Of a stretch of DNA of 51,441 bases, positions 1 through 51,441 are shown in pieces. The first letter of the stretch is position 1. The number at the start of each line of letters is the position of its first letter. Under the pieces are notes generated by a model that worked only from the letters and a program-made list of their open reading frames with translations, did no database searches and had not been told where the DNA came from. This DNA comes from a virus (Duplodnaviria > Caudoviricetes). The stretch is from the IMG/VR virus record IMGVR_UViG_3300039448_000011, positions 1 to 51,441 of that record; one strand, given 5' to 3'. Made by a program: the position numbers and the translations under genes.

Positions 1-60
1 AGCGAATATCAAAAAACACCAAAGCTCAGATAAGAAGGGCCAAGCACTCAGGAAAAGCTC

Positions 61-159
61 ATGACTGAAATAACTAAATCCCCTCTCTGCTGGCCTGCTA
101 TGTGGCCACGAACAGGGCAGTCAAAAAGCAAAGGCGGAAGCCTTGCCCAGCGGAGGTAA
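61..159 (+). pseudogene. Short ORF, possible N-terminal remnant of a phage J-domain-type protein
   Basis: ATG at 61 after AGGA gives MTEITKSPLCWPAMWPRT..., resembling the PLxWPxxWPRT start of that family; stops after 32 aa. Confidence 0.3.
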
Positions 160-163
160 TTTC

Positions 164-391
164 GTGCAGATAAATCCTAAGTCAAAGTCCGTAAGCTACC
201 GGCTTGAAAAGCTGGAATGTATTGAAGATTCGCTAAATGAAATAGAGAGAATAGCTCTTGAGGGTGACGGGGTAAGTGGTCAATCTGCTAGAGGAATCGT
301 TAACAGTCTTAACGCTATCCGAGATGACTTGTGTATGAAGCGAGGCGTTCAGCGGCACCTGAAGTTTGCTCCAGGATTGAAGCAAAAATAA
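164..391 (+). CDS. Hypothetical protein
   Basis: GGAGG at 152-156 precedes in-frame GTG at 164; stop TAA lies in a TAAC box. Confidence 0.65.
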   Translation: MQINPKSKSVSYRLEKLECIEDSLNEIERIALEGDGVSGQSARGIVNSLNAIRDDLCMKRGVQRHLKFAPGLKQK

Positions 392-410
392 CTTACAGCG
401 CGTTATGCGC
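386..410 (-). repeat. Collapsed attC-like site (R boxes only)
   Basis: AAATAAC-9 nt-GTTATGCGC; GTTATGCGC (402-410) is complementary to GCGCACAAC (756-764) at 8/9 positions. Confidence 0.55.
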
Positions 411-421
411 GAGGTTTTTAA

Positions 422-775
422 ATGAAAGCGAGAATCGAAAAAAAGGTATGTAAACGACTTGTGCAAGTTTCACCAAAGTTATTCGAAGACGCGTGGAAAG
501 AAGCCTCTAGCGAGATAACCGAGTTGGCGCACAAGCAAGGTTCAAGAGTCAGCGGAATATACCTGATTGGAGGCGGGCTTGATTATTGGGGTGAAGGAAC
601 GGACGCAGAGACACCACTACAATTCATGCGCTCTCATTTTCACTGGATAGGAAAATTTCCAAATTACCCCGAAGGCCATAAGTTTTCTAATCATCCAGAT
701 ACTCAAGGGTTTAAGCCAACAACTCGAAATTTGATTAATCTTGCGCGGAAGTATTGCGCACAACCCAAGTTTTAA
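422..775 (+). CDS. Hypothetical protein, cassette-borne
   Basis: 117-aa ORF with GAGG RBS, bounded by complementary R boxes. Confidence 0.85.
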   Translation: MKARIEKKVCKRLVQVSPKLFEDAWKEASSEITELAHKQGSRVSGIYLIGGGLDYWGEGTDAETPLQFMRSHFHWIGKFPNYPEGHKFSNHPDTQGFKPTTRNLINLARKYCAQPKF

Positions 776-779
776 CCGG
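756..779 (-). repeat. Truncated attC-like half site
   Basis: GCGCACAACCCAAGTTTTAACCGG resembles the arms at 1049 (TAACCCCGGAATAACCGG) and 1360 (TAACCCCAAGTTTTGCGG); the partner arm is missing. Confidence 0.55.
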
Positions 780-793
780 AGAGGAATGTAGAG

Positions 794-1054
794 ATGAGCG
801 ATAGCGAAGAACGGAAAGACGAGTCCGAGTTGAGCGCCTTGTTAGCTGCGCATAAGCATAGAGAGATTAAAGTTTTTAAAGATGAACTGGCTGAAAAACT
901 TGATGAACTGGCTGATGTTTGCGAGCACTGGAAAAAGAACAGGGATAAAGGGCGAAACCCAAACGGCATAAGAGCAGCACTGCTTTATTTAGTTAGTGAA
1001 ATAGAAATAATGCGGAGCATGGAAGAGGCCATAAAAGTTTCTTGTGACAGCTAA
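794..1054 (+). CDS. Hypothetical protein, cassette-borne
   Basis: 86-aa ORF with GAGGA RBS; stop lies within the TAAC of the next attC-like site. Confidence 0.8.
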   Translation: MSDSEERKDESELSALLAAHKHREIKVFKDELAEKLDELADVCEHWKKNRDKGRNPNGIRAALLYLVSEIEIMRSMEEAIKVSCDS

Positions 1055-1111
1055 CCCCGGAATAACCGGACGAGCGCCAGCGAGTTCCGCTGGTTAATTC
1101 ATTTGTTATTT
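1049..1111 (-). repeat. attC-like recombination site
   Basis: Minus strand AAATAAC-AAATG-AATTAACC...GGTTATT-CCGGG-GTTAGCT fits R''-5-L''(8)...L'(7)-5-R'. Confidence 0.85.
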
Positions 1112-1125
1112 ACCATAGGTGAGCT

Positions 1126-1365
1126 ATGACGAAAGTTGCAGTTATTGGCGGTGGCCGATACTCCGAAGAGGTAGCGAAGATGCTAGCCGAGTTAGAAGGC
1201 ATTGAAGTGGTTGATGCTAAGAATGTTAGTAAGTCGGATGTACTGTCTATCTGCCCGACTGGGCATGAAGACTTCTCCAGCCTGAAGGTTCGAGCAGAGC
1301 CACTACTGGAGAACAACGAAACGTGGCGCGGTAGAGGAAAGCGCCGTAAGCCTATGTGTAAATAA
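1126..1365 (+). CDS. Hypothetical protein, cassette-borne (VAVIGGG N-terminus, basic C-terminus)
   Basis: 79-aa ORF with AGGTGA RBS; ends GTTATTTAC/GTAAATAAC are perfectly complementary. Confidence 0.8.
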   Translation: MTKVAVIGGGRYSEEVAKMLAELEGIEVVDAKNVSKSDVLSICPTGHEDFSSLKVRAEPLLENNETWRGRGKRRKPMCK

Positions 1366-1415
1366 CCCCAAGTTTTGCGGCAGCTTTAGCTGTCCGAAAG
1401 AATGGGTTGTTATAC
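1360..1415 (-). repeat. attC-like recombination site
   Basis: Minus strand GTATAAC-AACCC-ATTCTTTC-GGACAGCTAAAGCTGCC-GCAAAAC-TTGGG-GTTATTT; unpaired C in L'' and unpaired A in GGAC as in canonical attC. Confidence 0.85.
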
Positions 1416-1422
1416 GTGAATA

Positions 1423-1680
1423 ATGGAATTGATTATGACTAAGCACATATTTATTTTAGCTGGTTCTCATAAAGAAGCCGCACACTTAGCAAGAGAAAAA
1501 GGATTACACCCTAGCAACTGGACTTTTTTACACAAGCCAGAACAGTTACGCGGTTTGCGTGGCAACCCTTATATTCGGTACGGTACGTGGAGATATCAAA
1601 GGTTTATTAATGATATAGAGAGAATGCTAGTTGAACGTGAAATGCAAGAATGCACAGACGTAAGAATTAAAGACGTATAA
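1423..1680 (+). CDS. Hypothetical protein, cassette-borne (start may be 1435)
   Basis: 85-aa ORF; ends GTTATACGT/ACGTATAAC are perfectly complementary. Confidence 0.8.
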   Translation: MELIMTKHIFILAGSHKEAAHLAREKGLHPSNWTFLHKPEQLRGLRGNPYIRYGTWRYQRFINDIERMLVEREMQECTDVRIKDV

Positions 1681-1724
1681 CGCGCAGTACGTGTGCCGAA
1701 GGTCACACGTATGCTGTGTTATTG
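1675..1724 (-). repeat. attC-like site, terminal site of array 1
   Basis: Minus strand CAATAAC-ACAGC-ATACGTGTGACCTTCGGCACACGTAC-TGCGC-GTTATAC; both R boxes overlap stop codons of convergent genes. Confidence 0.75.
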
Positions 1725-2006
1725 CTTGGGTATTACGATGATTTCAATATCAGGCATGGCGAACTTGGCGCGATCAACAAACCGAGCTTCATCCGGCTTG
1801 CAGATCAGCGCAATAACAGGCATTCGCCCCGTCATTTTTGAATAGTAAAGCGCCTGCCCTATTGCCTCTGCCCATTTGTTGCACCAGTCGAATTCGATGG
1901 CGTGAGTGGGGGTAAGGCAATCAACACGAGTGCGATCAGACAGAGTGATTTCAATCTGGCCGTTCATGTGTGGGCAATACGTTTCAACGTAGTCAGCTTC
2001 CATCAT
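1719..2006 (-). CDS. Small PD-(D/E)XK-like nuclease-fold protein
   Basis: RVDCLT..HAIEFD...KWAEAIGQALYY motif pattern. Confidence 0.6.
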   Translation of the reverse strand: MMEADYVETYCPHMNGQIEITLSDRTRVDCLTPTHAIEFDWCNKWAEAIGQALYYSKMTGRMPVIALICKPDEARFVDRAKFAMPDIEIIVIPKQ

Positions 2007-2181
2007 CGCATTGCTCGTTGGCGGCTAAGGTGTTTATAGCTGCAATATAGCCCAAGCGGAATGACATTGCGTCAACGATAAGCGGGTGACCCTCACTTAG
2101 GTCGGATATCGGAATGAGGGCCTTCTTTCCGCACGACAAGCGGGTGAGTATAGAGGTTTGAGTGATTGCTAAGACTTCCAT
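1993..2181 (-). CDS. Hypothetical protein
   Basis: AAGGAG RBS upstream of ATG at 2181; overlaps the start of the next gene. Confidence 0.6.
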   Translation of the reverse strand: MEVLAITQTSILTRLSCGKKALIPISDLSEGHPLIVDAMSFRLGYIAAINTLAANEQCDDGS

Positions 2182-2314
2182 GATTATATTCTCCTTATTG
2201 ATAGGGGTAATATTATTGTAATGGTGCGTAACAATCATCGTTCACATAAAGACAATTTATCCAGATTGGAAAAAGTGGCAGTATTTGTCCAAATTAGAAA
2301 AACTGGGTAACAAT

Positions 2315-2761
2315 ATGCATAGTGCTGACGATTTCGGAACACGATTGAGGCAGGCACGTAAGGAGGCGGGCTTAACGGTAAAATGGATGGTTGACTTTCT
2401 GAATGGATATTTTGTTAGTGCAGGAGGCAGGCCGATAGGAGTTCAAACGTACTACAGCTGGGAGCGCATCGGCACACCCAGAGAAGTGAGCGGTAAGGCA
2501 TACCCCCACCCTGGCATCTACAAGCTGATGCTAATTCCACTGGGGGTTACTGGGTATTGGCTGTTCAATGGTGACATGGGCGGAAGGATAGTTAAGAGCA
2601 GGGAGGATTTACCGACACTGGAAGGTATAGACTATGGTATCGAGCAGAAGCACGCCATCCAAACGGGCGATAAGCTTAGAATTGAATTTAACAGAGTGGC
2701 TGGCAAGATGAATACGCATCAAAAACGCGGGCTTCTTGAGCTACTAAGGGCGACAAGATGA
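2315..2761 (+). CDS. XRE-like helix-turn-helix protein
   Basis: FGTRLRQARKEAGLT...SWE...LGVTGYWL pattern. Confidence 0.75.
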   Translation: MHSADDFGTRLRQARKEAGLTVKWMVDFLNGYFVSAGGRPIGVQTYYSWERIGTPREVSGKAYPHPGIYKLMLIPLGVTGYWLFNGDMGGRIVKSREDLPTLEGIDYGIEQKHAIQTGDKLRIEFNRVAGKMNTHQKRGLLELLRATR

Positions 2762-2982
2762 CACTTTGGTCTGATGAATTCTGGGGGCTGCTCATGGGTA
2801 GCTATATATTGAGCATTATCATTGTTTTGTTTTCTGGCGGAGTACCCACAAAGTGGCAGACGTGGCCCATGGTTCACTTGGTTGCGCTCTCCTTTCCGAT
2901 ACTTGCAGTCGCCTCCTCCGTTCTGGTTGCCATCCCTGGCTTAATGGTTCTTGGGCTTATTGTGGCAGCCACCACTAGGTAG
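2758..2982 (+). CDS. Small membrane protein
   Basis: ATGA overlap with upstream gene; two long hydrophobic stretches. Confidence 0.6.
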   Translation: MTLWSDEFWGLLMGSYILSIIIVLFSGGVPTKWQTWPMVHLVALSFPILAVASSVLVAIPGLMVLGLIVAATTR

Positions 2983-5900
2983 CATTAATAGCCCTTAGCT
3001 TGGGCGTCACCTTTTCTATGAGCTGGTTGCGTCTAAGTTTCAGTAGGTCAATCCGTCTACGCTTCTCTTCACCGCTCAAATCCTTATTCTTTTCGATGGC
3101 CTTGATTCGATTTCTAATATCCTGAAGTCTGCGGTTAACTTTATTCATTAGTTTTCTCATGCCTATCAGGTCGCCATTTTCTTCCATCACTTCAGCTTGA
3201 GAGGATAAATCTCCCTCTTCCCTGTAGCGCTTCAGGTCGGCATAGAGCCTATCCGCCTTGCGGATTGAGTCATAAAACAACTCTGAATCTTGTGTGTAGG
3301 TTGGACGGCCGGCATCGCGATAAAATCTACGAATCGGCTGGTATTCAGTCCAATATTTGGCGGGCTTGTCGCTTTCAGCAAGCTGGCCAATCACCATGTC
3401 CGGTATAGCAACACCCCAAGCGCCAACCTGACCAAGGAAGCCGCCAATCAGGTAGTCCATCTGGACTGGTGATAATGCATAGTTTGAGTCATCACCAAAC
3501 ACACCTGTAGAAATGGAGCTTAACCCTCTGGCTGCAAGGGTCGTATCTTCTTTTGTTCGATTCCCCTTGCTTAGGCGCTGCTGCCCCATGGTTTCAATCT
3601 GCCGCCCGGTGAACGAATCTTTGTTCGCATACACATCAAGCACTGGCTGAAACATTTGTGGCACCGGGCTAAACGAAAATGTCCCTGTTAGCATATGGCT
3701 AATACGCTCTCTGAATAACTTTCCTGTGGCGGTATCATCAACGGCCTGTTGAAGCAGGCGTTCAGTTATTGTCGCAATAGCGCCGACCTCAAACGGCTTC
3801 GGTATCGTAATTACATTATCGGTTCCGGGGATACGAAACCACCAGTACGAGTCTTTAAGCCAATCCGGTGCCTTCTTGTAGTCTTCGTCGTCTTGGTTGT
3901 GCAGAAACAATGCCATGGTCGCTGCAGACAGCGCACCAACGACCGCGGTAAATCTAGCCGCCGCTTTCTTATCATTAACACTGGCTTCGATTTTTCCTAT
4001 GCCGAGCATTTGCGCAGCGACTTTCGTTGTCGGCTTCACGCCTGAGCGGTAGAGTTTATCCAGACCTTGGAGTCGAGCGTTCAGAAACGGCACCACATCG
4101 ATCAAGAAACGAATTGCGGGCCATGCCCCGTGCGCTGAAAAGTCCATTAGATCTCTAGCCTGAAATGCAGAGTAGAGCGTACCCTTGCCAGCATCCTCAG
4201 ATTGCTTGAATGCCGCCGCGCGGTTTACGTTCTCAAGGCTGTTGTTCACATCTTGCCAGCGGTCCCAGCCTGCCTTGAGTGGTTTAAGCCCAAGCTTAAG
4301 TAGCTGCTTAGGATCTTTAATTACTTTGGCTCTGCGCATCTGACCGTCAATCTGGTATCGGATTGAGTCGGCATCTTCACCATAAACATGACCAAACGAA
4401 AACGCCCCACCCGTTGCCATTAGCCTTGCTCGCTCGTACCCGTTCCGATCCAGCAAGCCAAATGACTTCAGGCCCTGAGTGACGTTGCCAACCGCATTCT
4501 TACTCATGTCGGTCACCGCTACGGCGCTCATGGAGTCACGAAGCAGGTTGGCCACAACAAACTGAGGTGTACTGGTGGTTAGATTTGTAAAGGTTCTTTT
4601 AAACCAGCGCATTGCGGTCATTGCGTAACCATTCATTCCGGTATGGTTAAGGCTGGTCAGTGACGAATAGACCATGGGATCAACTATGTCGTACCACTCT
4701 TTTTCGCCATTACGAAGAATGAATGTGCTTTGCTTCTTGTCGCGCGCAGCCTCGGAGGTCTTCTCTGCAACACCAAGATCAACCGCGTTATCAACCCCTT
4801 GTTTGGCAGCCATGTTTTTCAGACTGGCATCAACCAGGTGGTGAAAGTTCATTAGGGTGTTTTGCAGGAGGTCATTTAGATTTTGAGTGCCGCCTTTCAG
4901 CTTCTTATAAGCTTGCTGGCGACTAAGCCCGCCCATCACTCTTGGGCCGGTCGTGTCTGTGTTGTCTTCATCCAACCGGTAAAATGGGACATAAAACTCG
5001 TTCGACCACATATCCCGATTTTCAGCAGTGATAACCCCGGATTCTTCAGCGATAGCTAACACGTCATCACGGTATTGCTGAAACTCCTTAAATACAGACT
5101 CGTAAAGCTTCGACCGTTCACGGCCGTCTTTTAGATTTCCGCCATCTAAACTCTTGAGGGCATCAATATCCTTCTGAGAGAACAGATTCTCTCGACCTTC
5201 CGCCATTAGCTTTTCGCCACGATTACCGGCGATCCAGCCCATGAAGCGCTCAACCTCAGCGCCAGAGCCAAGCTTATTAAGCGTATACATCAAACCTTGG
5301 CTGTCTTTTTTAACGTCGACAATGCCATCACCATTCATGAAGATTCGGCCAGCATTCATCATTGCCGATACGGCACCAGAGGCAGCATTGCTCATCTTGG
5401 CGCGCGCCCAAGCGGAGCGGGTTATATTCTCCTCACTGGTGATATTACCGTCGAGCAACTGCTTATCCAGCTCCATTAATCCGGCGTAGCGGTCAACCAA
5501 GCCCTGACGGACCTTTAGGCGCCAGTCATCCATAACGCCGCGTACCTTTTCAGCGGCGGATTCGATAGGGCCCTTTGGTCCTATTTTTGAAAGCGCCTCT
5601 TTCTGATCATTGCTAAGACTGCTATCACTAGCAAGGTCGTCAGATAGACGCATTAGAGCTGAATCTCCACGAGCCGGTTTGCGGTACATGGATTCACTGA
5701 TTTCAAAGTCTTTATTTCGCCCTTTATTTTCAATAAATCCAAAGCGCTTATAAAAACCAATGAGTCGTGATCGTGAAGTTGTTCCTTGAAAGTCATCCTT
5801 CAGCGCAGGGGATAGCGCAACAATTTTGGAGTTTTCATCGGCATAACCAATTATCATTTCTAGCGCCTTTGTGCCGATGCCGGAATTTCGATATTCTTTA

Positions 5901-8900
5901 TCAACTATAATCGAATCAAGTTTAATTTTTCCGCGAGACTCGTAAAGCGATATTGTTTTGATACCCTTTACGCCTTCAATCTCGCTTCGCAATTCGTCGA
6001 TATTTTTTGCATTGCCACCCTTGCCAACCGACGCAAGCGGCTTACCAGCCCCCTTACCTTCGTTACCGTACTTCTTAAGATGCCGTCTGCCCCTCTCGAT
6101 CAGTGCCAATGTATCGGTATCTGTCCAGTCGATATCAGGATTAATTCGGCGAATAAGGTCACGCAATGCAGCAATCATGCGACGCACAAGGCCCATCTTG
6201 CGGCCCTTTTCCGCCAAGTGTGCAATGTACTCCAGTACCGCAATGCGACGCTCTTCCTGATTATCGTAATTAAAATCATACCTTGAGATTTCTTTGTCGA
6301 TAGCGGGCTGGCCAGCGCGGTAATAAATCTCATCCAGCATGGCAAGGTATTCCTTACCACCGGCTTTTTCATTGGCCTTCAGGTAGCTAATGACACCACC
6401 ATGACCAATCACTTCATGGAGAAAAACACGCTTAGCATGGTGCTTGTCAATGATATTCCCGGCAACGATATATGTCTTTCCGGTTTTCGGATCATAAACA
6501 CCTTCGGATTGATTGAAGTGAGTACCAAGCTCAAGCTTTAATTTCCCCGGGAGATCTAGGCTAGTTTCAACAATCTCAATTGAACCCATCCCGCCAGTCA
6601 TATCCTTAAGCCATTCACGAACTTGGCTAGCGGTATTTTTTCGCTTAATACCAGAGGCGTTTCCAGTTTGTATTTGGCTTGAGAGAGATTTGATTTTTTC
6701 GTCTACATCTTTGGATAAAGATGCTAGTGCTTGCCCGTCAGGCTTATCAATTACAATAACCTTGGTATTGACGCCGGTAGGATTTAAAGATGATTTAAAT
6801 GCACCTTCAGGCAGAGACTGCTCCTCCGCGCCAAGTTCATCAAGCAACTCTCTGAATTTTTTATTTTTACTATTCTGTCTATCGCCTGCCATGCTGGACA
6901 CGATGGCGACAAGCCTTCCACCGGGCTTTAGGTGTTTATAGGCATGTATAACGTGGTCAATATCTTGATCCTTGCTAAATGGCGGGTTCATTAGAACTCT
7001 GTCGTACTCGGCCTTCGGTTCTAGCTCTAAAAAGTCATCACCAATAAGCTTGTGGCCTTTTTCTTTAAGAATTTCGCGAAGCTGGCCAGCAAGTTCCACG
7101 GTGTCTACGTCGGCACCACTTGCCTTCGCTTCATCTGCAAGTAAGCCATTGCCTGCAGAGGGTTCCAATACCTTCATGCCATCTTCAATATTGGCTAAGT
7201 CAGCAATTTCAACAGCTGTTGATTCCGGCGTCGGAAAGAAATCATTAAAGGCCTTCCGATTACCAAGCAAGGTTCTTTGTAGTGCCTGTTCAAGGTCGGC
7301 TAACTTGGTCTTGCGCTTCGGTCCTTCGGCCGATTTTTTAAGCTTGATAAATTCAGTTAAAACCGCCCGCAGAGTCGGAAGATTCTTAATTCCCATGCGC
7401 TCTAGCCGCTTGCGATTCATTGCCACATCATAGTGAGTGGTGTGCTTTTCTCCATGCTTAGTGACGAACTCTAATACCTTATCCCTCACTCTGGCGGGAA
7501 TGATAATGGGCTTTCCGTCTTTCGCGGAGCGAGCCTGAGCGCGCAATGCGTTCGCTGCTTGCTTAAATCCTTTGGTCGATTCCATTTTTTGAGCTAAGTC
7601 TTTAGCTGAATCTGGGTAATAGGTTTGCATTGGTAGCTGAGCAAACTGAACCATTTGCTCAGGTGTTACGCCTGACGCCCAGGAGCGGCGACTCATTCGA
7701 TCGCTCTCAAACAATTCCGGATCAGCATCGTAAATAAGTCGATTAGCCAGACTGTTAAGTAGCTCGATCTGTACTTTCTGATTAGCGTTTTTTAGGAGTG
7801 GATGGCCACCTTCTGAAATTTCCGCCATCACTTTGGCAAGTGTTTTTTGTGTCTCTGCTCGCGCAACTGCACCCGCTGCCATGTCGGCACGGCGCAGGGT
7901 GTTCGTATTCCGATCGGCGTTAAGGTTTTCGTCCGCATCCGACTTTAGCCGCTCGGCAATGTCACGCATTCTATCCGATGCGCGCTCAAGCTTTTGTTGT
8001 CTTCGCTCTTCGGATTTTTCGGATAGGTCGGCATCCTCGCCTTGCATCCAGTTCTTAAACTGATTGGCCTGTTCAATTGAGGGGAAGTAAAAGTTTCCGC
8101 GCCAATACCCACCGCTCATCGATCGAGCCATCGCGGCCGATTCTTTAAATTTATCCTTGCCTAGCCGATCAATTACCTTCACGTTAAAGATGATCTCACC
8201 GGTTTTGCCGTGAGTGCCCTCTTCCGGCTCACCCATTGCCACCGGCTCGTCAGATTGAAACCCCTTTCTCACATCCTCAATTGGAGTGTCACTCATCGCC
8301 TTTTCTGCAATAAGACGATCATACTGAGTTCGCTGTTCTAAACTCAGAGACTCGAAACCCCGAAGCTTTATAGCGTCCCTAAATTCTTCGAGTGTCTGCG
8401 GGTCCTTTAGTCCGTCAATCTGTTTTTTTCGCTCAGCTATAGCAGCGTCAATATTTTCCTTTCGCTCTCTGGCATACTCGGCAATAGTTGCATCAGTCAA
8501 TGAATCAATGTGATCTCGCGTCATCTGGGCGATGTCAGAGCCATGAGTCCATGAAATAAACACATCGCTATTACCAATAAACCGATATTTCTGAACTAGG
8601 CCGTCATAGGCCATGTTCACAAGTCTGTCTTTTTTCGTATCGGAGAAAACGTGACCGGTGGTCATCGGCTCAAGGTCAGCTTTCGTTAATTTGCGCAGCT
8701 CGGACTTGCTGGCATCAGGGTCAGTAACCAGCGCCTCAAAAGTATCGGATAGCTCCGCCCTAGTAACGGCCTCACCGCCACTTAGGCGTTTCATAACACT
8801 GTTAATTCCTTCGTGTGCCGGAAGCTGTGCAGGCTTTGTAGGTTCAGCATCAGACTCAGCCTCAACCTCAGGTTCGGCATCAGGCCCAAAATCGTCGTTC

Positions 8901-11900
8901 ACTTCGATGGTGCTTGCTCGTGGCGCGTTGGAAATATCGGCATTTCCAGCCACTGCCGCACCCTCAGGAATAGGATGAAGCTCAAAGCCACCGCTCACCT
9001 CGACCAACTCATAGCCCGCGTGACTCTTTAAAGCCTTGCGGGCAGCACCTTTGCTTTTGTACGGATTGCCAGCGGTGTTGCGAATGATTGGCCTGTCAGG
9101 CTTGGCTTCGGGTGCTGCATCTTCAATTGCGTACTCCTCACGCAACGCTTTCCATGCTTGGCGGTTGACTCCTTCAGGAGAGTCGCTGTTCAGCTGATTG
9201 AATTCCTCAAAGCTCAGATTTGCTTGAGCCTCATCGACAAGCGTCTCGTATTCTTCGGAAAGTTTATCAAGCGCATCTTTATAGCCCGGCGATGATTTCT
9301 TTAGGCCGGACTTGGCGGCCATTTTCTTAAGGTAGGCTGTTTTGGTGGCGGTGAGAATTTCTGGAAGGCCAGAACGAGAAACCCCGGCATTGGCCGGGGT
9401 TTTTTCATTACTTTGACTTAATCCGCCTGACTTTATCCAGTCATCGACCTTTTCAACCAAGTGGTTTGTAAGATCAACAAATTCGTTATACCGCCAGTCG
9501 TGACGCTTTCCATAAGGGCCAACTATTTTATCCTTGCCTCGATCGGCGTCATTAATGTACATATTGGCGTCAGCGAAATCATCAAGGTCTTCCCAGCCAG
9601 AAACCTTGGCAGGGTCGATAGTGCCGGATTCCACATCGTTTAGAATTTCTTTCTTGGCCACTTCGATGCGACGGTCGATAATTCCTTGCAACTCAGGGTC
9701 ATTGAAATCCACCCCCTTTCCATTCGTATATTCATTTGCGGGGGAGGTTATCCGATCATCATCCGTTAAACCATTACCTGTTTTTTTATTTGCGCTGGCA
9801 ACGACCTTGCTAATTTTCGTTGTCGGCTCCTTGTATTCGGCTGGCTTCTCAGCTTTAACGATAGTTCCAAAATCATGCCAATTGCCATTAATCTTGGCCT
9901 CTTTTCTTGATTGGGATATACCCTCAATCACACCACCCTTAAAGAAAGTTTTTTGCTTTTCGCTTTTAACGGCCTTCGCATACTCGCCGCGCTCAAATCT
10001 CTGCTCTATCGGCTCGCCATTTACCACTTTGTAGTTGGAAAATGAATCATTCCCTTTTTGGCTTGGCTCTGCTGGAGCGCTAAGTAGATCCTCTTGCCCT
10101 TGAGAAGCGGCAACGTCAGCAGTACGGCCAGAGCCAGACAGTGCAAAACCTTCCACCTCGGCATCAGCCTTTGCTTTTTTTGCTGCTTTCTCTTCTGCCT
10201 TAACCTTTTCTTTTTCTTCAGACTGACGCTTAGCCTCCATTTTCCGAAGGTCGTCTTCAGTATAAGAGCTTAAGAGTTCTTCTTCGGGTTCTGGCTCTTT
10301 GCTTTCTGCTCTTGTCCACCCTGGATCTTCTCGACCGGCGGTTTCTTTTTCCAGCGCTCGTTTAGCTCCAGCGCTTTCAACACTTGTGGGTGTAACTTCT
10401 TGGCCATTTTTATGTGCCTCGGTAAATACAAATAATCTTAAGCTAAATTCAACCGGGTCGTCGCCAAACACTTGAGCGATTTTAGTCACTACAGGTTCAG
10501 GCAATCCAGCATCAAGCGCTTCTTTAATATCGTCAGCAAGTGCCATACCGACACCATCAATACCATCAACCGCCGAATAGCTCTCTTCAGTAAAGCGCGT
10601 TTCCATGCTTGAGGCAATCCGCTTAATTCGATTGGCGTAACGATTCGGCACAGGGTTGGATTCGGCAAAGCCAGCCTCTTGAGGTGATAGTTCGCCTCGC
10701 ATTACTTTTCTGAATTTCGTTATTTGCTCTCTTTCAGGTATGGCATCGGTGCGTGCGTAATCGTTTCGCTCGTCGGTAATGACATCAAGTGCATATTTTA
10801 CCGCTCTCGCTTCGATTGGCTTCAGAGGCTTAGCGTTAACAGCCTTATCAATCGCTCGCTTAAATCCTTTTACGGATATCCGCTTTACATTCTCCGGAGC
10901 TTCCTGAAACCATGCGGGGTTTTGTGACGGCAAAAAATCAAAATACTTTTTATCGGGATTGTTTTTTGCCATCGGGTCCAAAGGAATTGTGGACATGCCG
11001 CCTTTGTATTGGATTTCGCTACCCATCTTCTCAAGCCGCCCCCGGTGCCATGTTCGCAATAAGCGCCCGTCATCAAGTCCTTTTGGCATCTTGAGGTTTC
11101 GTATTGCATCACGGTCACTATCGTTAAGTGACTCTCCCTCGCGAACATCCATCGTAGGTGGCAGCTCAACAACCTCGGGCAGCTCTGGGGTTGGCTGCTG
11201 ATCAATGGTTATTTCTTCTGCGGGGATAAACCGAACATCGCCTTTTTCTGGTAAGTCGGGGACAACTACTGGCGATTGACCTTGCTGCTCAGTAAATGTC
11301 TGCTCAGTAACTTTCTTGGCATTCTGTGCAGCTTCCGTTGGCGGCATATAGTAAGGCGCATCAACGGTAGAAGGTATCGAACGCGAAGGGTCAGGCTCAA
11401 AATCTGAAACCTCTGGCCGTGCTGCTTCCATTTCACTAAAGGTGTCAGCGTCACGCTCCATCGTAACTTCAGCCCGTGGTATGCCTTCAATGTACTCACC
11501 AACCGCAATGTACTCAGCTGGGAATTGAGCTGATGGCTCAGGGCTTTGCGGGTCAGGCTCACCCATCTGGGTGACTTCGCGGTAAATCTTCAGCGCACGC
11601 TCATTGAATCGCTTGGCGGATTCAGTGTCGCCTTCATTGGCGAACTCTTCAGCCATTTCAAAATTACGCTTGGCTGCACGAAGACGAACGACTTCATCTT
11701 CAAATCCTTGTGACTCTGCAATATAGATATCGTCATCAATACCCTTGTACTGCTGGCGCTCGGCCTTGATCTGGGATACGGCATCGACTAGCGATAGCTT
11801 TGGTTGTTCTGGCTGTGCTGGTTGTTCCTGCGCCTGAGGATCAACACCTTGCTCCTCGGCCTGAATTTCGGGCTTCTCTACGGGTGAGCCTTTAAAGGCA

Positions 11901-12991
11901 GCGCCCATGCCACCGCCCATGACGCCACCCATGACGCCTTCGTTTAGGGCATTAGTAACAACGCCCTGCATTGGGTCTCTATTGGTATCAGCCTCTTCAT
12001 TAATCATCGCACGGTTAATGCCATGCTGCTCCATGCCGCCCTGAATGGTCTCGGTACCACCTTGCGCAACGGTTTGAGCCAGTGCGTTCTTGATTCGACT
12101 GCCGGAGCCTGCACCACGAATAATGCGGTCAATATAATGGCCGCCGATCGCATCAAGAGTGAGATTGGTAATAACAACGGCAGGGTCTGTCTGCACTGCT
12201 GTGCTCACGCGCTCGGCCAGTGTTTTTCTGGCCATCGATCTAATCTCTCCAACACTATAGCTTGGCTGATCAACGCTTAATGTGTGAAAGATTTCGCGAA
12301 ACGCCTCCGACTCATCCAACTCAGATGATGACAAATTCATCACTTCTTCTTGGGCCTGAAGGCCCATCTGGCCACCAGTAATGCCAGCGCCAGCAAGTGC
12401 TTGGCCGGTGGTACCTGCGCTAGCTCGAATTACATTGGCGGCATATTTCGCGGCAACATCAGGCGTCATACCCTTGCGCAATCCGGATTTAATAAGCGCC
12501 TTAGTTGCAACCTTGGCGCCTACTTTCGCCGCCGCACCGGTAAGACCAAAACCTGTAACGACCTGCCCGGTTAGCTGGCCAGCCATTTTGCTAATCTGAA
12601 GACCTACAGATTCAGGATCAGTCCACGCCTCGCCAAATTGAGTGTCGCCATTCTCATCATCCTGAAAGAACTGCTTACTCATGGCTTCTTGGCCAGACGG
12701 GCTCATTTGATCAATCTGGCCTTTCGACCAGTTATTAGTGGCCTGAGCTAAATCGCCAAATGTTTCCGATCCAGACAGCGTAGAAACAGTTTCCGCCATC
12801 CCTGCTGCGCTATCACCGACGCCAGACTGAAAGGCATCAACTGCATCACCACCAAAACCCTGCTCATTGCCTTGCTTCTGCTCTTCGGCATCAGCTGCGG
12901 TTTTGTTGTCTTGTATGTGACTGGTTAAAGGAGGGGCATTTCTACCAAGCTCAAACATCTGCTCAAGCGATACTTTATTCTCATTACTCAT
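2975..12991 (-). CDS. Giant polyvalent virion/ejection protein: amino-DNA methyltransferase, HExxxH metallopeptidase, GNAT and LPD38-like C-terminus
   Basis: 3338 aa; FFPTP / VLEPSAGNG / NPPF (about 7240-6975); HEVIGH (6418-6401); RNSGIGTKAL (about 5890-5860); C-terminal PFLNARLQG and IPKPFEVG; last gene of the ejection module. Confidence 0.85.
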   Translation of the reverse strand: MSNENKVSLEQMFELGRNAPPLTSHIQDNKTAADAEEQKQGNEQGFGGDAVDAFQSGVGDSAAGMAETVSTLSGSETFGDLAQATNNWSKGQIDQMSPSGQEAMSKQFFQDDENGDTQFGEAWTDPESVGLQISKMAGQLTGQVVTGFGLTGAAAKVGAKVATKALIKSGLRKGMTPDVAAKYAANVIRASAGTTGQALAGAGITGGQMGLQAQEEVMNLSSSELDESEAFREIFHTLSVDQPSYSVGEIRSMARKTLAERVSTAVQTDPAVVITNLTLDAIGGHYIDRIIRGAGSGSRIKNALAQTVAQGGTETIQGGMEQHGINRAMINEEADTNRDPMQGVVTNALNEGVMGGVMGGGMGAAFKGSPVEKPEIQAEEQGVDPQAQEQPAQPEQPKLSLVDAVSQIKAERQQYKGIDDDIYIAESQGFEDEVVRLRAAKRNFEMAEEFANEGDTESAKRFNERALKIYREVTQMGEPDPQSPEPSAQFPAEYIAVGEYIEGIPRAEVTMERDADTFSEMEAARPEVSDFEPDPSRSIPSTVDAPYYMPPTEAAQNAKKVTEQTFTEQQGQSPVVVPDLPEKGDVRFIPAEEITIDQQPTPELPEVVELPPTMDVREGESLNDSDRDAIRNLKMPKGLDDGRLLRTWHRGRLEKMGSEIQYKGGMSTIPLDPMAKNNPDKKYFDFLPSQNPAWFQEAPENVKRISVKGFKRAIDKAVNAKPLKPIEARAVKYALDVITDERNDYARTDAIPEREQITKFRKVMRGELSPQEAGFAESNPVPNRYANRIKRIASSMETRFTEESYSAVDGIDGVGMALADDIKEALDAGLPEPVVTKIAQVFGDDPVEFSLRLFVFTEAHKNGQEVTPTSVESAGAKRALEKETAGREDPGWTRAESKEPEPEEELLSSYTEDDLRKMEAKRQSEEKEKVKAEEKAAKKAKADAEVEGFALSGSGRTADVAASQGQEDLLSAPAEPSQKGNDSFSNYKVVNGEPIEQRFERGEYAKAVKSEKQKTFFKGGVIEGISQSRKEAKINGNWHDFGTIVKAEKPAEYKEPTTKISKVVASANKKTGNGLTDDDRITSPANEYTNGKGVDFNDPELQGIIDRRIEVAKKEILNDVESGTIDPAKVSGWEDLDDFADANMYINDADRGKDKIVGPYGKRHDWRYNEFVDLTNHLVEKVDDWIKSGGLSQSNEKTPANAGVSRSGLPEILTATKTAYLKKMAAKSGLKKSSPGYKDALDKLSEEYETLVDEAQANLSFEEFNQLNSDSPEGVNRQAWKALREEYAIEDAAPEAKPDRPIIRNTAGNPYKSKGAARKALKSHAGYELVEVSGGFELHPIPEGAAVAGNADISNAPRASTIEVNDDFGPDAEPEVEAESDAEPTKPAQLPAHEGINSVMKRLSGGEAVTRAELSDTFEALVTDPDASKSELRKLTKADLEPMTTGHVFSDTKKDRLVNMAYDGLVQKYRFIGNSDVFISWTHGSDIAQMTRDHIDSLTDATIAEYARERKENIDAAIAERKKQIDGLKDPQTLEEFRDAIKLRGFESLSLEQRTQYDRLIAEKAMSDTPIEDVRKGFQSDEPVAMGEPEEGTHGKTGEIIFNVKVIDRLGKDKFKESAAMARSMSGGYWRGNFYFPSIEQANQFKNWMQGEDADLSEKSEERRQQKLERASDRMRDIAERLKSDADENLNADRNTNTLRRADMAAGAVARAETQKTLAKVMAEISEGGHPLLKNANQKVQIELLNSLANRLIYDADPELFESDRMSRRSWASGVTPEQMVQFAQLPMQTYYPDSAKDLAQKMESTKGFKQAANALRAQARSAKDGKPIIIPARVRDKVLEFVTKHGEKHTTHYDVAMNRKRLERMGIKNLPTLRAVLTEFIKLKKSAEGPKRKTKLADLEQALQRTLLGNRKAFNDFFPTPESTAVEIADLANIEDGMKVLEPSAGNGLLADEAKASGADVDTVELAGQLREILKEKGHKLIGDDFLELEPKAEYDRVLMNPPFSKDQDIDHVIHAYKHLKPGGRLVAIVSSMAGDRQNSKNKKFRELLDELGAEEQSLPEGAFKSSLNPTGVNTKVIVIDKPDGQALASLSKDVDEKIKSLSSQIQTGNASGIKRKNTASQVREWLKDMTGGMGSIEIVETSLDLPGKLKLELGTHFNQSEGVYDPKTGKTYIVAGNIIDKHHAKRVFLHEVIGHGGVISYLKANEKAGGKEYLAMLDEIYYRAGQPAIDKEISRYDFNYDNQEERRIAVLEYIAHLAEKGRKMGLVRRMIAALRDLIRRINPDIDWTDTDTLALIERGRRHLKKYGNEGKGAGKPLASVGKGGNAKNIDELRSEIEGVKGIKTISLYESRGKIKLDSIIVDKEYRNSGIGTKALEMIIGYADENSKIVALSPALKDDFQGTTSRSRLIGFYKRFGFIENKGRNKDFEISESMYRKPARGDSALMRLSDDLASDSSLSNDQKEALSKIGPKGPIESAAEKVRGVMDDWRLKVRQGLVDRYAGLMELDKQLLDGNITSEENITRSAWARAKMSNAASGAVSAMMNAGRIFMNGDGIVDVKKDSQGLMYTLNKLGSGAEVERFMGWIAGNRGEKLMAEGRENLFSQKDIDALKSLDGGNLKDGRERSKLYESVFKEFQQYRDDVLAIAEESGVITAENRDMWSNEFYVPFYRLDEDNTDTTGPRVMGGLSRQQAYKKLKGGTQNLNDLLQNTLMNFHHLVDASLKNMAAKQGVDNAVDLGVAEKTSEAARDKKQSTFILRNGEKEWYDIVDPMVYSSLTSLNHTGMNGYAMTAMRWFKRTFTNLTTSTPQFVVANLLRDSMSAVAVTDMSKNAVGNVTQGLKSFGLLDRNGYERARLMATGGAFSFGHVYGEDADSIRYQIDGQMRRAKVIKDPKQLLKLGLKPLKAGWDRWQDVNNSLENVNRAAAFKQSEDAGKGTLYSAFQARDLMDFSAHGAWPAIRFLIDVVPFLNARLQGLDKLYRSGVKPTTKVAAQMLGIGKIEASVNDKKAAARFTAVVGALSAATMALFLHNQDDEDYKKAPDWLKDSYWWFRIPGTDNVITIPKPFEVGAIATITERLLQQAVDDTATGKLFRERISHMLTGTFSFSPVPQMFQPVLDVYANKDSFTGRQIETMGQQRLSKGNRTKEDTTLAARGLSSISTGVFGDDSNYALSPVQMDYLIGGFLGQVGAWGVAIPDMVIGQLAESDKPAKYWTEYQPIRRFYRDAGRPTYTQDSELFYDSIRKADRLYADLKRYREEGDLSSQAEVMEENGDLIGMRKLMNKVNRRLQDIRNRIKAIEKNKDLSGEEKRRRIDLLKLRRNQLIEKVTPKLRAINAT
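9379..9405 (+). terminator. Intragenic intrinsic-terminator-like hairpin
   Basis: AAACCCCGGC-ATTG-GCCGGGGTTTTTT inside the giant ORF. Confidence 0.55.
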
Positions 12992-13010
12992 TAATATTTC
13001 CAGTAACTAA

Positions 13011-14558
13011 TCAGAAGGATGCTAGGCCAGCATTTTTATCCACGCTGGTGTTGGCTTCGATAGATAGGTTTGCCATTTCTTGAGAAATCTTCGCAGCCTC
13101 TTCGCCGGTTATTCCTGGGGTAGAGAGTCTCGCTTGAAGGAATTGCATTTCCTCCTGATAAATCTCCTGTTTGGATCTTTTACCCGGCCTTGGTGGTGCT
13201 GTCGGGGTATTCCGCTTTGTGATTTTTGCCTTTAATTCATCGGCCTGCTGCTGGAATTTATCTCGCGCATTGTTTGGATAAACAGGGTCCATAGCCTTGG
13301 CCTCCAGCTCAGCTATCTGTCGCTCCTCTTCAGTCTTTGGCTTTGGTGGTGCAGATTGCACGGGGGCAGGCTGAGCCTGCGCAGAACTCAATCCCGGATT
13401 TTGCGCATCGGTAGATAAGGGCTGCTCAATCACACCCTGACGCCCTGTTGAGCCAGCTACAAACGCGTTTAGCTCTCTTTTTGTTAAAGGGCCATAGTCG
13501 CCAGCTTGGCGTTTAAGGTTCTGCGCCTGCTCGATTTGATCTACAGTTGCGCCATACAGTGCGACGGCATTATCGTTGACGGCCTGTATGGCTTGAGAGC
13601 GTGCAGCATCGTCGAGGAAATCAGTACTCGTGGCAACTTTGTTTCGAGCCTTAAATAACTCACTGAGATTAATCACTTCATCCTTTTGGTCTTTATCGCT
13701 AGGCGCTGCAACGCCGCCAAGATAGTGAGATACCTTGCCAGTCTTCTTATCAATTGCGGCCACCACCTTTCGACCAGTGGCCTTGTCGTAAACTTCTTTT
13801 GTATCGTAACCATCAGCACCGGACTGTGGGGCTAGGCGCTTTGCTGTAACTCCATAATAAAGAGAGTCTATAAATGCTTTTGGATCGTCCGCAGCTTTTT
13901 CAGCAAGATAGGCGGCGTTAGCTTGGGTTAGTGTCACTTCGGCCAATTCTTGAATTTTTGCCTCATCTAGCGTGATAACAGAATCATTTGCGTCTGCTGT
14001 TCCGTTGCGGGTCATTGGGGCTTTGTAGATGCTACCGTCCGGATTGGTAACACTAAGCTCTAAAGCGACCCGCCCATCTTTTAATTGTCGAGCGCCGGTG
14101 ATTTCACGCTGCAAGCCATCTTTTTCCGCTCTCGCCGTCAGTTGATCCTTGAGAACAACATTGGCAGCACCAAGTAAATCTGGATTGCCCCAATCCCCAG
14201 AGTCTTGCGCCCGCTTGAATATAACGCCCGCATCAATCATATCGTCACGACGGTTCGGGTCGCGCATCTTCCCTATACCGAGTGGTGCAAACATCTCATA
14301 GAAATCATCACCAAGCTCAGTGCCATTCTCGTAATGCTGCCGAGCAACCACCTTGAATTTTTCCATCAACTCTTGCCGTTCGGCGCTTTTAATCTTCATG
14401 TCATTCACCCGACTGTTTTGATTAAAAAGCTTTTTGTCTTGCTCCAATTTAGCCGATTGCATTTCTCGATTGGCTTGACGATCCTTCATCCCTTCCGCCA
14501 AGGAGAAACCCTGCGCTGCGCCAGAAACAAAACTTGCCGTACTTAATCCACCACTCAT
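13011..14558 (-). CDS. Internal virion / DNA ejection protein
   Basis: 515 aa; Gly/Ala-rich N-terminus then helical; located just before the giant gene. Confidence 0.65.
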   Translation of the reverse strand: MSGGLSTASFVSGAAQGFSLAEGMKDRQANREMQSAKLEQDKKLFNQNSRVNDMKIKSAERQELMEKFKVVARQHYENGTELGDDFYEMFAPLGIGKMRDPNRRDDMIDAGVIFKRAQDSGDWGNPDLLGAANVVLKDQLTARAEKDGLQREITGARQLKDGRVALELSVTNPDGSIYKAPMTRNGTADANDSVITLDEAKIQELAEVTLTQANAAYLAEKAADDPKAFIDSLYYGVTAKRLAPQSGADGYDTKEVYDKATGRKVVAAIDKKTGKVSHYLGGVAAPSDKDQKDEVINLSELFKARNKVATSTDFLDDAARSQAIQAVNDNAVALYGATVDQIEQAQNLKRQAGDYGPLTKRELNAFVAGSTGRQGVIEQPLSTDAQNPGLSSAQAQPAPVQSAPPKPKTEEERQIAELEAKAMDPVYPNNARDKFQQQADELKAKITKRNTPTAPPRPGKRSKQEIYQEEMQFLQARLSTPGITGEEAAKISQEMANLSIEANTSVDKNAGLASF

Positions 14559-14569
14559 AATAAATTCAC

Positions 14570-14830
14570 CTAAAAAAGTTCGTAAGCTAGATAACCAGCA
14601 CCAGCACCGATTAGCATTCCGGCAGGACCGCCGATTGCACCAGCCTGCATACCAGCCATCATGCCAACCCCTGCACCAGTACCTATGGCATTCGCTCGCC
14701 CGGCCTTTCTGGCTGACTCAATATTCTCGCCAGCTATTTCGCGTTCAGATTCGCGCTTGGCGGCTTCCTTCAGCCCAGCCCTTGCGCTGCTGTCAAAGTT
14801 CTTCTGAATATCAACCAATCCATAAGGCAT
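14570..14830 (-). CDS. Glycine-zipper small virion protein
   Basis: GTGAGVGMMAG...GGPAGMLIGAGAG. Confidence 0.7.
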   Translation of the reverse strand: MPYGLVDIQKNFDSSARAGLKEAAKRESEREIAGENIESARKAGRANAIGTGAGVGMMAGMQAGAIGGPAGMLIGAGAGYLAYELF

Positions 14831-14832
14831 GG

Positions 14833-15363
14833 TTACGCACTCCTTCCTAGTCTTGTCCCGGCAAGCAAAGCGTTTTGCCTATCGGTTGCTGAATCTCGTG
14901 CTGAATTTGAGGCGTCAACAAGTGAGGCCGCCATCTCTCGGCGGTTATCTTTATTTCTGTCTGCCCTTTGCGCCGTAGTGTCCTTCAACCCCAATCCGGA
15001 GCGACGAGCATTCTCTGCGGCGCTAGAAGTCTGAAAGCCGCTCTTTATGCCAGACTCGGCCTGATCGACGGCATTCTGTGTGTATTTATCACTCCTAACC
15101 TCGTCGCTATAATTAAGGATATATTCCATATCGTTCGCGACAAAATTATCCCAATCAGCACGAATTAAATCCGCTGAAGCTTGGTCTGCGCTATTGGTTG
15201 ATATTTTCCCATCCTCGGATTGATAGGTCAGATTAGCTGGATTGGCCGAATTGGTTGGATTGGCTGAATTAGCTTCCGCTTCCGCCGCAGTATCAGTCGC
15301 CTTCTTTATAGCGTTATTTATTCCACTCTTAATTCCAAAGTTTTTCCCAGGCATCATTAGCAT
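14833..15363 (-). CDS. Putative internal virion protein
   Basis: Ala/Asn/Ser-rich 176-aa ORF within the ejection cluster. Confidence 0.6.
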   Translation of the reverse strand: MLMMPGKNFGIKSGINNAIKKATDTAAEAEANSANPTNSANPANLTYQSEDGKISTNSADQASADLIRADWDNFVANDMEYILNYSDEVRSDKYTQNAVDQAESGIKSGFQTSSAAENARRSGLGLKDTTAQRADRNKDNRREMAASLVDASNSARDSATDRQNALLAGTRLGRSA

Positions 15364-15365
15364 GA

Positions 15366-16064
15366 CTAATCCTCAGTTCCGTTTGGTTTTTTGCTTGCAT
15401 AAGAAAGTCCAAAACCTGCAGCAGTGCCTGCAGCTTCACTCATTGCTGCATCGCTATTAAATTCAGAATAGGAGTCACTAATACTTTCTTGGTTTGATAT
15501 GCCTGCAATATCATTAAGCCCAATAACGGCTTCTGTTTTTTCACCGAGCGCCATTTTTACACGATTGCTTTTTCCGCCAAGATAAGCAGTATCAGCAGAA
15601 AACTCAGCCTCCCCCTTTCCTCGGCCAATAGAATCACCAGACGTTGTGCTTAGCTTTGTCCTTACCGCACCAGCAGCTCCAGAACTTGGATCAACACCGC
15701 GAGTGCGCAAGCTCTCATCAACATTACCTGAAGCAACCCCTCTGCCAGCAATTTCCTTTCGTCCGACCTTTGCCTTCGCATAATCTCGATACCCCTTAGT
15801 TCCAAGGCGCTCAATTCGACTTTCATACTCACTTTTCACGCCATCCATTTTTCGCGCAAAGTCGTATTCTTTAATTGCGACCTCGGCAGCCGCTTTGCTT
15901 GAGTCTGCCTCTTTGGGTTTTTCTTCTTTTCTATTAAAAAGCTTATCTCCAACGCCGGTCGTACCTCCAATCAAGCCGCCAGTGGCAATGTTTGTAAGCC
16001 CCTCGCTGGTTGTTGGGTCGATATTACTCAACCCTTCAGAGACTTTATTTTTAACCTTTGACAT
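15366..16064 (-). CDS. Putative internal virion protein
   Basis: RGVDPSSG motif, Gly/Ala-rich, synteny. Confidence 0.6.
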   Translation of the reverse strand: MSKVKNKVSEGLSNIDPTTSEGLTNIATGGLIGGTTGVGDKLFNRKEEKPKEADSSKAAAEVAIKEYDFARKMDGVKSEYESRIERLGTKGYRDYAKAKVGRKEIAGRGVASGNVDESLRTRGVDPSSGAAGAVRTKLSTTSGDSIGRGKGEAEFSADTAYLGGKSNRVKMALGEKTEAVIGLNDIAGISNQESISDSYSEFNSDAAMSEAAGTAAGFGLSYASKKPNGTED

Positions 16065-16530
16065 TCAATAATCTCCCAACAGTTGCACCAACCAGCCACA
16101 TATCTTCAAATTTCTTATTGATGAGCTTTGCCTCTCGCTCAATACCTTCATCAATCATTCCTGACTTTTTCGCAAAGTGATAAACCTCAGGAAAGCACTT
16201 GGGTATTCTTGCTTGCAGCTTGTGAACTTTTGGGAGGTGCTTATCAATAAGTGCAACCAATTGATTTTGTGCTTTGTATTTATGGAATCGATACTCTGGA
16301 AGAATGTGAACATGGACATCAATCGTCGTGCCAGTAATCGCGGTTAGCCACCAGGCACCAATCAATTCACCATCAAAAAATATTCCAACAAAAAGGTCGT
16401 CATCGCCTTCATAGATTGATTCCTCGGTGACGCCATCCTCGGCTATTCTCGGAAAAATATCGGGATGTATAAATATTTTTTTAGCCATGTCGAATGGGAT
16501 GAACTTGCTGGTCATATCCGCTTCTTGCAT
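16051..16530 (-). CDS. GNAT-fold protein (DUF2824-like) preceding ejection genes
   Basis: DVHVHILPEYR...FAKKSGMIDEGIERE pattern; typical podovirus position. Confidence 0.7.
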   Translation of the reverse strand: MQEADMTSKFIPFDMAKKIFIHPDIFPRIAEDGVTEESIYEGDDDLFVGIFFDGELIGAWWLTAITGTTIDVHVHILPEYRFHKYKAQNQLVALIDKHLPKVHKLQARIPKCFPEVYHFAKKSGMIDEGIEREAKLINKKFEDMWLVGATVGRLLNVKG

Positions 16531-16541
16531 ATAAACCCCAT

Positions 16542-16572
16542 AAAAAAACCCGATGCAGTTACCTGCACCGGG
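16542..16572 (-). terminator. Intrinsic terminator downstream of the internal late promoter
   Basis: Minus strand CCCGGTGCAG-GTAA-CTGCATCGGG-TTTTTTT. Confidence 0.85.
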
Positions 16573-16592
16573 CCATTGTGAATATAGAAATA

Positions 16593-16633
16593 CCAGTATG
16601 GAAAAATCTACCCTTTGCTGCGCATAAAGTAAA
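16593..16633 (-). promoter_or_regulatory. Internal late promoter with putative Q-utilisation element
   Basis: TTTACT-17 nt (contains TGCGCAGC)-TAGATT, then CATACTGG; same layout as 36617-36658. Confidence 0.7.
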
Positions 16634-16636
16634 GGG

Positions 16637-17587
16637 TTAGCTCCTAATGGCGGTTATTTGATAGCTCACTTCAAAGGCGTCAGTATTTGAAGAAAATAGT
16701 CTATTGGCGGAAATATGATAAGTAATTTCACCCACCGGAGGGGAATCAATAAAGTGATAAGTAAGTATATGAAGATACTTATTTTGACCATTGGTGTCCG
16801 AGTAGGTTACTTGTGTTCTTACTGGTGCAATTGTAGCAATACCCGTGGCGTCGCGAAGAATACTAACCGATACCGCATTTCCATCCTCTGGCAATAACTC
16901 AATACCATCCCAGACTTCCTCAGACTCAAACACCCCGCTAACTGAAAATATAACTTTGGGAGAGTCGGAGTCTGTTAATTCAAATACATGGTCAACCGTG
17001 GTTGTATTATCCAAAACGCCAGAAACGGCATCGCTAATATCAATATTCTTATTACTTACTTTTCCGTCCGCATAAAACGGTTCCAAGCTCGTCTCTTCAG
17101 CACCGTCGGAAAATAAACTATTCAGAGAATCCGATTGATGACGAACAAAATAAGTAAATGTCAGCTCATTGCCAACATCATAATCCGTGTATTGATTGGA
17201 ACTGGTCGTCCCAATACTTGAGGCGTCGCCAATAAGCCCGGTTGTTGAGCGATAAATCTCAGAGCGCACATGACCACCATAGGTTGGCATATCCCAGCGA
17301 ATAACAATCAACCCAGGAGAGGTTAGCGTAGATACTCCGGTTGGTATTGATGGAGCGCTACTATCGCCACCTGATAAGCCTCCAGTACTGCTGAAGCCGT
17401 TACTGGTACGCCCCTTTCGAAGCAGCTCTCTAACCTCTCTTAGTGATGGCCGCGCTTCATCCTCGCCCCTTTTCCCTCTAATTCCAACGCCGCCAAGTAA
17501 AGAAATGGCCTCAGCAACCTTGGCATTAAAATCTGGATCGGTTGGGTCGATGGCGTATGTTGCAACCTTATCCCTTCGTCTACTCAT
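16637..17587 (-). CDS. Tail protein with fibronectin type III-like domain
   Basis: PSIPTGV...IVIRWD...EIYRS...YTD...TYFVR. Confidence 0.65.
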   Translation of the reverse strand: MSRRRDKVATYAIDPTDPDFNAKVAEAISLLGGVGIRGKRGEDEARPSLREVRELLRKGRTSNGFSSTGGLSGGDSSAPSIPTGVSTLTSPGLIVIRWDMPTYGGHVRSEIYRSTTGLIGDASSIGTTSSNQYTDYDVGNELTFTYFVRHQSDSLNSLFSDGAEETSLEPFYADGKVSNKNIDISDAVSGVLDNTTTVDHVFELTDSDSPKVIFSVSGVFESEEVWDGIELLPEDGNAVSVSILRDATGIATIAPVRTQVTYSDTNGQNKYLHILTYHFIDSPPVGEITYHISANRLFSSNTDAFEVSYQITAIRS

Positions 17588-19176
17588 ACCAGCTCTCTTA
17601 GGCTGCTCGCCAGCGTCACGACATTAACCCTTCCGGCAGAAGACACCTTAAATACAATTCGGTCAGGCTTCCCGGGCGGCAACCTAAACCCCTTGTCGCT
17701 CACTACTGAAAATTCAGCATCAAAGATACTTGAGCCGCGCGTATTGCCTGTGATTGAAAATACTGAATCCTCATCAGAATCAACTCTTGCTGCAGTAAGG
17801 TTCGCATTGGCAGGCATTACAAATTCCCTAGACTGCCATTCCATTGTCTTTAGCTCGCCTTCGTCAAACGCAAGCACTGATCGAGTATTGTCAGTGTGTT
17901 TTACTAGCAGGTACAGCCTATTCTCTGGCGCATCAAAGTGCCCGCTTATGACCTGATCACTACTTACCGCAGTAAGCTCAAAAGGCCAATAACCAGTCTC
18001 AAGGTCAAAGATGAATGAGCCAGTCGAAGAAAAGCACAGGTAGGCATTGTGATAGCGATAAGCTCTGAATGAAGATGGATCAAGCGCTTGCCATTGCTCT
18101 GAAGTAAAAATTTGCCTTGTGACAACTTCAGCACCAGCGCTGCTTATCATCATCAGGCCTTCATAGCTTGGATATAATGCAAACTCCCCCATATCAACAA
18201 TGCCAAATCGACTTAGGTTCGACGCTTCAAAATCCAGCGGAATTACAGACATTGATGACGGGTGCGTACCTCTAAATATGTACGCCTTTGAATCTGTCGT
18301 GATCAATATTGCACCAGAAAAGGTTGATATCCCCACCACCTCATCGGGTATCGAATATTGATAGTCGATAGGCCAAGCATGAGGGTAAAATGGTTCGCAA
18401 AAGCAAACCGTATTCCCAAAATAACCAACCAATATCCCGTTGCCAGCATTGCCTAGCCCGCTTAACCCGTCAGGTGGCGGATTAAATTCTTCAGAGACGC
18501 ACTCGTAGGTAAGGTCTGCAGAATCCCGAGTGTCAGAATAACTTGGTGTCGCCGCAGTAAGCTCAGTCACAAACTGAAATATGCCATCGCCGTCGCTTCG
18601 ATAAATTCTGCGCTTAACCGCCCTCGCATCATTGGCTGAGTTAAGCGTTATCGGAACGCTGGCGGCGTCCCAGCGATTTATAACAATTGATACGTCCGAC
18701 GGCTCGGACTCCTCGCCCATCGCAGTTATGTTGGTGACATAATAAACGCTACGATAAATCGGAATACTCGGATCACCAGGCGTAGCCGAATTCCAAGAGT
18801 ATGATATTGCCGGCTTAGATGGTGGATCAATGCCCAGCTCAATGGTCTGAAGCGATCCACCACTCTCATAATGAACGAGAGGAGCACCGCCATCCCCTGC
18901 AGAATAGACGCGATTATAAGCGTCATTCGCAATTGGGCCGCGAACAATATCAGCGCTGTCCGTTCGCTCTATTGTTTTTGTGTTATCGAATGGAAATAGG
19001 GCCCAAGAATTTATGGTGTTTCCTGCGCTGTAAATTGTTGATACTGGCTCACGCAGTGGCCAGATAACCCCAGACCGTGGATAGGCATTTAGTGTGGCTG
19101 TTGCATAGTTATCTGGTAATAAGTGAGGCGGGACCGCAGGCATCATTCCTGCAAATTTGGAAATCGTTAATTTCAT
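17584..19176 (-). CDS. Podovirus tail nozzle / stabilisation protein
   Basis: 530 aa; FxGMxP N-terminus, CFCEPFYPHAWP motif, beta-rich; synteny. Confidence 0.7.
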   Translation of the reverse strand: MKLTISKFAGMMPAVPPHLLPDNYATATLNAYPRSGVIWPLREPVSTIYSAGNTINSWALFPFDNTKTIERTDSADIVRGPIANDAYNRVYSAGDGGAPLVHYESGGSLQTIELGIDPPSKPAISYSWNSATPGDPSIPIYRSVYYVTNITAMGEESEPSDVSIVINRWDAASVPITLNSANDARAVKRRIYRSDGDGIFQFVTELTAATPSYSDTRDSADLTYECVSEEFNPPPDGLSGLGNAGNGILVGYFGNTVCFCEPFYPHAWPIDYQYSIPDEVVGISTFSGAILITTDSKAYIFRGTHPSSMSVIPLDFEASNLSRFGIVDMGEFALYPSYEGLMMISSAGAEVVTRQIFTSEQWQALDPSSFRAYRYHNAYLCFSSTGSFIFDLETGYWPFELTAVSSDQVISGHFDAPENRLYLLVKHTDNTRSVLAFDEGELKTMEWQSREFVMPANANLTAARVDSDEDSVFSITGNTRGSSIFDAEFSVVSDKGFRLPPGKPDRIVFKVSSAGRVNVVTLASSLRELV

Positions 19177-19802
19177 TCTTGATCCCTGTAATCAACTTGA
19201 TAGCCGTAGCGGTGGTTTATGCCCGCCTGAATAATGACAGGATTTGTCAGCCCTGAAGCGTAAGGTCCGTGCACAGTATTAAACGATTCAGAAAAAACCC
19301 TTAGCAGCAACTCTCCACCCTTGAAATACCAAAGAAACACATCGGTATTTTCTGGATCGTCTTTATTTTCTACTGTCAGGTAAATATCTTGAATGTCGGA
19401 ATCGAGTTCAAGCAGTGCGGGCAAGCCGCTTACTGGATCTCGCCACCAAATTCCCATTGTTCCAGTCACCCGAAGATAACCAAGAATCACATGGCCAGAT
19501 GGTGAGAACTCTAGACTGATTTTATTGAGCGGGTCTGTCAGTGTGAGCAACGGCCTCGGCACTCCATCCCACAAGCCGTTATAGATTTTCTTTTGCGCAT
19601 ACGCCTCACCATTAGCATGCACATATGCAACCCAAGGTGTCTGGTAGTTGCCTCGACTTAAACTAGGCTCTCCGGTGCCAGAAACAAAATCCCAAGGGCC
19701 ATAGGCAAGCGATTTATGAGCGTGATCAATATCAAGCACGGGAAGCATTCTAATAGGGCGAGTAAGCTCTCCGCGAGAAGAGGAATCAAGCGCCGGAATC
19801 AT
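19173..19802 (-). CDS. Tail-associated protein
   Basis: 209-aa beta-rich ORF in the tail cluster. Confidence 0.6.
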   Translation of the reverse strand: MIPALDSSSRGELTRPIRMLPVLDIDHAHKSLAYGPWDFVSGTGEPSLSRGNYQTPWVAYVHANGEAYAQKKIYNGLWDGVPRPLLTLTDPLNKISLEFSPSGHVILGYLRVTGTMGIWWRDPVSGLPALLELDSDIQDIYLTVENKDDPENTDVFLWYFKGGELLLRVFSESFNTVHGPYASGLTNPVIIQAGINHRYGYQVDYRDQE

Positions 19803-20724
19803 AGCGACCCCAGGTAAACGTTATATCAAAACTCAGAGAGATGTACTGGGGCAGTGTTAATTCCGAATCAAGCTTGATCCACGGCGCCGTTTTCAACCAT
19901 CCTGGAGAATTAGGTGCTCCAGTTGGCTTCGGGAGTATCTCATCAAAGGTAAAATCCCCATCAGAATTTGAGTCAACCGACAGCGTGGCTACGCACTGCC
20001 TATTAATTAGATCTACGCTGTAAGTAATGCTTCCGGATGTGTAATTTGAACTATCTGACGACCTCCTTAGTTGGACATTTGCAGAGCCATAGCCGGGAAA
20101 CTCAAAAGGAGCGTCGTAAAGGTGCGCATGTACCCCGGATATTCTATTCCCGCCATTAATATAAGCCCCGGCCATGACTTGGTAATTGGAAGTGCCAAAA
20201 GAGGCACTAAAAACACCGGAATCTATTACGGGAGAGGATATTATGCTGTACAGGCTATATGTAACCCTTACTGTCTGCTCTGGTGTAACTGTTATTGTAA
20301 TTGGATCGCCACTCTCATCTTTAATTAATGACCTAGTTAGCAATGCTCCGTTTGATGCACCGCTCCTCAACCCAACCTCTGAAATGTCGCCAGAAATTCC
20401 CGTAAACTCAACCTCTTTAGATTGTTTGAATAGTTCCGGGTACGTCCCGATATCGCCAGCTATATCAAAAGCAGAAAATCCGGTTATCGCCTTCGAGGCA
20501 ATCTGATTACCTAGATTAGTGTCTGCGTATGTGGGGGTGGTCACAACTCCAGCCCCCAGACAAAAATAAAGCTTGAAGCTACCTGATGTATAGAATGGCC
20601 TACCTAGCGACAAGGCCGCATCTGTTATTAAATTATTGAATTCTCCCGAATCAAAGACAACGCCTTCATCGCCCACAACTTCGACTCGGTAAGAGCCCTT
20701 AATGAGACCGTTATTATTACTCAC
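19786..20724 (-). CDS. Tail fibre/assembly-type protein, paralogue A
   Basis: FDSGEFNNLITDAAL...FTGISGDISEVG...LLTRSLIKD shared with 21292-22137. Confidence 0.65.
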   Translation of the reverse strand: MSNNNGLIKGSYRVEVVGDEGVVFDSGEFNNLITDAALSLGRPFYTSGSFKLYFCLGAGVVTTPTYADTNLGNQIASKAITGFSAFDIAGDIGTYPELFKQSKEVEFTGISGDISEVGLRSGASNGALLTRSLIKDESGDPITITVTPEQTVRVTYSLYSIISSPVIDSGVFSASFGTSNYQVMAGAYINGGNRISGVHAHLYDAPFEFPGYGSANVQLRRSSDSSNYTSGSITYSVDLINRQCVATLSVDSNSDGDFTFDEILPKPTGAPNSPGWLKTAPWIKLDSELTLPQYISLSFDITFTWGRYDSGA

Positions 20725-20734
20725 AATTAAATCC

Positions 20735-21289
20735 TTAAGACGTTGCTATGTTCGTTATCGGAGCTGATGTAATAACCGCTGTTTCACCGTCAGACTCTGA
20801 ATTGGAATCAAAATAATTAGGGAAGAAGGTCTGCTCAGTTTCTATGTTCGTTATCGGAGCTGATGTAATAACCGCTGTTTCACCGTCAGACTCTGAATTG
20901 GAATCAAAATAATTAGGGAGGAAGGTCTGCTCAGTTTCTATGTTCGTTATCGGAGCTGATAAAGTATCCGCTAACCACTCATCACCAATCGGACTGGGAT
21001 CGTTATTGTCCGTATCCGAACCAATATTTCCCCACATATCAAACCTGATTAAGGTAGCGGTCATGCCCACGCTTAAATTATTGGCAGAGGCGACTCCTTG
21101 AGAGTCTTCATCATGAGTACTGCCTAGGCCATCCCATCGGGTTTTTTTTGATTGAAGCTCAGATTCAACTGACAGATAAAATCGGTTATCGCGCCCGAGA
21201 ACCCATGGATAGGTATTCCAATCGCCCGAGACGGTCTCATATGGATTATGCTGATAAAGCGCACCCATGTTTGCAAATCCTGCAAGCAT
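20735..21289 (-). CDS. Tail-associated acidic protein with 32-aa C-terminal repeats
   Basis: 184 aa; SAPITNIETEQTF repeat. Confidence 0.65.
   Translation of the reverse strand: MLAGFANMGALYQHNPYETVSGDWNTYPWVLGRDNRFYLSVESELQSKKTRWDGLGSTHDEDSQGVASANNLSVGMTATLIRFDMWGNIGSDTDNNDPSPIGDEWLADTLSAPITNIETEQTFLPNYFDSNSESDGETAVITSAPITNIETEQTFFPNYFDSNSESDGETAVITSAPITNIATS
20746..20960. repeat. 96-bp tandem repeat, about 2.2 copies
   Basis: Units start at 20746, 20842 and 20938; one mismatch seen between the full copies. Confidence 0.95.
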
Positions 21290-21291
21290 TG

Positions 21292-22137
21292 CTATTCCCT
21301 TGTGAATTCAAGGGTAAGGGTCAGGTCGTTATCTTCTGGCAAGGTAATGCTTTCAGCTAGTGAAACGACCGGGTAGCTTTCTGGATTATTCGCAGCCTCA
21401 AATCCTAGAATCTCACGATTTTCACCGACCGCTGGCCAGTTGATAATGACTTGCGTTTTTTGTGTTTCGCTATCAAAGGTCGCGCTAAATGAATTGCTAA
21501 GAACACTGCCACTTGGGTGAAGGTTTAGGCGCACCGCATTGGCTGCACTACTCCCAAATGGCGCATCGTAACGCCCAACAAAAATACCAGCCGGTGAAGA
21601 TATTTCATCAGATGGCTTAACCGTATAATCAACCGTATCACCGTAAGCGGTACTCAGAACGCCGCTATCAAGAATGTCCGGTATTTGGGTATAAACATAA
21701 TAAATAACATCTAATGTTTGGTGTGACTGAATCGGTATCTTTGTAAGGTTACCATTGCCATCACGAACAAGCGTTCGCGAAAGCAAATCACCAGCGCCAT
21801 TTTTAAACCCAACCTCTGAAATGTCGCCAGAAATTCCGGTAAAACTGCCAGACACAGATCTTTTTCCGTATCTCACGTTATCATCGAGAAAGATAGAGCC
21901 TTCGATTTCAAAGGTTGCGGCCGTCTGGCTAATTTGATTTTCAAGGGAAGTGTCAGACACGCTTGCCGCGGTGACCCCATCACCCACGATCAAGAAACCA
22001 CCACTAAATGGATCGGCCTCATCTAGCGCAGCGTTCATAATTAAATTACAGAACTCACCAGAATCAAAAGCAATATGATTGCCGTCGCGAACTCTTAATT
22101 GATAACTGGCTCGTGTGTTGCCAAGTGGTTTCTTCAT
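21292..22137 (-). CDS. Tail fibre/assembly-type protein, paralogue B
   Basis: FDSGEFCNLIMNAAL...FTGISGDISEVG...LLSRTLVRD. Confidence 0.65.
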   Translation of the reverse strand: MKKPLGNTRASYQLRVRDGNHIAFDSGEFCNLIMNAALDEADPFSGGFLIVGDGVTAASVSDTSLENQISQTAATFEIEGSIFLDDNVRYGKRSVSGSFTGISGDISEVGFKNGAGDLLSRTLVRDGNGNLTKIPIQSHQTLDVIYYVYTQIPDILDSGVLSTAYGDTVDYTVKPSDEISSPAGIFVGRYDAPFGSSAANAVRLNLHPSGSVLSNSFSATFDSETQKTQVIINWPAVGENREILGFEAANNPESYPVVSLAESITLPEDNDLTLTLEFTRE

Positions 22138-22574
22138 AGCGGCTCAACATCCCCGTTCATATCCCACATAGCCTCTGCCTCATCGCTTTTGGCTCTGATA
22201 GCGACCAATGAAACCAGCGCACCAACCCCGACTCGAAGTTGAGACGTTCCTGGCGAATTAATAATACCCTCGTCGAGCGCCTGAACCTGAACAGCACCCT
22301 GCCCGTTATTTCTAATCTGAAAGCTCGTTCCCGGAATCGGATCACTCACCAAAAAGAACGTCATGGTGTTCAGGTCGTCATTCACCACAAAGTAAGTGAA
22401 CGCATCATCTTCGGTGCCTACAGTCCTCTGTATGGCTCCCGCCTCAACCTCAACGACACCCACGCCTGTGAGTGCAATTAGCGCCCAGTGTCGCGCACGT
22501 CCAGCCCAGTATGTCGCCTGATCAACTAGGTCTTTGCATCTTTGGATATAAGTCGGCAAATCAAATCCGAGCAT
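22134..22574 (-). CDS. Tail-associated protein
   Basis: 146 aa; beta-rich C-terminus ending WDMNGDV as in fibre-tip modules; GGGAG RBS. Confidence 0.55.
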   Translation of the reverse strand: MLGFDLPTYIQRCKDLVDQATYWAGRARHWALIALTGVGVVEVEAGAIQRTVGTEDDAFTYFVVNDDLNTMTFFLVSDPIPGTSFQIRNNGQGAVQVQALDEGIINSPGTSQLRVGVGALVSLVAIRAKSDEAEAMWDMNGDVEPL

Positions 22575-22577
22575 GAT

Positions 22578-23138
22578 TTAAACTCCCATCACTTCGGTGT
22601 GCTTTTCTGTTACGTCCGCCTGAAGCGCTTCAAGGTATTCAAGTGTTTCGGGGTCAAGCTGATTAAATTTAACCTTGACGCCAATATCAAAAGTTGGGTC
22701 AAGATCAACGCTTACATTCACCGTGATATTTTGTGGTTCTTCTGCCAGTGCTTGCACATAAGTATCTGATTCGGTAGAGCTTTTTAGTCCAGACTTATAA
22801 ACACTTTGGCGGTAATCGTCAGCATCAAGACAGGCGCACTCACCAGAAACGATATGAACGAAAGTACCACTGCCTGAATCAACCAAAAATCTAATAATTT
22901 GAGAGCCGGAAAGGTCAGTGGTTATGGCATCTAAAATAATAACGGACATTTGGCCCAGTGCAGCCATTGCCACGTCAGGTGTGCTTTCTTCGGTGAAATG
23001 AGGCGCCTGATGGCCTTCAGATAATTCAACCTTAAGCGTCCATGCCGTAGTATCGATAACTGCACTCGTCTCGGCATTTATAAATGTCAGACGAAACGCC
23101 TTACCTTCACCGCGCAAAATTGGAGTAAATTGAATCAT
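22578..23138 (-). CDS. Tail-associated protein (fibre adaptor-like N-terminus)
   Basis: RGEG..FRLTF....IDTTAW pattern; synteny. Confidence 0.55.
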   Translation of the reverse strand: MIQFTPILRGEGKAFRLTFINAETSAVIDTTAWTLKVELSEGHQAPHFTEESTPDVAMAALGQMSVIILDAITTDLSGSQIIRFLVDSGSGTFVHIVSGECACLDADDYRQSVYKSGLKSSTESDTYVQALAEEPQNITVNVSVDLDPTFDIGVKVKFNQLDPETLEYLEALQADVTEKHTEVMGV

Positions 23139-23803
23139 GATTTATTCGCCGGATTGGAAGGCGAGACGCGAACATCATTCTGCATCTTCAGCCCTAATGC
23201 GTTGTATGCGCTTTTCAGGTGGGTTTGCGCAAGCGCCATATTGTAAGATTCCTCGGAATCCTTATCGAAGCACAGGAATAAAATGTATTCCTTTAACGCT
23301 TGGGTGTAGCGCTCATTAACATGAATAGTCACCACGTTCTCGTCATAATCCTTCTTGGTATGGCGCGAATTTGGAAGCATTGCCGACACTAGCTCAATTA
23401 GCGAGCCCTCTTGTGCTGGCGGATAAACATAGAACCATTTCGGGTCTCTTTCATCATAAACAAAATGCTGCTGCTCTTTGCTTGCGTTGTGTGAGTGCCA
23501 ATCAGGAATGAGACGGTCAATACGCTCACGACCAATTAAATTAATCGCTCGCATACTGCCTTCAAGATTTCTGGTGACATCAATAAGTCGCACAGAAAAA
23601 TCCGGTAGTTGCTGCCTAGTACCCGCAACGCATTCGAACGGTGAATTATCCGTAAAGGCTTCAGGCGCAACACCTATTAGCCAGTCGTAGGATTGGTTTA
23701 GATAATCAACCAATTCCGCTACCGTCCAGCGAATACCATCCGTGGTCGTTTCCTGCAGTGTCGTTCTAACCGATTTTAAAAACGTAGAAACAAGCAATGA
23801 CAT
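23135..23803 (-). CDS. Head-tail adaptor-type virion protein
   Basis: RWTVAELVDYLN...GTRQQLP...FYVYPP motifs. Confidence 0.7.
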   Translation of the reverse strand: MSLLVSTFLKSVRTTLQETTTDGIRWTVAELVDYLNQSYDWLIGVAPEAFTDNSPFECVAGTRQQLPDFSVRLIDVTRNLEGSMRAINLIGRERIDRLIPDWHSHNASKEQQHFVYDERDPKWFYVYPPAQEGSLIELVSAMLPNSRHTKKDYDENVVTIHVNERYTQALKEYILFLCFDKDSEESYNMALAQTHLKSAYNALGLKMQNDVRVSPSNPANKS

Positions 23804-23805
23804 AG

Positions 23806-24402
23806 TTAAACCTCAAAAGGACCGCGAGTGACGCCAGCCCTTCCTAAGCGAGTGACGGAAAATTCATTTCTGACATCCGCCGCAGCGCCAAGCATTTCAG
23901 TTTCAAATTCCCTTTTGTAATAGCTACCAAGATTTGGGTTTGACCAATCCTGCTCTGGAATCATCATCATTCGAGCCTTAATGCCCTTTTCAAGACAGTA
24001 GCCCCAGCGATCCAGAATGTCGGTTGGTGCATCGCCATTCCCATGGCGCGGCATTAAAATAACGATCAACTCAGCTTCAGTGTAAGACGTTAATGATTCA
24101 TCAATCTCAATTCTTCCGAGTGCAGTGGATGACCACTCTCCCGGTAATATTGGACGGCCATCAATAACGATTTCAGCAACACCTATTACCATCGTCTCCC
24201 TGTGTGGCGACACAAGGCTGTAAGTCGTTACACCATCTTTCAGTGTAATCGTCAGCTCCTCACGGAATGCCAGTGTGTTTTCACAAAACTCAGAAAAAGT
24301 AGAGGCTGCAGCATTTAAAACAGTCGGCTCAAGTACGCCGGGTAACTCAGCCATTGCGGCTCTGGCAATGGCAGATAAGTCACTGAAGCTATGGTGAATC
24401 AT
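23806..24402 (-). CDS. Virion structural / adaptor protein
   Basis: EFCENT...P...WSNP motifs; synteny. Confidence 0.6.
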   Translation of the reverse strand: MIHHSFSDLSAIARAAMAELPGVLEPTVLNAAASTFSEFCENTLAFREELTITLKDGVTTYSLVSPHRETMVIGVAEIVIDGRPILPGEWSSTALGRIEIDESLTSYTEAELIVILMPRHGNGDAPTDILDRWGYCLEKGIKARMMMIPEQDWSNPNLGSYYKREFETEMLGAAADVRNEFSVTRLGRAGVTRGPFEV

Positions 24403-24412
24403 TAATTAGCGC

Positions 24413-24940
24413 CTATTCAGACAGCTGTGCGTAAGCAGCGTTAAGCTCTTTAGAGCCAAACTCTGGTAGATCTTCACCGAACGTCGCACGTACCGCGTCA
24501 ATCTTAGGCTTGCCGCCGTCGGTATAATGATCCGGGTTGTTAGAATCAAGACTCAGGATTGCAGACACTAACTTGCCAAGAATCTCCGAATCTTCGCTGC
24601 CCTCGTCGTCATCGTCCATCTGTGCAGATGCATCGATTGCCGCCTGTGCACGAGCAAGCTCCGCCTGCGCATGAGCGAATTTCGCTTCTGCGTCTTCTTT
24701 TGCTTGAGCTTTTAGCTTCGCTTTAATTTCAGCTAATTGCTCTGCCTTAACGAACACTTTCTTGAATCGCAATAAACGGCCAGCCGCGCGCGGATCGACC
24801 GATTGAACATCACCAAAACCATCCCAAACGACGCCGGTACCAGAAATGGTATCGCGCTTAGTTTCTTTGTTGCCGATATATGCAATCGCAACAGGCTTGG
24901 TGAATTCATCAAATTTAGCTTCAGCCATGACGGCCTCCAT
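24413..24940 (-). CDS. Hypothetical protein (start may be 24928)
   Basis: 175 aa; C-terminal YTDGGKPKIDAV motif; follows capsid genes. Confidence 0.7.
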   Translation of the reverse strand: MEAVMAEAKFDEFTKPVAIAYIGNKETKRDTISGTGVVWDGFGDVQSVDPRAAGRLLRFKKVFVKAEQLAEIKAKLKAQAKEDAEAKFAHAQAELARAQAAIDASAQMDDDDEGSEDSEILGKLVSAILSLDSNNPDHYTDGGKPKIDAVRATFGEDLPEFGSKELNAAYAQLSE

Positions 24941-24942
24941 AC

Positions 24943-24967
24943 AAAAAACCCGGCGCTTGGCCGGGTT
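24943..24967 (-). terminator. Intrinsic terminator after capsid and decoration genes
   Basis: Minus strand AACCCGGC-CAAGC-GCCGGGTTTTTT. Confidence 0.8.
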
Positions 24968-24986
24968 GGGTTTAGTTGAAAGTTAC

Positions 24987-25397
24987 TTACAGGATCCCGT
25001 CGTACTTATACTCAGGCACAACAACAACGCTACCAGTACCTGCAGCATCAGTGATTGTTACCGTTAGATAAGCGCGACCAGGCAGCGAGTAAGGCTTCGC
25101 GTCATACGTTAAAGTACCTACAGCCGATGAATCAGCAACCGTCCCGAAGAAATCATCATCATCAGTCGCTTCACCGTCAGGGAATTCAAGACCAACCGTT
25201 AAGCCAGTACCTGCACCCATTGCATCACGATATGCTTTCAGACCAAGAATCGTCGAGCCTTCTGGAAGTTCCAAACAACGAACAACCGTATCAGCTGCGT
25301 CGCCATCAAAAATAGCAGTGCCTGAAGCTTTGCTGACATTGCCATACGAGCCATTAAAGACACGATTTTTAAGCGTGGCAGAATTTTTAGTAGCCAT
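24987..25397 (-). CDS. Capsid-associated (decoration-like) protein
   Basis: 136 aa, small-residue and beta-rich, directly after the capsid gene. Confidence 0.6.
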   Translation of the reverse strand: MATKNSATLKNRVFNGSYGNVSKASGTAIFDGDAADTVVRCLELPEGSTILGLKAYRDAMGAGTGLTVGLEFPDGEATDDDDFFGTVADSSAVGTLTYDAKPYSLPGRAYLTVTITDAAGTGSVVVVPEYKYDGIL

Positions 25398-25456
25398 TTT
25401 TTACCCTATGGGCGACCCCTGTCGCCCAGTTTGAGAGGAAGGTTTAACCAGTTAGA

Positions 25457-26695
25457 TTAAGCCGCTGATACCGCAGTATCGACAACCATCACACCCTGAT
25501 CATTTACGCGACCATTCTTGTCAGCGAAACGAATCTTCGCCTTGCCATCCATCCAGCGACAAGAGATTTCATGCGCGTTGCCATGGTCTGATTTCTCTTC
25601 GTGAATACCGACATAACCCATGTCGTCACCACTCTGAGAACCTGCATTACCGAACGCCCAACCAAGCGCCTGAGCACCCAGCAAGACACCGCGATGAATG
25701 TTTTCACCAACAGTAACTTGTGTCTCAGTAGCCGCATTGTTGTTCTGAGCAACATTAACTTCAGTGCCCGCCGCAAACTCAACCCAATTGCTATTCATCT
25801 TCTTAATCAGGATTCCTTCCCAGAAGTAGCAGTCACCGCTAAAGATCGGATTATTACTGATCGATGCAGTTCTCTTTGATGCCGCTGAGTACATTTCATT
25901 CCACTGCTTCGCGCTGGTCGTGGCCTTAAAGTCACGGAACTGGCGAGGAGTCAGATATAGAACGTACATCGGACTCTCGTCAGACATGATGTCGCCCTTA
26001 AGGCGAATAGGCTGCATGACCATGCTTTCCTGCTCGTCGATCTTCAGGCGCATATTCTCAACAGTGTCGAGAGTAAACACGTCCGCAGAATCGATGTTGC
26101 TTAGCGACGTTGCATCACCGCCGTAGAAGTGGCGGTCATACGTTGGCGCCTTGATCGGGTTAACCAGAATCTCATTGAATTCTGGATGATCAACACCCGG
26201 CACAATCAAGTGAGTTGCATTACGAGTACCACGAGCACCGGCAAGGTGGTACATGGTTGTCTCATCACAAAGACGGCTGTAGTAACCACCATTGCCTGCA
26301 AGCTCATTACGAGCAATAGCTTTAAGCTCATGCTCTGTACGCTGTTGGGCCATTTTGCCGCCCGGTTCAACCAAGTGTCGGCCCTGCAAGATTTTTAGAG
26401 CCATGGTAGATGCAGTCAAAGACTCACCACGACCTGCAATCTTTTTATCACCCATGGTTGGCAATTTATTGAGAATGTGGAACACGTCCATTTCAACTTC
26501 ATCACCAGCCACTTTTGCAAGGTTAGTAACACGAACAATCGGAGCGCCTTTGCCACTCTGACCACGAGTGCCACCATCTGCTTTTTTGTGACTCATATCA
26601 GCCGTATCAACCAATAAATTGGTAAAGGTTGGCTGGCGAGTCATGTCCGCAAATAGCGCACCATTTTGTACAACTTTAGGTTTTAATCCTGCCAT
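25457..26695 (-). CDS. Major capsid protein, N4-gp56/DUF4043 type
   Basis: PIVRVTNLAKVAGDEV, GGKMAQQRT, HLAGARG, LLGAQAL, DHGN motifs. Confidence 0.9.
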   Translation of the reverse strand: MAGLKPKVVQNGALFADMTRQPTFTNLLVDTADMSHKKADGGTRGQSGKGAPIVRVTNLAKVAGDEVEMDVFHILNKLPTMGDKKIAGRGESLTASTMALKILQGRHLVEPGGKMAQQRTEHELKAIARNELAGNGGYYSRLCDETTMYHLAGARGTRNATHLIVPGVDHPEFNEILVNPIKAPTYDRHFYGGDATSLSNIDSADVFTLDTVENMRLKIDEQESMVMQPIRLKGDIMSDESPMYVLYLTPRQFRDFKATTSAKQWNEMYSAASKRTASISNNPIFSGDCYFWEGILIKKMNSNWVEFAAGTEVNVAQNNNAATETQVTVGENIHRGVLLGAQALGWAFGNAGSQSGDDMGYVGIHEEKSDHGNAHEISCRWMDGKAKIRFADKNGRVNDQGVMVVDTAVSAA

Positions 26696-26724
26696 GATAG
26701 TTCTCTCTATTTAGCAGAAACCCA

Positions 26725-27708
26725 TCAGTACCAGCTCAGCACCTCATCAATCTGAGCCTGAGTCATGTTTGCCATTTCATCCTGAATTTGACCTTCAGAC
26801 ATGCCCTCAAGCCGCTCCTTTAACGACTTTTCAGCCGTAGGAGTTTGACCGATATCAGAGAGTGATTCGGGTACTGATGGATTTACTTTATCAATGATTT
26901 CCTTGGCGCGGTCTTTCGCGGATTTTTCCGGAGTTGCCGGGTCGCCAAAGGCTTGTTTTGTGAGTCTTTCCGCTTCGGCAAAGCGTTCTTCAAAGGTTTT
27001 TCCAGCCCATGCCGGGGAGTCTTTAAGGCGTTCGTCAATTGACTTGGCCATGTCCCAGCGGTCGGGGTCGGAGGTTTGCCATTTGGCGAGGTCTGGGTTA
27101 GCAGAAAGTGCGGCATTAACAGCTGATTGAACCTCAGGGCTTGGCCCTTGGGCTTTCTCAGCAACCTGCTCTGCTTGATTGACGTTCTTTATTTGCTGCT
27201 GCTGCAGCCGGAACATCGTTCGCGCATTTTTTGCTTCAATAGAATTGACGCCGTAGTCTTCCTCTACGTCGCGCAAATCTTTCTCGGTAATTGCATCAGG
27301 GTCGGAGAATGCATCTTCTACATTTACTCCGTTGCGCTCCATGCGCGTTTTTGCGTTATCGATTGCAGATTGATTTGCTTCAATCTTGCTATTTGCTTCC
27401 TGCAAGTCAGCCCTAAGCTGAGCCGCTTCTTTACGCGCAGCTTCTAGCACCGCGTAGGGAATGTCGTGCTCGCCATCCTTACTTTTAATTACCGGGGTTT
27501 TTTCGTGGCTGGACGTATCGCCATTGTCATCACCGCTAGGTTCATCTTTCGCTGCTGGTTCTGCTTCAACTTCAGCATCGTCAGTTGCTTCAGATTCATC
27601 CTTTTCGGCTCCAACTTCGTCCTCTTCCGAATAACCAGAGGCTGCCAGCGCTGCTTCAATTGCTGCCGGGTCACCACTTAAAATCGCATCATTCAATTCT
27701 TCGCTCAT
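26725..27708 (-). CDS. Scaffolding protein
   Basis: Acidic coiled coil with KDGEHDIPYAVL motif, between portal and capsid. Confidence 0.8.
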   Translation of the reverse strand: MSEELNDAILSGDPAAIEAALAASGYSEEDEVGAEKDESEATDDAEVEAEPAAKDEPSGDDNGDTSSHEKTPVIKSKDGEHDIPYAVLEAARKEAAQLRADLQEANSKIEANQSAIDNAKTRMERNGVNVEDAFSDPDAITEKDLRDVEEDYGVNSIEAKNARTMFRLQQQQIKNVNQAEQVAEKAQGPSPEVQSAVNAALSANPDLAKWQTSDPDRWDMAKSIDERLKDSPAWAGKTFEERFAEAERLTKQAFGDPATPEKSAKDRAKEIIDKVNPSVPESLSDIGQTPTAEKSLKERLEGMSEGQIQDEMANMTQAQIDEVLSWY

Positions 27709-27803
27709 TTCTCACCTGTCTGCTGTATCGCTAAGCTGCGTAGTTTTCGTTTGCCTTTCGGCGTTTTGCCGTCACGACCTCGGCTTTCGTGAATTCGGGA
27801 CAC

Positions 27804-27827
27804 AAAAAAACCCGCACTTGGCGGGTT
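27804..27827 (-). terminator. Intrinsic terminator after portal
   Basis: Minus strand CCCGC-CAAGT-GCGGG-TTTTTTT. Confidence 0.7.
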
Positions 27828-27843
27828 CGTTGTTGAATTCTTT

Positions 27844-29871
27844 TTAGGCTGTTTGCAGCCAACTACTAGGAAGCGGCGGAGGCGTCTCTGATTCGCGCTG
27901 AATATCCGCAATCATTTCCTGCTGCTTCACTTTTTCTGTTTCGGTTTTGGCTTCAGTTAATTTAGCTTCGGCTTCGGTTTTATTGATTTTCCCAATCAGC
28001 TCTTCAAGTTTTAACTGAATATCTTTCATGTGAATATCCTTCAGCATTTCTTGTTCTTGCTGCTGCTTAGCCATGCCTTCTTGCTCTTCCGGCGTCATTG
28101 TTTCCGGATCAACATCACCCGTAACCTTCTGAACCAGCTTCATTAAATCAACGCGCTTCTCTTCAGGAATATCTAATTGCTCGACAACCAACCCAAGACC
28201 AGCCGCTTGAAACTCCCCGGGTAGCTTGCTAATGAAGTCCATAAGCATTTGAGAAACTTGAGCGCGGTAACCGGCAGACTGCTGAACCTCACCAAGAACA
28301 ACCTGTGTTTTAGCGTGTGCGATCGCATTGCTAACTTCGCCTTCTTCGCCTTCTTGCTGGTTTAGAACAACTTGCTTGGCACCCTTGCCGAGCTTGCCAG
28401 GAACCATGACAGAAACGTTTCTCTTTTCCGTGAGCTCTTCAACTTCATGTGCAAGCACCAGCTCACCAATCATTTGACGAGACATATGATAATTATCATT
28501 TATCTCCGCCAGTGTTGTTGCGCCTTGCTCAACAAGAGAATTAATTGCAACGCCAGACTTGGCACCACCTTCTTTCCCGAGGAACGAATCGTAAATACCC
28601 GCAACATCCTGAATGAGGGTTTTAGCTTCCTGCATTACTTGGAATTGCTGCCCGCTTATGCCTTGGTCTGACTCAACCTTAAATAACGGCCCATCTTTGC
28701 GTTTAGCGCTAAGACCGTTCAATTTAATAATGCCGTCCGCTTGATGGGCTTGCTGGCGCAAATCATTGTCAGTCATCGACGTGGCATCATCATCCATCGT
28801 AATGCGCTTGTAATTCAGATCGCCGGTTAAGCGAATTCGTCTGAAATTGATTTCATCTTGCGGGCTAAGCATTGGGCGAGCCAAGCCGTAAGGAATCCCC
28901 GTCTCATCTTCACGTGCACCAATAAACGGCACATACGGAAACATATTGCGCGGATGTGGGCTTTCCATGTCAGTGACAAAGTGGGGCCCTATATACCAGC
29001 TCAGGCGCAGACTAGGGATTGGACTGCGTGAAATATTGACTCGACCAGAGTTCACCAACGCAACGTGCATTGGATTGTTTTCATCGAACACGACTGCGCG
29101 ACCATCTTCAGTGCGTAGTACTACGCCGTCTTTCCATACGCGATAATACAGTTCGTAAACTTTCACCATGTCGCGATGGGGAAGTAGCCATTCTTTTTCA
29201 TCACGAGTGCTGTACTGATATTCGCGATACGCTTGACTTAATACATCACCCTTAACCGCAGATTCATTCATGTCGTAGGACGACCACATACCAAGCGACT
29301 GATCGATGATGTCTGCTTTATTTCTGAATGCGGATTTAGCCTCGTCTTTATCTACCCAGCGCTCACGTAGCAGCCAACGACAATTGCTTAAATCGTTGCG
29401 AGTTCGCCAATCAAAACTGATTTCATTTCTGTGCACTGGCTGAATTAAATACTTGGACGCCAGCGGATCTTTATTCTTTTTAACTTCGGCCCAGCCAATG
29501 CCGCCAACAATTTGAGCTTTGTACGATTCAGCACATGCATTGTTTGCTTTACCAGTTCGAAGCCCCTCATTGACTCGAACATTCAAACCTTCGGCTACGT
29601 CTTTGAATTCATCGTCATCGGCCTGCACAAACCAATCGGTACGACTGCGCGCCTCCATGCCCAAAACACCATTAATTGCTGGCTGAATTAAGTTGGTGAT
29701 CAATATCGGCATTTTTTTAGATTTCAGCGCCTCAATAACCTCAGGCGCTAATTGGTTGCCGTCGTAATACTGATGGCAGCGAGACGCCATGCCTCGCCAT
29801 TCAGGCTGATAGTCACGCTCTTGCAGTATTCTATTTAGCCGCATTGAGTGCTTAATATTGCTTTCCATCAT
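27844..29871 (-). CDS. Portal protein (P22-like)
   Basis: 675 aa; YYDGNQL, NLIQPAINGVLG, FPYVPF, SGVAI motifs; C-terminal coiled coil. Confidence 0.9.
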   Translation of the reverse strand: MMESNIKHSMRLNRILQERDYQPEWRGMASRCHQYYDGNQLAPEVIEALKSKKMPILITNLIQPAINGVLGMEARSRTDWFVQADDDEFKDVAEGLNVRVNEGLRTGKANNACAESYKAQIVGGIGWAEVKKNKDPLASKYLIQPVHRNEISFDWRTRNDLSNCRWLLRERWVDKDEAKSAFRNKADIIDQSLGMWSSYDMNESAVKGDVLSQAYREYQYSTRDEKEWLLPHRDMVKVYELYYRVWKDGVVLRTEDGRAVVFDENNPMHVALVNSGRVNISRSPIPSLRLSWYIGPHFVTDMESPHPRNMFPYVPFIGAREDETGIPYGLARPMLSPQDEINFRRIRLTGDLNYKRITMDDDATSMTDNDLRQQAHQADGIIKLNGLSAKRKDGPLFKVESDQGISGQQFQVMQEAKTLIQDVAGIYDSFLGKEGGAKSGVAINSLVEQGATTLAEINDNYHMSRQMIGELVLAHEVEELTEKRNVSVMVPGKLGKGAKQVVLNQQEGEEGEVSNAIAHAKTQVVLGEVQQSAGYRAQVSQMLMDFISKLPGEFQAAGLGLVVEQLDIPEEKRVDLMKLVQKVTGDVDPETMTPEEQEGMAKQQQEQEMLKDIHMKDIQLKLEELIGKINKTEAEAKLTEAKTETEKVKQQEMIADIQRESETPPPLPSSWLQTA

Positions 29872-31349
29872 GCCATCCAGTGATCGGAGTTTGTTGTTTT
29901 CACGCTAGCGCCCGGTGTGGGTGGAGTTGTCATTGCTTCAATCAGCATCATTATCAAATACCGCATAGCGTCCATTAAGTGGTCATTCTCTTTCACGACC
30001 TTGCCGTTATCGTCGCGACGATAAAGACCTATCTCATGCCAGATACCGCTCAAATTACTGAATATTTTTAATCGACCGGTGGCAAACCGCTCATTGACTG
30101 CAAATATTCCGGCTTCCACTGCATTGTCGGCCTTCACTAAATTGAGCTTGTTATTTATGACGTAGATATCAAAAAGATTTTCACCGTCTTTTTGGCTTCG
30201 ACCTTTGGATGCAGGATCGATCGCACCAATCATCCAACTACCGCGGGCTTTAATTGCAGCCGAGTGTTCAGCGGGAGTTACGTGTCCCATGTAATGCTCT
30301 GAATACAGATAAACAACATCGTTATCCCTGTCCCACGCCCCCCAAATAACTGCTGTCTTCTTCCAGCCAACATCCATTCCAAATGCCTTAGGCCAATGCT
30401 TCGGCAAAATAAATGGCTTACATTTAAGGTCTTCCGGGTCGTAGGGGTAAATCGCACCTTCACCCAGCGAAGGCTCGCCATCCATTCGGGCTTTTAATTG
30501 GTGCGGTTTTAACTTCAGCGACTTAATGAGTTTATTTTTCTGCTCTTCAGTTAGGTGTGGCGCATGTTTCCAGCCAGCCTTAACTAAATAGCGGGGATTT
30601 TCTTTATCACCCAGAACCTGTTCTTTGCATGAATCAAGAAACGCAAGAACCAGGTCAGTCAGACCACTTAACGGAGTGAACGTTAGAATAAAAATACCGT
30701 CCGTGGTCATCGTTCGAATCAACGCCTCTTCATAAACGTCGTAAGGACACTCCTCATCCATCCAAATGATGTCTTCTTCCGTTCCTTGGAAGATTTTTCG
30801 CCCCTGGTCATAAGAGCGAAGCTTTAATATCGACCACTCACCACTTGTGTGCTTAACCGGCACTGAGTCATAAGCATCAGAAACACCCGGCTTAATTGTC
30901 GGCTTGCCAAGCAGGTGCTTGGGAATAATCCCAGTACCCCAAAGATCGGTACCGTATTTACCACCAAGCAATTTCTTTTGAATAATGTCCCGCGTTGTCT
31001 GGTTCGTATCACCCGCCGCCAGCGCAGCAACGTTCCGATTAAATCGCTTGCCATCCCACCATTCAGGATAAAGCCCAGAAAGGTGCAGATAAATTTCATA
31101 GCCGCCCGCTTCGGTTTTACCAACGCGGTTACCGGCCATGAATAGCCGTTCAGAGTGATAAGCGCCCGCTGTAAAAAATTCGCAGTGCTTCGTGTACCGC
31201 TCTCGACGAAATTCACCTTTATCAGGAAACAAATCAACAACGCGGTTGTACCTGTTCCGTCGGTCTCGCTCTTCACATAACGCGAGTAATTCTAATTTTT
31301 CCTCACGACTAAGATGATGCAGATGCGGTAAGTCTTCTGATCCGCTCAT
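29868..31349 (-). CDS. terL: Terminase large subunit
   Basis: Walker A AGNRVGKT, Walker B IWMDEE, nuclease motifs GMDVG and DHLMDAMRY. Confidence 0.95.
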   Translation of the reverse strand: MSGSEDLPHLHHLSREEKLELLALCEERDRRNRYNRVVDLFPDKGEFRRERYTKHCEFFTAGAYHSERLFMAGNRVGKTEAGGYEIYLHLSGLYPEWWDGKRFNRNVAALAAGDTNQTTRDIIQKKLLGGKYGTDLWGTGIIPKHLLGKPTIKPGVSDAYDSVPVKHTSGEWSILKLRSYDQGRKIFQGTEEDIIWMDEECPYDVYEEALIRTMTTDGIFILTFTPLSGLTDLVLAFLDSCKEQVLGDKENPRYLVKAGWKHAPHLTEEQKNKLIKSLKLKPHQLKARMDGEPSLGEGAIYPYDPEDLKCKPFILPKHWPKAFGMDVGWKKTAVIWGAWDRDNDVVYLYSEHYMGHVTPAEHSAAIKARGSWMIGAIDPASKGRSQKDGENLFDIYVINNKLNLVKADNAVEAGIFAVNERFATGRLKIFSNLSGIWHEIGLYRRDDNGKVVKENDHLMDAMRYLIMMLIEAMTTPPTPGASVKTTNSDHWMA

Positions 31350-31890
31350 CTAATTGCTCATCTGTTAGTTTTTGTTCAAAAGGCTTGTCTTCTTTCTCAG
31401 CGTCCATGTTGAACGCTCGGCGCTCGATCTTGACTATTTTCTCAAGCGACGTTGTTAGTCCTGTCGCCGCCTTGGCCAAATAATCGAGAGGAATATCAAT
31501 CGTTATCGGCCCGTCGTTCGTATCGACCGTGATATTGCCCTTATCCAATTGCTCATCCATTTTGTTGAGCATTTTTCCAATAATGCTTCTGCATGATGCG
31601 GCGTAGGATCGGTGCTGAAATACAACGCTTGCAGCCGTCATTGCGGCGGCATTGATAATGTCGTCGTCACTTGGACGATCCACCGAAGACTCTTCTTTGC
31701 CAGCAATTAAAATATCTTTAGTCTTATCTTTGACTTTTTTGCTGAGGTCTTTTGTCCAGCCTTCGCGCTTTGCTCGCTTGCTAATCGTTCCAGTCTGAGG
31801 GCCGTGCATAGTCTCAAGTTGACGCAACGAGTACTGGCCAGTGCGATAGTCTCGCTCAACTGCAGCCCAGTCATAATTACGATTTTTCAT
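31309..31890 (-). CDS. terS: Terminase small subunit
   Basis: DWAAVERDYRTG..SLR...ISKRAKREGW HTH; directly upstream of terL. Confidence 0.8.
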   Translation of the reverse strand: MKNRNYDWAAVERDYRTGQYSLRQLETMHGPQTGTISKRAKREGWTKDLSKKVKDKTKDILIAGKEESSVDRPSDDDIINAAAMTAASVVFQHRSYAASCRSIIGKMLNKMDEQLDKGNITVDTNDGPITIDIPLDYLAKAATGLTTSLEKIVKIERRAFNMDAEKEDKPFEQKLTDEQLDERIRRLTASASS

Positions 31891-31902
31891 AAACTCACCA
31901 AT

Positions 31903-31931
31903 AAAAAAGCCCTGACGTGGGCAGGGCTTTT
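31903..31931 (-). terminator. Intrinsic (possibly bidirectional) terminator after lysis genes
   Basis: AAAAAAGCCCTG-ACGTGGG-CAGGGCTTTT. Confidence 0.8.
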
Positions 31932-31961
31932 AATCTCTTTAATTTTGTCGCTCGTCAGCTT

Positions 31962-32255
31962 TCAGAGTCCGATTCCCTGAGCTGTGTCCCGACAATACTC
32001 CACGTTACGGAAATAAATCAGCAGCGCGTGAATGTCGCGCTCCTTTAAAACAACTTCATCATCTAGCGCAGGTGGTAATGCTGGCACTTCTGGCAAGCAC
32101 CGGCTAACCATCATCACATCATCAACCGACACTGATTGATCATCATCAATCGGAAGAATTAGATCCTTCGCTGTCTTTAGTGTCGCGCACCCGCTCACGG
32201 AGAAAGCGCCTATTCCACCGACCAACAGGATCATCATTGATTTCTTCGATATCAT
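31962..32255 (-). CDS. Lipoprotein, o-spanin-like
   Basis: Signal peptide with lipobox-like VSGC, Pro-rich segment; overlaps upstream gene. Confidence 0.55.
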   Translation of the reverse strand: MISKKSMMILLVGGIGAFSVSGCATLKTAKDLILPIDDDQSVSVDDVMMVSRCLPEVPALPPALDDEVVLKERDIHALLIYFRNVEYCRDTAQGIGL

Positions 32256-32352
32256 GGCGATACATATCCTCTTTTTTTGTTTTGATAAATGAACTGAGCA
32301 GACTGATAAACTCAGAAATAGATTTTATCGCTGCAACAAACCCGGTATTCAC
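32146..32352 (-). CDS. Small lysis-cluster protein (possible i-spanin-like)
   Basis: Amphipathic N-terminus, charged C-terminus; GTGA overlap with upstream gene. Confidence 0.5.
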   Translation of the reverse strand: MNTGFVAAIKSISEFISLLSSFIKTKKEDMYRHDIEEINDDPVGRWNRRFLRERVRDTKDSEGSNSSD

Positions 32353-32687
32353 TTTAGTGCCCGATCAACTAAGTTGCGGTCAATCTTAAGCCCTGACGTT
32401 TGCTTGGCCCTGAAAACTTGCAGTGCAAACAATTCCAGCAGCTTATACGCTTTCCCTAGCAGCAAATTGTCCCGAGGCGTCGGCGTTAGGGAGACTATGA
32501 TCGAAAACACCGGCACCAGCAGATAGAGCGCGGCGATAACTCGCTCAAATGTATTCAGCACAGACCACAATCCAATGACCATCGTCATAAAGTCGATATT
32601 AACCGCGGCGGGTAATGCTTCTTCCGCGAATACAGGAATAGCGAGCACGGAAAGTACCAGTGCCAATAATACTGTTAGGAGTTTCAT
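32349..32687 (-). CDS. Holin-like membrane protein
   Basis: Several hydrophobic helices, LTPTPRDN motif, located in lysis cluster. Confidence 0.6.
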   Translation of the reverse strand: MKLLTVLLALVLSVLAIPVFAEEALPAAVNIDFMTMVIGLWSVLNTFERVIAALYLLVPVFSIIVSLTPTPRDNLLLGKAYKLLELFALQVFRAKQTSGLKIDRNLVDRALK

Positions 32688-32716
32688 GTGATTTCCTTGG
32701 TTTTTTTACTTAAGGG

Positions 32717-33061
32717 TTAGCTTTCTACAGATTCGCAGGCGTTAAGAGCGTCATCGTGGAGCTTTTGCTTAAGTGCGTAGCCTTCTAGCTCCCAGACTTG
32801 GCTTTGCGAGTTATCAATCGCAACTTTTTCACCAATTTCTGCGTTATCATTTTCTGGAGAAACGCTACAAGAGGGCTTACCAACAACCGCAAAGCCGTTT
32901 TCCATTGTCAACACAGCCCAGCGCAACGTCTGCCCTGTTTTTGTAACATGCTTAACAATTTCCACATCTGCAATTTTTTTGTGTAAGCCGTCGAGAGTGA
33001 CGCGAGGTGCATTTAGCCCTTTCTCTTCAATTTCTTTTTCAATGTCTAGGTCTTTCATCAT
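32717..33061 (-). CDS. N4 Gp49 / Sf6 gp66 family protein
   Basis: APRVT...LTMENGFAVVG.SCSVSPEN.NAEIG..VA..N....VWELEGY.LK signature. Confidence 0.85.
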   Translation of the reverse strand: MMKDLDIEKEIEEKGLNAPRVTLDGLHKKIADVEIVKHVTKTGQTLRWAVLTMENGFAVVGKPSCSVSPENDNAEIGEKVAIDNSQSQVWELEGYALKQKLHDDALNACESVES

Positions 33062-33071
33062 CTTACCCTAA

Positions 33072-33377
33072 TTATTTTGTTTCAAGCTCATACAGCAACA
33101 CGCACAAATAGTTTGTTGTAATGTGCGGTTCGTTTTGGCTTCTTTTTTTAATTGTGACTACCGGCCTCTTCATTGAGATAGCGCTTCCATCTGAAACGGG
33201 CTGCCATTCTCCATTCCAAACACCTTCACTACCCCTAAGCTCTTTCAACGCGGAGGCGAATAAATCAATGTGATCTTCAAGGTTATAATCCTCAGTCATC
33301 ACCAATTCGATTTTTTGAATTTTTTGCTTGGGCATTAAAAATGAACTCCCCTGAAGAGTGCTTTTTGAAGTCATCAT
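33072..33377 (-). CDS. Hypothetical protein
   Basis: 101-aa ORF with ATGA overlap. Confidence 0.6.
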   Translation of the reverse strand: MMTSKSTLQGSSFLMPKQKIQKIELVMTEDYNLEDHIDLFASALKELRGSEGVWNGEWQPVSDGSAISMKRPVVTIKKRSQNEPHITTNYLCVLLYELETK

Positions 33378-33856
33378 CTTGCCCCTGCTAATAAATTAAT
33401 CACATCCAGATTCGGACGCGGTGAAATTGTATTTCGAATGCCGTCTTTATCCTGCAACCAGATAATAGGATTACCACTCGCACTCGAACGAGTATCTAAG
33501 TGCAGCATGAGCGTTGGCTTATCGTTCAGCACCTTATCAAAATAAATACCGATACCGCCGAAACCGCAGCGAACTGCAATGAGTAGCGCATGGATTGGAT
33601 CGCAGTTAACAAACACATCACCCGCGCTACTTAATCGCATATTGCCGTCACTGCCAATGAAATGCTGACTCGTAACGCTACCATCCGTGCGAATCCAGCC
33701 ACCCTTAACCGGCGACGGATTAACCGTGCACGCTAACTGAACGCGAAAGAACTCTAATTTATAAATAAAATCCGGAGACATCTTCTCAAGAACGCCCGCC
33801 GGAAATTCACCCGGCGTAAAATTCTCAATATCAGACCAGTCAATGATTTGTTTCAT
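33374..33856 (-). CDS. Endolysin, peptidase M15-like Zn peptidase
   Basis: SQH...AGD...GFGGIGIY...LHLDTR; ATG at 33856 overlaps the upstream stop. Confidence 0.75.
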   Translation of the reverse strand: MKQIIDWSDIENFTPGEFPAGVLEKMSPDFIYKLEFFRVQLACTVNPSPVKGGWIRTDGSVTSQHFIGSDGNMRLSSAGDVFVNCDPIHALLIAVRCGFGGIGIYFDKVLNDKPTLMLHLDTRSSASGNPIIWLQDKDGIRNTISPRPNLDVINLLAGAR

Positions 33857-34209
33857 GTGAATGCCTTGTAAATTCTTAGCGCAGTACCAATCAGGAAGCA
33901 CAGCGGAATTACCGTTAGCGCCATTCCTACCTTTGCAACAACCCCAGCATCATAAAATTCTTCATTCTTATCCGCTTGCCATGCTTGTCGGCAATGATTA
34001 GGCCCATCGAGCGGCTTGAATGAGTAATTGATCAATCGCTCCTGAGCAACCCAGAAGCTATCCGATCCACGCGCAGCAAAATAACCAGTACGCGCAGAAA
34101 TGGTCGAGTCAGGATTTCCGCGGAACACTGCATTGCCGGATTGATCGAGTGACAGCAGCAGGTTGTGAACATACCCGTTCTTTTTGAGCTGTTTGAGCTG
34201 TTCGCTCAT
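33853..34209 (-). CDS. Conserved phage protein
   Basis: LDQSGNAVFRGNPDSTISAR...NHC motif; C-terminal hydrophobic helix. Confidence 0.7.
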   Translation of the reverse strand: MSEQLKQLKKNGYVHNLLLSLDQSGNAVFRGNPDSTISARTGYFAARGSDSFWVAQERLINYSFKPLDGPNHCRQAWQADKNEEFYDAGVVAKVGMALTVIPLCFLIGTALRIYKAFT

Positions 34210-34574
34210 ACTGCCTCCTGTTCGTTTCCCAATTCAGTTGATTCAGCCGCGGCAGCTTTGCGCATGGCGATGATCATGGCGTCGATTTCTTCCCAGCTCA
34301 TCGGCAACGTTCGCTCGTGATATACGTCGTTTCCGTCAGTGTGCTCAAGCATCGTGCTGAGTAACTTAAATTCATCATTGCTTAAGTAGCCTTCAGGCGT
34401 AACCGGGGTGCCGTCCTCATCTTGAAACTCAAGGCCACGCAACAGCCAGACGGTTAAAGGTTGGCCATTTTTAGTAACGTCCACAGGGATTGGCGTGTGA
34501 TTAGCACGCGGAATAACTGATTCAGCAATTAAAATAGAATACGTGTCCGCAGCGCGGCGGGTGGAAATACTCAT
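34206..34574 (-). CDS. Hypothetical protein
   Basis: 122-aa ORF, coupled overlaps at both ends. Confidence 0.7.
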   Translation of the reverse strand: MSISTRRAADTYSILIAESVIPRANHTPIPVDVTKNGQPLTVWLLRGLEFQDEDGTPVTPEGYLSNDEFKLLSTMLEHTDGNDVYHERTLPMSWEEIDAMIIAMRKAAAAESTELGNEQEAV

Positions 34575-35998
34575 GATGCTATCTCCAGTTTGCGACGGAA
34601 GCTTATGTTGCTGATTTCTGCGCCTATCGCGACGTTAGAATCGAACCATAAACCAGCCTTTGGAACCGCATAATCCCAAAGCACACGCCCCGCATTGGGC
34701 ACCGTGAGAAATTGATTTCCGCCCGCAGGATTTTGCGTGTACAACCGCAAGCCACTACCGGAATAATTAAAACCGACTTGATAAGTACCGGGAACCGAAG
34801 CATTCCCAAAGTTTTCACCCAACGGCCCCCAGGCATTAGAGTCTTTTGTGTACGTACCATTGCCGTCGTAAGTCCATGACACCGAGCCGTTGGACGTAGG
34901 CCCAAATAAGTTTTGAACGCCCAACCAATAGTCCCACCAACGTTTTTTCTCAATCTGCATCCAATCTTCAGGCAATGCGTTTTGCAGTATGACGCCTGAC
35001 CATTCGCGGATTGATACTGATTTAATCTGGGACAAGCTACCTTGCTCACGTAAAACGATCCAGTGTGTGGTGCTTACTGCTTCAAAGACAATCTCATTCA
35101 AACCCACCGACAGGAATCCATCTGTGGTTGATACTATTGACAGGTTTACACCGCCAGTACTGGAGTCAGCCAACAGAAGGTAGGAGAGGCCCACCGTTTC
35201 GGTATCAACTATTAACTTGTAAGATTTGCCTACAGTCAGGCCGGTGATTTGCTGCCTATATTCTGCTCTATTGGAAAAGTCGTCCCCATTTAAAATGGCG
35301 CACCCACCTTCTATAGATACGGAACCAGATCCTGTTGATTCATCCGACCAGTTATCCGGTGTTAAAAAGTAACCATTCGTAACCAACTCAGTCCCCGACG
35401 CCACCGCACGATTACGCTGGTAGTCAGAGCTGGATTCATCAAACGGCCCATTCAGAATTAAATTATCATCAACCCACCCTAATAAACCAAATGGTATGCC
35501 TGTGAATCTAGTTCCTCCGAACACAAAACATTTATCAAATCTAATTGCATCAGAAATAACAGTTGTACTAATTACGTTGCCATTAATTAAGGCAGAAACA
35601 GTATTATTAGATGACCGATTTAGCTCAATCACACAAAGCTTGTTATCCATCGACTGACTAGCAACAACCTCCCCTGCGTTGTGGTAACTACTACCTAACT
35701 GATAAACAAACTCGCCACTTGCATTTATATTTACACGCGAACGAGGCAACCCTAGCGCTTCATAATCTGCAAGATCCATTAAACCATTATTTGTAAACGA
35801 GGATGAGTACACTATCCACTGCAGCTTGAAAGGCGTATCAGAATCCACTAAAAAATCATCTGAAAACTCACCCCATTGAGTGCCGTTAAGCTCAAACACT
35901 GAACGCTTCAGGTACTCACGATAGCCGTCATCCCCAGGCACGAACGGCTTGCGTATCGCTGAGCGCATGGCGCTGTGCTTGATCGCGGACTTAATCAC
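34571..35998 (-). CDS. LamG/CBM-like beta-sandwich protein (possible virion fibre or glycan binder)
   Basis: ELVTNGYF...W, QQITGLTVGKSYKL and ISNISFR are typical of CBM-like repeats. Confidence 0.6.
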   Translation of the reverse strand: MIKSAIKHSAMRSAIRKPFVPGDDGYREYLKRSVFELNGTQWGEFSDDFLVDSDTPFKLQWIVYSSSFTNNGLMDLADYEALGLPRSRVNINASGEFVYQLGSSYHNAGEVVASQSMDNKLCVIELNRSSNNTVSALINGNVISTTVISDAIRFDKCFVFGGTRFTGIPFGLLGWVDDNLILNGPFDESSSDYQRNRAVASGTELVTNGYFLTPDNWSDESTGSGSVSIEGGCAILNGDDFSNRAEYRQQITGLTVGKSYKLIVDTETVGLSYLLLADSSTGGVNLSIVSTTDGFLSVGLNEIVFEAVSTTHWIVLREQGSLSQIKSVSIREWSGVILQNALPEDWMQIEKKRWWDYWLGVQNLFGPTSNGSVSWTYDGNGTYTKDSNAWGPLGENFGNASVPGTYQVGFNYSGSGLRLYTQNPAGGNQFLTVPNAGRVLWDYAVPKAGLWFDSNVAIGAEISNISFRRKLEIAS

Positions 35999-36300
35999 TG
36001 ACTGCTAACGCTCACTGAATAATCAACGTTCGTCACCGTCGGAGTAACAACAACGTAATCAATTGCGCCCGCGTCCAGTTGAATCATCCCGTTTTCAGAG
36101 ACTATGTTTTCAGATTCGGCGCCAGGGTTAACTCTATTTGTTGAGCTATCAAAACCGTAGGGCACAACAGTAATCGTAATATCGCCAGTCGCGCCGGAGA
36201 AATACAATGTGTGCAGTGACGATCCGTTTGCAACCTGAATTAGTTGCTCACCCTGAAGCCCGTTTTTGATTTGTTTCTTTTGGATATCAGGCATTGTCAT
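35995..36300 (-). CDS. Hypothetical protein
   Basis: 101 aa, beta-rich, coupled to the downstream gene. Confidence 0.65.
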   Translation of the reverse strand: MTMPDIQKKQIKNGLQGEQLIQVANGSSLHTLYFSGATGDITITVVPYGFDSSTNRVNPGAESENIVSENGMIQLDAGAIDYVVVTPTVTNVDYSVSVSSQ

Positions 36301-36532
36301 TGCTCCCGCGAGACTGTCTGTCAGTCAACACTGCAATATCCTTGTCGTGTTGACTAATTATTGATGCGTGCTCATCAAGTCGTGTCTGATGTCGAATGTG
36401 CTGCTCGTCATGCGATGAGAGTTTTGATGAAACGATGCCGTAAATGCGTCCAAGTCCAATGAGCTGCATAGCAAATGTTGCGAACAACCCTCCAACCGCT
36501 ACCAGCGTATTTGTATCGACGTTTTCGAGCAT
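36287..36532 (-). CDS. Single-TM coiled-coil protein (holin/antiholin-like), first late gene
   Basis: One hydrophobic helix followed by heptad pattern; ATG at 36532 just after the terminator. Confidence 0.6.
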   Translation of the reverse strand: MLENVDTNTLVAVGGLFATFAMQLIGLGRIYGIVSSKLSSHDEQHIRHQTRLDEHASIISQHDKDIAVLTDRQSRGSNDNA

Positions 36533-36548
36533 GCTAAATCCCAGACGC

Positions 36549-36580
36549 AAAAAAGCCCGGATCAGATTTAACTGCCGGGC
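36549..36580 (-). terminator. tR'-like terminator
   Basis: Minus strand GCCCGGCAG-TTAAAT-CTGATCCGGGC-TTTTTT. Confidence 0.8.
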
Positions 36581-36616
36581 TGTTTATGTATTTATATTCG
36601 TTGAGGTCATTTAAGA

Positions 36617-36658
36617 CCAGTATGACAAAAAGTTACTCTAGCTGCGCACTGGTGTCAA
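36617..36658 (-). promoter_or_regulatory. pR'-like late promoter with putative Q-utilisation element
   Basis: TTGACA-17 nt (contains TGCGCAGC)-TAACTT, then CATACTGG. Confidence 0.8.
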
Positions 36659-36745
36659 CACTCTGTTTTTAATTTGCTGCGGAAGTATGCAAGAGGTGTT
36701 GAAGTTGATAGCAGGCAATTCGCATTAATTTTAAATTATTTCCCT

Positions 36746-36780
36746 GTTTGTGTGTACAAACTAAAATAAAGGTGTATAGT
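36746..36780 (+). promoter_or_regulatory. Promoter/operator of the accessory operon
   Basis: -10 TATAGT at 36775; palindrome GTTTGT-GTGT-ACAAAC over the -35 region; AT-rich upstream. Confidence 0.55.
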
Positions 36781-36850
36781 TATTTACATGGAAGGCAACA
36801 ACGCCAACCAGCCGACCAAGCGGGACTTGGAATAGAAAGCGAGAAAAATC

Positions 36851-37258
36851 ATGACTACAATCACTATCAACGACCTACCAAAATCATGCGCCCTAACAAA
36901 AATTGAGCTTTGTGGCGATCATGAAACTATCATCGAATTAGTTCGCAGCGTCACCACATACCCAACAATCAAAAACAAATCTGGAAATCTTGAGCTAGAC
37001 GCTAGCAAAAAAGACATTGCAGGTGTTTACAACGCGGTATTTGCACACAATGATCGCGTCAAAAAATCAGAATCCAAGCCATCTACAACTCAAACCACCG
37101 AAAAACCAGCAGAGCGCTATGTTGAATTACTCGCTACCGCTGAATTTGAGAATTTAAACCACGGTCGCGCTTGGTATTGCTCTGAGCTAGACATTGAAAC
37201 CAAAGGCGCCTCTCCTGCATGGGAAGGCGAGCAAATCTGTTACGTTTATCCAAACTAA
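36851..37258 (+). CDS. Hypothetical protein, anti-defence candidate
   Basis: 135 aa; first gene of an operon opposing the late direction. Confidence 0.8.
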   Translation: MTTITINDLPKSCALTKIELCGDHETIIELVRSVTTYPTIKNKSGNLELDASKKDIAGVYNAVFAHNDRVKKSESKPSTTQTTEKPAERYVELLATAEFENLNHGRAWYCSELDIETKGASPAWEGEQICYVYPN

Positions 37259-37295
37259 TTAATAGGCGGGGTAACCCGCCAATCGGAGAATCAGA

Positions 37296-37514
37296 ATGAT
37301 TAAATATAGTGTTGTGAGCGAAAAACAGGATGTTGGCGGCGATATTATCGAAATATTTAGTGTTGTTGACGACGATGGAATGCCAATCAATGACGGGCAT
37401 TTTACCGTTGAGTCAGATGCAAACTACGTATCAGAGAAAATGAATACAGGTAAATTTGGCGGAGACGATGTGTCGAATTTATGCAAATTAATGGATAGCT
37501 GGATAATCTGCTAG
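37296..37514 (+). CDS. Small acidic protein, anti-CRISPR candidate
   Basis: 72 aa, D/E-rich, GGAG RBS; function inferred from context only. Confidence 0.75.
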   Translation: MIKYSVVSEKQDVGGDIIEIFSVVDDDGMPINDGHFTVESDANYVSEKMNTGKFGGDDVSNLCKLMDSWIIC

Positions 37515-37601
37515 AAAAAATCCCCACATAGTGGGGAACGGAACTACTTAGAAACAGACATTCTATGTCTATGTGGTTCATCCCCGCAAAACGGGGAACT
37601 G
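37514..37601 (-). CRISPR. Type I-E-like mini-array (repeat - 32-nt spacer - degenerate repeat/terminator)
   Basis: Minus strand CAGTTCCCCGTTTTGCGGGGATGAACCA + CATAGACATAGAATGTCTGTTTCTAAGTAGTT + CCGTTCCCCACTATGTGGGGATTTTTTC; 60-nt period. Confidence 0.75.
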
Positions 37602-37631
37602 CACCCTCACGGGCACGCTCATAGCAACATC

Positions 37632-37659
37632 AATTTACATGGTTTTTTTAATCTGTCAA
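37632..37659 (-). promoter_or_regulatory. sigma70 promoter facing the mini-array
   Basis: TTGACA (37659-37654)-16 nt-TAAATT (37637-37632). Confidence 0.7.
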
Positions 37660-38096
37660 TGGGTAATAAAATGAAAAAATCAACGTTAGATAAGTATTTG
37701 GCATTCGCCAGCCCTCTCACTGGCTATGGCCACGACTTCTACTTTAATGGTTATATCGCTGGCCTCAATGCCTACTATGCGCGCCTAAAGCAGCTAAAAA
37801 CGCTGGATAAACACGAAGCCGAGCTTGAGCGTGCTCGCATGGTTTATCCGACCGTTGAGTCGGCAGACGGTATCTCAGACGGGCTCGATGGCCGCCCACC
37901 TTCGGGTTACGTCCAAGAGCAAAGCCACTTAGCCGGGAATGATCATGCTGTTAAAGATGCCGAACCACGCGATAATCGTGTGATCATTCGCTGCAGTACG
38001 ACAAATAAAACGCGCTGGGATGCCCACAAAAAACCATCAGAATCCCGCGCTGATTTTATCACCCGTGTGCTGAATGCCTACTGCGACAATCAATAA
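37659..38096 (+). CDS. Protein with C-terminal ribbon-helix-helix domain (Aca-like regulator candidate; start may be 37671)
   Basis: GNDHAVKD...RVIIRCSTTNKTRW...SRADFITRVLN fits the RHH pattern. Confidence 0.65.
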   Translation: MGNKMKKSTLDKYLAFASPLTGYGHDFYFNGYIAGLNAYYARLKQLKTLDKHEAELERARMVYPTVESADGISDGLDGRPPSGYVQEQSHLAGNDHAVKDAEPRDNRVIIRCSTTNKTRWDAHKKPSESRADFITRVLNAYCDNQ

Positions 38097-38112
38097 GCAC
38101 CAATAACAAGCA

Positions 38113-38137
38113 AGGGCTGAGAGTTCTACTCAGCCCT
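38113..38137. terminator. Hairpin between convergent genes
   Basis: AGGGCTGAG-7 nt-CTCAGCCCT. Confidence 0.6.
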
Positions 38138-38156
38138 ACCCTAACCTTTATGTCAT

Positions 38157-38762
38157 TCAGAACGGAATATCATCGTCAAAGTCATCAAAGTTATTGCTTG
38201 GCTGCTGCATTGGCGACGGCTGCTGCACAGGCTGCTGGTAATTCCCTTGTTGAGGTGCTGACTGCTGAGCTGCACGCTGAGGGCTTTGCATTGATTGTGG
38301 TGCTTGCTGTTGAGGCTGCTGGTAACTTTGCTGCTGTTGAGGTGCCTGCCTAGGTTGTGGGGCTTGTTGTGGGGCTTGTTGCTGATAACCACCCTGCTGT
38401 CCGTCACCCTGCTGTCCACCGCTCTGCGGTCTACTATCCAGCATCATCATGTCGTTACAGACAATTTCAGTCGTGTAACGCTTAATCCCGTCTTTTTCCC
38501 ATTCGCGAGTGCGGAGCTTGCCTTCAAAGTAGGCACGCGAACCTTTCTTCAGGTACTGCTGACAGATTTCTGCAAGCTTGCCGTATACCGTAATGCGGTG
38601 CCATTCAGTCTGCTCGACTTTTTGACCGGTCGCCTTATCGTTATAGCTTTCATCTGTTGCGAGAGAGATATTTGCAACCGCATTGCCATTCGGCATATAA
38701 CGGACTTCTGGATCGCGACCCAGAGTACCGATTAATGTGACTTTGTTTACTGATCTGCTCAT
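38157..38762 (-). CDS. ssb: Single-stranded DNA-binding protein
   Basis: [21 protein letters not shown]-rich linker, DFDDDIPF tail. Confidence 0.97.
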
Positions 38763-38837
38763 TTTTACTCACCTTTCGTATTTATCCTAGCCCTGCCAGG
38801 ACGGTTATCGTCATGTATAGATTATTCGATTTTCTAT

Positions 38838-38889
38838 ACATAACACTTCAGAGCGCGGGACGTTCCGCCCGCGTCCATTCTTGTTATTC
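38838..38889 (+). repeat. attC-like site, terminal site of array 2
   Basis: ACATAAC-ACTTC-AGAGCGCGGGACGTTCCGCCCGCGTCC-ATTCTT-GTTATTC. Confidence 0.7.
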
Positions 38890-39039
38890 GTGTTCGGTGA
38901 TTTCCGAACACTTAAACGTTTTTTTGCCAACATAGAACGACCCTTGACGCTCGCACTCTGTAGCTATTGTCGAATGTGCCCACTCCCAGCCTATCCATAC
39001 GCCGAAAACCAGCATTAACAATGCGAAGAACATTTTCAT
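38884..39039 (-). CDS. Small membrane-anchored protein, cassette-borne
   Basis: GAGGTG RBS before ATG at 39039; MKMFFALLML...ECERQGSFYVG; ends GTTATTCG/CGAATAAC are complementary. Confidence 0.75.
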   Translation of the reverse strand: MKMFFALLMLVFGVWIGWEWAHSTIATECERQGSFYVGKKTFKCSEITEHE

Positions 39040-39048
39040 CACCTCTCC

Positions 39049-39112
39049 GAATAACAAACATTTGAATCGTGGACTGTCGCTACGCTCCAGCCCATTAAAA
39101 TCTGGGTTATAA
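39049..39112 (+). repeat. attC-like recombination site
   Basis: GAATAAC-AAACA-TTTGAATC-GTGGACTGTCGCTACGCTCCAGCCC-ATTAAAA-TCTGG-GTTATAA. Confidence 0.85.
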
Positions 39113-39115
39113 CTC

Positions 39116-39364
39116 TTAATGGCATTCACATAAGCCGCCATTGTAATCATAAGCACCTTCATACTGCTCACCGTTATAGTGCTCTCCAGCCTCGCCATAC
39201 CAATCTTCGCCGTTACCGCAGCAATCACACACTTGAACATCGTGCTCAGGTGTTGCCGCAATCCATTTAAGAATATCGTCTTGACTCATTGGCTCTTCGG
39301 TTTCCGGTAATTGCTCGTAATTTAAGAATCCAGTCCCAGAACATCTAGTACATATTATCGCCAT
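39116..39364 (-). CDS. Cys-rich zinc-finger-like protein, cassette-borne
   Basis: GGAGG RBS; CxxCxGxG and CDCCGNG motifs; bounded by GTTATAAC at both ends. Confidence 0.8.
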   Translation of the reverse strand: MAIICTRCSGTGFLNYEQLPETEEPMSQDDILKWIAATPEHDVQVCDCCGNGEDWYGEAGEHYNGEQYEGAYDYNGGLCECH

Positions 39365-39384
39365 ACTTGCCTCCAATTAATCCG

Positions 39385-39432
39385 TTATAACAAAGTATTG
39401 CAGCGGACAAACCGCTGACTACGGGGTTATGC
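39385..39432 (+). repeat. Short attC-like recombination site
   Basis: TTATAAC-AAAGT-ATTGCAGC-GGACAAACC-GCTGACT-ACGGG-GTTATGC. Confidence 0.85.
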
Positions 39433-39600
39433 GCTTGGTAAACCTTCAAAATCGTCAATATTACCATTAAAAACTGTAGTCGAACCCTTGTAACCAGCTA
39501 GCTTTTGCAATTTTGCGTATGCTTCTAGCCACGGTTCGTGATTATAAAAACCCCAGCCATTTTCTGTTCTATGACCTTGTGAGTGTAATCCCCAATCCAC
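39427..39600 (-). pseudogene. Probable 5'-truncated cassette gene overlapping the end of the Q-like gene
   Basis: Open frame ...ENGWGFYNHEPWLEAYAKLQKLAGYKG...EGLPSA* stops in the attC R box like the other cassette genes. Confidence 0.45.
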
Positions 39601-40268
39601 TTATCCAACGGACGTAGCGACTGGTCATCAATTTTGCTGATTTCCGACATAATGATTTGCCAAATATATTTCCACTGGCGCGACCAATTTCTAGTATCAA
39701 TATTCCGGTCGCGGGAGGCCATTAATCGACCAACTTCATTCACTTGGCTCGACGATAGATCCATAGTCTTAGGCGTTTGACCTTCAATCGCTGGTGATAT
39801 TGACTCTCTGTAGTGGCATAGAGCGCAGTAGATTAAGTCCATCATCGCTGCACGCCTCTCTGGCGGCGTGCTTGGGTGTTGCTGTTGCAGATTTTTCATA
39901 CAGATTCGATACAGATGGTTTTGTATCTGCATGACATCAGCATGACTCGCCTCACCCTCTGGCTTGTAGAGTAAATTTCCCAGCGCACGGCAAAACACGG
40001 GCAACCTGTTAATCTCTGAGCGCAGGTGCATTTTTTGTTGATCACACCATATTTGGGCTACGTTTGAACTGAAGCCCCCGAAGTCGGCATTCGCGACCTT
40101 GGTCTTTTTCCAATCTCCAGACATTGCGCTGGACGCATTCGATTTTATACCGAGCTTTGCCGTTTCAATACATGAAGACAAGGCCGAGTCGGCACCGTAG
40201 AAATATATCCAGTGCCACAGGTTTCGGGCTATTAGTGGGTACGGAAGGCTTCGAGTAGTATTAGTCAA
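39525..40268 (-). CDS. Late-gene antiterminator (Q-like), by position
   Basis: 247 aa directly after ninG and upstream of a pR'/tR'-like unit; NWSRQW motif; no firm sequence family. Confidence 0.55.
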   Translation of the reverse strand: MTNTTRSLPYPLIARNLWHWIYFYGADSALSSCIETAKLGIKSNASSAMSGDWKKTKVANADFGGFSSNVAQIWCDQQKMHLRSEINRLPVFCRALGNLLYKPEGEASHADVMQIQNHLYRICMKNLQQQHPSTPPERRAAMMDLIYCALCHYRESISPAIEGQTPKTMDLSSSQVNEVGRLMASRDRNIDTRNWSRQWKYIWQIIMSEISKIDDQSLRPLDKWIGDYTHKVIEQKMAGVFIITNRG

Positions 40269-40959
40269 GGTGCAGCTCCTCTTTCAGTTTTTTCCAGCGA
40301 GCGTCACACCAGCGGCGCACGATTTTTAATTGCTTCGCGTCCCGCGTGAAATTCGGTTGCTTCCGTTCGAGATAGCTCATACGTTTTTCGTATTCTTCTA
40401 TGCCTCGGCGTCTTTTAAGGCCCTCTAAATATCCACGACTGTTTTTATTGCCGGTAATATTGCCGGAAAGGCCTTTGTTGCAGTAACGATTGCACTGCAG
40501 CTCAGTGTTGAGCGTGTTAAATCTCAATTCCTCATGAGCACCTACGGTCTTCAAGTGACCGCAGGCAAATTCACCAAGAGCATAATGGTCCGCGATTTTT
40601 GAGCAGCTAATGCACGATGGTGCTTTGCAATCATCTAAAAGCTCTTTGTACCGCTCTAACTTGATCATCCGGTTGAATGAAATCTGAGTGAGCTTCAACT
40701 GCTTTGAGACATCATTGTCGTAGTAATCTCGTTTTTTACGACCAGCCTCCTTTTTCTTTTCAGCCGCCTTCTTTTTCGTGACTCGCTGAACGTAGCAATC
40801 CAAGCCTTGGCGTAACTTTTCACGCTCTTTCTTAAGGGCTTCCAGTCCAAATTCTTCCATACAGCTAAAGGAATAGAATTTCTTTTTGTGATAGATGGTT
40901 GTGCTTGCCGCAGCCGTAGGGATGGCTCTGTCGCAACCGCATTTGCAACGTCGGGTCAT
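40261..40959 (-). CDS. ninG: NinG/Rap family endonuclease
   Basis: CISC...CGH.KTVGAH.ELRF...N...QCN..CN. Confidence 0.85.
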   Translation of the reverse strand: MTRRCKCGCDRAIPTAAASTTIYHKKKFYSFSCMEEFGLEALKKEREKLRQGLDCYVQRVTKKKAAEKKKEAGRKKRDYYDNDVSKQLKLTQISFNRMIKLERYKELLDDCKAPSCISCSKIADHYALGEFACGHLKTVGAHEELRFNTLNTELQCNRYCNKGLSGNITGNKNSRGYLEGLKRRRGIEEYEKRMSYLERKQPNFTRDAKQLKIVRRWCDARWKKLKEELHLD

Positions 40960-41390
40960 AGCTCACCGCCCTTAAGACTCTTTATGAGCTCATCATATGA
41001 AAACGCCGAAGGCTTTAGATCTTGGCGAAAATTCAAGCCCGATGGGATTTTGTTGATTTCTATCGGTGGCATTTTGGCGGCGGCGAGCTTATCAATTTCA
41101 TCTCGGGAGTAGTCAATGCCAAGGAGAATATCTGCCTGCCCCTCCAGTCGCTGCATTTCAGCAAGCAGAGCATCCAAATCAAAAAGAGCCGACCTTTCGC
41201 AATTCGGACGCTCCCTAAAAGCTGCCTCAAACGCCTCTATTCTTGCCTCCGTTTTCCGCAAATCTTCAGCCGCTTTAATCAGCGGGCTTTGCTTAACTGT
41301 TAATTTTGAAATCACCAACCAAAAAAAATAAAGAACCGATAAAGCAAGGAGAAAAATCGCCCAAAAGTTAGTTATTAATTCCCAAATCAT
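40956..41390 (-). CDS. Membrane-anchored hypothetical protein
   Basis: N-terminal TM helix plus coiled coil; ATGA overlaps. Confidence 0.7.
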   Translation of the reverse strand: MIWELITNFWAIFLLALSVLYFFWLVISKLTVKQSPLIKAAEDLRKTEARIEAFEAAFRERPNCERSALFDLDALLAEMQRLEGQADILLGIDYSRDEIDKLAAAKMPPIEINKIPSGLNFRQDLKPSAFSYDELIKSLKGGEL

Positions 41391-41884
41391 TCAGTCGCCC
41401 CCTTCTTCTGCATTAACTGCGCTAAATACTCACGTTCAGCCGCTACTTCCCGCTCCCGCTCTAATGGCCACTTAACACCCATTTCAACGCCCTGCGCGTA
41501 GATGAATTCGATAAATTGCGAATATTCCTTCCTGTTAAAGTCCTCCGTACTAGCCCTAAGGCTAACCATCCTTTCACCATCTATGGATGATGTGACCCGG
41601 CTAGGATGTTCCAGCCAATCACCCATACCTATCAGGTCTTTCTCAAACTGATCAACAAGCTTCGCCTTCCATATCTGCAACTCAAATTTTTTACCATATA
41701 CAGAAACCTGCTTAGAGATTTCTCCAATTAAGCTATGTGCTTTTTCGCGTTGCGCTCTCGTTCGGCTTGGACGACGAATCAAAACCGACACACCACCACT
41801 CAGGAGCATCTCAATAACAAATGCTTTAATCGCTGCCATTGCAGCTCTAGCGTTAGACTGATCAAAATTAAATTCTCTAGCCAC
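41387..41884 (-). CDS. ninB: NinB/Orf family protein
   Basis: RTRAQREKAHSLIGEISKQV...WK...ST...EYSQFIEFIYA.G...GVKW; GTG at 41884 preceded by AGGA. Confidence 0.8.
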   Translation of the reverse strand: MAREFNFDQSNARAAMAAIKAFVIEMLLSGGVSVLIRRPSRTRAQREKAHSLIGEISKQVSVYGKKFELQIWKAKLVDQFEKDLIGMGDWLEHPSRVTSSIDGERMVSLRASTEDFNRKEYSQFIEFIYAQGVEMGVKWPLEREREVAAEREYLAQLMQKKGATE

Positions 41885-42113
41885 GTCTTTGATTCCTATA
41901 TTCAGAAGCAACGGCATGAAGATACTCATTCGCAATTCTTCGGCCTGTGCGGTTTTTAGCTGAAAACTTCTTTTCGTATTCCAGAGCAACTTACTGTTGC
42001 TTACTTTTTGGAATTACTGCCATTCGAGCGGCAATCCAAGATCGGTCAGATTCGTTCTTGCCCCGATAGTGATAAAAGCGAGGCATGATCAAGCTGTTGG
42101 TATCGACGCTCAC
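41877..42113 (-). pseudogene. Small phage gene interrupted by one in-frame TAA
   Basis: MSVDTNSLIMPRFYHY...KSKQQ*VALEYEKKF...GRRIANEYL...RRG*; stop at 41993-41991; both ends overlap the neighbouring genes. Confidence 0.6.
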
Positions 42114-42334
42114 GCAACTACCCGCTTTTCGTACTTCGTCACATAGCCAGACTTACGCATTTCAGCGTCCAGTTTCTGGGCGTATTTTTCGGCTACTGAG
42201 CGAATTCGTGTTCGTTCGCCGCCCAATAGTGCCCAGCCGTCTTTCTTGTGAAGACCAATGACAATTCCTCTCCCAGAGGTAATGTCCTGGTTCATATTGC
42301 TCACTTCGTTTCTGTCTGCGTACTCTCGACTCAT
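42110..42334 (-). CDS. Hypothetical protein
   Basis: 74 aa; GWALLGG motif; coupled overlaps. Confidence 0.7.
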   Translation of the reverse strand: MSREYADRNEVSNMNQDITSGRGIVIGLHKKDGWALLGGERTRIRSVAEKYAQKLDAEMRKSGYVTKYEKRVVA

Positions 42335-42897
42335 GCAACACCTTCCCGGTCGGAAGTAACTTCGTCGATGCTCGTCAGATCTTCCGCTATCGAATCCAGT
42401 ACTTCGCTAATGTCGTCCTTCATAATTTCCGAGAGACGGCGAACAACGGCAATTTTCAATTCCTTCTCAGAAATACAAATAGGCAATGGCGCTGCAAGCT
42501 TGCTTTCGACTTCGCCTATACTGCGCAATACGGAATTAATTTTGTCGTCTGAAGTTGCTGTTTTTGCTGAATTTACCACTGCCAATTCCTCTTTAAGTTT
42601 GCTTTTGTCGAGAACTAAAACTTCAGGCTTGCGGGCTTTTGGCATTGCCTTTGGTTTTTTCTTTTTAGGTTTAGGCGCCTCAATGACGACTCCCTTGAAT
42701 TTCGCAATACCTTCTCGCGTTGGTCGATAAACATGCAGGCCATCACGAGAAATTAGCTTTTCGGTTACCAGCTCATTGATTGCCCGCGTAAATGCATTGC
42801 CCATCTCTACACCAATACACATAGCAATATTTGCAAGCCTGGCCTTTTCGAGTTTTATCAACGCTTGCAATATTGCGCTTTTCATTATTTGGCTCAT
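42331..42897 (-). CDS. Winged-helix-like DNA-binding protein
   Basis: AINELVTEKLISR...YRPTREG; ATGA overlap at 42897. Confidence 0.6.
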   Translation of the reverse strand: MSQIMKSAILQALIKLEKARLANIAMCIGVEMGNAFTRAINELVTEKLISRDGLHVYRPTREGIAKFKGVVIEAPKPKKKKPKAMPKARKPEVLVLDKSKLKEELAVVNSAKTATSDDKINSVLRSIGEVESKLAAPLPICISEKELKIAVVRRLSEIMKDDISEVLDSIAEDLTSIDEVTSDREGVA

Positions 42898-43064
42898 GCG
42901 TCCCAATCACTCACTTTCTGCAACTTCTCGTCGCGATATTCTTCCGGCTCGCTCGCACTATCACGACGAACCCACGTCAGGTGTTGGCTAGACTTGGTAA
43001 TGACGAACGCTTGCGCCCCATCGGGAAGCTTCACGCCATCCCCTGCTTGAAAATCAGTTCTCAT
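42894..43064 (-). CDS. Hypothetical protein
   Basis: MRTDFQAGDGVKL...; ATGA overlap with the P-like gene, GGAG RBS. Confidence 0.6.
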   Translation of the reverse strand: MRTDFQAGDGVKLPDGAQAFVITKSSQHLTWVRRDSASEPEEYRDEKLQKVSDWDA

Positions 43065-43732
43065 AAAGACTCCATTAGGCTGCGTATATTTCTCTGAGCG
43101 CGGTTTGGCTCCGTAGGCTTGTGCATCAAGCATTCAGAATCGCGCAACGGTTTAAACTCATTCCACGGTCGCCCAGACTTCCAGTGCTCAATTGTTTTAA
43201 GCCGTGCAGAAATAATCATTTCCGTAACGTACTGAGTGTTTTTTCTGCGAGCCTCACCTTGATCCATGATCGACCAAATGTGATACCCAGCGCCGGTTAG
43301 GCGCGTTCGGGGAATTCGGATTTTCGTTAGAATTAAATCAATCGCATTTTTTTCGTTTGGAATACCAGCGCTTATCGCGGCTTCATCCCAGCACCATTGG
43401 CAAAACTGTCCGGCGGCAGGTGGACGCACCCAGCCAGTGGCTCTCGCAGCTTTTAATCCGTGCTCAATGAGCGGGTGTGAATTAACACCAAACTCGATCA
43501 TGGTTTGCAGCCAGACATTGCGAATGCCATTAATTTCGTCCGCTGAGCGGTATAGTTCCCGCCACTTCGGAAAAATCAGGGTTATCTGAGTAATCAACCA
43601 GTTCACCAGTTTCGCGTCCTCCTGCGTCGGCTGAATCGCTGAAGGGGTTTTTACCGAAGTCCTTGAGCCAGTCTGTGGATTCGAGCGCTTCGCGCTGGTC
43701 AGGGCCTGAATTGAATTGCTGACTTGATCCAT
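43061..43732 (-). CDS. Replication protein P-like helicase loader
   Basis: W...M.E.GV.....I..GL..AR......P.AGQF..WC (lambda P family pattern); GAGG RBS. Confidence 0.8.
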   Translation of the reverse strand: MDQVSNSIQALTSAKRSNPQTGSRTSVKTPSAIQPTQEDAKLVNWLITQITLIFPKWRELYRSADEINGIRNVWLQTMIEFGVNSHPLIEHGLKAARATGWVRPPAAGQFCQWCWDEAAISAGIPNEKNAIDLILTKIRIPRTRLTGAGYHIWSIMDQGEARRKNTQYVTEMIISARLKTIEHWKSGRPWNEFKPLRDSECLMHKPTEPNRAQRNIRSLMESL

Positions 43733-44495
43733 TGCCGTTACCTCGTTGATTTTTAATATTCTGGTGCTGCACCCAAGCGCGCTGAGTCGATTTAAAAAAT
43801 GAAGTTTCGTAATTCCCGCCAAATGGTTTTTTATTCGCGGTTAGCCAAAATCCAACAAACTCAGGAATGCAATCACGAATAAATTCCTCAGGGATGTTCA
43901 GCATTAAAATTCTTTGGATCGTTGTTTGTTCGGGTTGCCAGCGCTCGGTCAGCTCCTCAGGAGAAGTAAATTCCTGAAGAGGTTCAGATTCAAAAACTTT
44001 TGCCTGTTGTTGTAGTTGTTTATTCCCTTCCCCTTCCCTTTCCCTTTCCCCTTCCCCTTGATAAAGATCGTTACGCGTGGGCGACGCGTCATTCACGCGT
44101 GAAGTATTGGTTAAATTATTAGTATTCATGGGGTCTTCAGCGTGCTGCGCTTCAACTTGGTCGGCAGAAGGAATGACCGATGCCTTTTCTCTGTTATTGA
44201 CAACTTGGTGACGTGAGAAAGACGGAATGCACCCATAGCCTTTGCCCTGAACCGTGTACTGAAAAACAAAACCACGCGTGGCTAACGCGTCAAGCACGCG
44301 TGAAAAGTCAATTTCATCGTATGGCATTACATCTAATTTTAATTGTCTAGGTCGCCACTCAAATCGACCCTCTCTGTCACAACAGGTAAACAAACCTATA
44401 AATGCAAGACGCAGCGGAAGCTCGGTTTCTTTTTCCGCTTCGAATAAATCTTCATGTCGAAACAATTCAGGCTTCACCGTTCTGATTCTGGCCAT
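43530..44495 (-). CDS. Replication initiator (O-like) with DnaT-like C-terminal domain
   Basis: MARIRTVKPE N-terminus; WQP...EFVGFW motif; internal iterons. Confidence 0.85.
   Translation of the reverse strand: MARIRTVKPELFRHEDLFEAEKETELPLRLAFIGLFTCCDREGRFEWRPRQLKLDVMPYDEIDFSRVLDALATRGFVFQYTVQGKGYGCIPSFSRHQVVNNREKASVIPSADQVEAQHAEDPMNTNNLTNTSRVNDASPTRNDLYQGEGEREREGEGNKQLQQQAKVFESEPLQEFTSPEELTERWQPEQTTIQRILMLNIPEEFIRDCIPEFVGFWLTANKKPFGGNYETSFFKSTQRAWVQHQNIKNQRGNGNGSSQQFNSGPDQREALESTDWLKDFGKNPFSDSADAGGRETGELVDYSDNPDFSEVAGTIPLSGRN
44073..44301. repeat. Putative origin iterons: two clusters of 3x ACGCGT at 11-nt period
   Basis: ACGCGT at 44073, 44084, 44095 and 44274, 44285, 44296; AT-rich tract at 44104-44129. 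Confidence 0.75.
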
Positions 44496-44598
44496 TAATA
44501 CAAACCCGCAAAGTCGCTTAAAAGTAAAAACACATCAGTACCTTTTCAGGGCCTTAAAAAAACAATTACTAATTTCAAATAAATTAGTAGATAAAATA

Positions 44599-44675
<77 letters not shown>

Positions 44676-44735
44676 AAAATACGTTACGTGATCGACTAAA
44701 ACCCACGCGCCTGACTAAATCATTCGTGTGTGTAA

Positions 44736-44855
44736 CGCATTGAAAAGCCACCCCTCAAAGAATGCACTCGGTACGCCTTGCTCCCGCTTTTAACGGCAAG
44801 TACACTCCGGAGTGGCTTATCAATACGTCCTCTGCTGTACTGCGCTAGGCAGAGG
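44736..44855 (-). ncRNA. Structured RNA segment upstream of the tRNA
   Basis: 16-bp stem CGTATTGATAAGCCAC/GTGGCTTTTCAATGCG with nested stem; adjacent CCTCTGC/GCAGAGG stem. Confidence 0.45.
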
Positions 44856-44950
44856 CTCTAGCTTGGGGAAGATTTAAGGATTCATGGCAATTCTCCAGTT
44901 GATTAACTTTTCTTCTATGGTTCGAATGAGGATTGACCTCTAGCACCCAG

Positions 44951-45007
44951 AAAGCCCGCAGTAGCGGGCTGAGATTTATGCTTTAAAAAGTCCCCGCCGG
45001 AGCGGGG
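44951..45007 (-). terminator. Two tR-like hairpins
   Basis: AGCCCGC-4 nt-GCGGGCT and CCCCGC-4 nt-GCGGGG, each followed by T residues on the minus strand. Confidence 0.55.
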
Positions 45008-45020
45008 CAAGGAGTCCGCC

Positions 45021-45242
45021 CTATGCGGAATGCACCAACCTGCAATGGGTTCTCTTTGTTACATCTACATTTTCACGCATAGATTTAATTTCGCTTTGCA
45101 ATGCAGAAAGCAATTCAGACGAACTTTCAGCGCCTTTAATTTTTTTTCTCAAAATATTGAGAATTTCTGCTTCACTTATTCCAAAGTGCGCCGCAATAAC
45201 GTCTAAGTCAGACGAATATTCAGTCTTAATTCTCCCAGTCAT
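45021..45242 (-). CDS. Hypothetical protein
   Basis: 73 aa, GGAGGGAG RBS. Confidence 0.7.
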   Translation of the reverse strand: MTGRIKTEYSSDLDVIAAHFGISEAEILNILRKKIKGAESSSELLSALQSEIKSMRENVDVTKRTHCRLVHSA

Positions 45243-45302
45243 ACTCCCTCCAGATTTCGCGGCCCTAATTCTGACCTTCTGTTATTTTTTTAAATCAATA
45301 AG

Positions 45303-45611
45303 CTAGTGACTTACCGCAATATTTCCGGAGTTACTTTCTAAATGCTGCTTATCAATCTCTCGACGAAGTGCGCGGATAGAATCTTGAATATCAAGCTGCT
45401 CAAGGCGCTGATCCAGAATAATGTTTTGCTGCATACTGGAATAGCGAACGCCATAGCGATCCAAACCCTCACGAACAAGCTCGCCAATCAGAGTTCCAGC
45501 CTGAGTGCCCAGCGCATCAACCAAAACACAAAGGCGCTCATCGTCATATTCAGAGAGGCGGCACTTTCTACCGTCGCCAGCCTTAACTTGCTTTCGGTCT
45601 TTGTATGTCAT
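45303..45611 (-). CDS. CII-position regulatory protein
   Basis: Follows cro; MTYKD...KCRLSEYD...LVREGL pattern. Confidence 0.6.
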   Translation of the reverse strand: MTYKDRKQVKAGDGRKCRLSEYDDERLCVLVDALGTQAGTLIGELVREGLDRYGVRYSSMQQNIILDQRLEQLDIQDSIRALRREIDKQHLESNSGNIAVSH

Positions 45612-45789
45612 CAGTGCTGCCTTTTTTTGGAGTTGCCTTTAGCGCCCCACCCGTCAGTGCTTCAATTTGATATTGACGCCCCAGTGGTGGGTATTCGCCC
45701 CAGCTTGATATTGTCGTGTGCCAGCAGCCGAGAGCCTCGGCAATCTTTGTTTTTGTACCAAAGTGCTTAACGACTTCTTTAGTTTTCAT
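45583..45789 (-). CDS. cro: Cro-like repressor
   Basis: VVKHFG.KTKIAEALG....ISSWGE.PP..RQYQIE.LT.GALKA; divergent from cI. Confidence 0.9.
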   Translation of the reverse strand: MKTKEVVKHFGTKTKIAEALGCWHTTISSWGEYPPLGRQYQIEALTGGALKATPKKGSTDDIQRPKAS

Positions 45790-45800
45790 TTCTCTACCTT

Positions 45801-45871
45801 TGACAGTATTTCGTCAATTCTATACACAGCACTCTGTCAATGTCCAACATTACAATGATAAATAATTGTCA
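45801..45871. promoter_or_regulatory. OR-like operators (TGAC-N8-GTCA family)
   Basis: TGACAGTATTTCGTCA (45801), ACACAGCACTCTGTCA (45824), TGATAAATAATTGTCA (45856). Confidence 0.75.
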
Positions 45872-45883
45872 TTAGGAGATTTT

Positions 45884-46522
45884 ATGTCGTTCAATGATCG
45901 TGTTAAGCAGAGACGAAAGGCGCTGAAGCTCACACAGCAAGCGGTTGCTGATAAAGTTGGCATTTCACGCAGCGCGGTCAATAGTTGGGAAATGGGTGAT
46001 CATATTCCGGGGGGCAAAGCTGCCATGGCCCTTCCGAAGGTTTTGCAATGCTCCTGGGAGTGGCTAGAGACCGGCAGGGGAAGTCCAGAGGTTATGATTG
46101 CCAAGCTGGAAACGAATGAGCATAAAGTGAAGCTGGTACCACTCCTTGCCAAATCAGAAGTAATCTCTTACCTGGAGGGCACAAAAAACCCTGATCAATT
46201 CCTATCAGAGTCGCTATCTCTCTTGCCAGCAATGTTGAATGGATCAGATCAGTGTTTTGCTATACGGGAGGATTCGCCGGGAATGACCCCTAGAATAATT
46301 CCTGGCGAATTAGTGATAATCGACCCAGAACACGGAGGCGTTCCGGAATCCGGCGGCGAGTGGGCGTTTAATATTGATGGGCAGTTAACTATAGGTGTTG
46401 CAAGATGGACGCCCCGAGGGCTGATGCTGTCATTTTACAATAGAGAGCCGGGGTGGGAGCCGGTGAATATTGGTAGTGATTTGGCGCTAGGAAAGATTTT
46501 GGCATCTATCCCAGCGCCATGA
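45884..46522 (+). CDS. cI: CI-like repressor (HTH plus degenerate S24 domain)
   Basis: RVKQRRKALKLTQQAVADKVGISRSAVNSWE HTH; AGGAG RBS; S24-like C-terminus lacking catalytic residues. Confidence 0.9.
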   Translation: MSFNDRVKQRRKALKLTQQAVADKVGISRSAVNSWEMGDHIPGGKAAMALPKVLQCSWEWLETGRGSPEVMIAKLETNEHKVKLVPLLAKSEVISYLEGTKNPDQFLSESLSLLPAMLNGSDQCFAIREDSPGMTPRIIPGELVIIDPEHGGVPESGGEWAFNIDGQLTIGVARWTPRGLMLSFYNREPGWEPVNIGSDLALGKILASIPAP

Positions 46523-46529
46523 AAAATTA

Positions 46530-46916
46530 CTATTCGTAGCCAGTGCACGAATTTTCACTATCGCAAATTTCTAGTCTATTCGTTGTTTTTGCATACGTCC
46601 CTGCATGATTAAGCTCGTTACAGCCGGGGTCGCCATTTGCAGATGAGGCATAAGAGTAGATGCAGGTATTGATGTAATACGTTCCTTGATTCTGATTTCC
46701 TGAAACTCCGATTCTACAGTTGCACTGAGCGCCATCATCATAAATAAAACTCAACTCCCTGTACCCGCTAAACGATGCGCCGCTCAAATCGAGCGTTGTC
46801 GTCTTATCCGCGGACTCTGTCCACAAGCTAAACAAATCCTTTTCTGATTCGCTACCAGAAGAACCCCCGCAAGCGGCAAGAAAAGCACACACGGCAATAG
46901 TTAAGAAAATCTTCAT
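46530..46916 (-). CDS. Lipoprotein (moron; possible superinfection exclusion)
   Basis: MKIFLTIAVCAFLAAC lipobox; GGAGG RBS; several further cysteines. Confidence 0.75.
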   Translation of the reverse strand: MKIFLTIAVCAFLAACGGSSGSESEKDLFSLWTESADKTTTLDLSGASFSGYRELSFIYDDGAQCNCRIGVSGNQNQGTYYINTCIYSYASSANGDPGCNELNHAGTYAKTTNRLEICDSENSCTGYE

Positions 46917-46960
46917 ACCCACCTCCAATTTGTTGGTTGTCCCATATTAGCAAAAATAAA

Positions 46961-47038
46961 TGACTAAATACTGTCAAAACTGTTTGACAGTTTACCGTCG
47001 TGCGTATAACTTTAAATCCACATGACGAATAACTGTCA
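46961..47038 (+). promoter_or_regulatory. pL-like promoter with three OL-like operators
   Basis: TTGACA (46984)-17 nt-TAACTT; TGACTAAATACTGTCA (46961), TGACAGTTTACCGTCG (46985), TGACGAATAACTGTCA (47023). Confidence 0.8.
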
Positions 47039-47052
47039 ATAAGGAGCACGAC

Positions 47053-47454
47053 ATGGGTAGACATTTCTTTAGACCGGTTCGCGGTAGTCAGAACTTCAGT
47101 TCAGATCAAGACCACTCTGAGCTGTTAACTGACGCACTGAACACGCTACTAAACGGCGACGAGCTGGTTACTCATGTTGCCACTCACTCAATGAGTGATG
47201 TTATGCAGCGCCTGCATGATAACGCTGATGACAGCACGAGTCTTGAGAGTGCACTTGTCAGCCTAAACACCGCCGACCTAAACGGCATTGACTTTCTAGT
47301 TGCAAAAATTCGCGAACTTCAGCGCCGTACTGCAAACGAGTACATCGACGAAATTGCGGCTGAGCTTATTGAAGCTAAAAGCGTAAGTCGTGCTCAAGAG
47401 GCTGCCGAAATGCTAGTAGAGCAACGTGAAATGGATCGGGATTACCACTTGTGA
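47053..47454 (+). CDS. Hypothetical protein, first pL gene
   Basis: 133 aa, AAGGAG RBS. Confidence 0.8.
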   Translation: MGRHFFRPVRGSQNFSSDQDHSELLTDALNTLLNGDELVTHVATHSMSDVMQRLHDNADDSTSLESALVSLNTADLNGIDFLVAKIRELQRRTANEYIDEIAAELIEAKSVSRAQEAAEMLVEQREMDRDYHL

Positions 47455-47478
47455 GTAAGGCATTTGAGGACGCATTTA

Positions 47479-47664
47479 ATGAAATCTTTAAAAATAATTC
47501 AGGGCAGAAAGCCAGCGGGCCGGTTTCACAGAGCGCCGATATGGGTGGCACGACTGATACACGAAGACGGAACAAAAGAAGAGCTATCGAGCAGAACCCC
47601 AATTGGGTTGAACGCCCTTTTGCAACGTCGAATAGATCAAATTAATTCAGGAGAAGTGGCATGA
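47479..47664 (+). CDS. Hypothetical protein (alternative frame 47451-47645 also possible)
   Basis: GAGG RBS before ATG at 47479; ends GEVA* with ATGA overlap onto bet. Confidence 0.5.
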   Translation: MKSLKIIQGRKPAGRFHRAPIWVARLIHEDGTKEELSSRTPIGLNALLQRRIDQINSGEVA

Positions 47665-48578
47665 ATCAGGCTGTTAGATTGCACGAAGAAGCAAAAAGTA
47701 AATCCATTCAGGGCTGGTACGAACAATACCCGGATTTGGCCATACGTGGAATTGATGAGCAAATTTGGAACGCCTTGTCTGCAACGCTTTACCCGGGCGC
47801 TCAGATGCAAAGCATTCTGATGGCTTGGGATTACTGCGCAGCCAGAAAGTTAGACATTATGCTGAAGCCTGTTCATTTAGTGCCAATGAGCATTAAAACC
47901 GGAATGAAGGATAACGCTGGAAAAGATATTTATGAAAGTCGTGATGTTCCAATGCCGGGAATTGGGCTGTATCGAATTCAGGCAAGTCGCACAGGCGACT
48001 ACGCCGGGTCGAGCGAGCCGGAGTTTGGCCCTGCCGTTACTCACGAGTTCGCGCACGAATACAAAGGCAACGCCACAAAAAAGAAGGTCACGTTTCCGGA
48101 GTGGTGCAAGTACACCGTTCAAAAGTTAATTGGTGACCGAATTGTTAGCTTCTCTGTTAAAGAGTTTTGGCTAGAAAACTACGCAACGCAAAGTCGATAT
48201 TCAGACCTGCCAAACGCGATGTGGGAAAAGCGCCCCTATGCTCAGCTAGCTAAGTGCGCAGAAGCCCAAGCATTGCGTCGCGGCTGGCCAGAAATAGGCC
48301 AAGACCCTACGGCAGAGGAAATGGAAGGCAAGGCTTTTGATATGGCTAAAGATGTTAGTTATGCAAATGGCGGGCATGACATTGGCCTTGTCGAATCATC
48401 CCGCCCAACCCTTGAGTTATATGCGGACGAAAAATTCAACAAAAAATTCTCAAACTGGCAGGCGCAAATCTCAAGCGGCGAGCGCACTGCGCAGGATGTG
48501 ATTGCAACAATTTCAAGTCGCTTCGAAATGACCAGCGAACAAATTAATAAAATTGAAAGCGTGGAGATAGCCCAATGA
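47661..48578 (+). CDS. bet: Bet/RecT family single-strand annealing recombinase
   Basis: YC...LD...KPVHLVPM, GIGLYRIQA.RTG.YAG, MW.KRP..QLAKCAEAQALR. Confidence 0.92.
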   Translation: MNQAVRLHEEAKSKSIQGWYEQYPDLAIRGIDEQIWNALSATLYPGAQMQSILMAWDYCAARKLDIMLKPVHLVPMSIKTGMKDNAGKDIYESRDVPMPGIGLYRIQASRTGDYAGSSEPEFGPAVTHEFAHEYKGNATKKKVTFPEWCKYTVQKLIGDRIVSFSVKEFWLENYATQSRYSDLPNAMWEKRPYAQLAKCAEAQALRRGWPEIGQDPTAEEMEGKAFDMAKDVSYANGGHDIGLVESSRPTLELYADEKFNKKFSNWQAQISSGERTAQDVIATISSRFEMTSEQINKIESVEIAQ

Positions 48579-50251
48579 AAAAACTAAATTTAGTTCAAGG
48601 TAGAGAGCAGTGGAAAGCGGTTCGTAATAAATTTTATCGCACCGCCTCCAGCGCCAGCATGATGATGTCATCGCATAGCAATGTAACGCGCGACGAACTT
48701 CTTCACATGAAAGCTACTGGCACCGAGCAAGAGTTCTCTGATTTTGTTCATAAATACGTTCTTGATAAAGGCCACGAAGTAGAAGCAAATGCGCGTCCAT
48801 TCATGGAGCAGAAAATCGCGGATTGGTTTTTTGATGGTGACACCGATGACGCAATGCTTTATCAGGTTACCGCTACTGATGATGAAGAATACCTACTAGG
48901 CAGCACTGACGGCCTCACCGATTGCGGTACGGTTGGCTGGGAGTGTAAGCAGTGGAATGAATCAAAGGCTGCGGACGTTGAGGCTGGCATACTCCCTGAG
49001 TGCGATAAGTGGCAAGTTATTCAGTCGCTTGTTATTACTCGCGCAAAATATTGGGTCTACACGGTTACCGATGGCACACCAGAGAAAGAAGTTAGCATGG
49101 TGGTTTCTCTGACGGACGCCGACGAAAAGGCACTGATGGCCGGTTGGAAGCAATTCGACGAAGACCTTGCAAACTACGAAGTCAAGGAAGCCAAGCCGGT
49201 CGCGATTGCCGAAGCTATCCCATCACTTCCAGCGCTTAATATTGAATTGTTTGGCGAGGTAAAGGGCAGCAACCTTCCCTCTTTCGCAACCAGCGCCAAG
49301 CAAGTTATCGAAAGCATTAAGACTGACTTGGTTACAGATCAAGACTTTGCTGACTCGGAAGCCATTGTTAAGTTCCTAAAGTCAGGCGAACAGCAATTAG
49401 CTGAAGCTAAAAAGACTGCACTTTCTAAAACGGAAAGTATTGAGGCCCTATTTCGCGCCGTGGATGACTTAAGTGAAACCATGCGCCAGAAGCGCCTCAC
49501 TCTTGAAAAGCTGGTCAAGGCTGAAAAAGAAAATAAGCGTAACGCAATTTTTTCTGCCGCCAAGCAAGAGCTAACCGACCACATCCAGAAAGTAAACGCT
49601 TCGTTCTCAATTCGAGTCGCTCTGCCAGATATTACTACCGATTTTACCGGTGCAATGAAGGGTAAGAAATTACTTTCGAACATGCAGTCGGCGGTTAACG
49701 ACGTGCTGGCCAAGGCAAAAATCGAAGCAAATCAGTGGGCTGAAAAAATTACCGCGAATATCAACGCTTACGCAGAGGCCGTGAAAGAAGAGTATCGCGC
49801 CCTCCTCTTCCCTGACCTGCCAACTTTGATCCTTAAAGATCAAGACGACTTCATTGCATACGTTAATAACCGCATTGCTATGCACGAGCAGCAAATTCGC
49901 GAACGCGAAGAGCTGGCCCGCAAGCAAGCCGAAGAATCTGCTCGCTTAAAGGCTGAGGCTGACGAAGCTACACGATTAGAAGCCGAAGCCCGCCGCATTG
50001 CTCAAGATGCGCAAGATGCGCAGCGTATGGCCGAAGCTGAAGCTCTGGCCAAGAACTACGCTCCAGCCCTCGCAGACATTCCACTCACCACGGGCGCTGC
50101 AATGAAAGCCGCTGCGCAAAGTAACGATCAAGTGACGCTGTTCGATGCTCTGACTCAGTTCTGCAATGAGCGCGGACTTAACGAATCAACCTGCAATGAC
50201 TTAATTTCGCTTGTTGGTAGTTACACAAGCCTAAATCAGAAAGCTGCATAA
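48575..50251 (+). CDS. YqaJ/lambda-exonuclease family protein with long coiled-coil C-terminus
   Basis: QG..W...R...TAS, GH.VE..AR, STDG...WECK motifs; follows bet. Confidence 0.88.
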
Positions 50252-50259
50252 GGAATTTA

Positions 50260-50454
50260 ATGATGCTTATTTTAACCCGCCGTGTAGGTGAAACGCTGAT
50301 GATTGGCGATGAAATTACCGTCACTGTCTTAGGCGCGAAAGGCAATCAGGTGCGTATTGGTATCAACGCACCGAAGGATACGCCGGTTCACCGTGAAGAG
50401 ATTTACCAGCGCATTCAGCGTGAAAAAAACGGCCCTGAATCGGGCAATAAATAA
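50260..50454 (+). CDS. csrA: CsrA/RsmA family RNA-binding protein
   Basis: [47 protein letters not shown]. Confidence 0.95.
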
Positions 50455-50484
50455 CGGCACCCGCCTCCGGTTTGCGGCACCGGG

Positions 50485-50503
50485 TATCAGCAGGATGCTG
50501 GTA
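50485..50503 (+). promoter_or_regulatory. Putative CsrA-binding hairpin
   Basis: TATCAGCA-GGA-TGCTGGTA, with CAGGATG at the apex. Confidence 0.45.
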
Positions 50504-50537
50504 GACGCCGCGCAAATTTATTAAATCGGAGATAGAT

Positions 50538-51089
50538 ATGAAGCCAGTAATCTTTTACGACACAGAAACAACAGGACTTCCAGAATGGCAGGTGCCTTCT
50601 GATCACGAAAGCCAGCCACATCTTGTTCAGGTTGGTGCAATTGTGTGTGATATCGAAACCGGAAAAGTCATCAATACTCTTGATGTGATTATCAAGCCTG
50701 ATGGTTGGGTTATTCCTGACGAAGTGGCTGCAATTCACGGCATTACAACCGAATACGCATTACAGGTCGGCATTAGTGAAGAGCAGGCAATTAAGACTCT
50801 TATTGAAATGACAGGCGATTTTGAGCGCTGCGCCTATAACAAAACCTTCGACCAGCGAATTATTCGTATCGGATTGAAGCGCTACTTCTCTGAAGCTGAG
50901 CAAGAAAAATGGGGCGACAAGGATAACCATCATTGCGCTATGCGAATGGCACAAAAAGCAATGGGCGGGAAAAATCCAAAGCTAGTAGATGCCTACAAGT
51001 TTTTCACCGGCGAGGAGCTAGAGGATGCCCACACGGCTATGGCCGACGCCAAAGCATGTATGGATGTCTATTTGGCAATAAACAAGTAG
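50538..51089 (+). CDS. DEDDh 3'-5' exonuclease (DnaQ-like)
   Basis: FYDTETTG, AYN..FD, AH.AMAD motifs. Confidence 0.9.
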   Translation: MKPVIFYDTETTGLPEWQVPSDHESQPHLVQVGAIVCDIETGKVINTLDVIIKPDGWVIPDEVAAIHGITTEYALQVGISEEQAIKTLIEMTGDFERCAYNKTFDQRIIRIGLKRYFSEAEQEKWGDKDNHHCAMRMAQKAMGGKNPKLVDAYKFFTGEELEDAHTAMADAKACMDVYLAINK

Positions 51090-51168
51090 CCCTAAGCGCA
51101 GGTTTCGCCAGCCCCTTTATTGGGGCTTTCTGGGTAGAAAAATATGGAAATGGAAATAGGGCCGAGTT

Positions 51169-51441
51169 ATGAAAATCGCTAAACCGAACGAAAAAGATCT
51201 TAAGGGTGCCGCTGACTTGCTGCACATTCTTTCGTCAATCGCACAAGGTTACATGCCTGATGGCATGGAAGCAGTGCAAGAAGGTGTTGAGTTATTCGAT
51301 CTTGACGATAGCGCAGACTGCAAGATGGTTTTTAAAGCGCTAATTGAAATCGAAAACGGCTGCAATTTACAGCGTGTCGTGTGGGGTATGGAAACTTTAA
51401 TGGACTCTGAAAATAGCGTCATAGATCAAGAATCCGAGACG
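51169..51441 (+). CDS. Hypothetical protein, truncated by the window end
   Basis: Open frame MKIAKPNEKDLKGAA...RVVWGMETL... runs to the edge. Confidence 0.65.
   Translation, partial: MKIAKPNEKDLKGAADLLHILSSIAQGYMPDGMEAVQEGVELFDLDDSADCKMVFKALIEIENGCNLQRVVWGMETLMDSENSVIDQESET

Follow-up and report, generated by a model that had tools for sequence, protein, structure and literature searches.

Two integrase-less attC clusters in a marine phage genome with genes antisense to the attC top strand

The window, the whole stretch of 51,441 nucleotides that was analysed, comes from a temperate, marine, lambdoid-like phage that carries two short attC clusters and has no match to an integron integrase (IntI). 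Both clusters, small and without integrase, are probably genuine integron-type gene cassettes (the way in which founder attC units entered is graded separately below), and their genes run antisense to the attC top strand. One cluster is located at the distal end of each of the two divergent early operons. The phage proteins include RecT, a RecE-like protein, a replication initiator and a P-like loader; two palindromic repeats of 31 nt (44073–44304, no strand assigned) lie inside the replication-initiator gene and form a plausible origin.

Integrons are bacterial gene-capture devices, in which the cassette genes face one way and are readable from the promoter Pc. Like the window, lambdoid phages have small accessory genes, the morons and the mosaic nin region, at the ends of the early operons and between NinG and later genes. 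Such regions are hypervariable among relatives; unlike in morons and nin-region mosaics, the module boundaries in the window are attC cores rather than promoter/terminator pairs or short boundary sequences.

No TIGR02249 match was found in the 51,441-base record, which is therefore not a complete integron, and none in G303–G305; IntI is present in the genomes of both prophage-bearing relatives. With three to four sites within 1 kb in each array and no nearby integrase, the arrays correspond to CALINs (at least two close attC sites), or to one site per array if only significant sites are counted. Phage CALINs have been published by Qi, Rajabal, Ghaly, Tetu and Gillings (Qi 2023; PMC9892861), who report that IntI1 recombines sites of phages H101 and TJE1 and does so better with the bottom strand than with the top. 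Like the window, these arrays combine attC sites with small ORFs, lack IntI and belong to phages of marine hosts including Pseudoalteromonas. The preliminary description had proposed an undescribed system; as integrase-less phage attC clusters recombined by IntI1 were already in print, this was overstated. In the available text of Qi 2023 the arrays of TJE1 and H101 are described as resembling typical bacterial ones and gene polarity is left unmentioned, whereas the genes of the window and of H101 are antisense to the top strand. Reversal of gene polarity was not found in the accessible parts of the literature.

Polarity of the attC sites

Two self-built covariance models, R1 and R2, were trained on 38 and then 138 attC sites from 20 bacterial integron arrays. 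The training sites were bacterial only, with the orientation set by their position relative to intI. In the control, all 138 model matches in bacterial arrays fell on the array-defined top strand, leading away from intI. An anchored-arm profile classifier served as a second method and, in leave-one-locus-out testing, oriented 127 of 129 real bacterial attC sites correctly. The R1 scan of the window was run with filters off.

All seven sites of the window are bounded by TAAC...GTTA (in site S770, TAAC...TGTTAGCT), and the flanking R and Y positions of R'' (RYYYAAC) and R' (GTTRRRY) fit partially, for example GTTATTC. The short sites measure 48–64 nt, as compared to about 100 nt in the likely host group (L078, L079). 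Two of the seven reach E < 0.02 under both models; their scores are low (19–26 bits, versus 25–72 bits for bacterial matches with E up to 0.02). The other five score 8–18 bits with these self-built models or are unreported. By arm profile, the top strand is antisense to the genes at all seven sites, four of which are weak.

In array 1 the genes are on the plus strand. Its best supported site, 1360–1415 (minus strand), scores 23.3 bits with R1 (E 0.0066) and 25.6 bits with R2 (E 4e-4), with an arm-profile difference (plus strand minus minus strand) of −22.6 and a fold z of −3.0. The stop of the cassette ORF 1126–1365 (plus, 79 aa; no match among 50,697 phage records) lies in the complement of the R' of this site. 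The site at 1049–1111 (minus) is ambiguous by covariance model (R1, 17.7 bits on plus and 16.4 on minus; R2, 13.1 bits on minus and 9.8 on plus), and has an arm-profile difference of −12.3. A degenerate long site at 758–847 (minus) is weak as a whole (R2 11.1 bits, E 1.4; R1 8.3 bits); its arm profile gives 19.0 bits on the minus strand and a difference of −29.3. The R''–L'' arm of this site (847 to 823) lies within the 5' end of the cassette ORF 794–1054 (plus, 86 aa, no family match), and an R'-like GTTAAAA shares bases with the stop of ORF 422–775. The attC-like hairpin at 1675–1724, unreported by R1 and R2, is assigned to the minus strand by arm profile (difference −11.3) and folds with −14 kcal/mol (z −4.96); similar sites stand after homologous ORFs in L002, L160 and L146. 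The last cassette ORF, 1423–1680 (plus, 85 aa), belongs to a small family in metagenome contigs. It has six homologues (alignment A4), and seven loci were compared; antisense attC-like sites are always close by. The model matches in these loci are all on the minus strand, except that one L158 site also matches on plus (10.4 versus 11.4 bits).

In array 2 the genes are on the minus strand and the sites on the plus strand. The best supported site, 39385–39432, scores 24.7 bits with R1 (E 0.0035) and 19.0 bits with R2 (E 0.017), with an arm profile of +19.7 and a bottom-strand fold z of −3.7; the stop of ORF 39427–39600, on the minus strand, overlaps its R'. The site at 39049–39112 (arm profile +17.9), which travels with ORF 38884–39045, has no R1 or R2 match and folds weakly (z −1.2). 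A weak site at 38838–38889 scores 11.9 bits with R1 (E 1.6), 8.1 bits with R2 and +4.2 by arm profile.

The sites exceed what chance would give. The window contains 92 TAAC...GTTA pairs; the six that fold with the best energy per base are all alternative spans of five of these sites (1052, 1363, 1678, 38841 and 39388). In shuffle tests, the gene-sense strands fold better than their shuffles at five of six sites (z −3.0 to −5.0), the sole exception being 39049–39112.

The preliminary description read the genes as inverted in both arrays. As regards polarity this is borne out by R1, R2 and the arm profile, and the covariance models place both significant sites opposite the gene strand (39385–39432 on plus, 1360–1415 on minus). 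What did not stand is the start of array 1 at 386, and only two sites are individually significant. It follows directly from the reversed polarity that the bottom strand is the sense, non-template strand of phage transcription, as had been claimed.

The short GC hairpin at 386–412 (no strand assigned), which follows ORF 143–391, was rejected as an attC site, with an arm profile of −49 bits on both strands. It could represent either a terminator or a remnant that has collapsed. The orientation of the array sites could be maintained for an effect on RNA: each site, transcribed in the bottom sense, would form a hairpin with a U-rich tail (UUUGUUAU) that might attenuate or weakly terminate transcription between small genes, or stabilise the 3' end of the mRNA. 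Terminator-like consensus matches are found in gene sense at 1076–1094, 1687–1712 and 398–410 (tail GAGGTTTTTA) on plus and at 39415–39400 on minus, and the scan returned 7 sites versus 2.6 expected in 1–3000 and 13 versus 2.9 expected in 36400–40000. However, the consensus is loose, the tails are poor with the T run broken by G or A, the stems are bulged, and the match at 38853–38874 on plus is antisense to the genes. Such a role also gives no account of the cassette-exact mobility described below, and we regard it as an unlikely explanation of the orientation.

Cassette boundaries and mobility

In a typical cassette, though not of necessity, the ORF runs in the same sense as the attC top strand and ends in or near R''. 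Here the ORFs are antisense and, as first described, end in or next to R'. In five ORFs (794–1054, 1126–1365, 1423–1680, 38884–39045 and 39427–39600) the TAA stop is supplied by the TAAC box of the gene strand, the complement of R'; in ORF 39116–39376 the stop is 7 nt from the box. Since R' contains TTA, a stop there is to some extent inherent. In phage TJE1, unannotated and probably spurious antisense ORFs likewise end in R'.

The mobile unit, read on the attC top strand, consists of TTA (the complement of TAA), the antisense gene, its ribosome-binding site and the attC as far as the G in R', an assignment that we hold with good confidence, jointly with the reading of the clusters as cassettes. 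On the gene strand the attC stands in front of its own gene, and the crossover G/TT (the slash marks the crossover) coincides with TAA/C at the stop of the previous gene. In array 2, cassette A (38884–39106, plus, 223 nt) comprises antisense ORF 38884–39045 and attC 39049–39112 up to the G; its left boundary is the R' G/TT of site 38838–38889 at 38883/38884. The ORF product is a small membrane protein that matches phrog_4568. Cassette B (39107–39426, plus, 320 nt) comprises antisense ORF 39116–39376 and attC 39385–39432 up to the G. Its 86-aa product is Cys-rich, and homologue searches found none.

Block 38883–39110 recurs at 1930–2157 of L146, an unrelated provirus, over 228 bp with 98.7% identity, and nothing else is alike between L146 and the window in 4.1 kb. 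A 1642-nt seawater contig (run X6) also holds the block (38882–39110) between unlike flanks. The ends of the shared block sit on the G/TT of two R' boxes, so that what moves is an ORF together with the attC next to its start. One such unit is present or absent between two TAA/C boxes in L159 versus L160, with the body of the downstream attC retained. A contig of run X3 fuses 38887 to 39425, retaining the body of site 38838–38889, and record 9 of that run covers 39105–39457 with a different start. Cassette 38884–39106 in L146 and run X6, together with the L159/L160 indel, identifies discrete mobile units. The cassettes are mobile and common to phage-like contigs, and their boundaries fit the reversed polarity independently of the models. 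At L004 near 4270 and L005 near 1994 the junctions are not clean TAA/C. L003, L004 and L005 share an identical site of about 60 nt with unlike flanks.

Phage intergenic palindromes that merely converge on attC, with modules swapped by homologous or illegitimate recombination and no integron integrase, would fit the low model scores and a phage that encodes RecT and a RecE-like protein and no IntI; the L003/L004/L005 site could also stem from homologous exchange. Yet the block ends fall on 7-nt R' cores, a length insufficient for homologous exchange, and in every case on the R' side. Sites in related phages reach 53.5 bits, with no matches in about 60 other phage loci, and similar H101 sites recombine with IntI1 (PMC9892861). 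Convergence of this kind is therefore very improbable.

As integron-type cassettes, the units resemble those of sedentary chromosomal integrons in their R''/R' cores, a predicted hairpin that is imperfect and has asymmetric arms, the G/TT crossover in R', one ORF each and the occurrence of the same cassette in different arrays. They differ in the absence of intI from the window, the ORF on the other strand, the stop in R' instead of R'' and sites that fall short of the roughly 100 nt seen in the likely host group.

Orientation in bacteria and in other phages

The background given earlier for bacterial cassettes (ORFs mostly ending in R'', a recombining bottom strand and folding on the lagging template) holds. 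In our comparison 99 of 115 bacterial cassettes are forward and the longest ORF is reversed in 16. The phage-specific pool of the preliminary description was put too strongly, since the comparison with bacterial arrays covered these 115 cassettes. Capture from a reversed, self-promoted bacterial minority, with no phage-specific pool, would fit the 16; however, only one of them ends at R', and most of the ORFs cover less than half of the cassette. The scan of 1–3000 found no promoter-like site, the contexts of the shared copies are a provirus and phage-like contigs, and the cassette ORFs, otherwise orphans, include one match to a phage family, phrog_4568. Bacterial capture is thus quite improbable.

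The reversed layout recurs in other phages. In G305, a complete phage flanked by terminal repeats, five matches (27.5–53.5 bits) form two arrays, one on each strand, and both arrays are antisense to the local ORFs. Seven further sites are reversed in L002, L003, L005, L006, L146 and L154; the sample is non-independent, L002–L006 having been obtained via NinG and L154–L160 via a cassette protein. Pseudoalteromonas phage H101 has three matches (24–30 bits) on plus, the strand of the oligos interpreted as top strand in Table S3 of Qi 2023, and all nine annotated genes on minus. TJE1 is canonical, with three matches and the genes on plus, and the phage bias is therefore not universal. About 60 other phage loci within the 842,840 bases searched gave no model matches.

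Possible origin of the reversed layout

A host integron integrase, putatively SOS-induced and present in the likely host group, would move the cassettes between phages and prophages, using the folded bottom strand, here the sense strand. Transcription of the cassette genes would come from phage promoters by read-through and not from Pc, which would leave these genes silent in a bacterial integron.

The reversal itself may have been selected, if the bottom strand has to lie on the lagging template while the genes stay sense to phage transcription and are hence reversed in the cassette. In each array the sense strand is the bottom one, the two operons run outward from the 44073–44304 repeats, a geometry that fits, and G305 repeats the pattern of two arrays on two strands; in the available part of Loot 2017, excision is higher when the bottom strand lies on the template of the lagging strand. 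This explanation requires bidirectional replication from the 44073–44304 palindromes, a putative origin, and the directions of replication and transcription are confounded. A high excision rate promotes losing cassettes no less than gaining them, functional attC sites persist in TJE1 in the opposite orientation (PMC9892861), and the position of R' exactly on stop codons is left unexplained. We regard selection as possible but rather doubtful.

The reason that we prefer, tentatively and not as an exclusive one, is that founder attC units entered the packed operons at GTT secondary sites (attC × attG). Loot et al. (bioRxiv 10.1101/2022.09.11.507474) describe attC × attG insertion at genomic GWT sites, with a double-stranded target, in E. 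coli chromosomes, and report no strand or transcription bias in the text available. That route, like the window, involves entry into an att-less genome, and the junctions of the window read G/TT; it was shown in E. coli chromosomes, whereas we infer the use of stop-codon TAA-C in phages. The most neutral GTT site would be the complement of a TAA-C stop. Insertion there would give an antisense top strand, and a gene between two such sites would become a cassette. GTT is also possible on the sense strand of spacers, so targets alone do not force the antisense orientation.

Somewhat more speculatively, phage operons could be a birthplace of cassettes, where the host integrase inserts ORF-less attC units at TAA-C stops and the gene between two of them becomes an excisable, reversed cassette. 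If true, this would create a phage-borne cassette pool not expressible from Pc in bacteria and offer a testable answer to the question of cassette birth. The exact overlap of the crossover with the stop codons provides a testable route for making new cassettes, an open question in the field. With a recurrent reversed layout, standard integron annotation, which takes gene and attC to be co-linear, would assign phage cassette genes to the wrong attC. This layout points to a pool of cassette genes that phages maintain for themselves. If recurrent, it would mean that phages swap small accessory genes via host integron integrases, as genes unreadable in bacterial arrays, in a second, partly separate pool.

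Assignment of strand to the attC-like sites

The window contains 92 TAAC...GTTA pairs (36–140 nt), and the top six by folding energy per base are alternative spans of five sites (1052, 1363, 1678, 38841 and 39388). As gene-sense single-stranded DNA, five of the six sites tested fold at z −3.0 to −5.0; site 39049–39112 reaches z = −1.2 only. Hairpin energy alone locates sites and cannot assign polarity, so attC covariance models were built. TIGR02249 was searched in 301 genomes from the class of the Psychrosphaera genome (three are unpublished, and no material from those three was used); 112 matched over the cut-off. DNA upstream of intI was fetched at 22 places. The top strand of these bacterial arrays was defined by position alone, as the strand leading away from intI, and candidate sites were chosen by rules that treat both strands alike (AAC...GTT ends, folding energy and core matches). 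Alignment A1, the basis of model R1, holds 38 bacterial attC sites, and compensatory changes occur in 10 of the 16 base pairs of its consensus fold. Across the bacterial arrays (284,554 bases), R1 gave 152 matches with E no higher than 1, four of which are second-strand echoes of sites that reach 29–72 bits on the opposite strand. At an E threshold of 0.02, all 138 matches lie on the array-defined top strand, and model R2 was built from these. A sequence-only arm profile, anchored on the two core sites, orients 127 of 129 real attC sites correctly (leave-one-locus-out; median difference 27.7 bits).

By the arm profile, the genes run antisense to the top strand at all seven window sites. In array 1, with genes on the plus strand, the difference (plus minus minus) is −29.3 at site 758/770–847, −12.3 at 1049–1111, −22.6 at 1360–1415 and −11.3 at 1675–1724. 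In array 2, with genes on the minus strand, it is +4.2 at 38838–38889, +17.9 at 39049–39112 and +19.7 at 39385–39432. Both covariance models find 1360–1415 on the minus strand (R1, 23.3 bits, E 0.0066; R2, 25.6 bits, E 4 × 10−4) and 39385–39432 on the plus strand (R1, 24.7 bits, E 0.0035; R2, 19.0 bits, E 0.017). The inverted polarity that the preliminary description had proposed for both arrays is borne out by these data. Site 758/770–847 matches on the minus strand (8.3 bits with R1, 11.1 with R2) and 38838–38889 on the plus strand (11.9 and 8.1 bits). At 1049–1111, R1 scores 17.7 bits on plus and 16.4 on minus, and R2 scores 13.1 on minus and 9.8 on plus; neither model reports 1675–1724 or 39049–39112. 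The motifs described previously (TAACAA, GGAC or TGAC, and a G-rich run before GTTA) agree with the consensus of real top strands. Site 386–412 fails the arm profile on both strands and was rejected as an attC. A further attC-like match at 41812–41858 (plus; 12.6 bits with R1, 11.4 with R2) lies inside NinB, antisense to the gene, and is probably due to chance.

For five window ORFs, the TAA stop is that of the gene-strand TAAC box (the complement of R'); the sixth stops 7 nt away. This overlap is partly built in because R' contains TTA, and unannotated, probably spurious antisense ORFs end at R' in TJE1 as well. Of 115 cassettes in the bacterial arrays (four gaps were left out on size), 99 have a forward longest ORF and 16 a reversed one. 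The stop falls inside R'' for 31 of the 99 forward ORFs and at R' for one of the 16 reversed ORFs. Two overlapping small minus-strand ORFs (1719–2238) run towards array 1, and an HTH-like gene (2285–2761, plus) comes after them. No family match was found for the ORFs of this module, which may be a small regulatory or toxin–antitoxin-like unit (1719–2761).

Cassette boundaries and homologues

A scan with the 51-residue protein of 38887–39039 matched one provirus contig, L146. Positions 1930–2157 of L146 correspond to window 39110–38883 (228 bp, 98.7% identity), and this is the sole similarity between the two. The shared block spans from the G|TT of R' of site 38838–38889 to R' of site 39049–39112. 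As the block ends at both R' sites, the mobile unit consists of the ORF and the attC on its start side. Such a unit is predicted by reversed polarity and excluded by canonical polarity, in which gene and top strand are co-linear. The same block (38882–39110) lies between unlike flanks in a 1642-nt contig of sequencing run X6. Run X3 has a 90-nt contig in which 38887 is linked to 39425 and the body of site 38838–38889 is retained; as its shorter side measures only 28 nt, this evidence is weak. A single ORF–attC unit between two TAA|C boxes distinguishes contig L159 from L160, and the body of the downstream attC is kept. In the searched runs, attC bins are far deeper than cassette interiors (contig depth only), as expected of a repeat family. 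Uncovered stretches of 38500–39700 in runs X2–X6 were excluded from the evidence, as were the habitats of small-share runs.

Among 50,697 phage records, window 1–12000 has no DNA match, and ORFs 1435–1677, 39119–39364 and 1126–1362 have no tblastn match. Single-protein scans found no homologue of ORF 39119–39364, nor of ORF 1435–1677 in viral and metagenome contigs; homologues of the latter (as 1423–1680) were recovered only with an alignment query.

Polarity in other phages

R1 gave 11 matches in 72 phage or prophage loci (842,840 bases). Seven are in the NinG-anchored loci L002–L006, every one on the strand opposite NinG. The other four (28–38 bits, one strand) lie at 1955–3705 of L066, a contig binned to an Ohtaekwangia MAG, with a phage-type exonuclease gene about 6 kb away; the strand opposite these strong matches carries long ORFs (one of 247 residues) that terminate in R'. 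Five matches (27.5–53.5 bits) in the complete phage G305 form two arrays, one per strand, and both arrays are antisense to their local ORFs. Loci with homologues of ORF 1423–1680 contain 15 matches: 14 are antisense and the other is a second-strand echo. One of these loci, the 3.3-kb metagenome contig L154, is nearly all array (1–2816), with small sense-strand ORFs between its seven attC-like sites, which belong to one family (sense strand ...TTGAGCGCCTTGTTAT).

Among the phages with published attC clusters (Qi 2023, PMC9892861), TJE1 is canonical, with three matches and the genes on the plus strand. Phage H101 is reversed, with three matches on plus and all nine annotated genes of that stretch on minus. 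The H101 plus strand is identical to the 'Reverse' oligos in the supplement of Qi 2023 (PMC9892861), which we infer from the aadA7 control to be the top strand. P12002L has one weak reversed match. Lineages not ascertained via genes of the window phage thus number three reversed (H101, P12002L weakly, and L066 by ORF content only) versus one canonical; an excess of reversed polarity in phages is suggestive, not established. At E up to 0.5, R1 matched nothing in Shewanella phage 3/49, Vibrio phage jenny 12G5 or Vibrio phage H188, and its single match in Saratov-12 (16.2 bits) is within a gene; none of the four was counted. Clusters of attC in phages are already known (Qi 2023, PMC9892861). A full-text literature search, with the figures and Dryad file of that study outside its scope, found no statement on the reversal of phage cassette genes.

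Phage genome, implied host enzyme and possible reasons for the reversal

The window is an entire IMG/VR virus record (51,441 bases), estimated to be 99% complete. Family scans identified a P22-type portal, a T4-type large terminase and an SU10 adaptor, as well as a cI-like repressor with an S24 domain (45866–46522, plus) and a replication initiator with a P-like loader (44495–43061, minus). NinB, NinG and SSB are on the minus strand; RecT, a RecE-like protein, CsrA and a DnaQ-like exonuclease are on the plus strand. From this layout, two early operons diverge from about 45–46 kb. Array 2 lies in the minus operon between the NinG-side genes and SSB, and array 1 at the distal end of the plus operon if the record is taken as circular. 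A tRNA gene (44602–44675, minus; Rfam 73.4 bits) adjoins the replication-initiator gene. A single 3338-residue ORF spans 2975–12991 (minus). A 96-nt tandem repeat (20742–20972; two full copies, 98% identical, and a partial third) is inside a minus-strand ORF near tail-fibre-like genes.

Between a small minus-strand gene (36287–36550) and SSB, the stretch 36600–38150 holds three plus-strand ORFs and a hairpin repeat pair. The relative L002 is without this block, the small gene and SSB being directly joined, and by this comparison the block looks like an inserted accessory island. The two 25-nt hairpin repeats (ATCCCC...GGGGAAC; 37520–37604) are 60 nt apart and 76% alike. They resemble a type I-E CRISPR repeat read on the minus strand and may form a phage-borne mini-array with one spacer.

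No integron integrase was found in the 51,441 bases of the window, and family scans detected no other integrase family anywhere in the record, despite the cI-type repressor. As IntI was found neither in the window nor in G303–G305, the implication is that the enzyme belongs to the host. Psychrosphaera and Colwellia assemblies contain the closest prophage relatives of the exonuclease gene, and each of the two genomes encodes an integron integrase that scores over the curated cut-off. In lambda, int and att occupy the position where the window phage has array 1 (1–2982). According to the Qi 2023 supplement (PMC9892861), a Vibrio anguillarum prophage excises from two chromosomal attC sites. That a host IntI might use attC for lysogeny is offered as an idea only.

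Three reasons for the reversal were considered. Selection for a bottom strand on the lagging-strand template, as previously suggested, fits the geometry of both arrays, but replication is confounded with transcription direction. An RNA-level role is possible, since T-rich tails follow the sense-strand hairpins, which a loose scan also accepts as terminator-like. We favour entry at GTT secondary sites, an insertion route described by Loot et al. (bioRxiv 10.1101/2022.09.11.507474). The mosaic of L003, L004 and L005, with identical attC and three different upstream genes, would fit an ORF-less mobile attC. It was discounted as support, as in L004 the shared gene is followed only by an attC remnant (near 4270), and the additional 1.36 kb of L005 lack a TAA|C end. 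The L004 attC core, searched as an exact pattern, occurred only in three already known contigs. Under entry at secondary sites, the GTT would be supplied by TAA-C stops. Such entry would explain the overlap of stops with R' and would let resident genes turn into cassettes.

Follow-up and report, generated by a model that had tools for sequence, protein, structure and literature searches.

Can a short segment of a phage genome encode a guide RNA for the I-E CRISPR-Cas proteins of the host, and what would such a guide be used for? The question is raised by the minus strand of positions 37659-37514 in a stretch of 51,441 bp (the window), which is a whole IMG/VR virus record and is 99% complete according to CheckV. 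Read in this direction, the segment is composed of a promoter-like site, a leader hairpin, a repeat (repeat 1), a spacer-like segment of 32 nt, a second repeat (repeat 2) and a T-run, in that order (Table 1). An earlier note on this DNA had described the arrangement TTGACA-16 nt-TAAATT, a leader hairpin with a GTGA loop, a repeat, exactly 32 nt, and a repeat, and every one of these elements sits on the minus strand as described. Repeat 1 comprises a 7-bp stem, a 3-nt loop, and an 8-nt 5' handle, AUGAACCA; its first base (37601) is at the same time the final base of the leader hairpin. Repeat 2 keeps the hairpin, which is the 3'-handle part, and six T replace the 5'-handle part, leaving repeat 2 without a handle. 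The repeats start 60 nt apart, which equals one repeat of 28 nt plus 32 nt.

Table 1 Features of the RNA gene and of the island around it.
Feature	Position	Strand	Details
Accessory island	36704..38156	.	RNA gene and three orphan plus-strand ORFs; ~1.45 kb; absent from relatives
ORF135	36851..37258	+	First island gene; one relative, 87% identity
ORF72	37296..37514	+	72 aa, acidic (pI 4.06); converges on the RNA gene; 2 relatives, 79% and 75% identity
Repeat 2 (psiR2)	37515..37541	-	CCGTTCCCCACTATGTGGGGA then TTTTTT; 14.4 bits, E 0.02; -11.5 kcal/mol
Spacer-like segment (psiS)	37542..37573	-	32 nt; palindrome AGACAT-AGA-ATGTCT inside
Repeat 1 (psiR1)	37574..37601	-	28 nt, CAGTTCCCCGTTTTGCGGGGATGAACCA; 22.5 bits, E 2.5e-5; -11.6 kcal/mol
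Leader hairpin	37601..37616	-	GUGCCC-GUGA-GGGUGC; -9.5 kcal/mol
-10-like hexamer	37632..37637	-	TAAATT; 16 nt past the -35-like hexamer
-35-like hexamer	37654..37659	-	TTGACA; promoter-like scan
ORF141	37671..38096	+	Divergent from the RNA-gene promoter; 4 relatives, 82-54% identity

The promoter-like site is the best one between 36000 and 39500, with 10 of 12 matching positions, in a region that is not enriched in such sites (7 found versus 6.3 expected). Judged by its sequence, it is a plausible promoter of the RNA gene, and transcription is predicted to start near 37625. A 131-nt transcript folds with z = -4.9 and forms the leader hairpin and both repeat hairpins. At the other end, repeat 2 was picked up in a terminator scan as an intrinsic-terminator-like site, in which TTTTTT follows a hairpin of 7 bp with a 3-nt loop. 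It adjoins the stop codon of the convergent ORF72, and the final C of the segment together with the two bases below it constitutes that stop. Repeat 2 is scored both as an I-E hairpin (see below) and as a terminator-like site, in agreement with the double role that had been assigned to it. The promoter, the orientation of the handle, and the U-tract are all consistent with the minus strand. We infer transcription from these signals, as we do Cas6e processing, Cascade loading, and the kind of target from the features considered below. Among the sequencing runs listed with the sequence, none is an RNA run. In Rfam nothing reaches the gathering score, and a search with the region returns weak, unrelated matches only.

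The likeness of the two repeats to I-E repeats is beyond chance. The consensus repeats of real I-E arrays in public genomes, 21 distinct ones, served to build a covariance model, and every position of the window was scored with filters off. All training repeats come from loci found by the pattern ATGAACC, so the model represents that subclass. Repeat 1 is the top match in the 51-kb window, spans model positions 1-29, and is matched on the minus strand only. Repeat 2 is the second match, with its hairpin part aligned to model positions 5-23. The next unrelated site has an E value of 2.7 in the same model. The pattern GTTCCCCN7GGGGAT occurs twice in the window, at the two repeats and nowhere else, versus 0.00 expected from 100 shuffles. 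The earlier idea of a stand-alone I-E crRNA-like gene with a promoter of its own is thus borne out in its structure, by the promoter-like site and by the repeats as top matches of the model.

The handle of repeat 1 is identical to the I-E handle AUGAACCG at seven of eight bases. The final handle base is A in repeat 1 versus G in 21/21 array consensus repeats; it is also A in several isolated mini units found in other loci (L097, L099, L102, and L136). Repeats 1 and 2 are identical at 17/22 positions (77%) and differ at 5/22, and all three differences that fall in the stem keep pairing. At the fifth stem pair, repeat 1 has G-C where repeat 2 has A-U; natural I-E repeats have A-U in 11/21 and G-C in 10/21. 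At the sixth, U.G of repeat 1 corresponds to C-G of repeat 2, and natural repeats have C-G in 18, U-G in 2, and U-A in 1 of 21. The compensatory variation of the two hairpins that had been pointed out earlier is therefore real, and both swaps stay within natural I-E alternatives. Diverged repeats with paired stems fit long selection on structure, and not the recent capture of two host repeats identical to each other. Only two copies of the element have been seen; they are nearly identical and show no covariation across lineages.

The unit does not qualify as a functional CRISPR array, with two repeats only, 17/22 identity between them, and no Cas6e, Cse1, or Cas7 in the window. The profiles of these three proteins gave no match in the window, consistent with the absence of cas genes claimed before. 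A 25-mer of repeat 1 has no match in IMG/VR or among species-representative genomes. A 20-mer of repeat 1 has a single metagenome match (L158), which was rejected as a high-GC chance hairpin without a handle.

The element might not be used by Cas proteins at all. It would then be a decayed relic of a captured array that serves as a terminator, or its palindrome would be an operator of ORF141. Repeat 2, next to the ORF72 stop codon, makes a good intrinsic terminator, a perfect 6+3+6 palindrome is unusual for spacers, and no target of the spacer was found in the collections searched. Moreover, the C-terminus of ORF141 weakly matches the Pfam family DUF7557 (E 0.0013, below the curated cutoff) and, being DUF7557-like in sequence, is possibly DNA-binding. 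However, neither a terminator nor an operator explains why the I-E repeat is of full length and its handle intact (E 2.5e-5), why the period is exactly 60 nt, or why promoter, handle, and U-tract match in orientation. In addition, the stem differences all keep pairing within the I-E family's own alternatives. We regard such a use as improbable.

The RNA is, in our judgment, quite likely made for binding by I-E Cas proteins of the host, whatever its target. The anatomy argues for an RNA handled by host I-E Cas proteins. A second I-E hairpin at exactly 32 nt is needed neither by a mere decoy nor by a terminator. In the mechanism that we propose, a sigma-70 promoter would give rise to a transcript of ~110 nt that ends at the U-tract past repeat 2. 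Host Cas6e would bind both I-E hairpins and cleave repeat 1 (and likewise repeat 2) at its base. The cleavage product would consist of AUGAACCA, the 32 nt, and a 20-nt 3' hairpin, ~60 nt in all, which is the full guide geometry of I-E Cascade. The processed RNA would occupy host Cascade in competition with host crRNAs; the phage RNA probably serves to take Cascade over. Cascade would then be steered to a site outside the phage, most likely a promoter in the host I-E locus, making the RNA a Cracr-type anti-CRISPR that represses Cas or CreT. The 5' handle of 8 nt is the one described for I-E systems (bioRxiv 10.1101/2024.10.29.618823).

Three functions had been suggested for the RNA, a decoy, a guide against a competitor, and a guide that represses a host promoter. 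They correspond to published classes (Racrs, viral mini-arrays, and Cracrs, respectively), and the element adds no new category. The suggestions stand to that extent; the target searches below came back empty, and none of the three is singled out. The novelty implied earlier does not hold, since phage I-E repeat mimics and crRNA-like arrays have already been described and tested (PMC10651486; bioRxiv 10.1101/2024.10.29.618823).

RacrIE1 and RacrIE2 are validated phage mimics of I-E repeats (Camara-Wilpert et al. 2023, PMC10651486). A Racr is a single repeat that traps Cas6 and Cas7 in aberrant subcomplexes, and viral solitary repeat units are described directly behind a promoter (PMC10651486). 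Like these, the element is a viral I-E repeat mimic with a promoter-like site of its own, lies in an accessory region, and is unlinked to cas genes. Unlike the Racrs described there, it has a second hairpin at the exact spacer distance, giving a complete guide-shaped RNA. A pure decoy of this type, with hairpins that sequester Cas6e, perhaps along with Cas7 and Cas5, and a 32-nt segment devoid of targeting information, has several points in its favor. Functional I-E Racrs exist, repeat 1 follows a promoter-like site directly, as in the viral solitary units, and no spacer target was found in the collections searched. Furthermore, SRUFinder counts a partial repeat within 100 bp as evidence of a mini-array only at ≥90% identity (PMC10651486). 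The second partial repeat, 60 nt downstream of repeat 1, has 77% identity (17/22), below that rule, by which repeat 1 would be classed as solitary. Nevertheless, a decoy needs no second I-E-like hairpin at exactly 32 nt, as an ordinary terminator without GUUCCCC...GGGGAU would do, and the exact crRNA geometry favors assembly of full-length Cascade. We consider a pure decoy decidedly improbable.

Shmakov et al. reportedly described crRNA-like RNAs of the CreR/CreA kind in cellular I-E loci. In CreR, psiR1 conserves the 5' handle and psiR2 conserves the 3' handle, and CreR of S. enterica has 15 nt in common with an AAG-flanked site upstream of casA (bioRxiv 10.1101/2023.03.10.532045). The element resembles the CreR and CreA described there in being a degenerate unit of two repeats, in the asymmetry of the psiR1 and psiR2 handles, and in having a promoter, a putative one in the element, directly upstream. 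The difference is that CreR and CreA lie within cas loci, whereas the element is phage-borne, with no target in cis.

Units of the same build occur in cellular genomes. When 185,579 species genomes were scanned for the repeat in its 15-nt-hairpin form, 48 stretches emerged, 27 of which contain ≤3 repeat-like matches. Most of the stretches with multiple repeats are one-base-deleted copies within ordinary 29-nt arrays. True I-E arrays with a 28-nt repeat and a period of 60 are present at L103, L123/L129/L131, and L127. The last of these is in a marine Alteromonadaceae MAG; its 28-nt I-E repeat has a hairpin identical to that of repeat 2 except for one loop base, and is followed by Cas3 and Cse1. 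In the isolated genomic units, the first repeat adjoins a promoter-like sequence and the ATGAACC handle is intact. A degenerate second repeat follows, often after 32 nt, and in one locus (L117) it runs into T. They are positioned between cas3 and cse1 or just past cas6e, and flanking ORFs encode Cas3, Cse1, or Cas6e in eight of the ten scanned. A nearby AAG-flanked partial target of 12-16 PAM-proximal nt is found in 3/21 such loci. These isolated cas-locus units are the published CreR/CreA class.

In viruses, crRNA-like RNAs of this kind have been termed Cracrs; they are competitors of crRNAs and direct Cas proteins to the promoters of cas or toxin genes (bioRxiv 10.1101/2024.10.29.618823). 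The survey lists 219 candidates and 20 I-E arrays, with one tested CracrIE array from a Salmonella prophage (bioRxiv 10.1101/2024.10.29.618823). The tested I-E spacers are 24 and 21 nt long and match the known casA promoter and host CreR, and a one-base deletion in the loop is tied to poor processing by Cas6e (bioRxiv 10.1101/2024.10.29.618823). A Cracr lies in a mobile element outside a CRISPR-Cas locus, and the element is carried by a virus record with lambdoid genes and no cas genes. What it has in common with the Cracrs described there is a mini-array of a phage or prophage outside the cas locus, I-E-like repeats, an 8-nt 5' handle, one repeat with a loop one base shorter, and the expected competition with crRNAs for Cascade. 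It differs from the tested Cracrs in its spacer-like segment, which is 32 nt versus 24 and 21 nt and for which no promoter or CreR match was found, whereas the tested ones have targets. It differs also in having a single spacer and in the fusion of the second repeat to a U-tract terminator.

We give a probability of about 0.4 to the reading that the element encodes a Cracr-type anti-CRISPR, which would compete for Cascade and repress a host immune (cas) promoter. This reading is supported by the CreR-like asymmetry, the scores in the I-E model, the 60-nt period, the location in an accessory island, and the existence of validated phage Racrs and Cracrs. It is weakened by the lack of a cas promoter target, or of a host CreR with the same seed, in the sequences searched. 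It is weakened, too, by the handle base A and by the full-length 32-nt spacer, compared with the tested 24 and 21 nt. A further objection is that both hairpin loops, at 3 nt, lack one base compared with the common 29-nt repeat. This last objection falls away if the host repeat itself is 28 nt long, as in the Alteromonadaceae MAG. What probability remains beyond the Cracr-type reading, the decoy, a use without Cas proteins, and a guide against a competitor (below) belongs to other explanations.

Going by its gene content, the window represents an almost complete temperate phage of the lambdoid type. Genes for a cI-like repressor, RecT, and RecE are on the plus strand. Genes for O-like and P-like replication proteins, NinB, NinG, and SSB, followed by terminase, portal, and major head genes, are on the minus strand, and there is one tRNA-Arg(TCT) in the window. 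The accessory island is bordered by the SSB gene on one side and, on the other, by a conserved promoter-plus-terminator unit that resembles the lambdoid late promoter. The closest phage relative (G001), whose portal is 73% identical, has 99 bp in the place of 1573 bp of the window. In metagenome runs X3, X4, and X5, contigs of relatives join 36703/36706 straight to 38153/38157; the parts of the window without cover in these runs were left out of the evidence. A contig from X2, a second marine metagenome study, spans 37216-38394 with one differing letter. The island is thus optional, and it is nearly invariant in the two places where it was seen. We infer that the RNA gene is a moron of a temperate marine phage.

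The runs that contain window DNA are labelled marine metagenome. The capsid has relatives in Aeromonas, Vibrio, and Stx phages with ≤47% identity, which by sequence points to a host no closer than "a gammaproteobacterium". The 28-nt repeat pattern was found in 1/401 genomes from the family of the genome G006.

Viral mini-CRISPR arrays take part in interviral conflict and superinfection exclusion, and their spacers match related viruses. Like them, the element is an array with a single spacer, carried by a virus that lacks cas genes; unlike them, its spacer has no match in the relatives searched. In IMG/VR, 64 stretches carry tandem I-E repeats of this handle type; they contain 43 clusters of ≤3 repeats, nine of which are at a locus edge. 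In three of the viral contigs (L183, L224, and L213) the second repeat loses the handle and runs into T-rich sequence.

These arrays bear on the possibility that the element is a true guide, that is, that the prophage supplies an ordinary crRNA with which host Cascade and Cas3 destroy a competing phage or plasmid in which the complete protospacer is present. Both the 32-nt length of the spacer and the geometry of the unit are canonical. The phage is temperate, as seen in its cI-like repressor and lambdoid early genes, I-E mini-arrays of 1-2 spacers are numerous in viral contigs, and related island-free phages co-occur in the seawater runs. On the other hand, no protospacer was found in IMG/VR, JGI metagenomes, GenBank phages, PLSDB, the closest relative, or the fetched loci. 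Furthermore, the repeats have diverged (17/22 identical), unlike neighbors in an active array, and there is no adaptation machinery for renewal of the spacer. We consider a guide against a competitor unlikely.

A target matters for the Cracr-type reading as well, and it was sought in several ways. A search of the spacer against host and phage sequences with partial, PAM-flanked matches had been proposed; the searches made here found no target in the collections covered. The spacer with N at every sixth base has no match in an exact-pattern scan of IMG/VR, and a pattern of the 23 PAM-proximal nt has none in an exact-pattern scan of JGI metagenomes. Since these collection scans are exact-pattern scans, mismatches at specified positions or targets with fewer than ~20 matching bases escape them. 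Among GenBank phages and PLSDB plasmids, blastn with the spacer as query returned chance matches only (best E = 3). With ≤11 mismatches allowed, no target is present in 1,795,773 bases of fetched loci, which include the whole of G001. A 15-nt seed pattern matches at control rates in five genomes with similar repeats. The best seed match (L159) was rejected, as it has a mismatch in the seed and diverges after 15 nt.

The criterion used for Cracrs is that ≥9 PAM-proximal bases are in common with a host CreR or CreA and with its cas or creT promoter target. Among 1009 handle-adjacent sequences of the fetched loci, no shared seed was found, the best having 8/10 seed positions. Conversely, 228 spacers from arrays in viral contigs have only chance matches of 10-18 nt to the window. 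As described before, the spacer contains an internal stem, a perfect 6+3+6 palindrome, and has no match elsewhere in the window, where a seed scan finds only 8-nt runs with non-AAG flanks. A 20-nt stretch at 36662-36681 that is 75% complementary to the PAM-distal end of the spacer lacks a seed and was set aside as chance.

A more speculative view makes host Cascade a programmable repressor that the phage uses for ends other than CRISPR. The full-length, palindromic guide would keep Cascade on a palindromic operator or a promoter, either at a host gene or in the immunity region of a rival prophage. We hold this to be very improbable. Antisense read-through from ORF135 and ORF72 and the divergent ORF141 would, in the same very improbable scheme, tune the amount of guide. 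If true, it would place a viral crRNA-like RNA in the control of host or prophage genes, not in anti-CRISPR defence.

The RNA, if made and loaded, would be an example from a marine lambdoid phage among the recently described viral crRNA-like RNAs. Its traits of note are the full-length 32-nt guide, a second repeat that is 3' handle and terminator at once, and a location in a conserved island of three orphan genes. In that event, it would also point to I-E systems with 28-nt repeats as something that marine phages counteract.

The three-gene orphan island around the RNA gene may hold partner proteins. Pfam and PHROG contain no family for ORF135 or ORF72, and PHROG none for ORF141. A sequence search of the PDB with the island proteins gave no match. 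ORF141 is also listed as a 145-aa protein that starts at 37659 (ORF145), and the second ATG is where its relatives begin. For ORF145, AlphaFold gave a model of too low quality for use (pLDDT 54), and the ORF72 model (pLDDT 74.8) has no Foldseek match in the PDB at E 0.001 or better. The sequence and fold searches tie the neighboring proteins to no anti-CRISPR or other known protein. IMG/VR has no relatives of ORF145 or ORF72. The relatives of ORF141, ORF72, and ORF135 are few and all come from Logan assemblies. Contigs of equal size recur among them (1709 nt; 920 nt), and if these are shared contigs, as their sizes suggest, this would indicate that the island genes travel together.

Three viral contigs (L170, L196, and L183) carry I-E-like two-repeat units, and the block gcgtggattgaaatcatactctattg is conserved upstream of the units in all three. 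The first 15 nt of their 32-nt spacers are alike except at position 6, and the remainder of the spacers is divergent. A seed conserved everywhere but at a freely varying sixth base would be the pattern expected of a regulatory crRNA-like RNA.

Isolated mini-units in three cellular cas loci (L124, L134, and L135) have nearby partial self-targets that are PAM-proximal and flanked by AAG. The mini-units are likely autoregulators of the type of CreR, the published crRNA-like RNA of cellular I-E loci, and this would extend to archaeal I-E loci.

Features of the window and of other sequences
Feature	Sequence	Position	Strand	Remarks
I-E-like two-repeat unit	L170	375-470		viral contig
I-E-like two-repeat unit	L196	12054-12150		viral contig
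I-E-like two-repeat unit	L183	about 135-230	minus	viral contig
Isolated I-E mini-unit	L124	3009-3240		Dethiosulfatarculus cas locus; 16-nt partial self-target
Isolated I-E mini-unit	L134	about 2500-2620	minus	Gammaproteobacteria MAG cas locus; 14-nt partial self-target
Isolated I-E mini-unit	L135	282-3361		Methanoculleus cas locus; 12-nt partial self-target
Short decaying array, four 28-nt I-E repeats	L127	1-260		Alteromonadaceae MAG; directly upstream of cas3-cse1
Promoter and terminator unit	window	36557-36665	minus	conserved, common to G001 (closest phage relative); L095 780-900
ORF141	window	37671-38096	plus	probable start at second ATG

I-E arrays with a 28-nt repeat and a period of 60 were rare among those detected by the genome scan; the 28-nt pattern is present in one of 401 genomes sampled from the family of the Alteromonadaceae MAG. 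Small I-E arrays are also present on related IMG/VR viral contigs (L171, L174, L178, L195, L201, and L210). On each, one 32-33-nt spacer recurs identically ~1.55 kb away; the second copy represents a self-match or, alternatively, the duplication of part of an array.

Within the island, the second ATG is probably the true start of ORF141, because four of four relatives begin there. Its N-terminal conserved block (Y-x-F-Y-F-D-G-Y-I-A-G-L-N-A-Y-Y-A-R-L-K-Q-L-K-T-L) matches no known family. Immediately downstream of the island, the promoter and terminator unit reads TTGACAC..GCGCAGCTAG.GTA, followed ~60 nt on by a strong terminator, CAGCCCGGCAGTTAAATCTGATCCGGGCTTTTTT. The unit resembles the late promoter of lambdoid phages together with a short leader closed by a terminator (PR'/tR'-like), an arrangement that would place the island just ahead of the late-gene switch.

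The phage has a cI-like repressor, although none of the ORFs listed for window 1-51441 is integrase-sized; perhaps the phage does not integrate, or perhaps the end is missing from the record. The tail region includes one 3338-aa ORF (2975-12991, minus strand).

What the first reader, a model, noticed from the sequence alone, without database searches (positions are those of the whole stretch)
38838..39432. Second attC cassette array, between the Q-like gene and ssb
Seen: three attC-like sites (38838-38889, 39049-39112, 39385-39432) enclose a 51-aa membrane ORF and an 82-aa Cys-rich ORF. Unit ends match (GTTATTCG/CGAATAAC; GTTATAAC/GTTATAAC). The sites differ in sequence from each other and from array 1, so they are not a simple duplication. 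Inference: independent capture in both early operons points to a recurring mechanism.
Basis: partly seen in the sequence, partly recalled or inferred. Interest (0 to 1): 0.8.

Follow-up and report, generated by a model that had tools for sequence, protein, structure and literature searches.

The report
Integron-type cassette array inside a phage
Three short DNA hairpins between two small genes of a marine temperate phage are integron-type recombination sites, showing that this phage stores and swaps small accessory genes as mobile cassettes.

Summary
Three imperfect hairpins (38838-38889, 39049-39112, 39385-39432) bounded by ATAAC...TGTTAT enclose a 51-aa and an 82-aa ORF.

The attC reading is supported.
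- A covariance model built only from 29 attC sites lying beside integron integrase genes in the likely host family gives, as its four best hits in the whole window, sites C and B and two sites of array 1.
- Site C matches a bacterial attC at 35 of 44 positions.
- The segment made of site B plus the 51-aa ORF (228 bp) recurs at 98.7% identity in an unrelated provirus. Homology ends exactly in the ATAAC feet, where integron integrases cut (AA|C).
- Relatives carry different genes in the same interval.
- No integrase of this type lies in the phage, so this is a cluster of attC sites lacking an integrase (CALIN), presumably served by the host's IntI.

- The attC top strand is the non-coding strand. 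The unit is therefore attC followed by the downstream ORF, inverted relative to bacterial cassettes.
- Site A is not recognised by the model.
- "Q-like" has no support.

Phage CALINs are already published. The inverted polarity, the arrays in both early operons and the sharing between lambdoid and Mu-like phages are new.

The parts
38838..38889 (+). Site A. A hairpin with symmetric feet (ATAACA...TGTTAT on both strands) at the ssb-proximal edge of the array. It is the resident site into which the 51-aa cassette is joined.
   Evidence: Sequence. DNA fold z -3.05 and -4.16. Homologues in G005 (87.5% identity, exact ends) and in the MAG prophage contig. The right boundary of the cassette shared with L049 falls in its ATAAC. 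Model R2 aligns only the feet (9.4 bits, E 7.2, on the minus strand). Pairwise score not above shuffles.
39049..39112 (+). Site B, an attC whose top strand is the + strand.
   Evidence: Second-best R2 hit in the window (14.5 bits, E 0.6). Best pairwise score to bacterial attCs 15, against a maximum of 12 in 200 interior shuffles. Related sites at G001 6087 and 8607-8666. Travels with the 51-aa ORF in L049.
39385..39432 (+). Site C, an attC whose top strand is the + strand.
   Evidence: Best R2 hit in the window (29.4 bits, E 4e-4). Best R1 hit (20.4 bits). 35 of 44 positions identical, without gaps, to L047:1232-1275, the first attC beside an intact intI. 88.9% identical to G001 8861-8905.
38884..39106 (-). 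Cassette 1 (223 bp): body of site B, ribosome-binding site, 51-aa membrane ORF (38884-39039), ending ATAA.
   Evidence: Window 39110-38883 equals L049 1430-1657 at 98.7% over 228 bp. Homology stops in the ATAAC at both ends and the flanks are unrelated. ORF; phrog_4568.
39107..39426 (-). Cassette 2 (320 bp): body of site C, ribosome-binding site, 82-aa Cys-rich ORF (39116-39364), ending ATAA.
   Evidence: Boundaries inferred from the same AA|C rule. Contig pieces in runs X3 and X4 begin to match at 39105. The ORF has no Pfam, PHROG or NCBIfam family. No relative in viral contigs.
38103..38151 (-). Degenerate fourth site just after the ssb stop codon (ATAAA...TTGTTAT with an inner 9-bp stem).
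   Evidence: Sequence. The inner stem was flagged as terminator-like. R2 does not find it at E<=10.
38157..38762 (-). ssb, the backbone gene downstream of the array.
   Evidence: phrog_44 at E 6e-53. TIGR00621 at 179.9 bits, cut-off 53.95.
39525..40268 (-).
   Evidence: phrog_3373, unknown function. No Pfam, NCBIfam or PDB match. 58% identical homologues in L002 and L003.
39427..39600 (-). 57-aa ORF (GTG start, overlapping the 247-aa gene) whose TAA stop lies in the ATAAC of site C. Whether it is a real gene is uncertain.
   Evidence: No family. No homologue in any fetched locus.
1049..1722 (-). Array 1, the sister array in the other early operon. Sites at 1062-1109, 1362-1413 and 1677-1722; genes on the + strand, attC top strand on the minus strand.
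   Evidence: R2 hits at 1360-1415 (13.8 bits) and 1049-1111 (13.4 bits), both on the minus strand. The 1677 site is not found by R2.

Best explanation
The three hairpins are integron-type attC recombination sites. They form a cluster of attC sites without an integron integrase (a CALIN) in the right early operon of a temperate, lambda-organised marine phage.

Each mobile unit consists of an attC followed, in the direction of transcription, by a ribosome-binding site and one small ORF that ends in ATAA. The phage coding strand is the attC bottom strand, which is the strand that folds and is cut between A and C of the 5' AAC. The cassettes are therefore inverted relative to bacterial integron cassettes.

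Shown here: homology of the sites to attCs lying beside intI in the likely host family; cassette boundaries in the AAC/GTT feet; different cassette content in relatives; and the same cassette in another provirus.

Inferred: the host's chromosomal integron integrase, acting in trans on folded single strands, excises cassettes as circles and inserts them at resident attC sites in co-infecting or resident phages. This shuffles accessory early genes.
For: (1) Model test with independent training data. Integron integrase (TIGR02249, over the cut-off) is present in 52 of 81 sampled genomes of the family of the MAG that carries a related prophage. The arrays next to six intact intI genes hold sites reading TAACAA...[G/C]GTTA on the top strand, 42-100 nt long, after co-directional ORFs. 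R1, built from 7 such sites, found 29 sites in the bacterial loci, 29 of 29 on the top strand. R2, built from those 29 with no phage sequence, was run over the whole window with filters off. Its four best hits are site C (29.4 bits, E 4e-4), site B (14.5), 1360-1415 (13.8) and 1049-1111 (13.4), each on the non-coding strand. In nine related loci, 31 of 32 hits at E<=5 are on the non-coding strand.

(2) Site C is 35 of 44 identical to L047:1232-1275. Its score is 26, against a maximum of 14 in 200 interior shuffles. Site B scores 15, against a maximum of 12.

(3) Junctions.
- Window 39110-38883 recurs in provirus record G089 at 98.7% over 228 bp, ending in ATAAC on both sides, with unrelated flanks and a different attC downstream.
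- There are two one-ORF insertion polymorphisms bounded by ATAAC on both sides: L003 against L002, and G006 against G004.
- A 1.45-kb duplicated unit of attC, xis and int in G001 starts 1 nt before ATAAC.
- The cut site AA|C on the bottom strand is as described by Nivina et al. 2016 (PMC5027507, passages read).

(4) Relatives L002 and L003 hold entirely different ORFs in the same interval. The ORF at 1423-1680 of array 1 has homologues (46-51% aa identity, E 6e-10) in that interval of L002 and L003.

(5) Metagenome contigs from four runs stop matching at 38840, 38888, 39048/39049, 39105 and 39111, which are the site feet.

(6) Orientation, by mechanical ORF maps. Bacterial sites: 17 co-oriented only, 0 inverted only, 8 both, 4 none (n = 29). 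Phage sites: 0 co-oriented only, 15 inverted only, 12 both, 1 none (n = 28).
Against: - Site A and the 1677-1722 site are not recognised by R2 beyond their feet. Sites B, 1360 and 1049 have E-values of 0.6-1 taken singly.
- The feet read GTTAT, which breaks the canonical GTTRRRY at one position. However, 10 of 18 host-family attCs do the same.
- I did not establish extrahelical bases at canonical positions.
- The bottom strand is only weakly more stable in the phage sites: 13 against 10 with 2 ties, mean -0.43 kcal/mol, p 0.13. In the bacterial sites it is 20 against 6 with 3 ties, mean -1.94, p 5e-4.
- Site B folds no better than shuffles.
- No integron integrase lies in the window or in 5 related phage records. 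The host is inferred from one MAG.
- None of 27 phage cassette proteins has a relative in 19 bacterial integron loci.
- Most gene differences in the L002 and L003 interval are not bounded by attC sites.
- Some hairpins are shared with both flanks unrelated, for example a 55-nt site that is 100% identical in G001 and three Mu-like records. One bottom-strand exchange does not explain this.
Confidence: 0.8

Rival explanations
1. The hairpins act as RNA: intercistronic stem-loops that terminate, process or stabilise the early transcript. Their resemblance to attC is then incidental or secondary.
For: Each site starts at or within 35 nt of an upstream stop codon; 11 of 19 sites have the TAA inside ATAAC. 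The consensus scan flags the inner stems of site C (minus strand) and site A (plus strand) as terminator-like. The coding-strand RNA fold is the more stable one in 13 of 19 sites. Qi et al. 2023 cite attC sites as weak terminators.
Against: There is no U-tract after sites B and C. The flagged site A stem is on the strand opposite to transcription. The invariant feet with unrelated interiors, the homology to bacterial attCs and the homology breakpoints inside the 5-nt foot are not explained by an RNA role. Rfam finds nothing here. A secondary RNA effect is not excluded.
Confidence: 0.05
2. The hairpins are short conserved linker sequences at which the phages' own RecT/RecE-type recombination exchanges modules. 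No site-specific enzyme is involved.
For: The phage encodes RecT-like and RecE-like proteins (47661-50251). Identical or similar hairpins occur in unrelated contexts, and the homology is confined to the hairpin.
Against: At the right end of the cassette shared with L049, the two contexts share only ATAAC, followed by different hairpin bodies. The same holds for the L003 and G006 insertions. Five bases are too few for annealing-based exchange (established knowledge, not tested here). It also does not explain why the feet match bacterial attCs.
Confidence: 0.07
3. A different single-strand recombinase or nuclease (for example an HUH-type enzyme), and not IntI, recognises these hairpins and cuts at the foot.
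For: No enzyme has been shown. The cassette polarity is opposite to that of integrons. Class I hairpins are nearly perfect stems.
Against: The sites are homologous to sites that lie directly beside intI genes. The cut position matches IntI. No candidate enzyme gene is shared by the lambdoid and Mu-like carriers in the annotations I made; I ran no dedicated search.
Confidence: 0.06
4. These are chance inverted repeats in AT-rich intergenic DNA.
For: The backwards-pattern control gives 6 matches against 9 in the window. Site B folds no better than shuffles.
Against: 0 of 100 shuffles reach 9 matches. The T before GTTAT is invariant. The four best R2 hits fall on these sites. The sites are conserved in other phages.
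Confidence: 0.01

Closest known systems
CALINs (clusters of attC sites lacking an integron integrase) in phage genomes: Qi et al. 2023, Front Microbiol, PMC9892861 (outline, section 3.4 and passages read; supplements not seen)
   Same: Two or more attC sites with small ORFs of unknown function inside a phage genome and no intI. Those authors found 17 CALINs, 3 complete integrons and 1 In0 in 10,705 phage genomes, and IntI1 recombined 5 of the 6 phage attCs they tested.
   Different: Here there are arrays in both early operons of one temperate phage. The ORFs lie on the attC bottom strand, whereas Qi et al. describe TJE1 and PH101 cassettes as arranged like bacterial arrays. Cassettes and sites are shared between lambdoid and Mu-like phages and a provirus. 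In a relative, an xis-int module sits between two attC sites. Nothing here has been tested at the bench.
Sedentary chromosomal integrons of marine Gammaproteobacteria (here: arrays beside intI in genomes of the family of the Oceanospirillaceae MAG)
   Same: The feet (TAAC...GTTA, often GTTAT), the length range, the R stem / internal loop / inner stem plan, stop codons inside the foot, and cassettes made mostly of ORFs without known relatives. Site C has a direct homologue there.
   Different: No integrase, attI or Pc promoter. Cassette ORFs are inverted relative to attC. Expression presumably comes from the phage early promoters. No ORFs are shared with the 19 bacterial loci sampled.
PeSL (promoter-early stem-loop) mobile regulatory cassettes of T4-type phages
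   Same: Small accessory ORFs in plastic early regions are bracketed by repeated stem-loop elements that are proposed to drive shuffling.
   Different: As I recall them, PeSLs carry an early promoter and work by homologous exchange. Here the elements are homologous to attC, and the junctions lie inside a 5-nt foot. I did not test this comparison.

Membership tests
integron attC site | Conserved 5'-AAC...GTT-3' triplets at the two feet, pairing to form the R box | tested here: met
   All three sites read ATAAC...GTTAT. The feet pair in the folds of A and C and in the minimum-energy fold of B.
integron attC site | Extended consensus R'' RYYYAAC and R' GTTRRRY (Nivina 2016, passage) | tested here: inconclusive
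   GTTAT has T at the second R position, so the canonical consensus is broken at one position. However, 10 of 18 attCs beside intI in the host family also read GTTAT.
integron attC site | Match to an attC covariance model | tested here: met
   Model R2 was built from 29 bacterial attCs of the likely host family. Site C: 29.4 bits, E 4e-4. Site B: 14.5 bits, E 0.6, rank 2 in the window. Site A: feet only, E 7.2. The IntegronFinder model itself was not available.
integron attC site | Imperfect hairpin with an unpaired central spacer, an L box carrying extrahelical bases, and a variable terminal structure | tested here: inconclusive
   The folds show a foot stem, an internal loop, and an inner stem with unpaired bases. 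I did not establish the number and position of extrahelical bases. Site A is an almost perfect stem.
integron attC site | Bottom strand folds better and carries more G:T pairs than the top strand | tested here: inconclusive
   Phage sites: bottom strand more stable in 13, top in 10, 2 ties; mean -0.43 kcal/mol, p 0.13; G:T pairs 0.80 against 0.36. Bacterial sites: 20, 6 and 3; mean -1.94, p 5e-4; G:T pairs 1.45 against 0.38.
integron gene cassette | Cassette boundaries at the crossover point, AA|C of the bottom strand (G|TT of the top strand) | tested here: met
   Homology with L049 ends in ATAAC at both ends of cassette 1. Two insertion polymorphisms and one duplication start at ATAAC. Resolution is 5 nt.
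integron gene cassette | ORF co-oriented with the attC top strand, with attC at its 3' end | tested here: not met
   Phage sites: 0 co-oriented only and 15 inverted only, of 28. Bacterial sites: 17 co-oriented only and 0 inverted only, of 29. R2 hits fall on the non-coding strand.
CALIN | At least two attC sites close together with no integron integrase nearby | tested here: met
   Three sites within 600 bp. There is no TIGR02249 match in the complete (99%) phage record.
complete integron | intI, attI and Pc adjacent to the array | tested here: not met
   No intI in the window or in 5 related phage records. I did not search for attI or Pc.
integron attC site | Recombined by an integron integrase as folded single-stranded DNA | not testable with these tools
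   This needs a recombination assay.
intrinsic terminator | GC-rich stem followed by a U-tract on the transcribed strand | tested here: inconclusive
   The scan flags the inner stem of site C on the minus strand and that of site A on the plus strand (the wrong strand), and nothing for site B.

The most novel reading that the evidence does not exclude
A guild of marine temperate phages (lambda-like and Mu-like) keeps its accessory early genes, including even xis-int modules, as a phage-specific pool of integron cassettes of inverted polarity, shuffled by the host's chromosomal integron integrase. Because the ORFs lie on the attC bottom strand, early transcription would expose the recombinogenic strand as the non-template strand. 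Phage cassettes would also be silent if captured by a bacterial integron, and bacterial cassettes would be silent in the phage. Integron recombination would then be a main generator of phage mosaicism in these hosts.
Probability: 0.35. Interest if true: 0.85.

Novelty: new variant of a known kind. Interest (0 to 1): 0.72.

Why it matters
Integrons are viewed as bacterial gene-capture devices, and attC clusters in phages have so far been rare curiosities (21 of 10,705 genomes in Qi et al. 2023). Here the sites bracket ordinary phage accessory genes in both early operons. They have demonstrable cassette boundaries, and the same cassette occurs in an unrelated provirus. This makes a concrete hypothesis testable: that a host recombinase drives modular exchange between phages. 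The inverted polarity is not described for any integron. If it holds up, it bears on how strand choice, transcription and cassette expression are linked.

Tried and rejected
- Megablast of 38100-40300 against GenBank phages found nothing. The distant mode matched only ssb.
- A 16-base stretch upstream of ssb, used as a probe, returned G001 plus two contigs with no other similarity, which I take as chance.
- Rfam at gathering thresholds found only a tRNA at 44602-44675.
- The first small model, R1, gave site C only 20.4 bits (E 0.09), so I rebuilt it as R2.
- A hairpin filter was too strict and returned almost nothing. I reran it.
- The 82-aa ORF has no relative in viral contigs. It has no Pfam, NCBIfam or PHROG family. 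The ESM Atlas gave no hit of 0.9 or more.
- The 247-aa protein has no PDB relative.
- Phage cassette proteins against the bacterial arrays gave no hits.
- Reads. Run X3 shows no contig over 38908-38991 and little over 39160-39411. It has one contig joining 38887 to 39425, which skips 537 bp. The shorter side of that joint is only 28 letters, and the joint is 6 nt off a precise attC x attC product, so I do not count it as evidence of excision.
- The Pyrinomonadaceae MAG hit of the class I pattern was not followed up and is probably chance.
- Earlier findings of the scan: none for this genome.
- I considered REP/RAYT elements, IS200/IS605 ends, dif/XerCD sites and RNase III sites from memory. 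I dropped them once the homology to attC was found, and tested none of them.
Full report
WHAT THE WINDOW IS. The window is a whole IMG/VR virus record: 51,441 bp, 99% complete by CheckV, with linear ends. PHROG scans show a temperate phage organised like lambda.
- A CI-type repressor lies at 45866-46522 (+).
- The right operon runs on the minus strand: replication initiator 43530-44495, P-like loader 43061-43822, NinB-like 41387-41989, NinG-like 40261-40959, an unknown 247-aa gene 39525-40268, small ORFs, then ssb at 38157-38762.
- Late genes follow on the minus strand down to a 3338-aa protein at 2975-12991.
- RecT-like and RecE-like genes lie on the plus strand at 47661-50251.

The finding sits between the 247-aa gene and ssb. 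The label "Q-like" has no support. The protein matches only phrog_3373 (unknown function) and nothing in Pfam, NCBIfam or the PDB.

THE OBSERVATION. All three sites, the quoted end motifs and both ORFs are present as described. ATAAC-N20-50-GTTAT occurs 9 times in the window, against 1.18 expected from shuffles (0 of 100 shuffles reach 9). Six of the nine are intergenic hairpins: the three of this finding and three at 1062-1722 (array 1). The other three lie inside long ORFs. The backwards-pattern control is weaker for the window (6 against 9) but clear in a relative (2 against 13).

As single-stranded DNA, site A folds better than shuffles, site C modestly better, and site B not at all. On the coding (minus) strand each site begins at or just after the stop codon of the ORF upstream. 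Over 19 sites in three records, the TAA lies inside ATAAC in 11. In an alignment of 22 sites the interiors are unrelated, but ATAAC and TGTTAT are invariant. The T before GTTAT was not imposed by the search. The base after ATAAC is C in 14 sites, G in 6 and A in 2, so the two feet are asymmetric.

RELATIVES. Only two viral contigs encode a relative of the 247-aa protein, at 58% identity.
- Between that gene and ssb, the window has ORFs of 57, 82 and 51 aa.
- L002 (record G001, 55 kb) has ORFs of 126, 86, 81, 86 and 185 aa.
- L003 has ORFs of 83, 86, 90, 90 and 140 aa.
- Nucleotide similarity is confined to the flanking genes.

G001 carries 13 pattern matches, 11 of them in an array at 6087-13125 in its left operon. 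That array includes two xis-int modules, each preceded by an identical hairpin. Further carriers were found with a hairpin-derived pattern. They include a 38.7-kb phage with terminal repeats (G005) and three Mu-like records in which gemA-like and mor-like genes follow the site.

WHERE EXCHANGE HAPPENS. All-against-all blastn of the array regions shows many matches confined to a hairpin, starting 0-2 nt from ATAAC. Four observations define the mobile unit.
1. L003 has a 295-bp one-ORF insertion relative to L002, with ATAAC at both junctions. R2 later found a 98-nt attC at the start of that insertion.
2. G006 has a 274-bp one-ORF insertion relative to G004. It is bounded in the same way and begins with a collapsed hairpin.
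3. The 1.45-kb duplicated xis-int unit of G001 begins 1 nt before ATAAC.
4. For this finding itself, window 39110-38883 (body of site B, ribosome-binding site, 51-aa ORF) recurs at 98.7% identity over 228 bp in provirus record G089. The match starts at the ATAAC of site B and ends at the ATAAC of site A. The flanks are unrelated and a different hairpin lies downstream.

So the unit is hairpin plus downstream ORF(s), and the exchange point lies inside the 5' ATAAC of the coding strand.

ARE THEY attC SITES? The class I hairpin pattern hits a prophage in a MAG whose record title says Oceanospirillaceae. The same MAG holds an internally deleted intI followed by a few cassettes. In 81 sampled genomes of that family, 52 have an integron integrase above the TIGR02249 cut-off.

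I fetched 20 kb on the array side of six intact intI genes. Their attC sites read TAACAA...[G/C]GTTA[T/G/A] on the top strand, are 42-100 nt long, and follow co-directional ORFs whose stop codon often lies in TAAC. GTTAT, which departs from the textbook GTTRRRY, is found in 10 of 18 of them.

A covariance model built from 7 of these sites found 29 sites in the bacterial loci, all 29 on the top strand. A second model, R2, was built from those 29 and contains no phage sequence. Run over the whole window on both strands with filters off, R2 gave these results.
- Site C: 29.4 bits, E 4e-4.
- Site B: 14.5 bits, E 0.6.
- 1360-1415: 13.8 bits.
- 1049-1111: 13.4 bits.
- Site A is aligned only at its feet (E 7.2, on the other strand). 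The 1677 site is not reported.

Pairwise comparison agrees. Site C is 35 of 44 identical, without gaps, to the first attC beside an intact intI (L047). Its score is 26, against a maximum of 14 in 200 interior shuffles. Site B also exceeds all shuffles, and site A does not. In nine related loci R2 gives 32 hits at E<=5.

POLARITY. The R2 hits are on the plus strand for this array, whose genes are on the minus strand. They are on the minus strand for array 1, whose genes are on the plus strand. In the related loci, 31 of 32 hits are on the strand opposite to the genes. The exception is the homologue of the symmetric site A. I checked gene strand by ORF maps for L002, L003, L007, L020, L021 and L030 and by a homologue for L019, and I assumed it for L022 and L023.

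A mechanical ORF test compared the bacterial and phage sites.
- Bacterial sites (29): 17 co-oriented only, 0 inverted only, 8 both, 4 none.
- Phage sites (28): 0 co-oriented only, 15 inverted only, 12 both, 1 none.
- The 28 phage sites are the 4 window hits plus 24 of the 32 hits. I left out five truncated hits of 19-20 nt, and also L020 8586, L019 4971 and L019 1672.

Nivina et al. 2016 state that IntI cuts the folded bottom strand between A and C of the 5' AAC (PMC5027507, passages). The junctions above lie in the 5' ATAAC of the coding strand. Independently of the model, the coding strand is therefore the bottom strand.

The stability asymmetry expected of bottom strands is clear in the bacterial sites (mean -1.94 kcal/mol, p 5e-4). 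In 25 phage sites that I picked by hand it has the same sign but is not significant (mean -0.43, p 0.13).

MECHANISM. Shown: homology to attC, foot-level junctions, variable content, and recurrence of a cassette elsewhere.

Inferred: the host's IntI, absent from the window and from 5 related phage records, acts in trans on folded bottom strands. It would excise [attC + ORF] circles by attC x attC recombination and insert them at resident attC sites.
- Cassette 1 is 38884-39106 (223 bp).
- Cassette 2 is 39107-39426 (320 bp).
- The body of site A stays with the ssb side.
- A degenerate site (ATAAA...TTGTTAT, 38103-38151) follows ssb, so ssb may once have been bracketed too.

Expression must come from the phage early promoter, because transcription runs antisense to the usual integron direction.

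FIELD DATA. Contigs from four metagenome runs (one may be the source of the window) stop matching the window at 38840, 38873, 38888, 39048/39049, 39097, 39105 and 39111. Most of these positions are site feet. A site B-like hairpin also occurs on a 954-nt contig in a different context. I give no weight to parts without cover. The single 537-bp joint in X3 has a 28-letter side and is 6 nt off a precise product, so I do not count it either.

AGAINST, AND OPEN.
- Site A and the 1677 site fail the model.
- Three of the four top hits have E near 1 taken singly.
- Extrahelical bases were not mapped.
- No enzyme is shown, and host assignment rests on one MAG.
- No phage cassette ORF is found in the sampled bacterial arrays (0 of 27 proteins against 19 loci).
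- Most differences in the L002 and L003 interval are not bounded by attC sites.
- Hairpins shared with both flanks unrelated need more than one bottom-strand exchange. An example is a 55-nt site that is 100% identical in G001 and three Mu-like records. They may instead reflect the uniformity of attC sites that I recall from chromosomal integrons such as the Vibrio repeats; I did not check this here.
- Nivina et al. write that promoter-facing cassettes have never been seen in integrons, so the polarity found here is unusual and needs a bench test.

COMPARISON AND NOVELTY. Clusters of attC sites in phages are published. Qi et al. 2023 found 17 CALINs, 3 integrons and 1 In0 in 10,705 phage genomes, and IntI1 recombined 5 of the 6 tested phage attCs (PMC9892861; outline, section 3.4 and passages read, supplements not seen).

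Two full-text searches returned no other paper on phage-borne attC arrays, and no paper in their listings that described inverted polarity. I read none of those listed papers apart from Qi et al. and Nivina et al. I therefore file this as a new variant of a known kind.

The cargo is unknown. The 51-aa ORF is a small membrane protein of a PHROG without function. The 82-aa ORF is Cys-rich and has no family.

Noticed in passing
window 1-1722: Array 1 has three more attC-type hairpins (1062-1109, 1362-1413, 1677-1722) after small + strand ORFs. The last lies between convergent genes, and both stop codons fall inside its feet. The ORF at 1423-1680 is homologous to genes in the right-operon interval of L002 and L003 (46-51% aa identity).
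   Followed up: partly
window 388-406: A 19-nt mini-site, ATAAC-N9-GTTAT, lies right at the stop of ORF 143-391. It may be a collapsed attC remnant, like the one seen in G006, or it may be chance.
   Followed up: no
window 36851-38096: Three ORFs on the opposite (+) strand lie between ssb and the lysis-side genes. They have no counterpart in L002 or L003, where ssb is followed directly by the homologue of 36287-36550. The island begins next to the degenerate site after ssb.
   Followed up: partly
window (whole) and L007 (G001 7272-8609 and 10123-11460): I found no integrase in the window phage. The relative G001 has two xis-int modules that are 91.7% identical, each starting with the same attC-type hairpin. 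Integration modules themselves therefore look cassette-borne.
   Followed up: partly
window 44602-44675 (-): A tRNA gene (Rfam RF00005, 73.4 bits) lies in the early right operon, just upstream of the replication initiator gene.
   Followed up: no
window 2975-12991 (-): A single 3338-aa ORF with a central DNA-methyltransferase-like region (phrog_15406, E 1e-177) and large parts that match PHROGs of unknown function.
   Followed up: no
L020 6412-6465, L021 6366-6419, L023 204-257, L007 8573-8626: One 55-nt hairpin is 100% identical in a lambda-like phage and three Mu-like records, just upstream of gemA-like and mor-like genes, with unrelated flanks on both sides in the lambda-like phage.
   Followed up: partly
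L029 4941-5486 (G008 contig C31): The Oceanospirillaceae MAG that carries the related prophage has an integron integrase gene with an internal deletion; the model matches positions 1-131 and 273-314 only. A short cassette array ending at priA follows it.
   Followed up: partly
window 41812-41858 (+): A weak R2 hit (10.6 bits, E 3.9, feet only) lies inside the NinB-like gene. It is probably chance.
   Followed up: no
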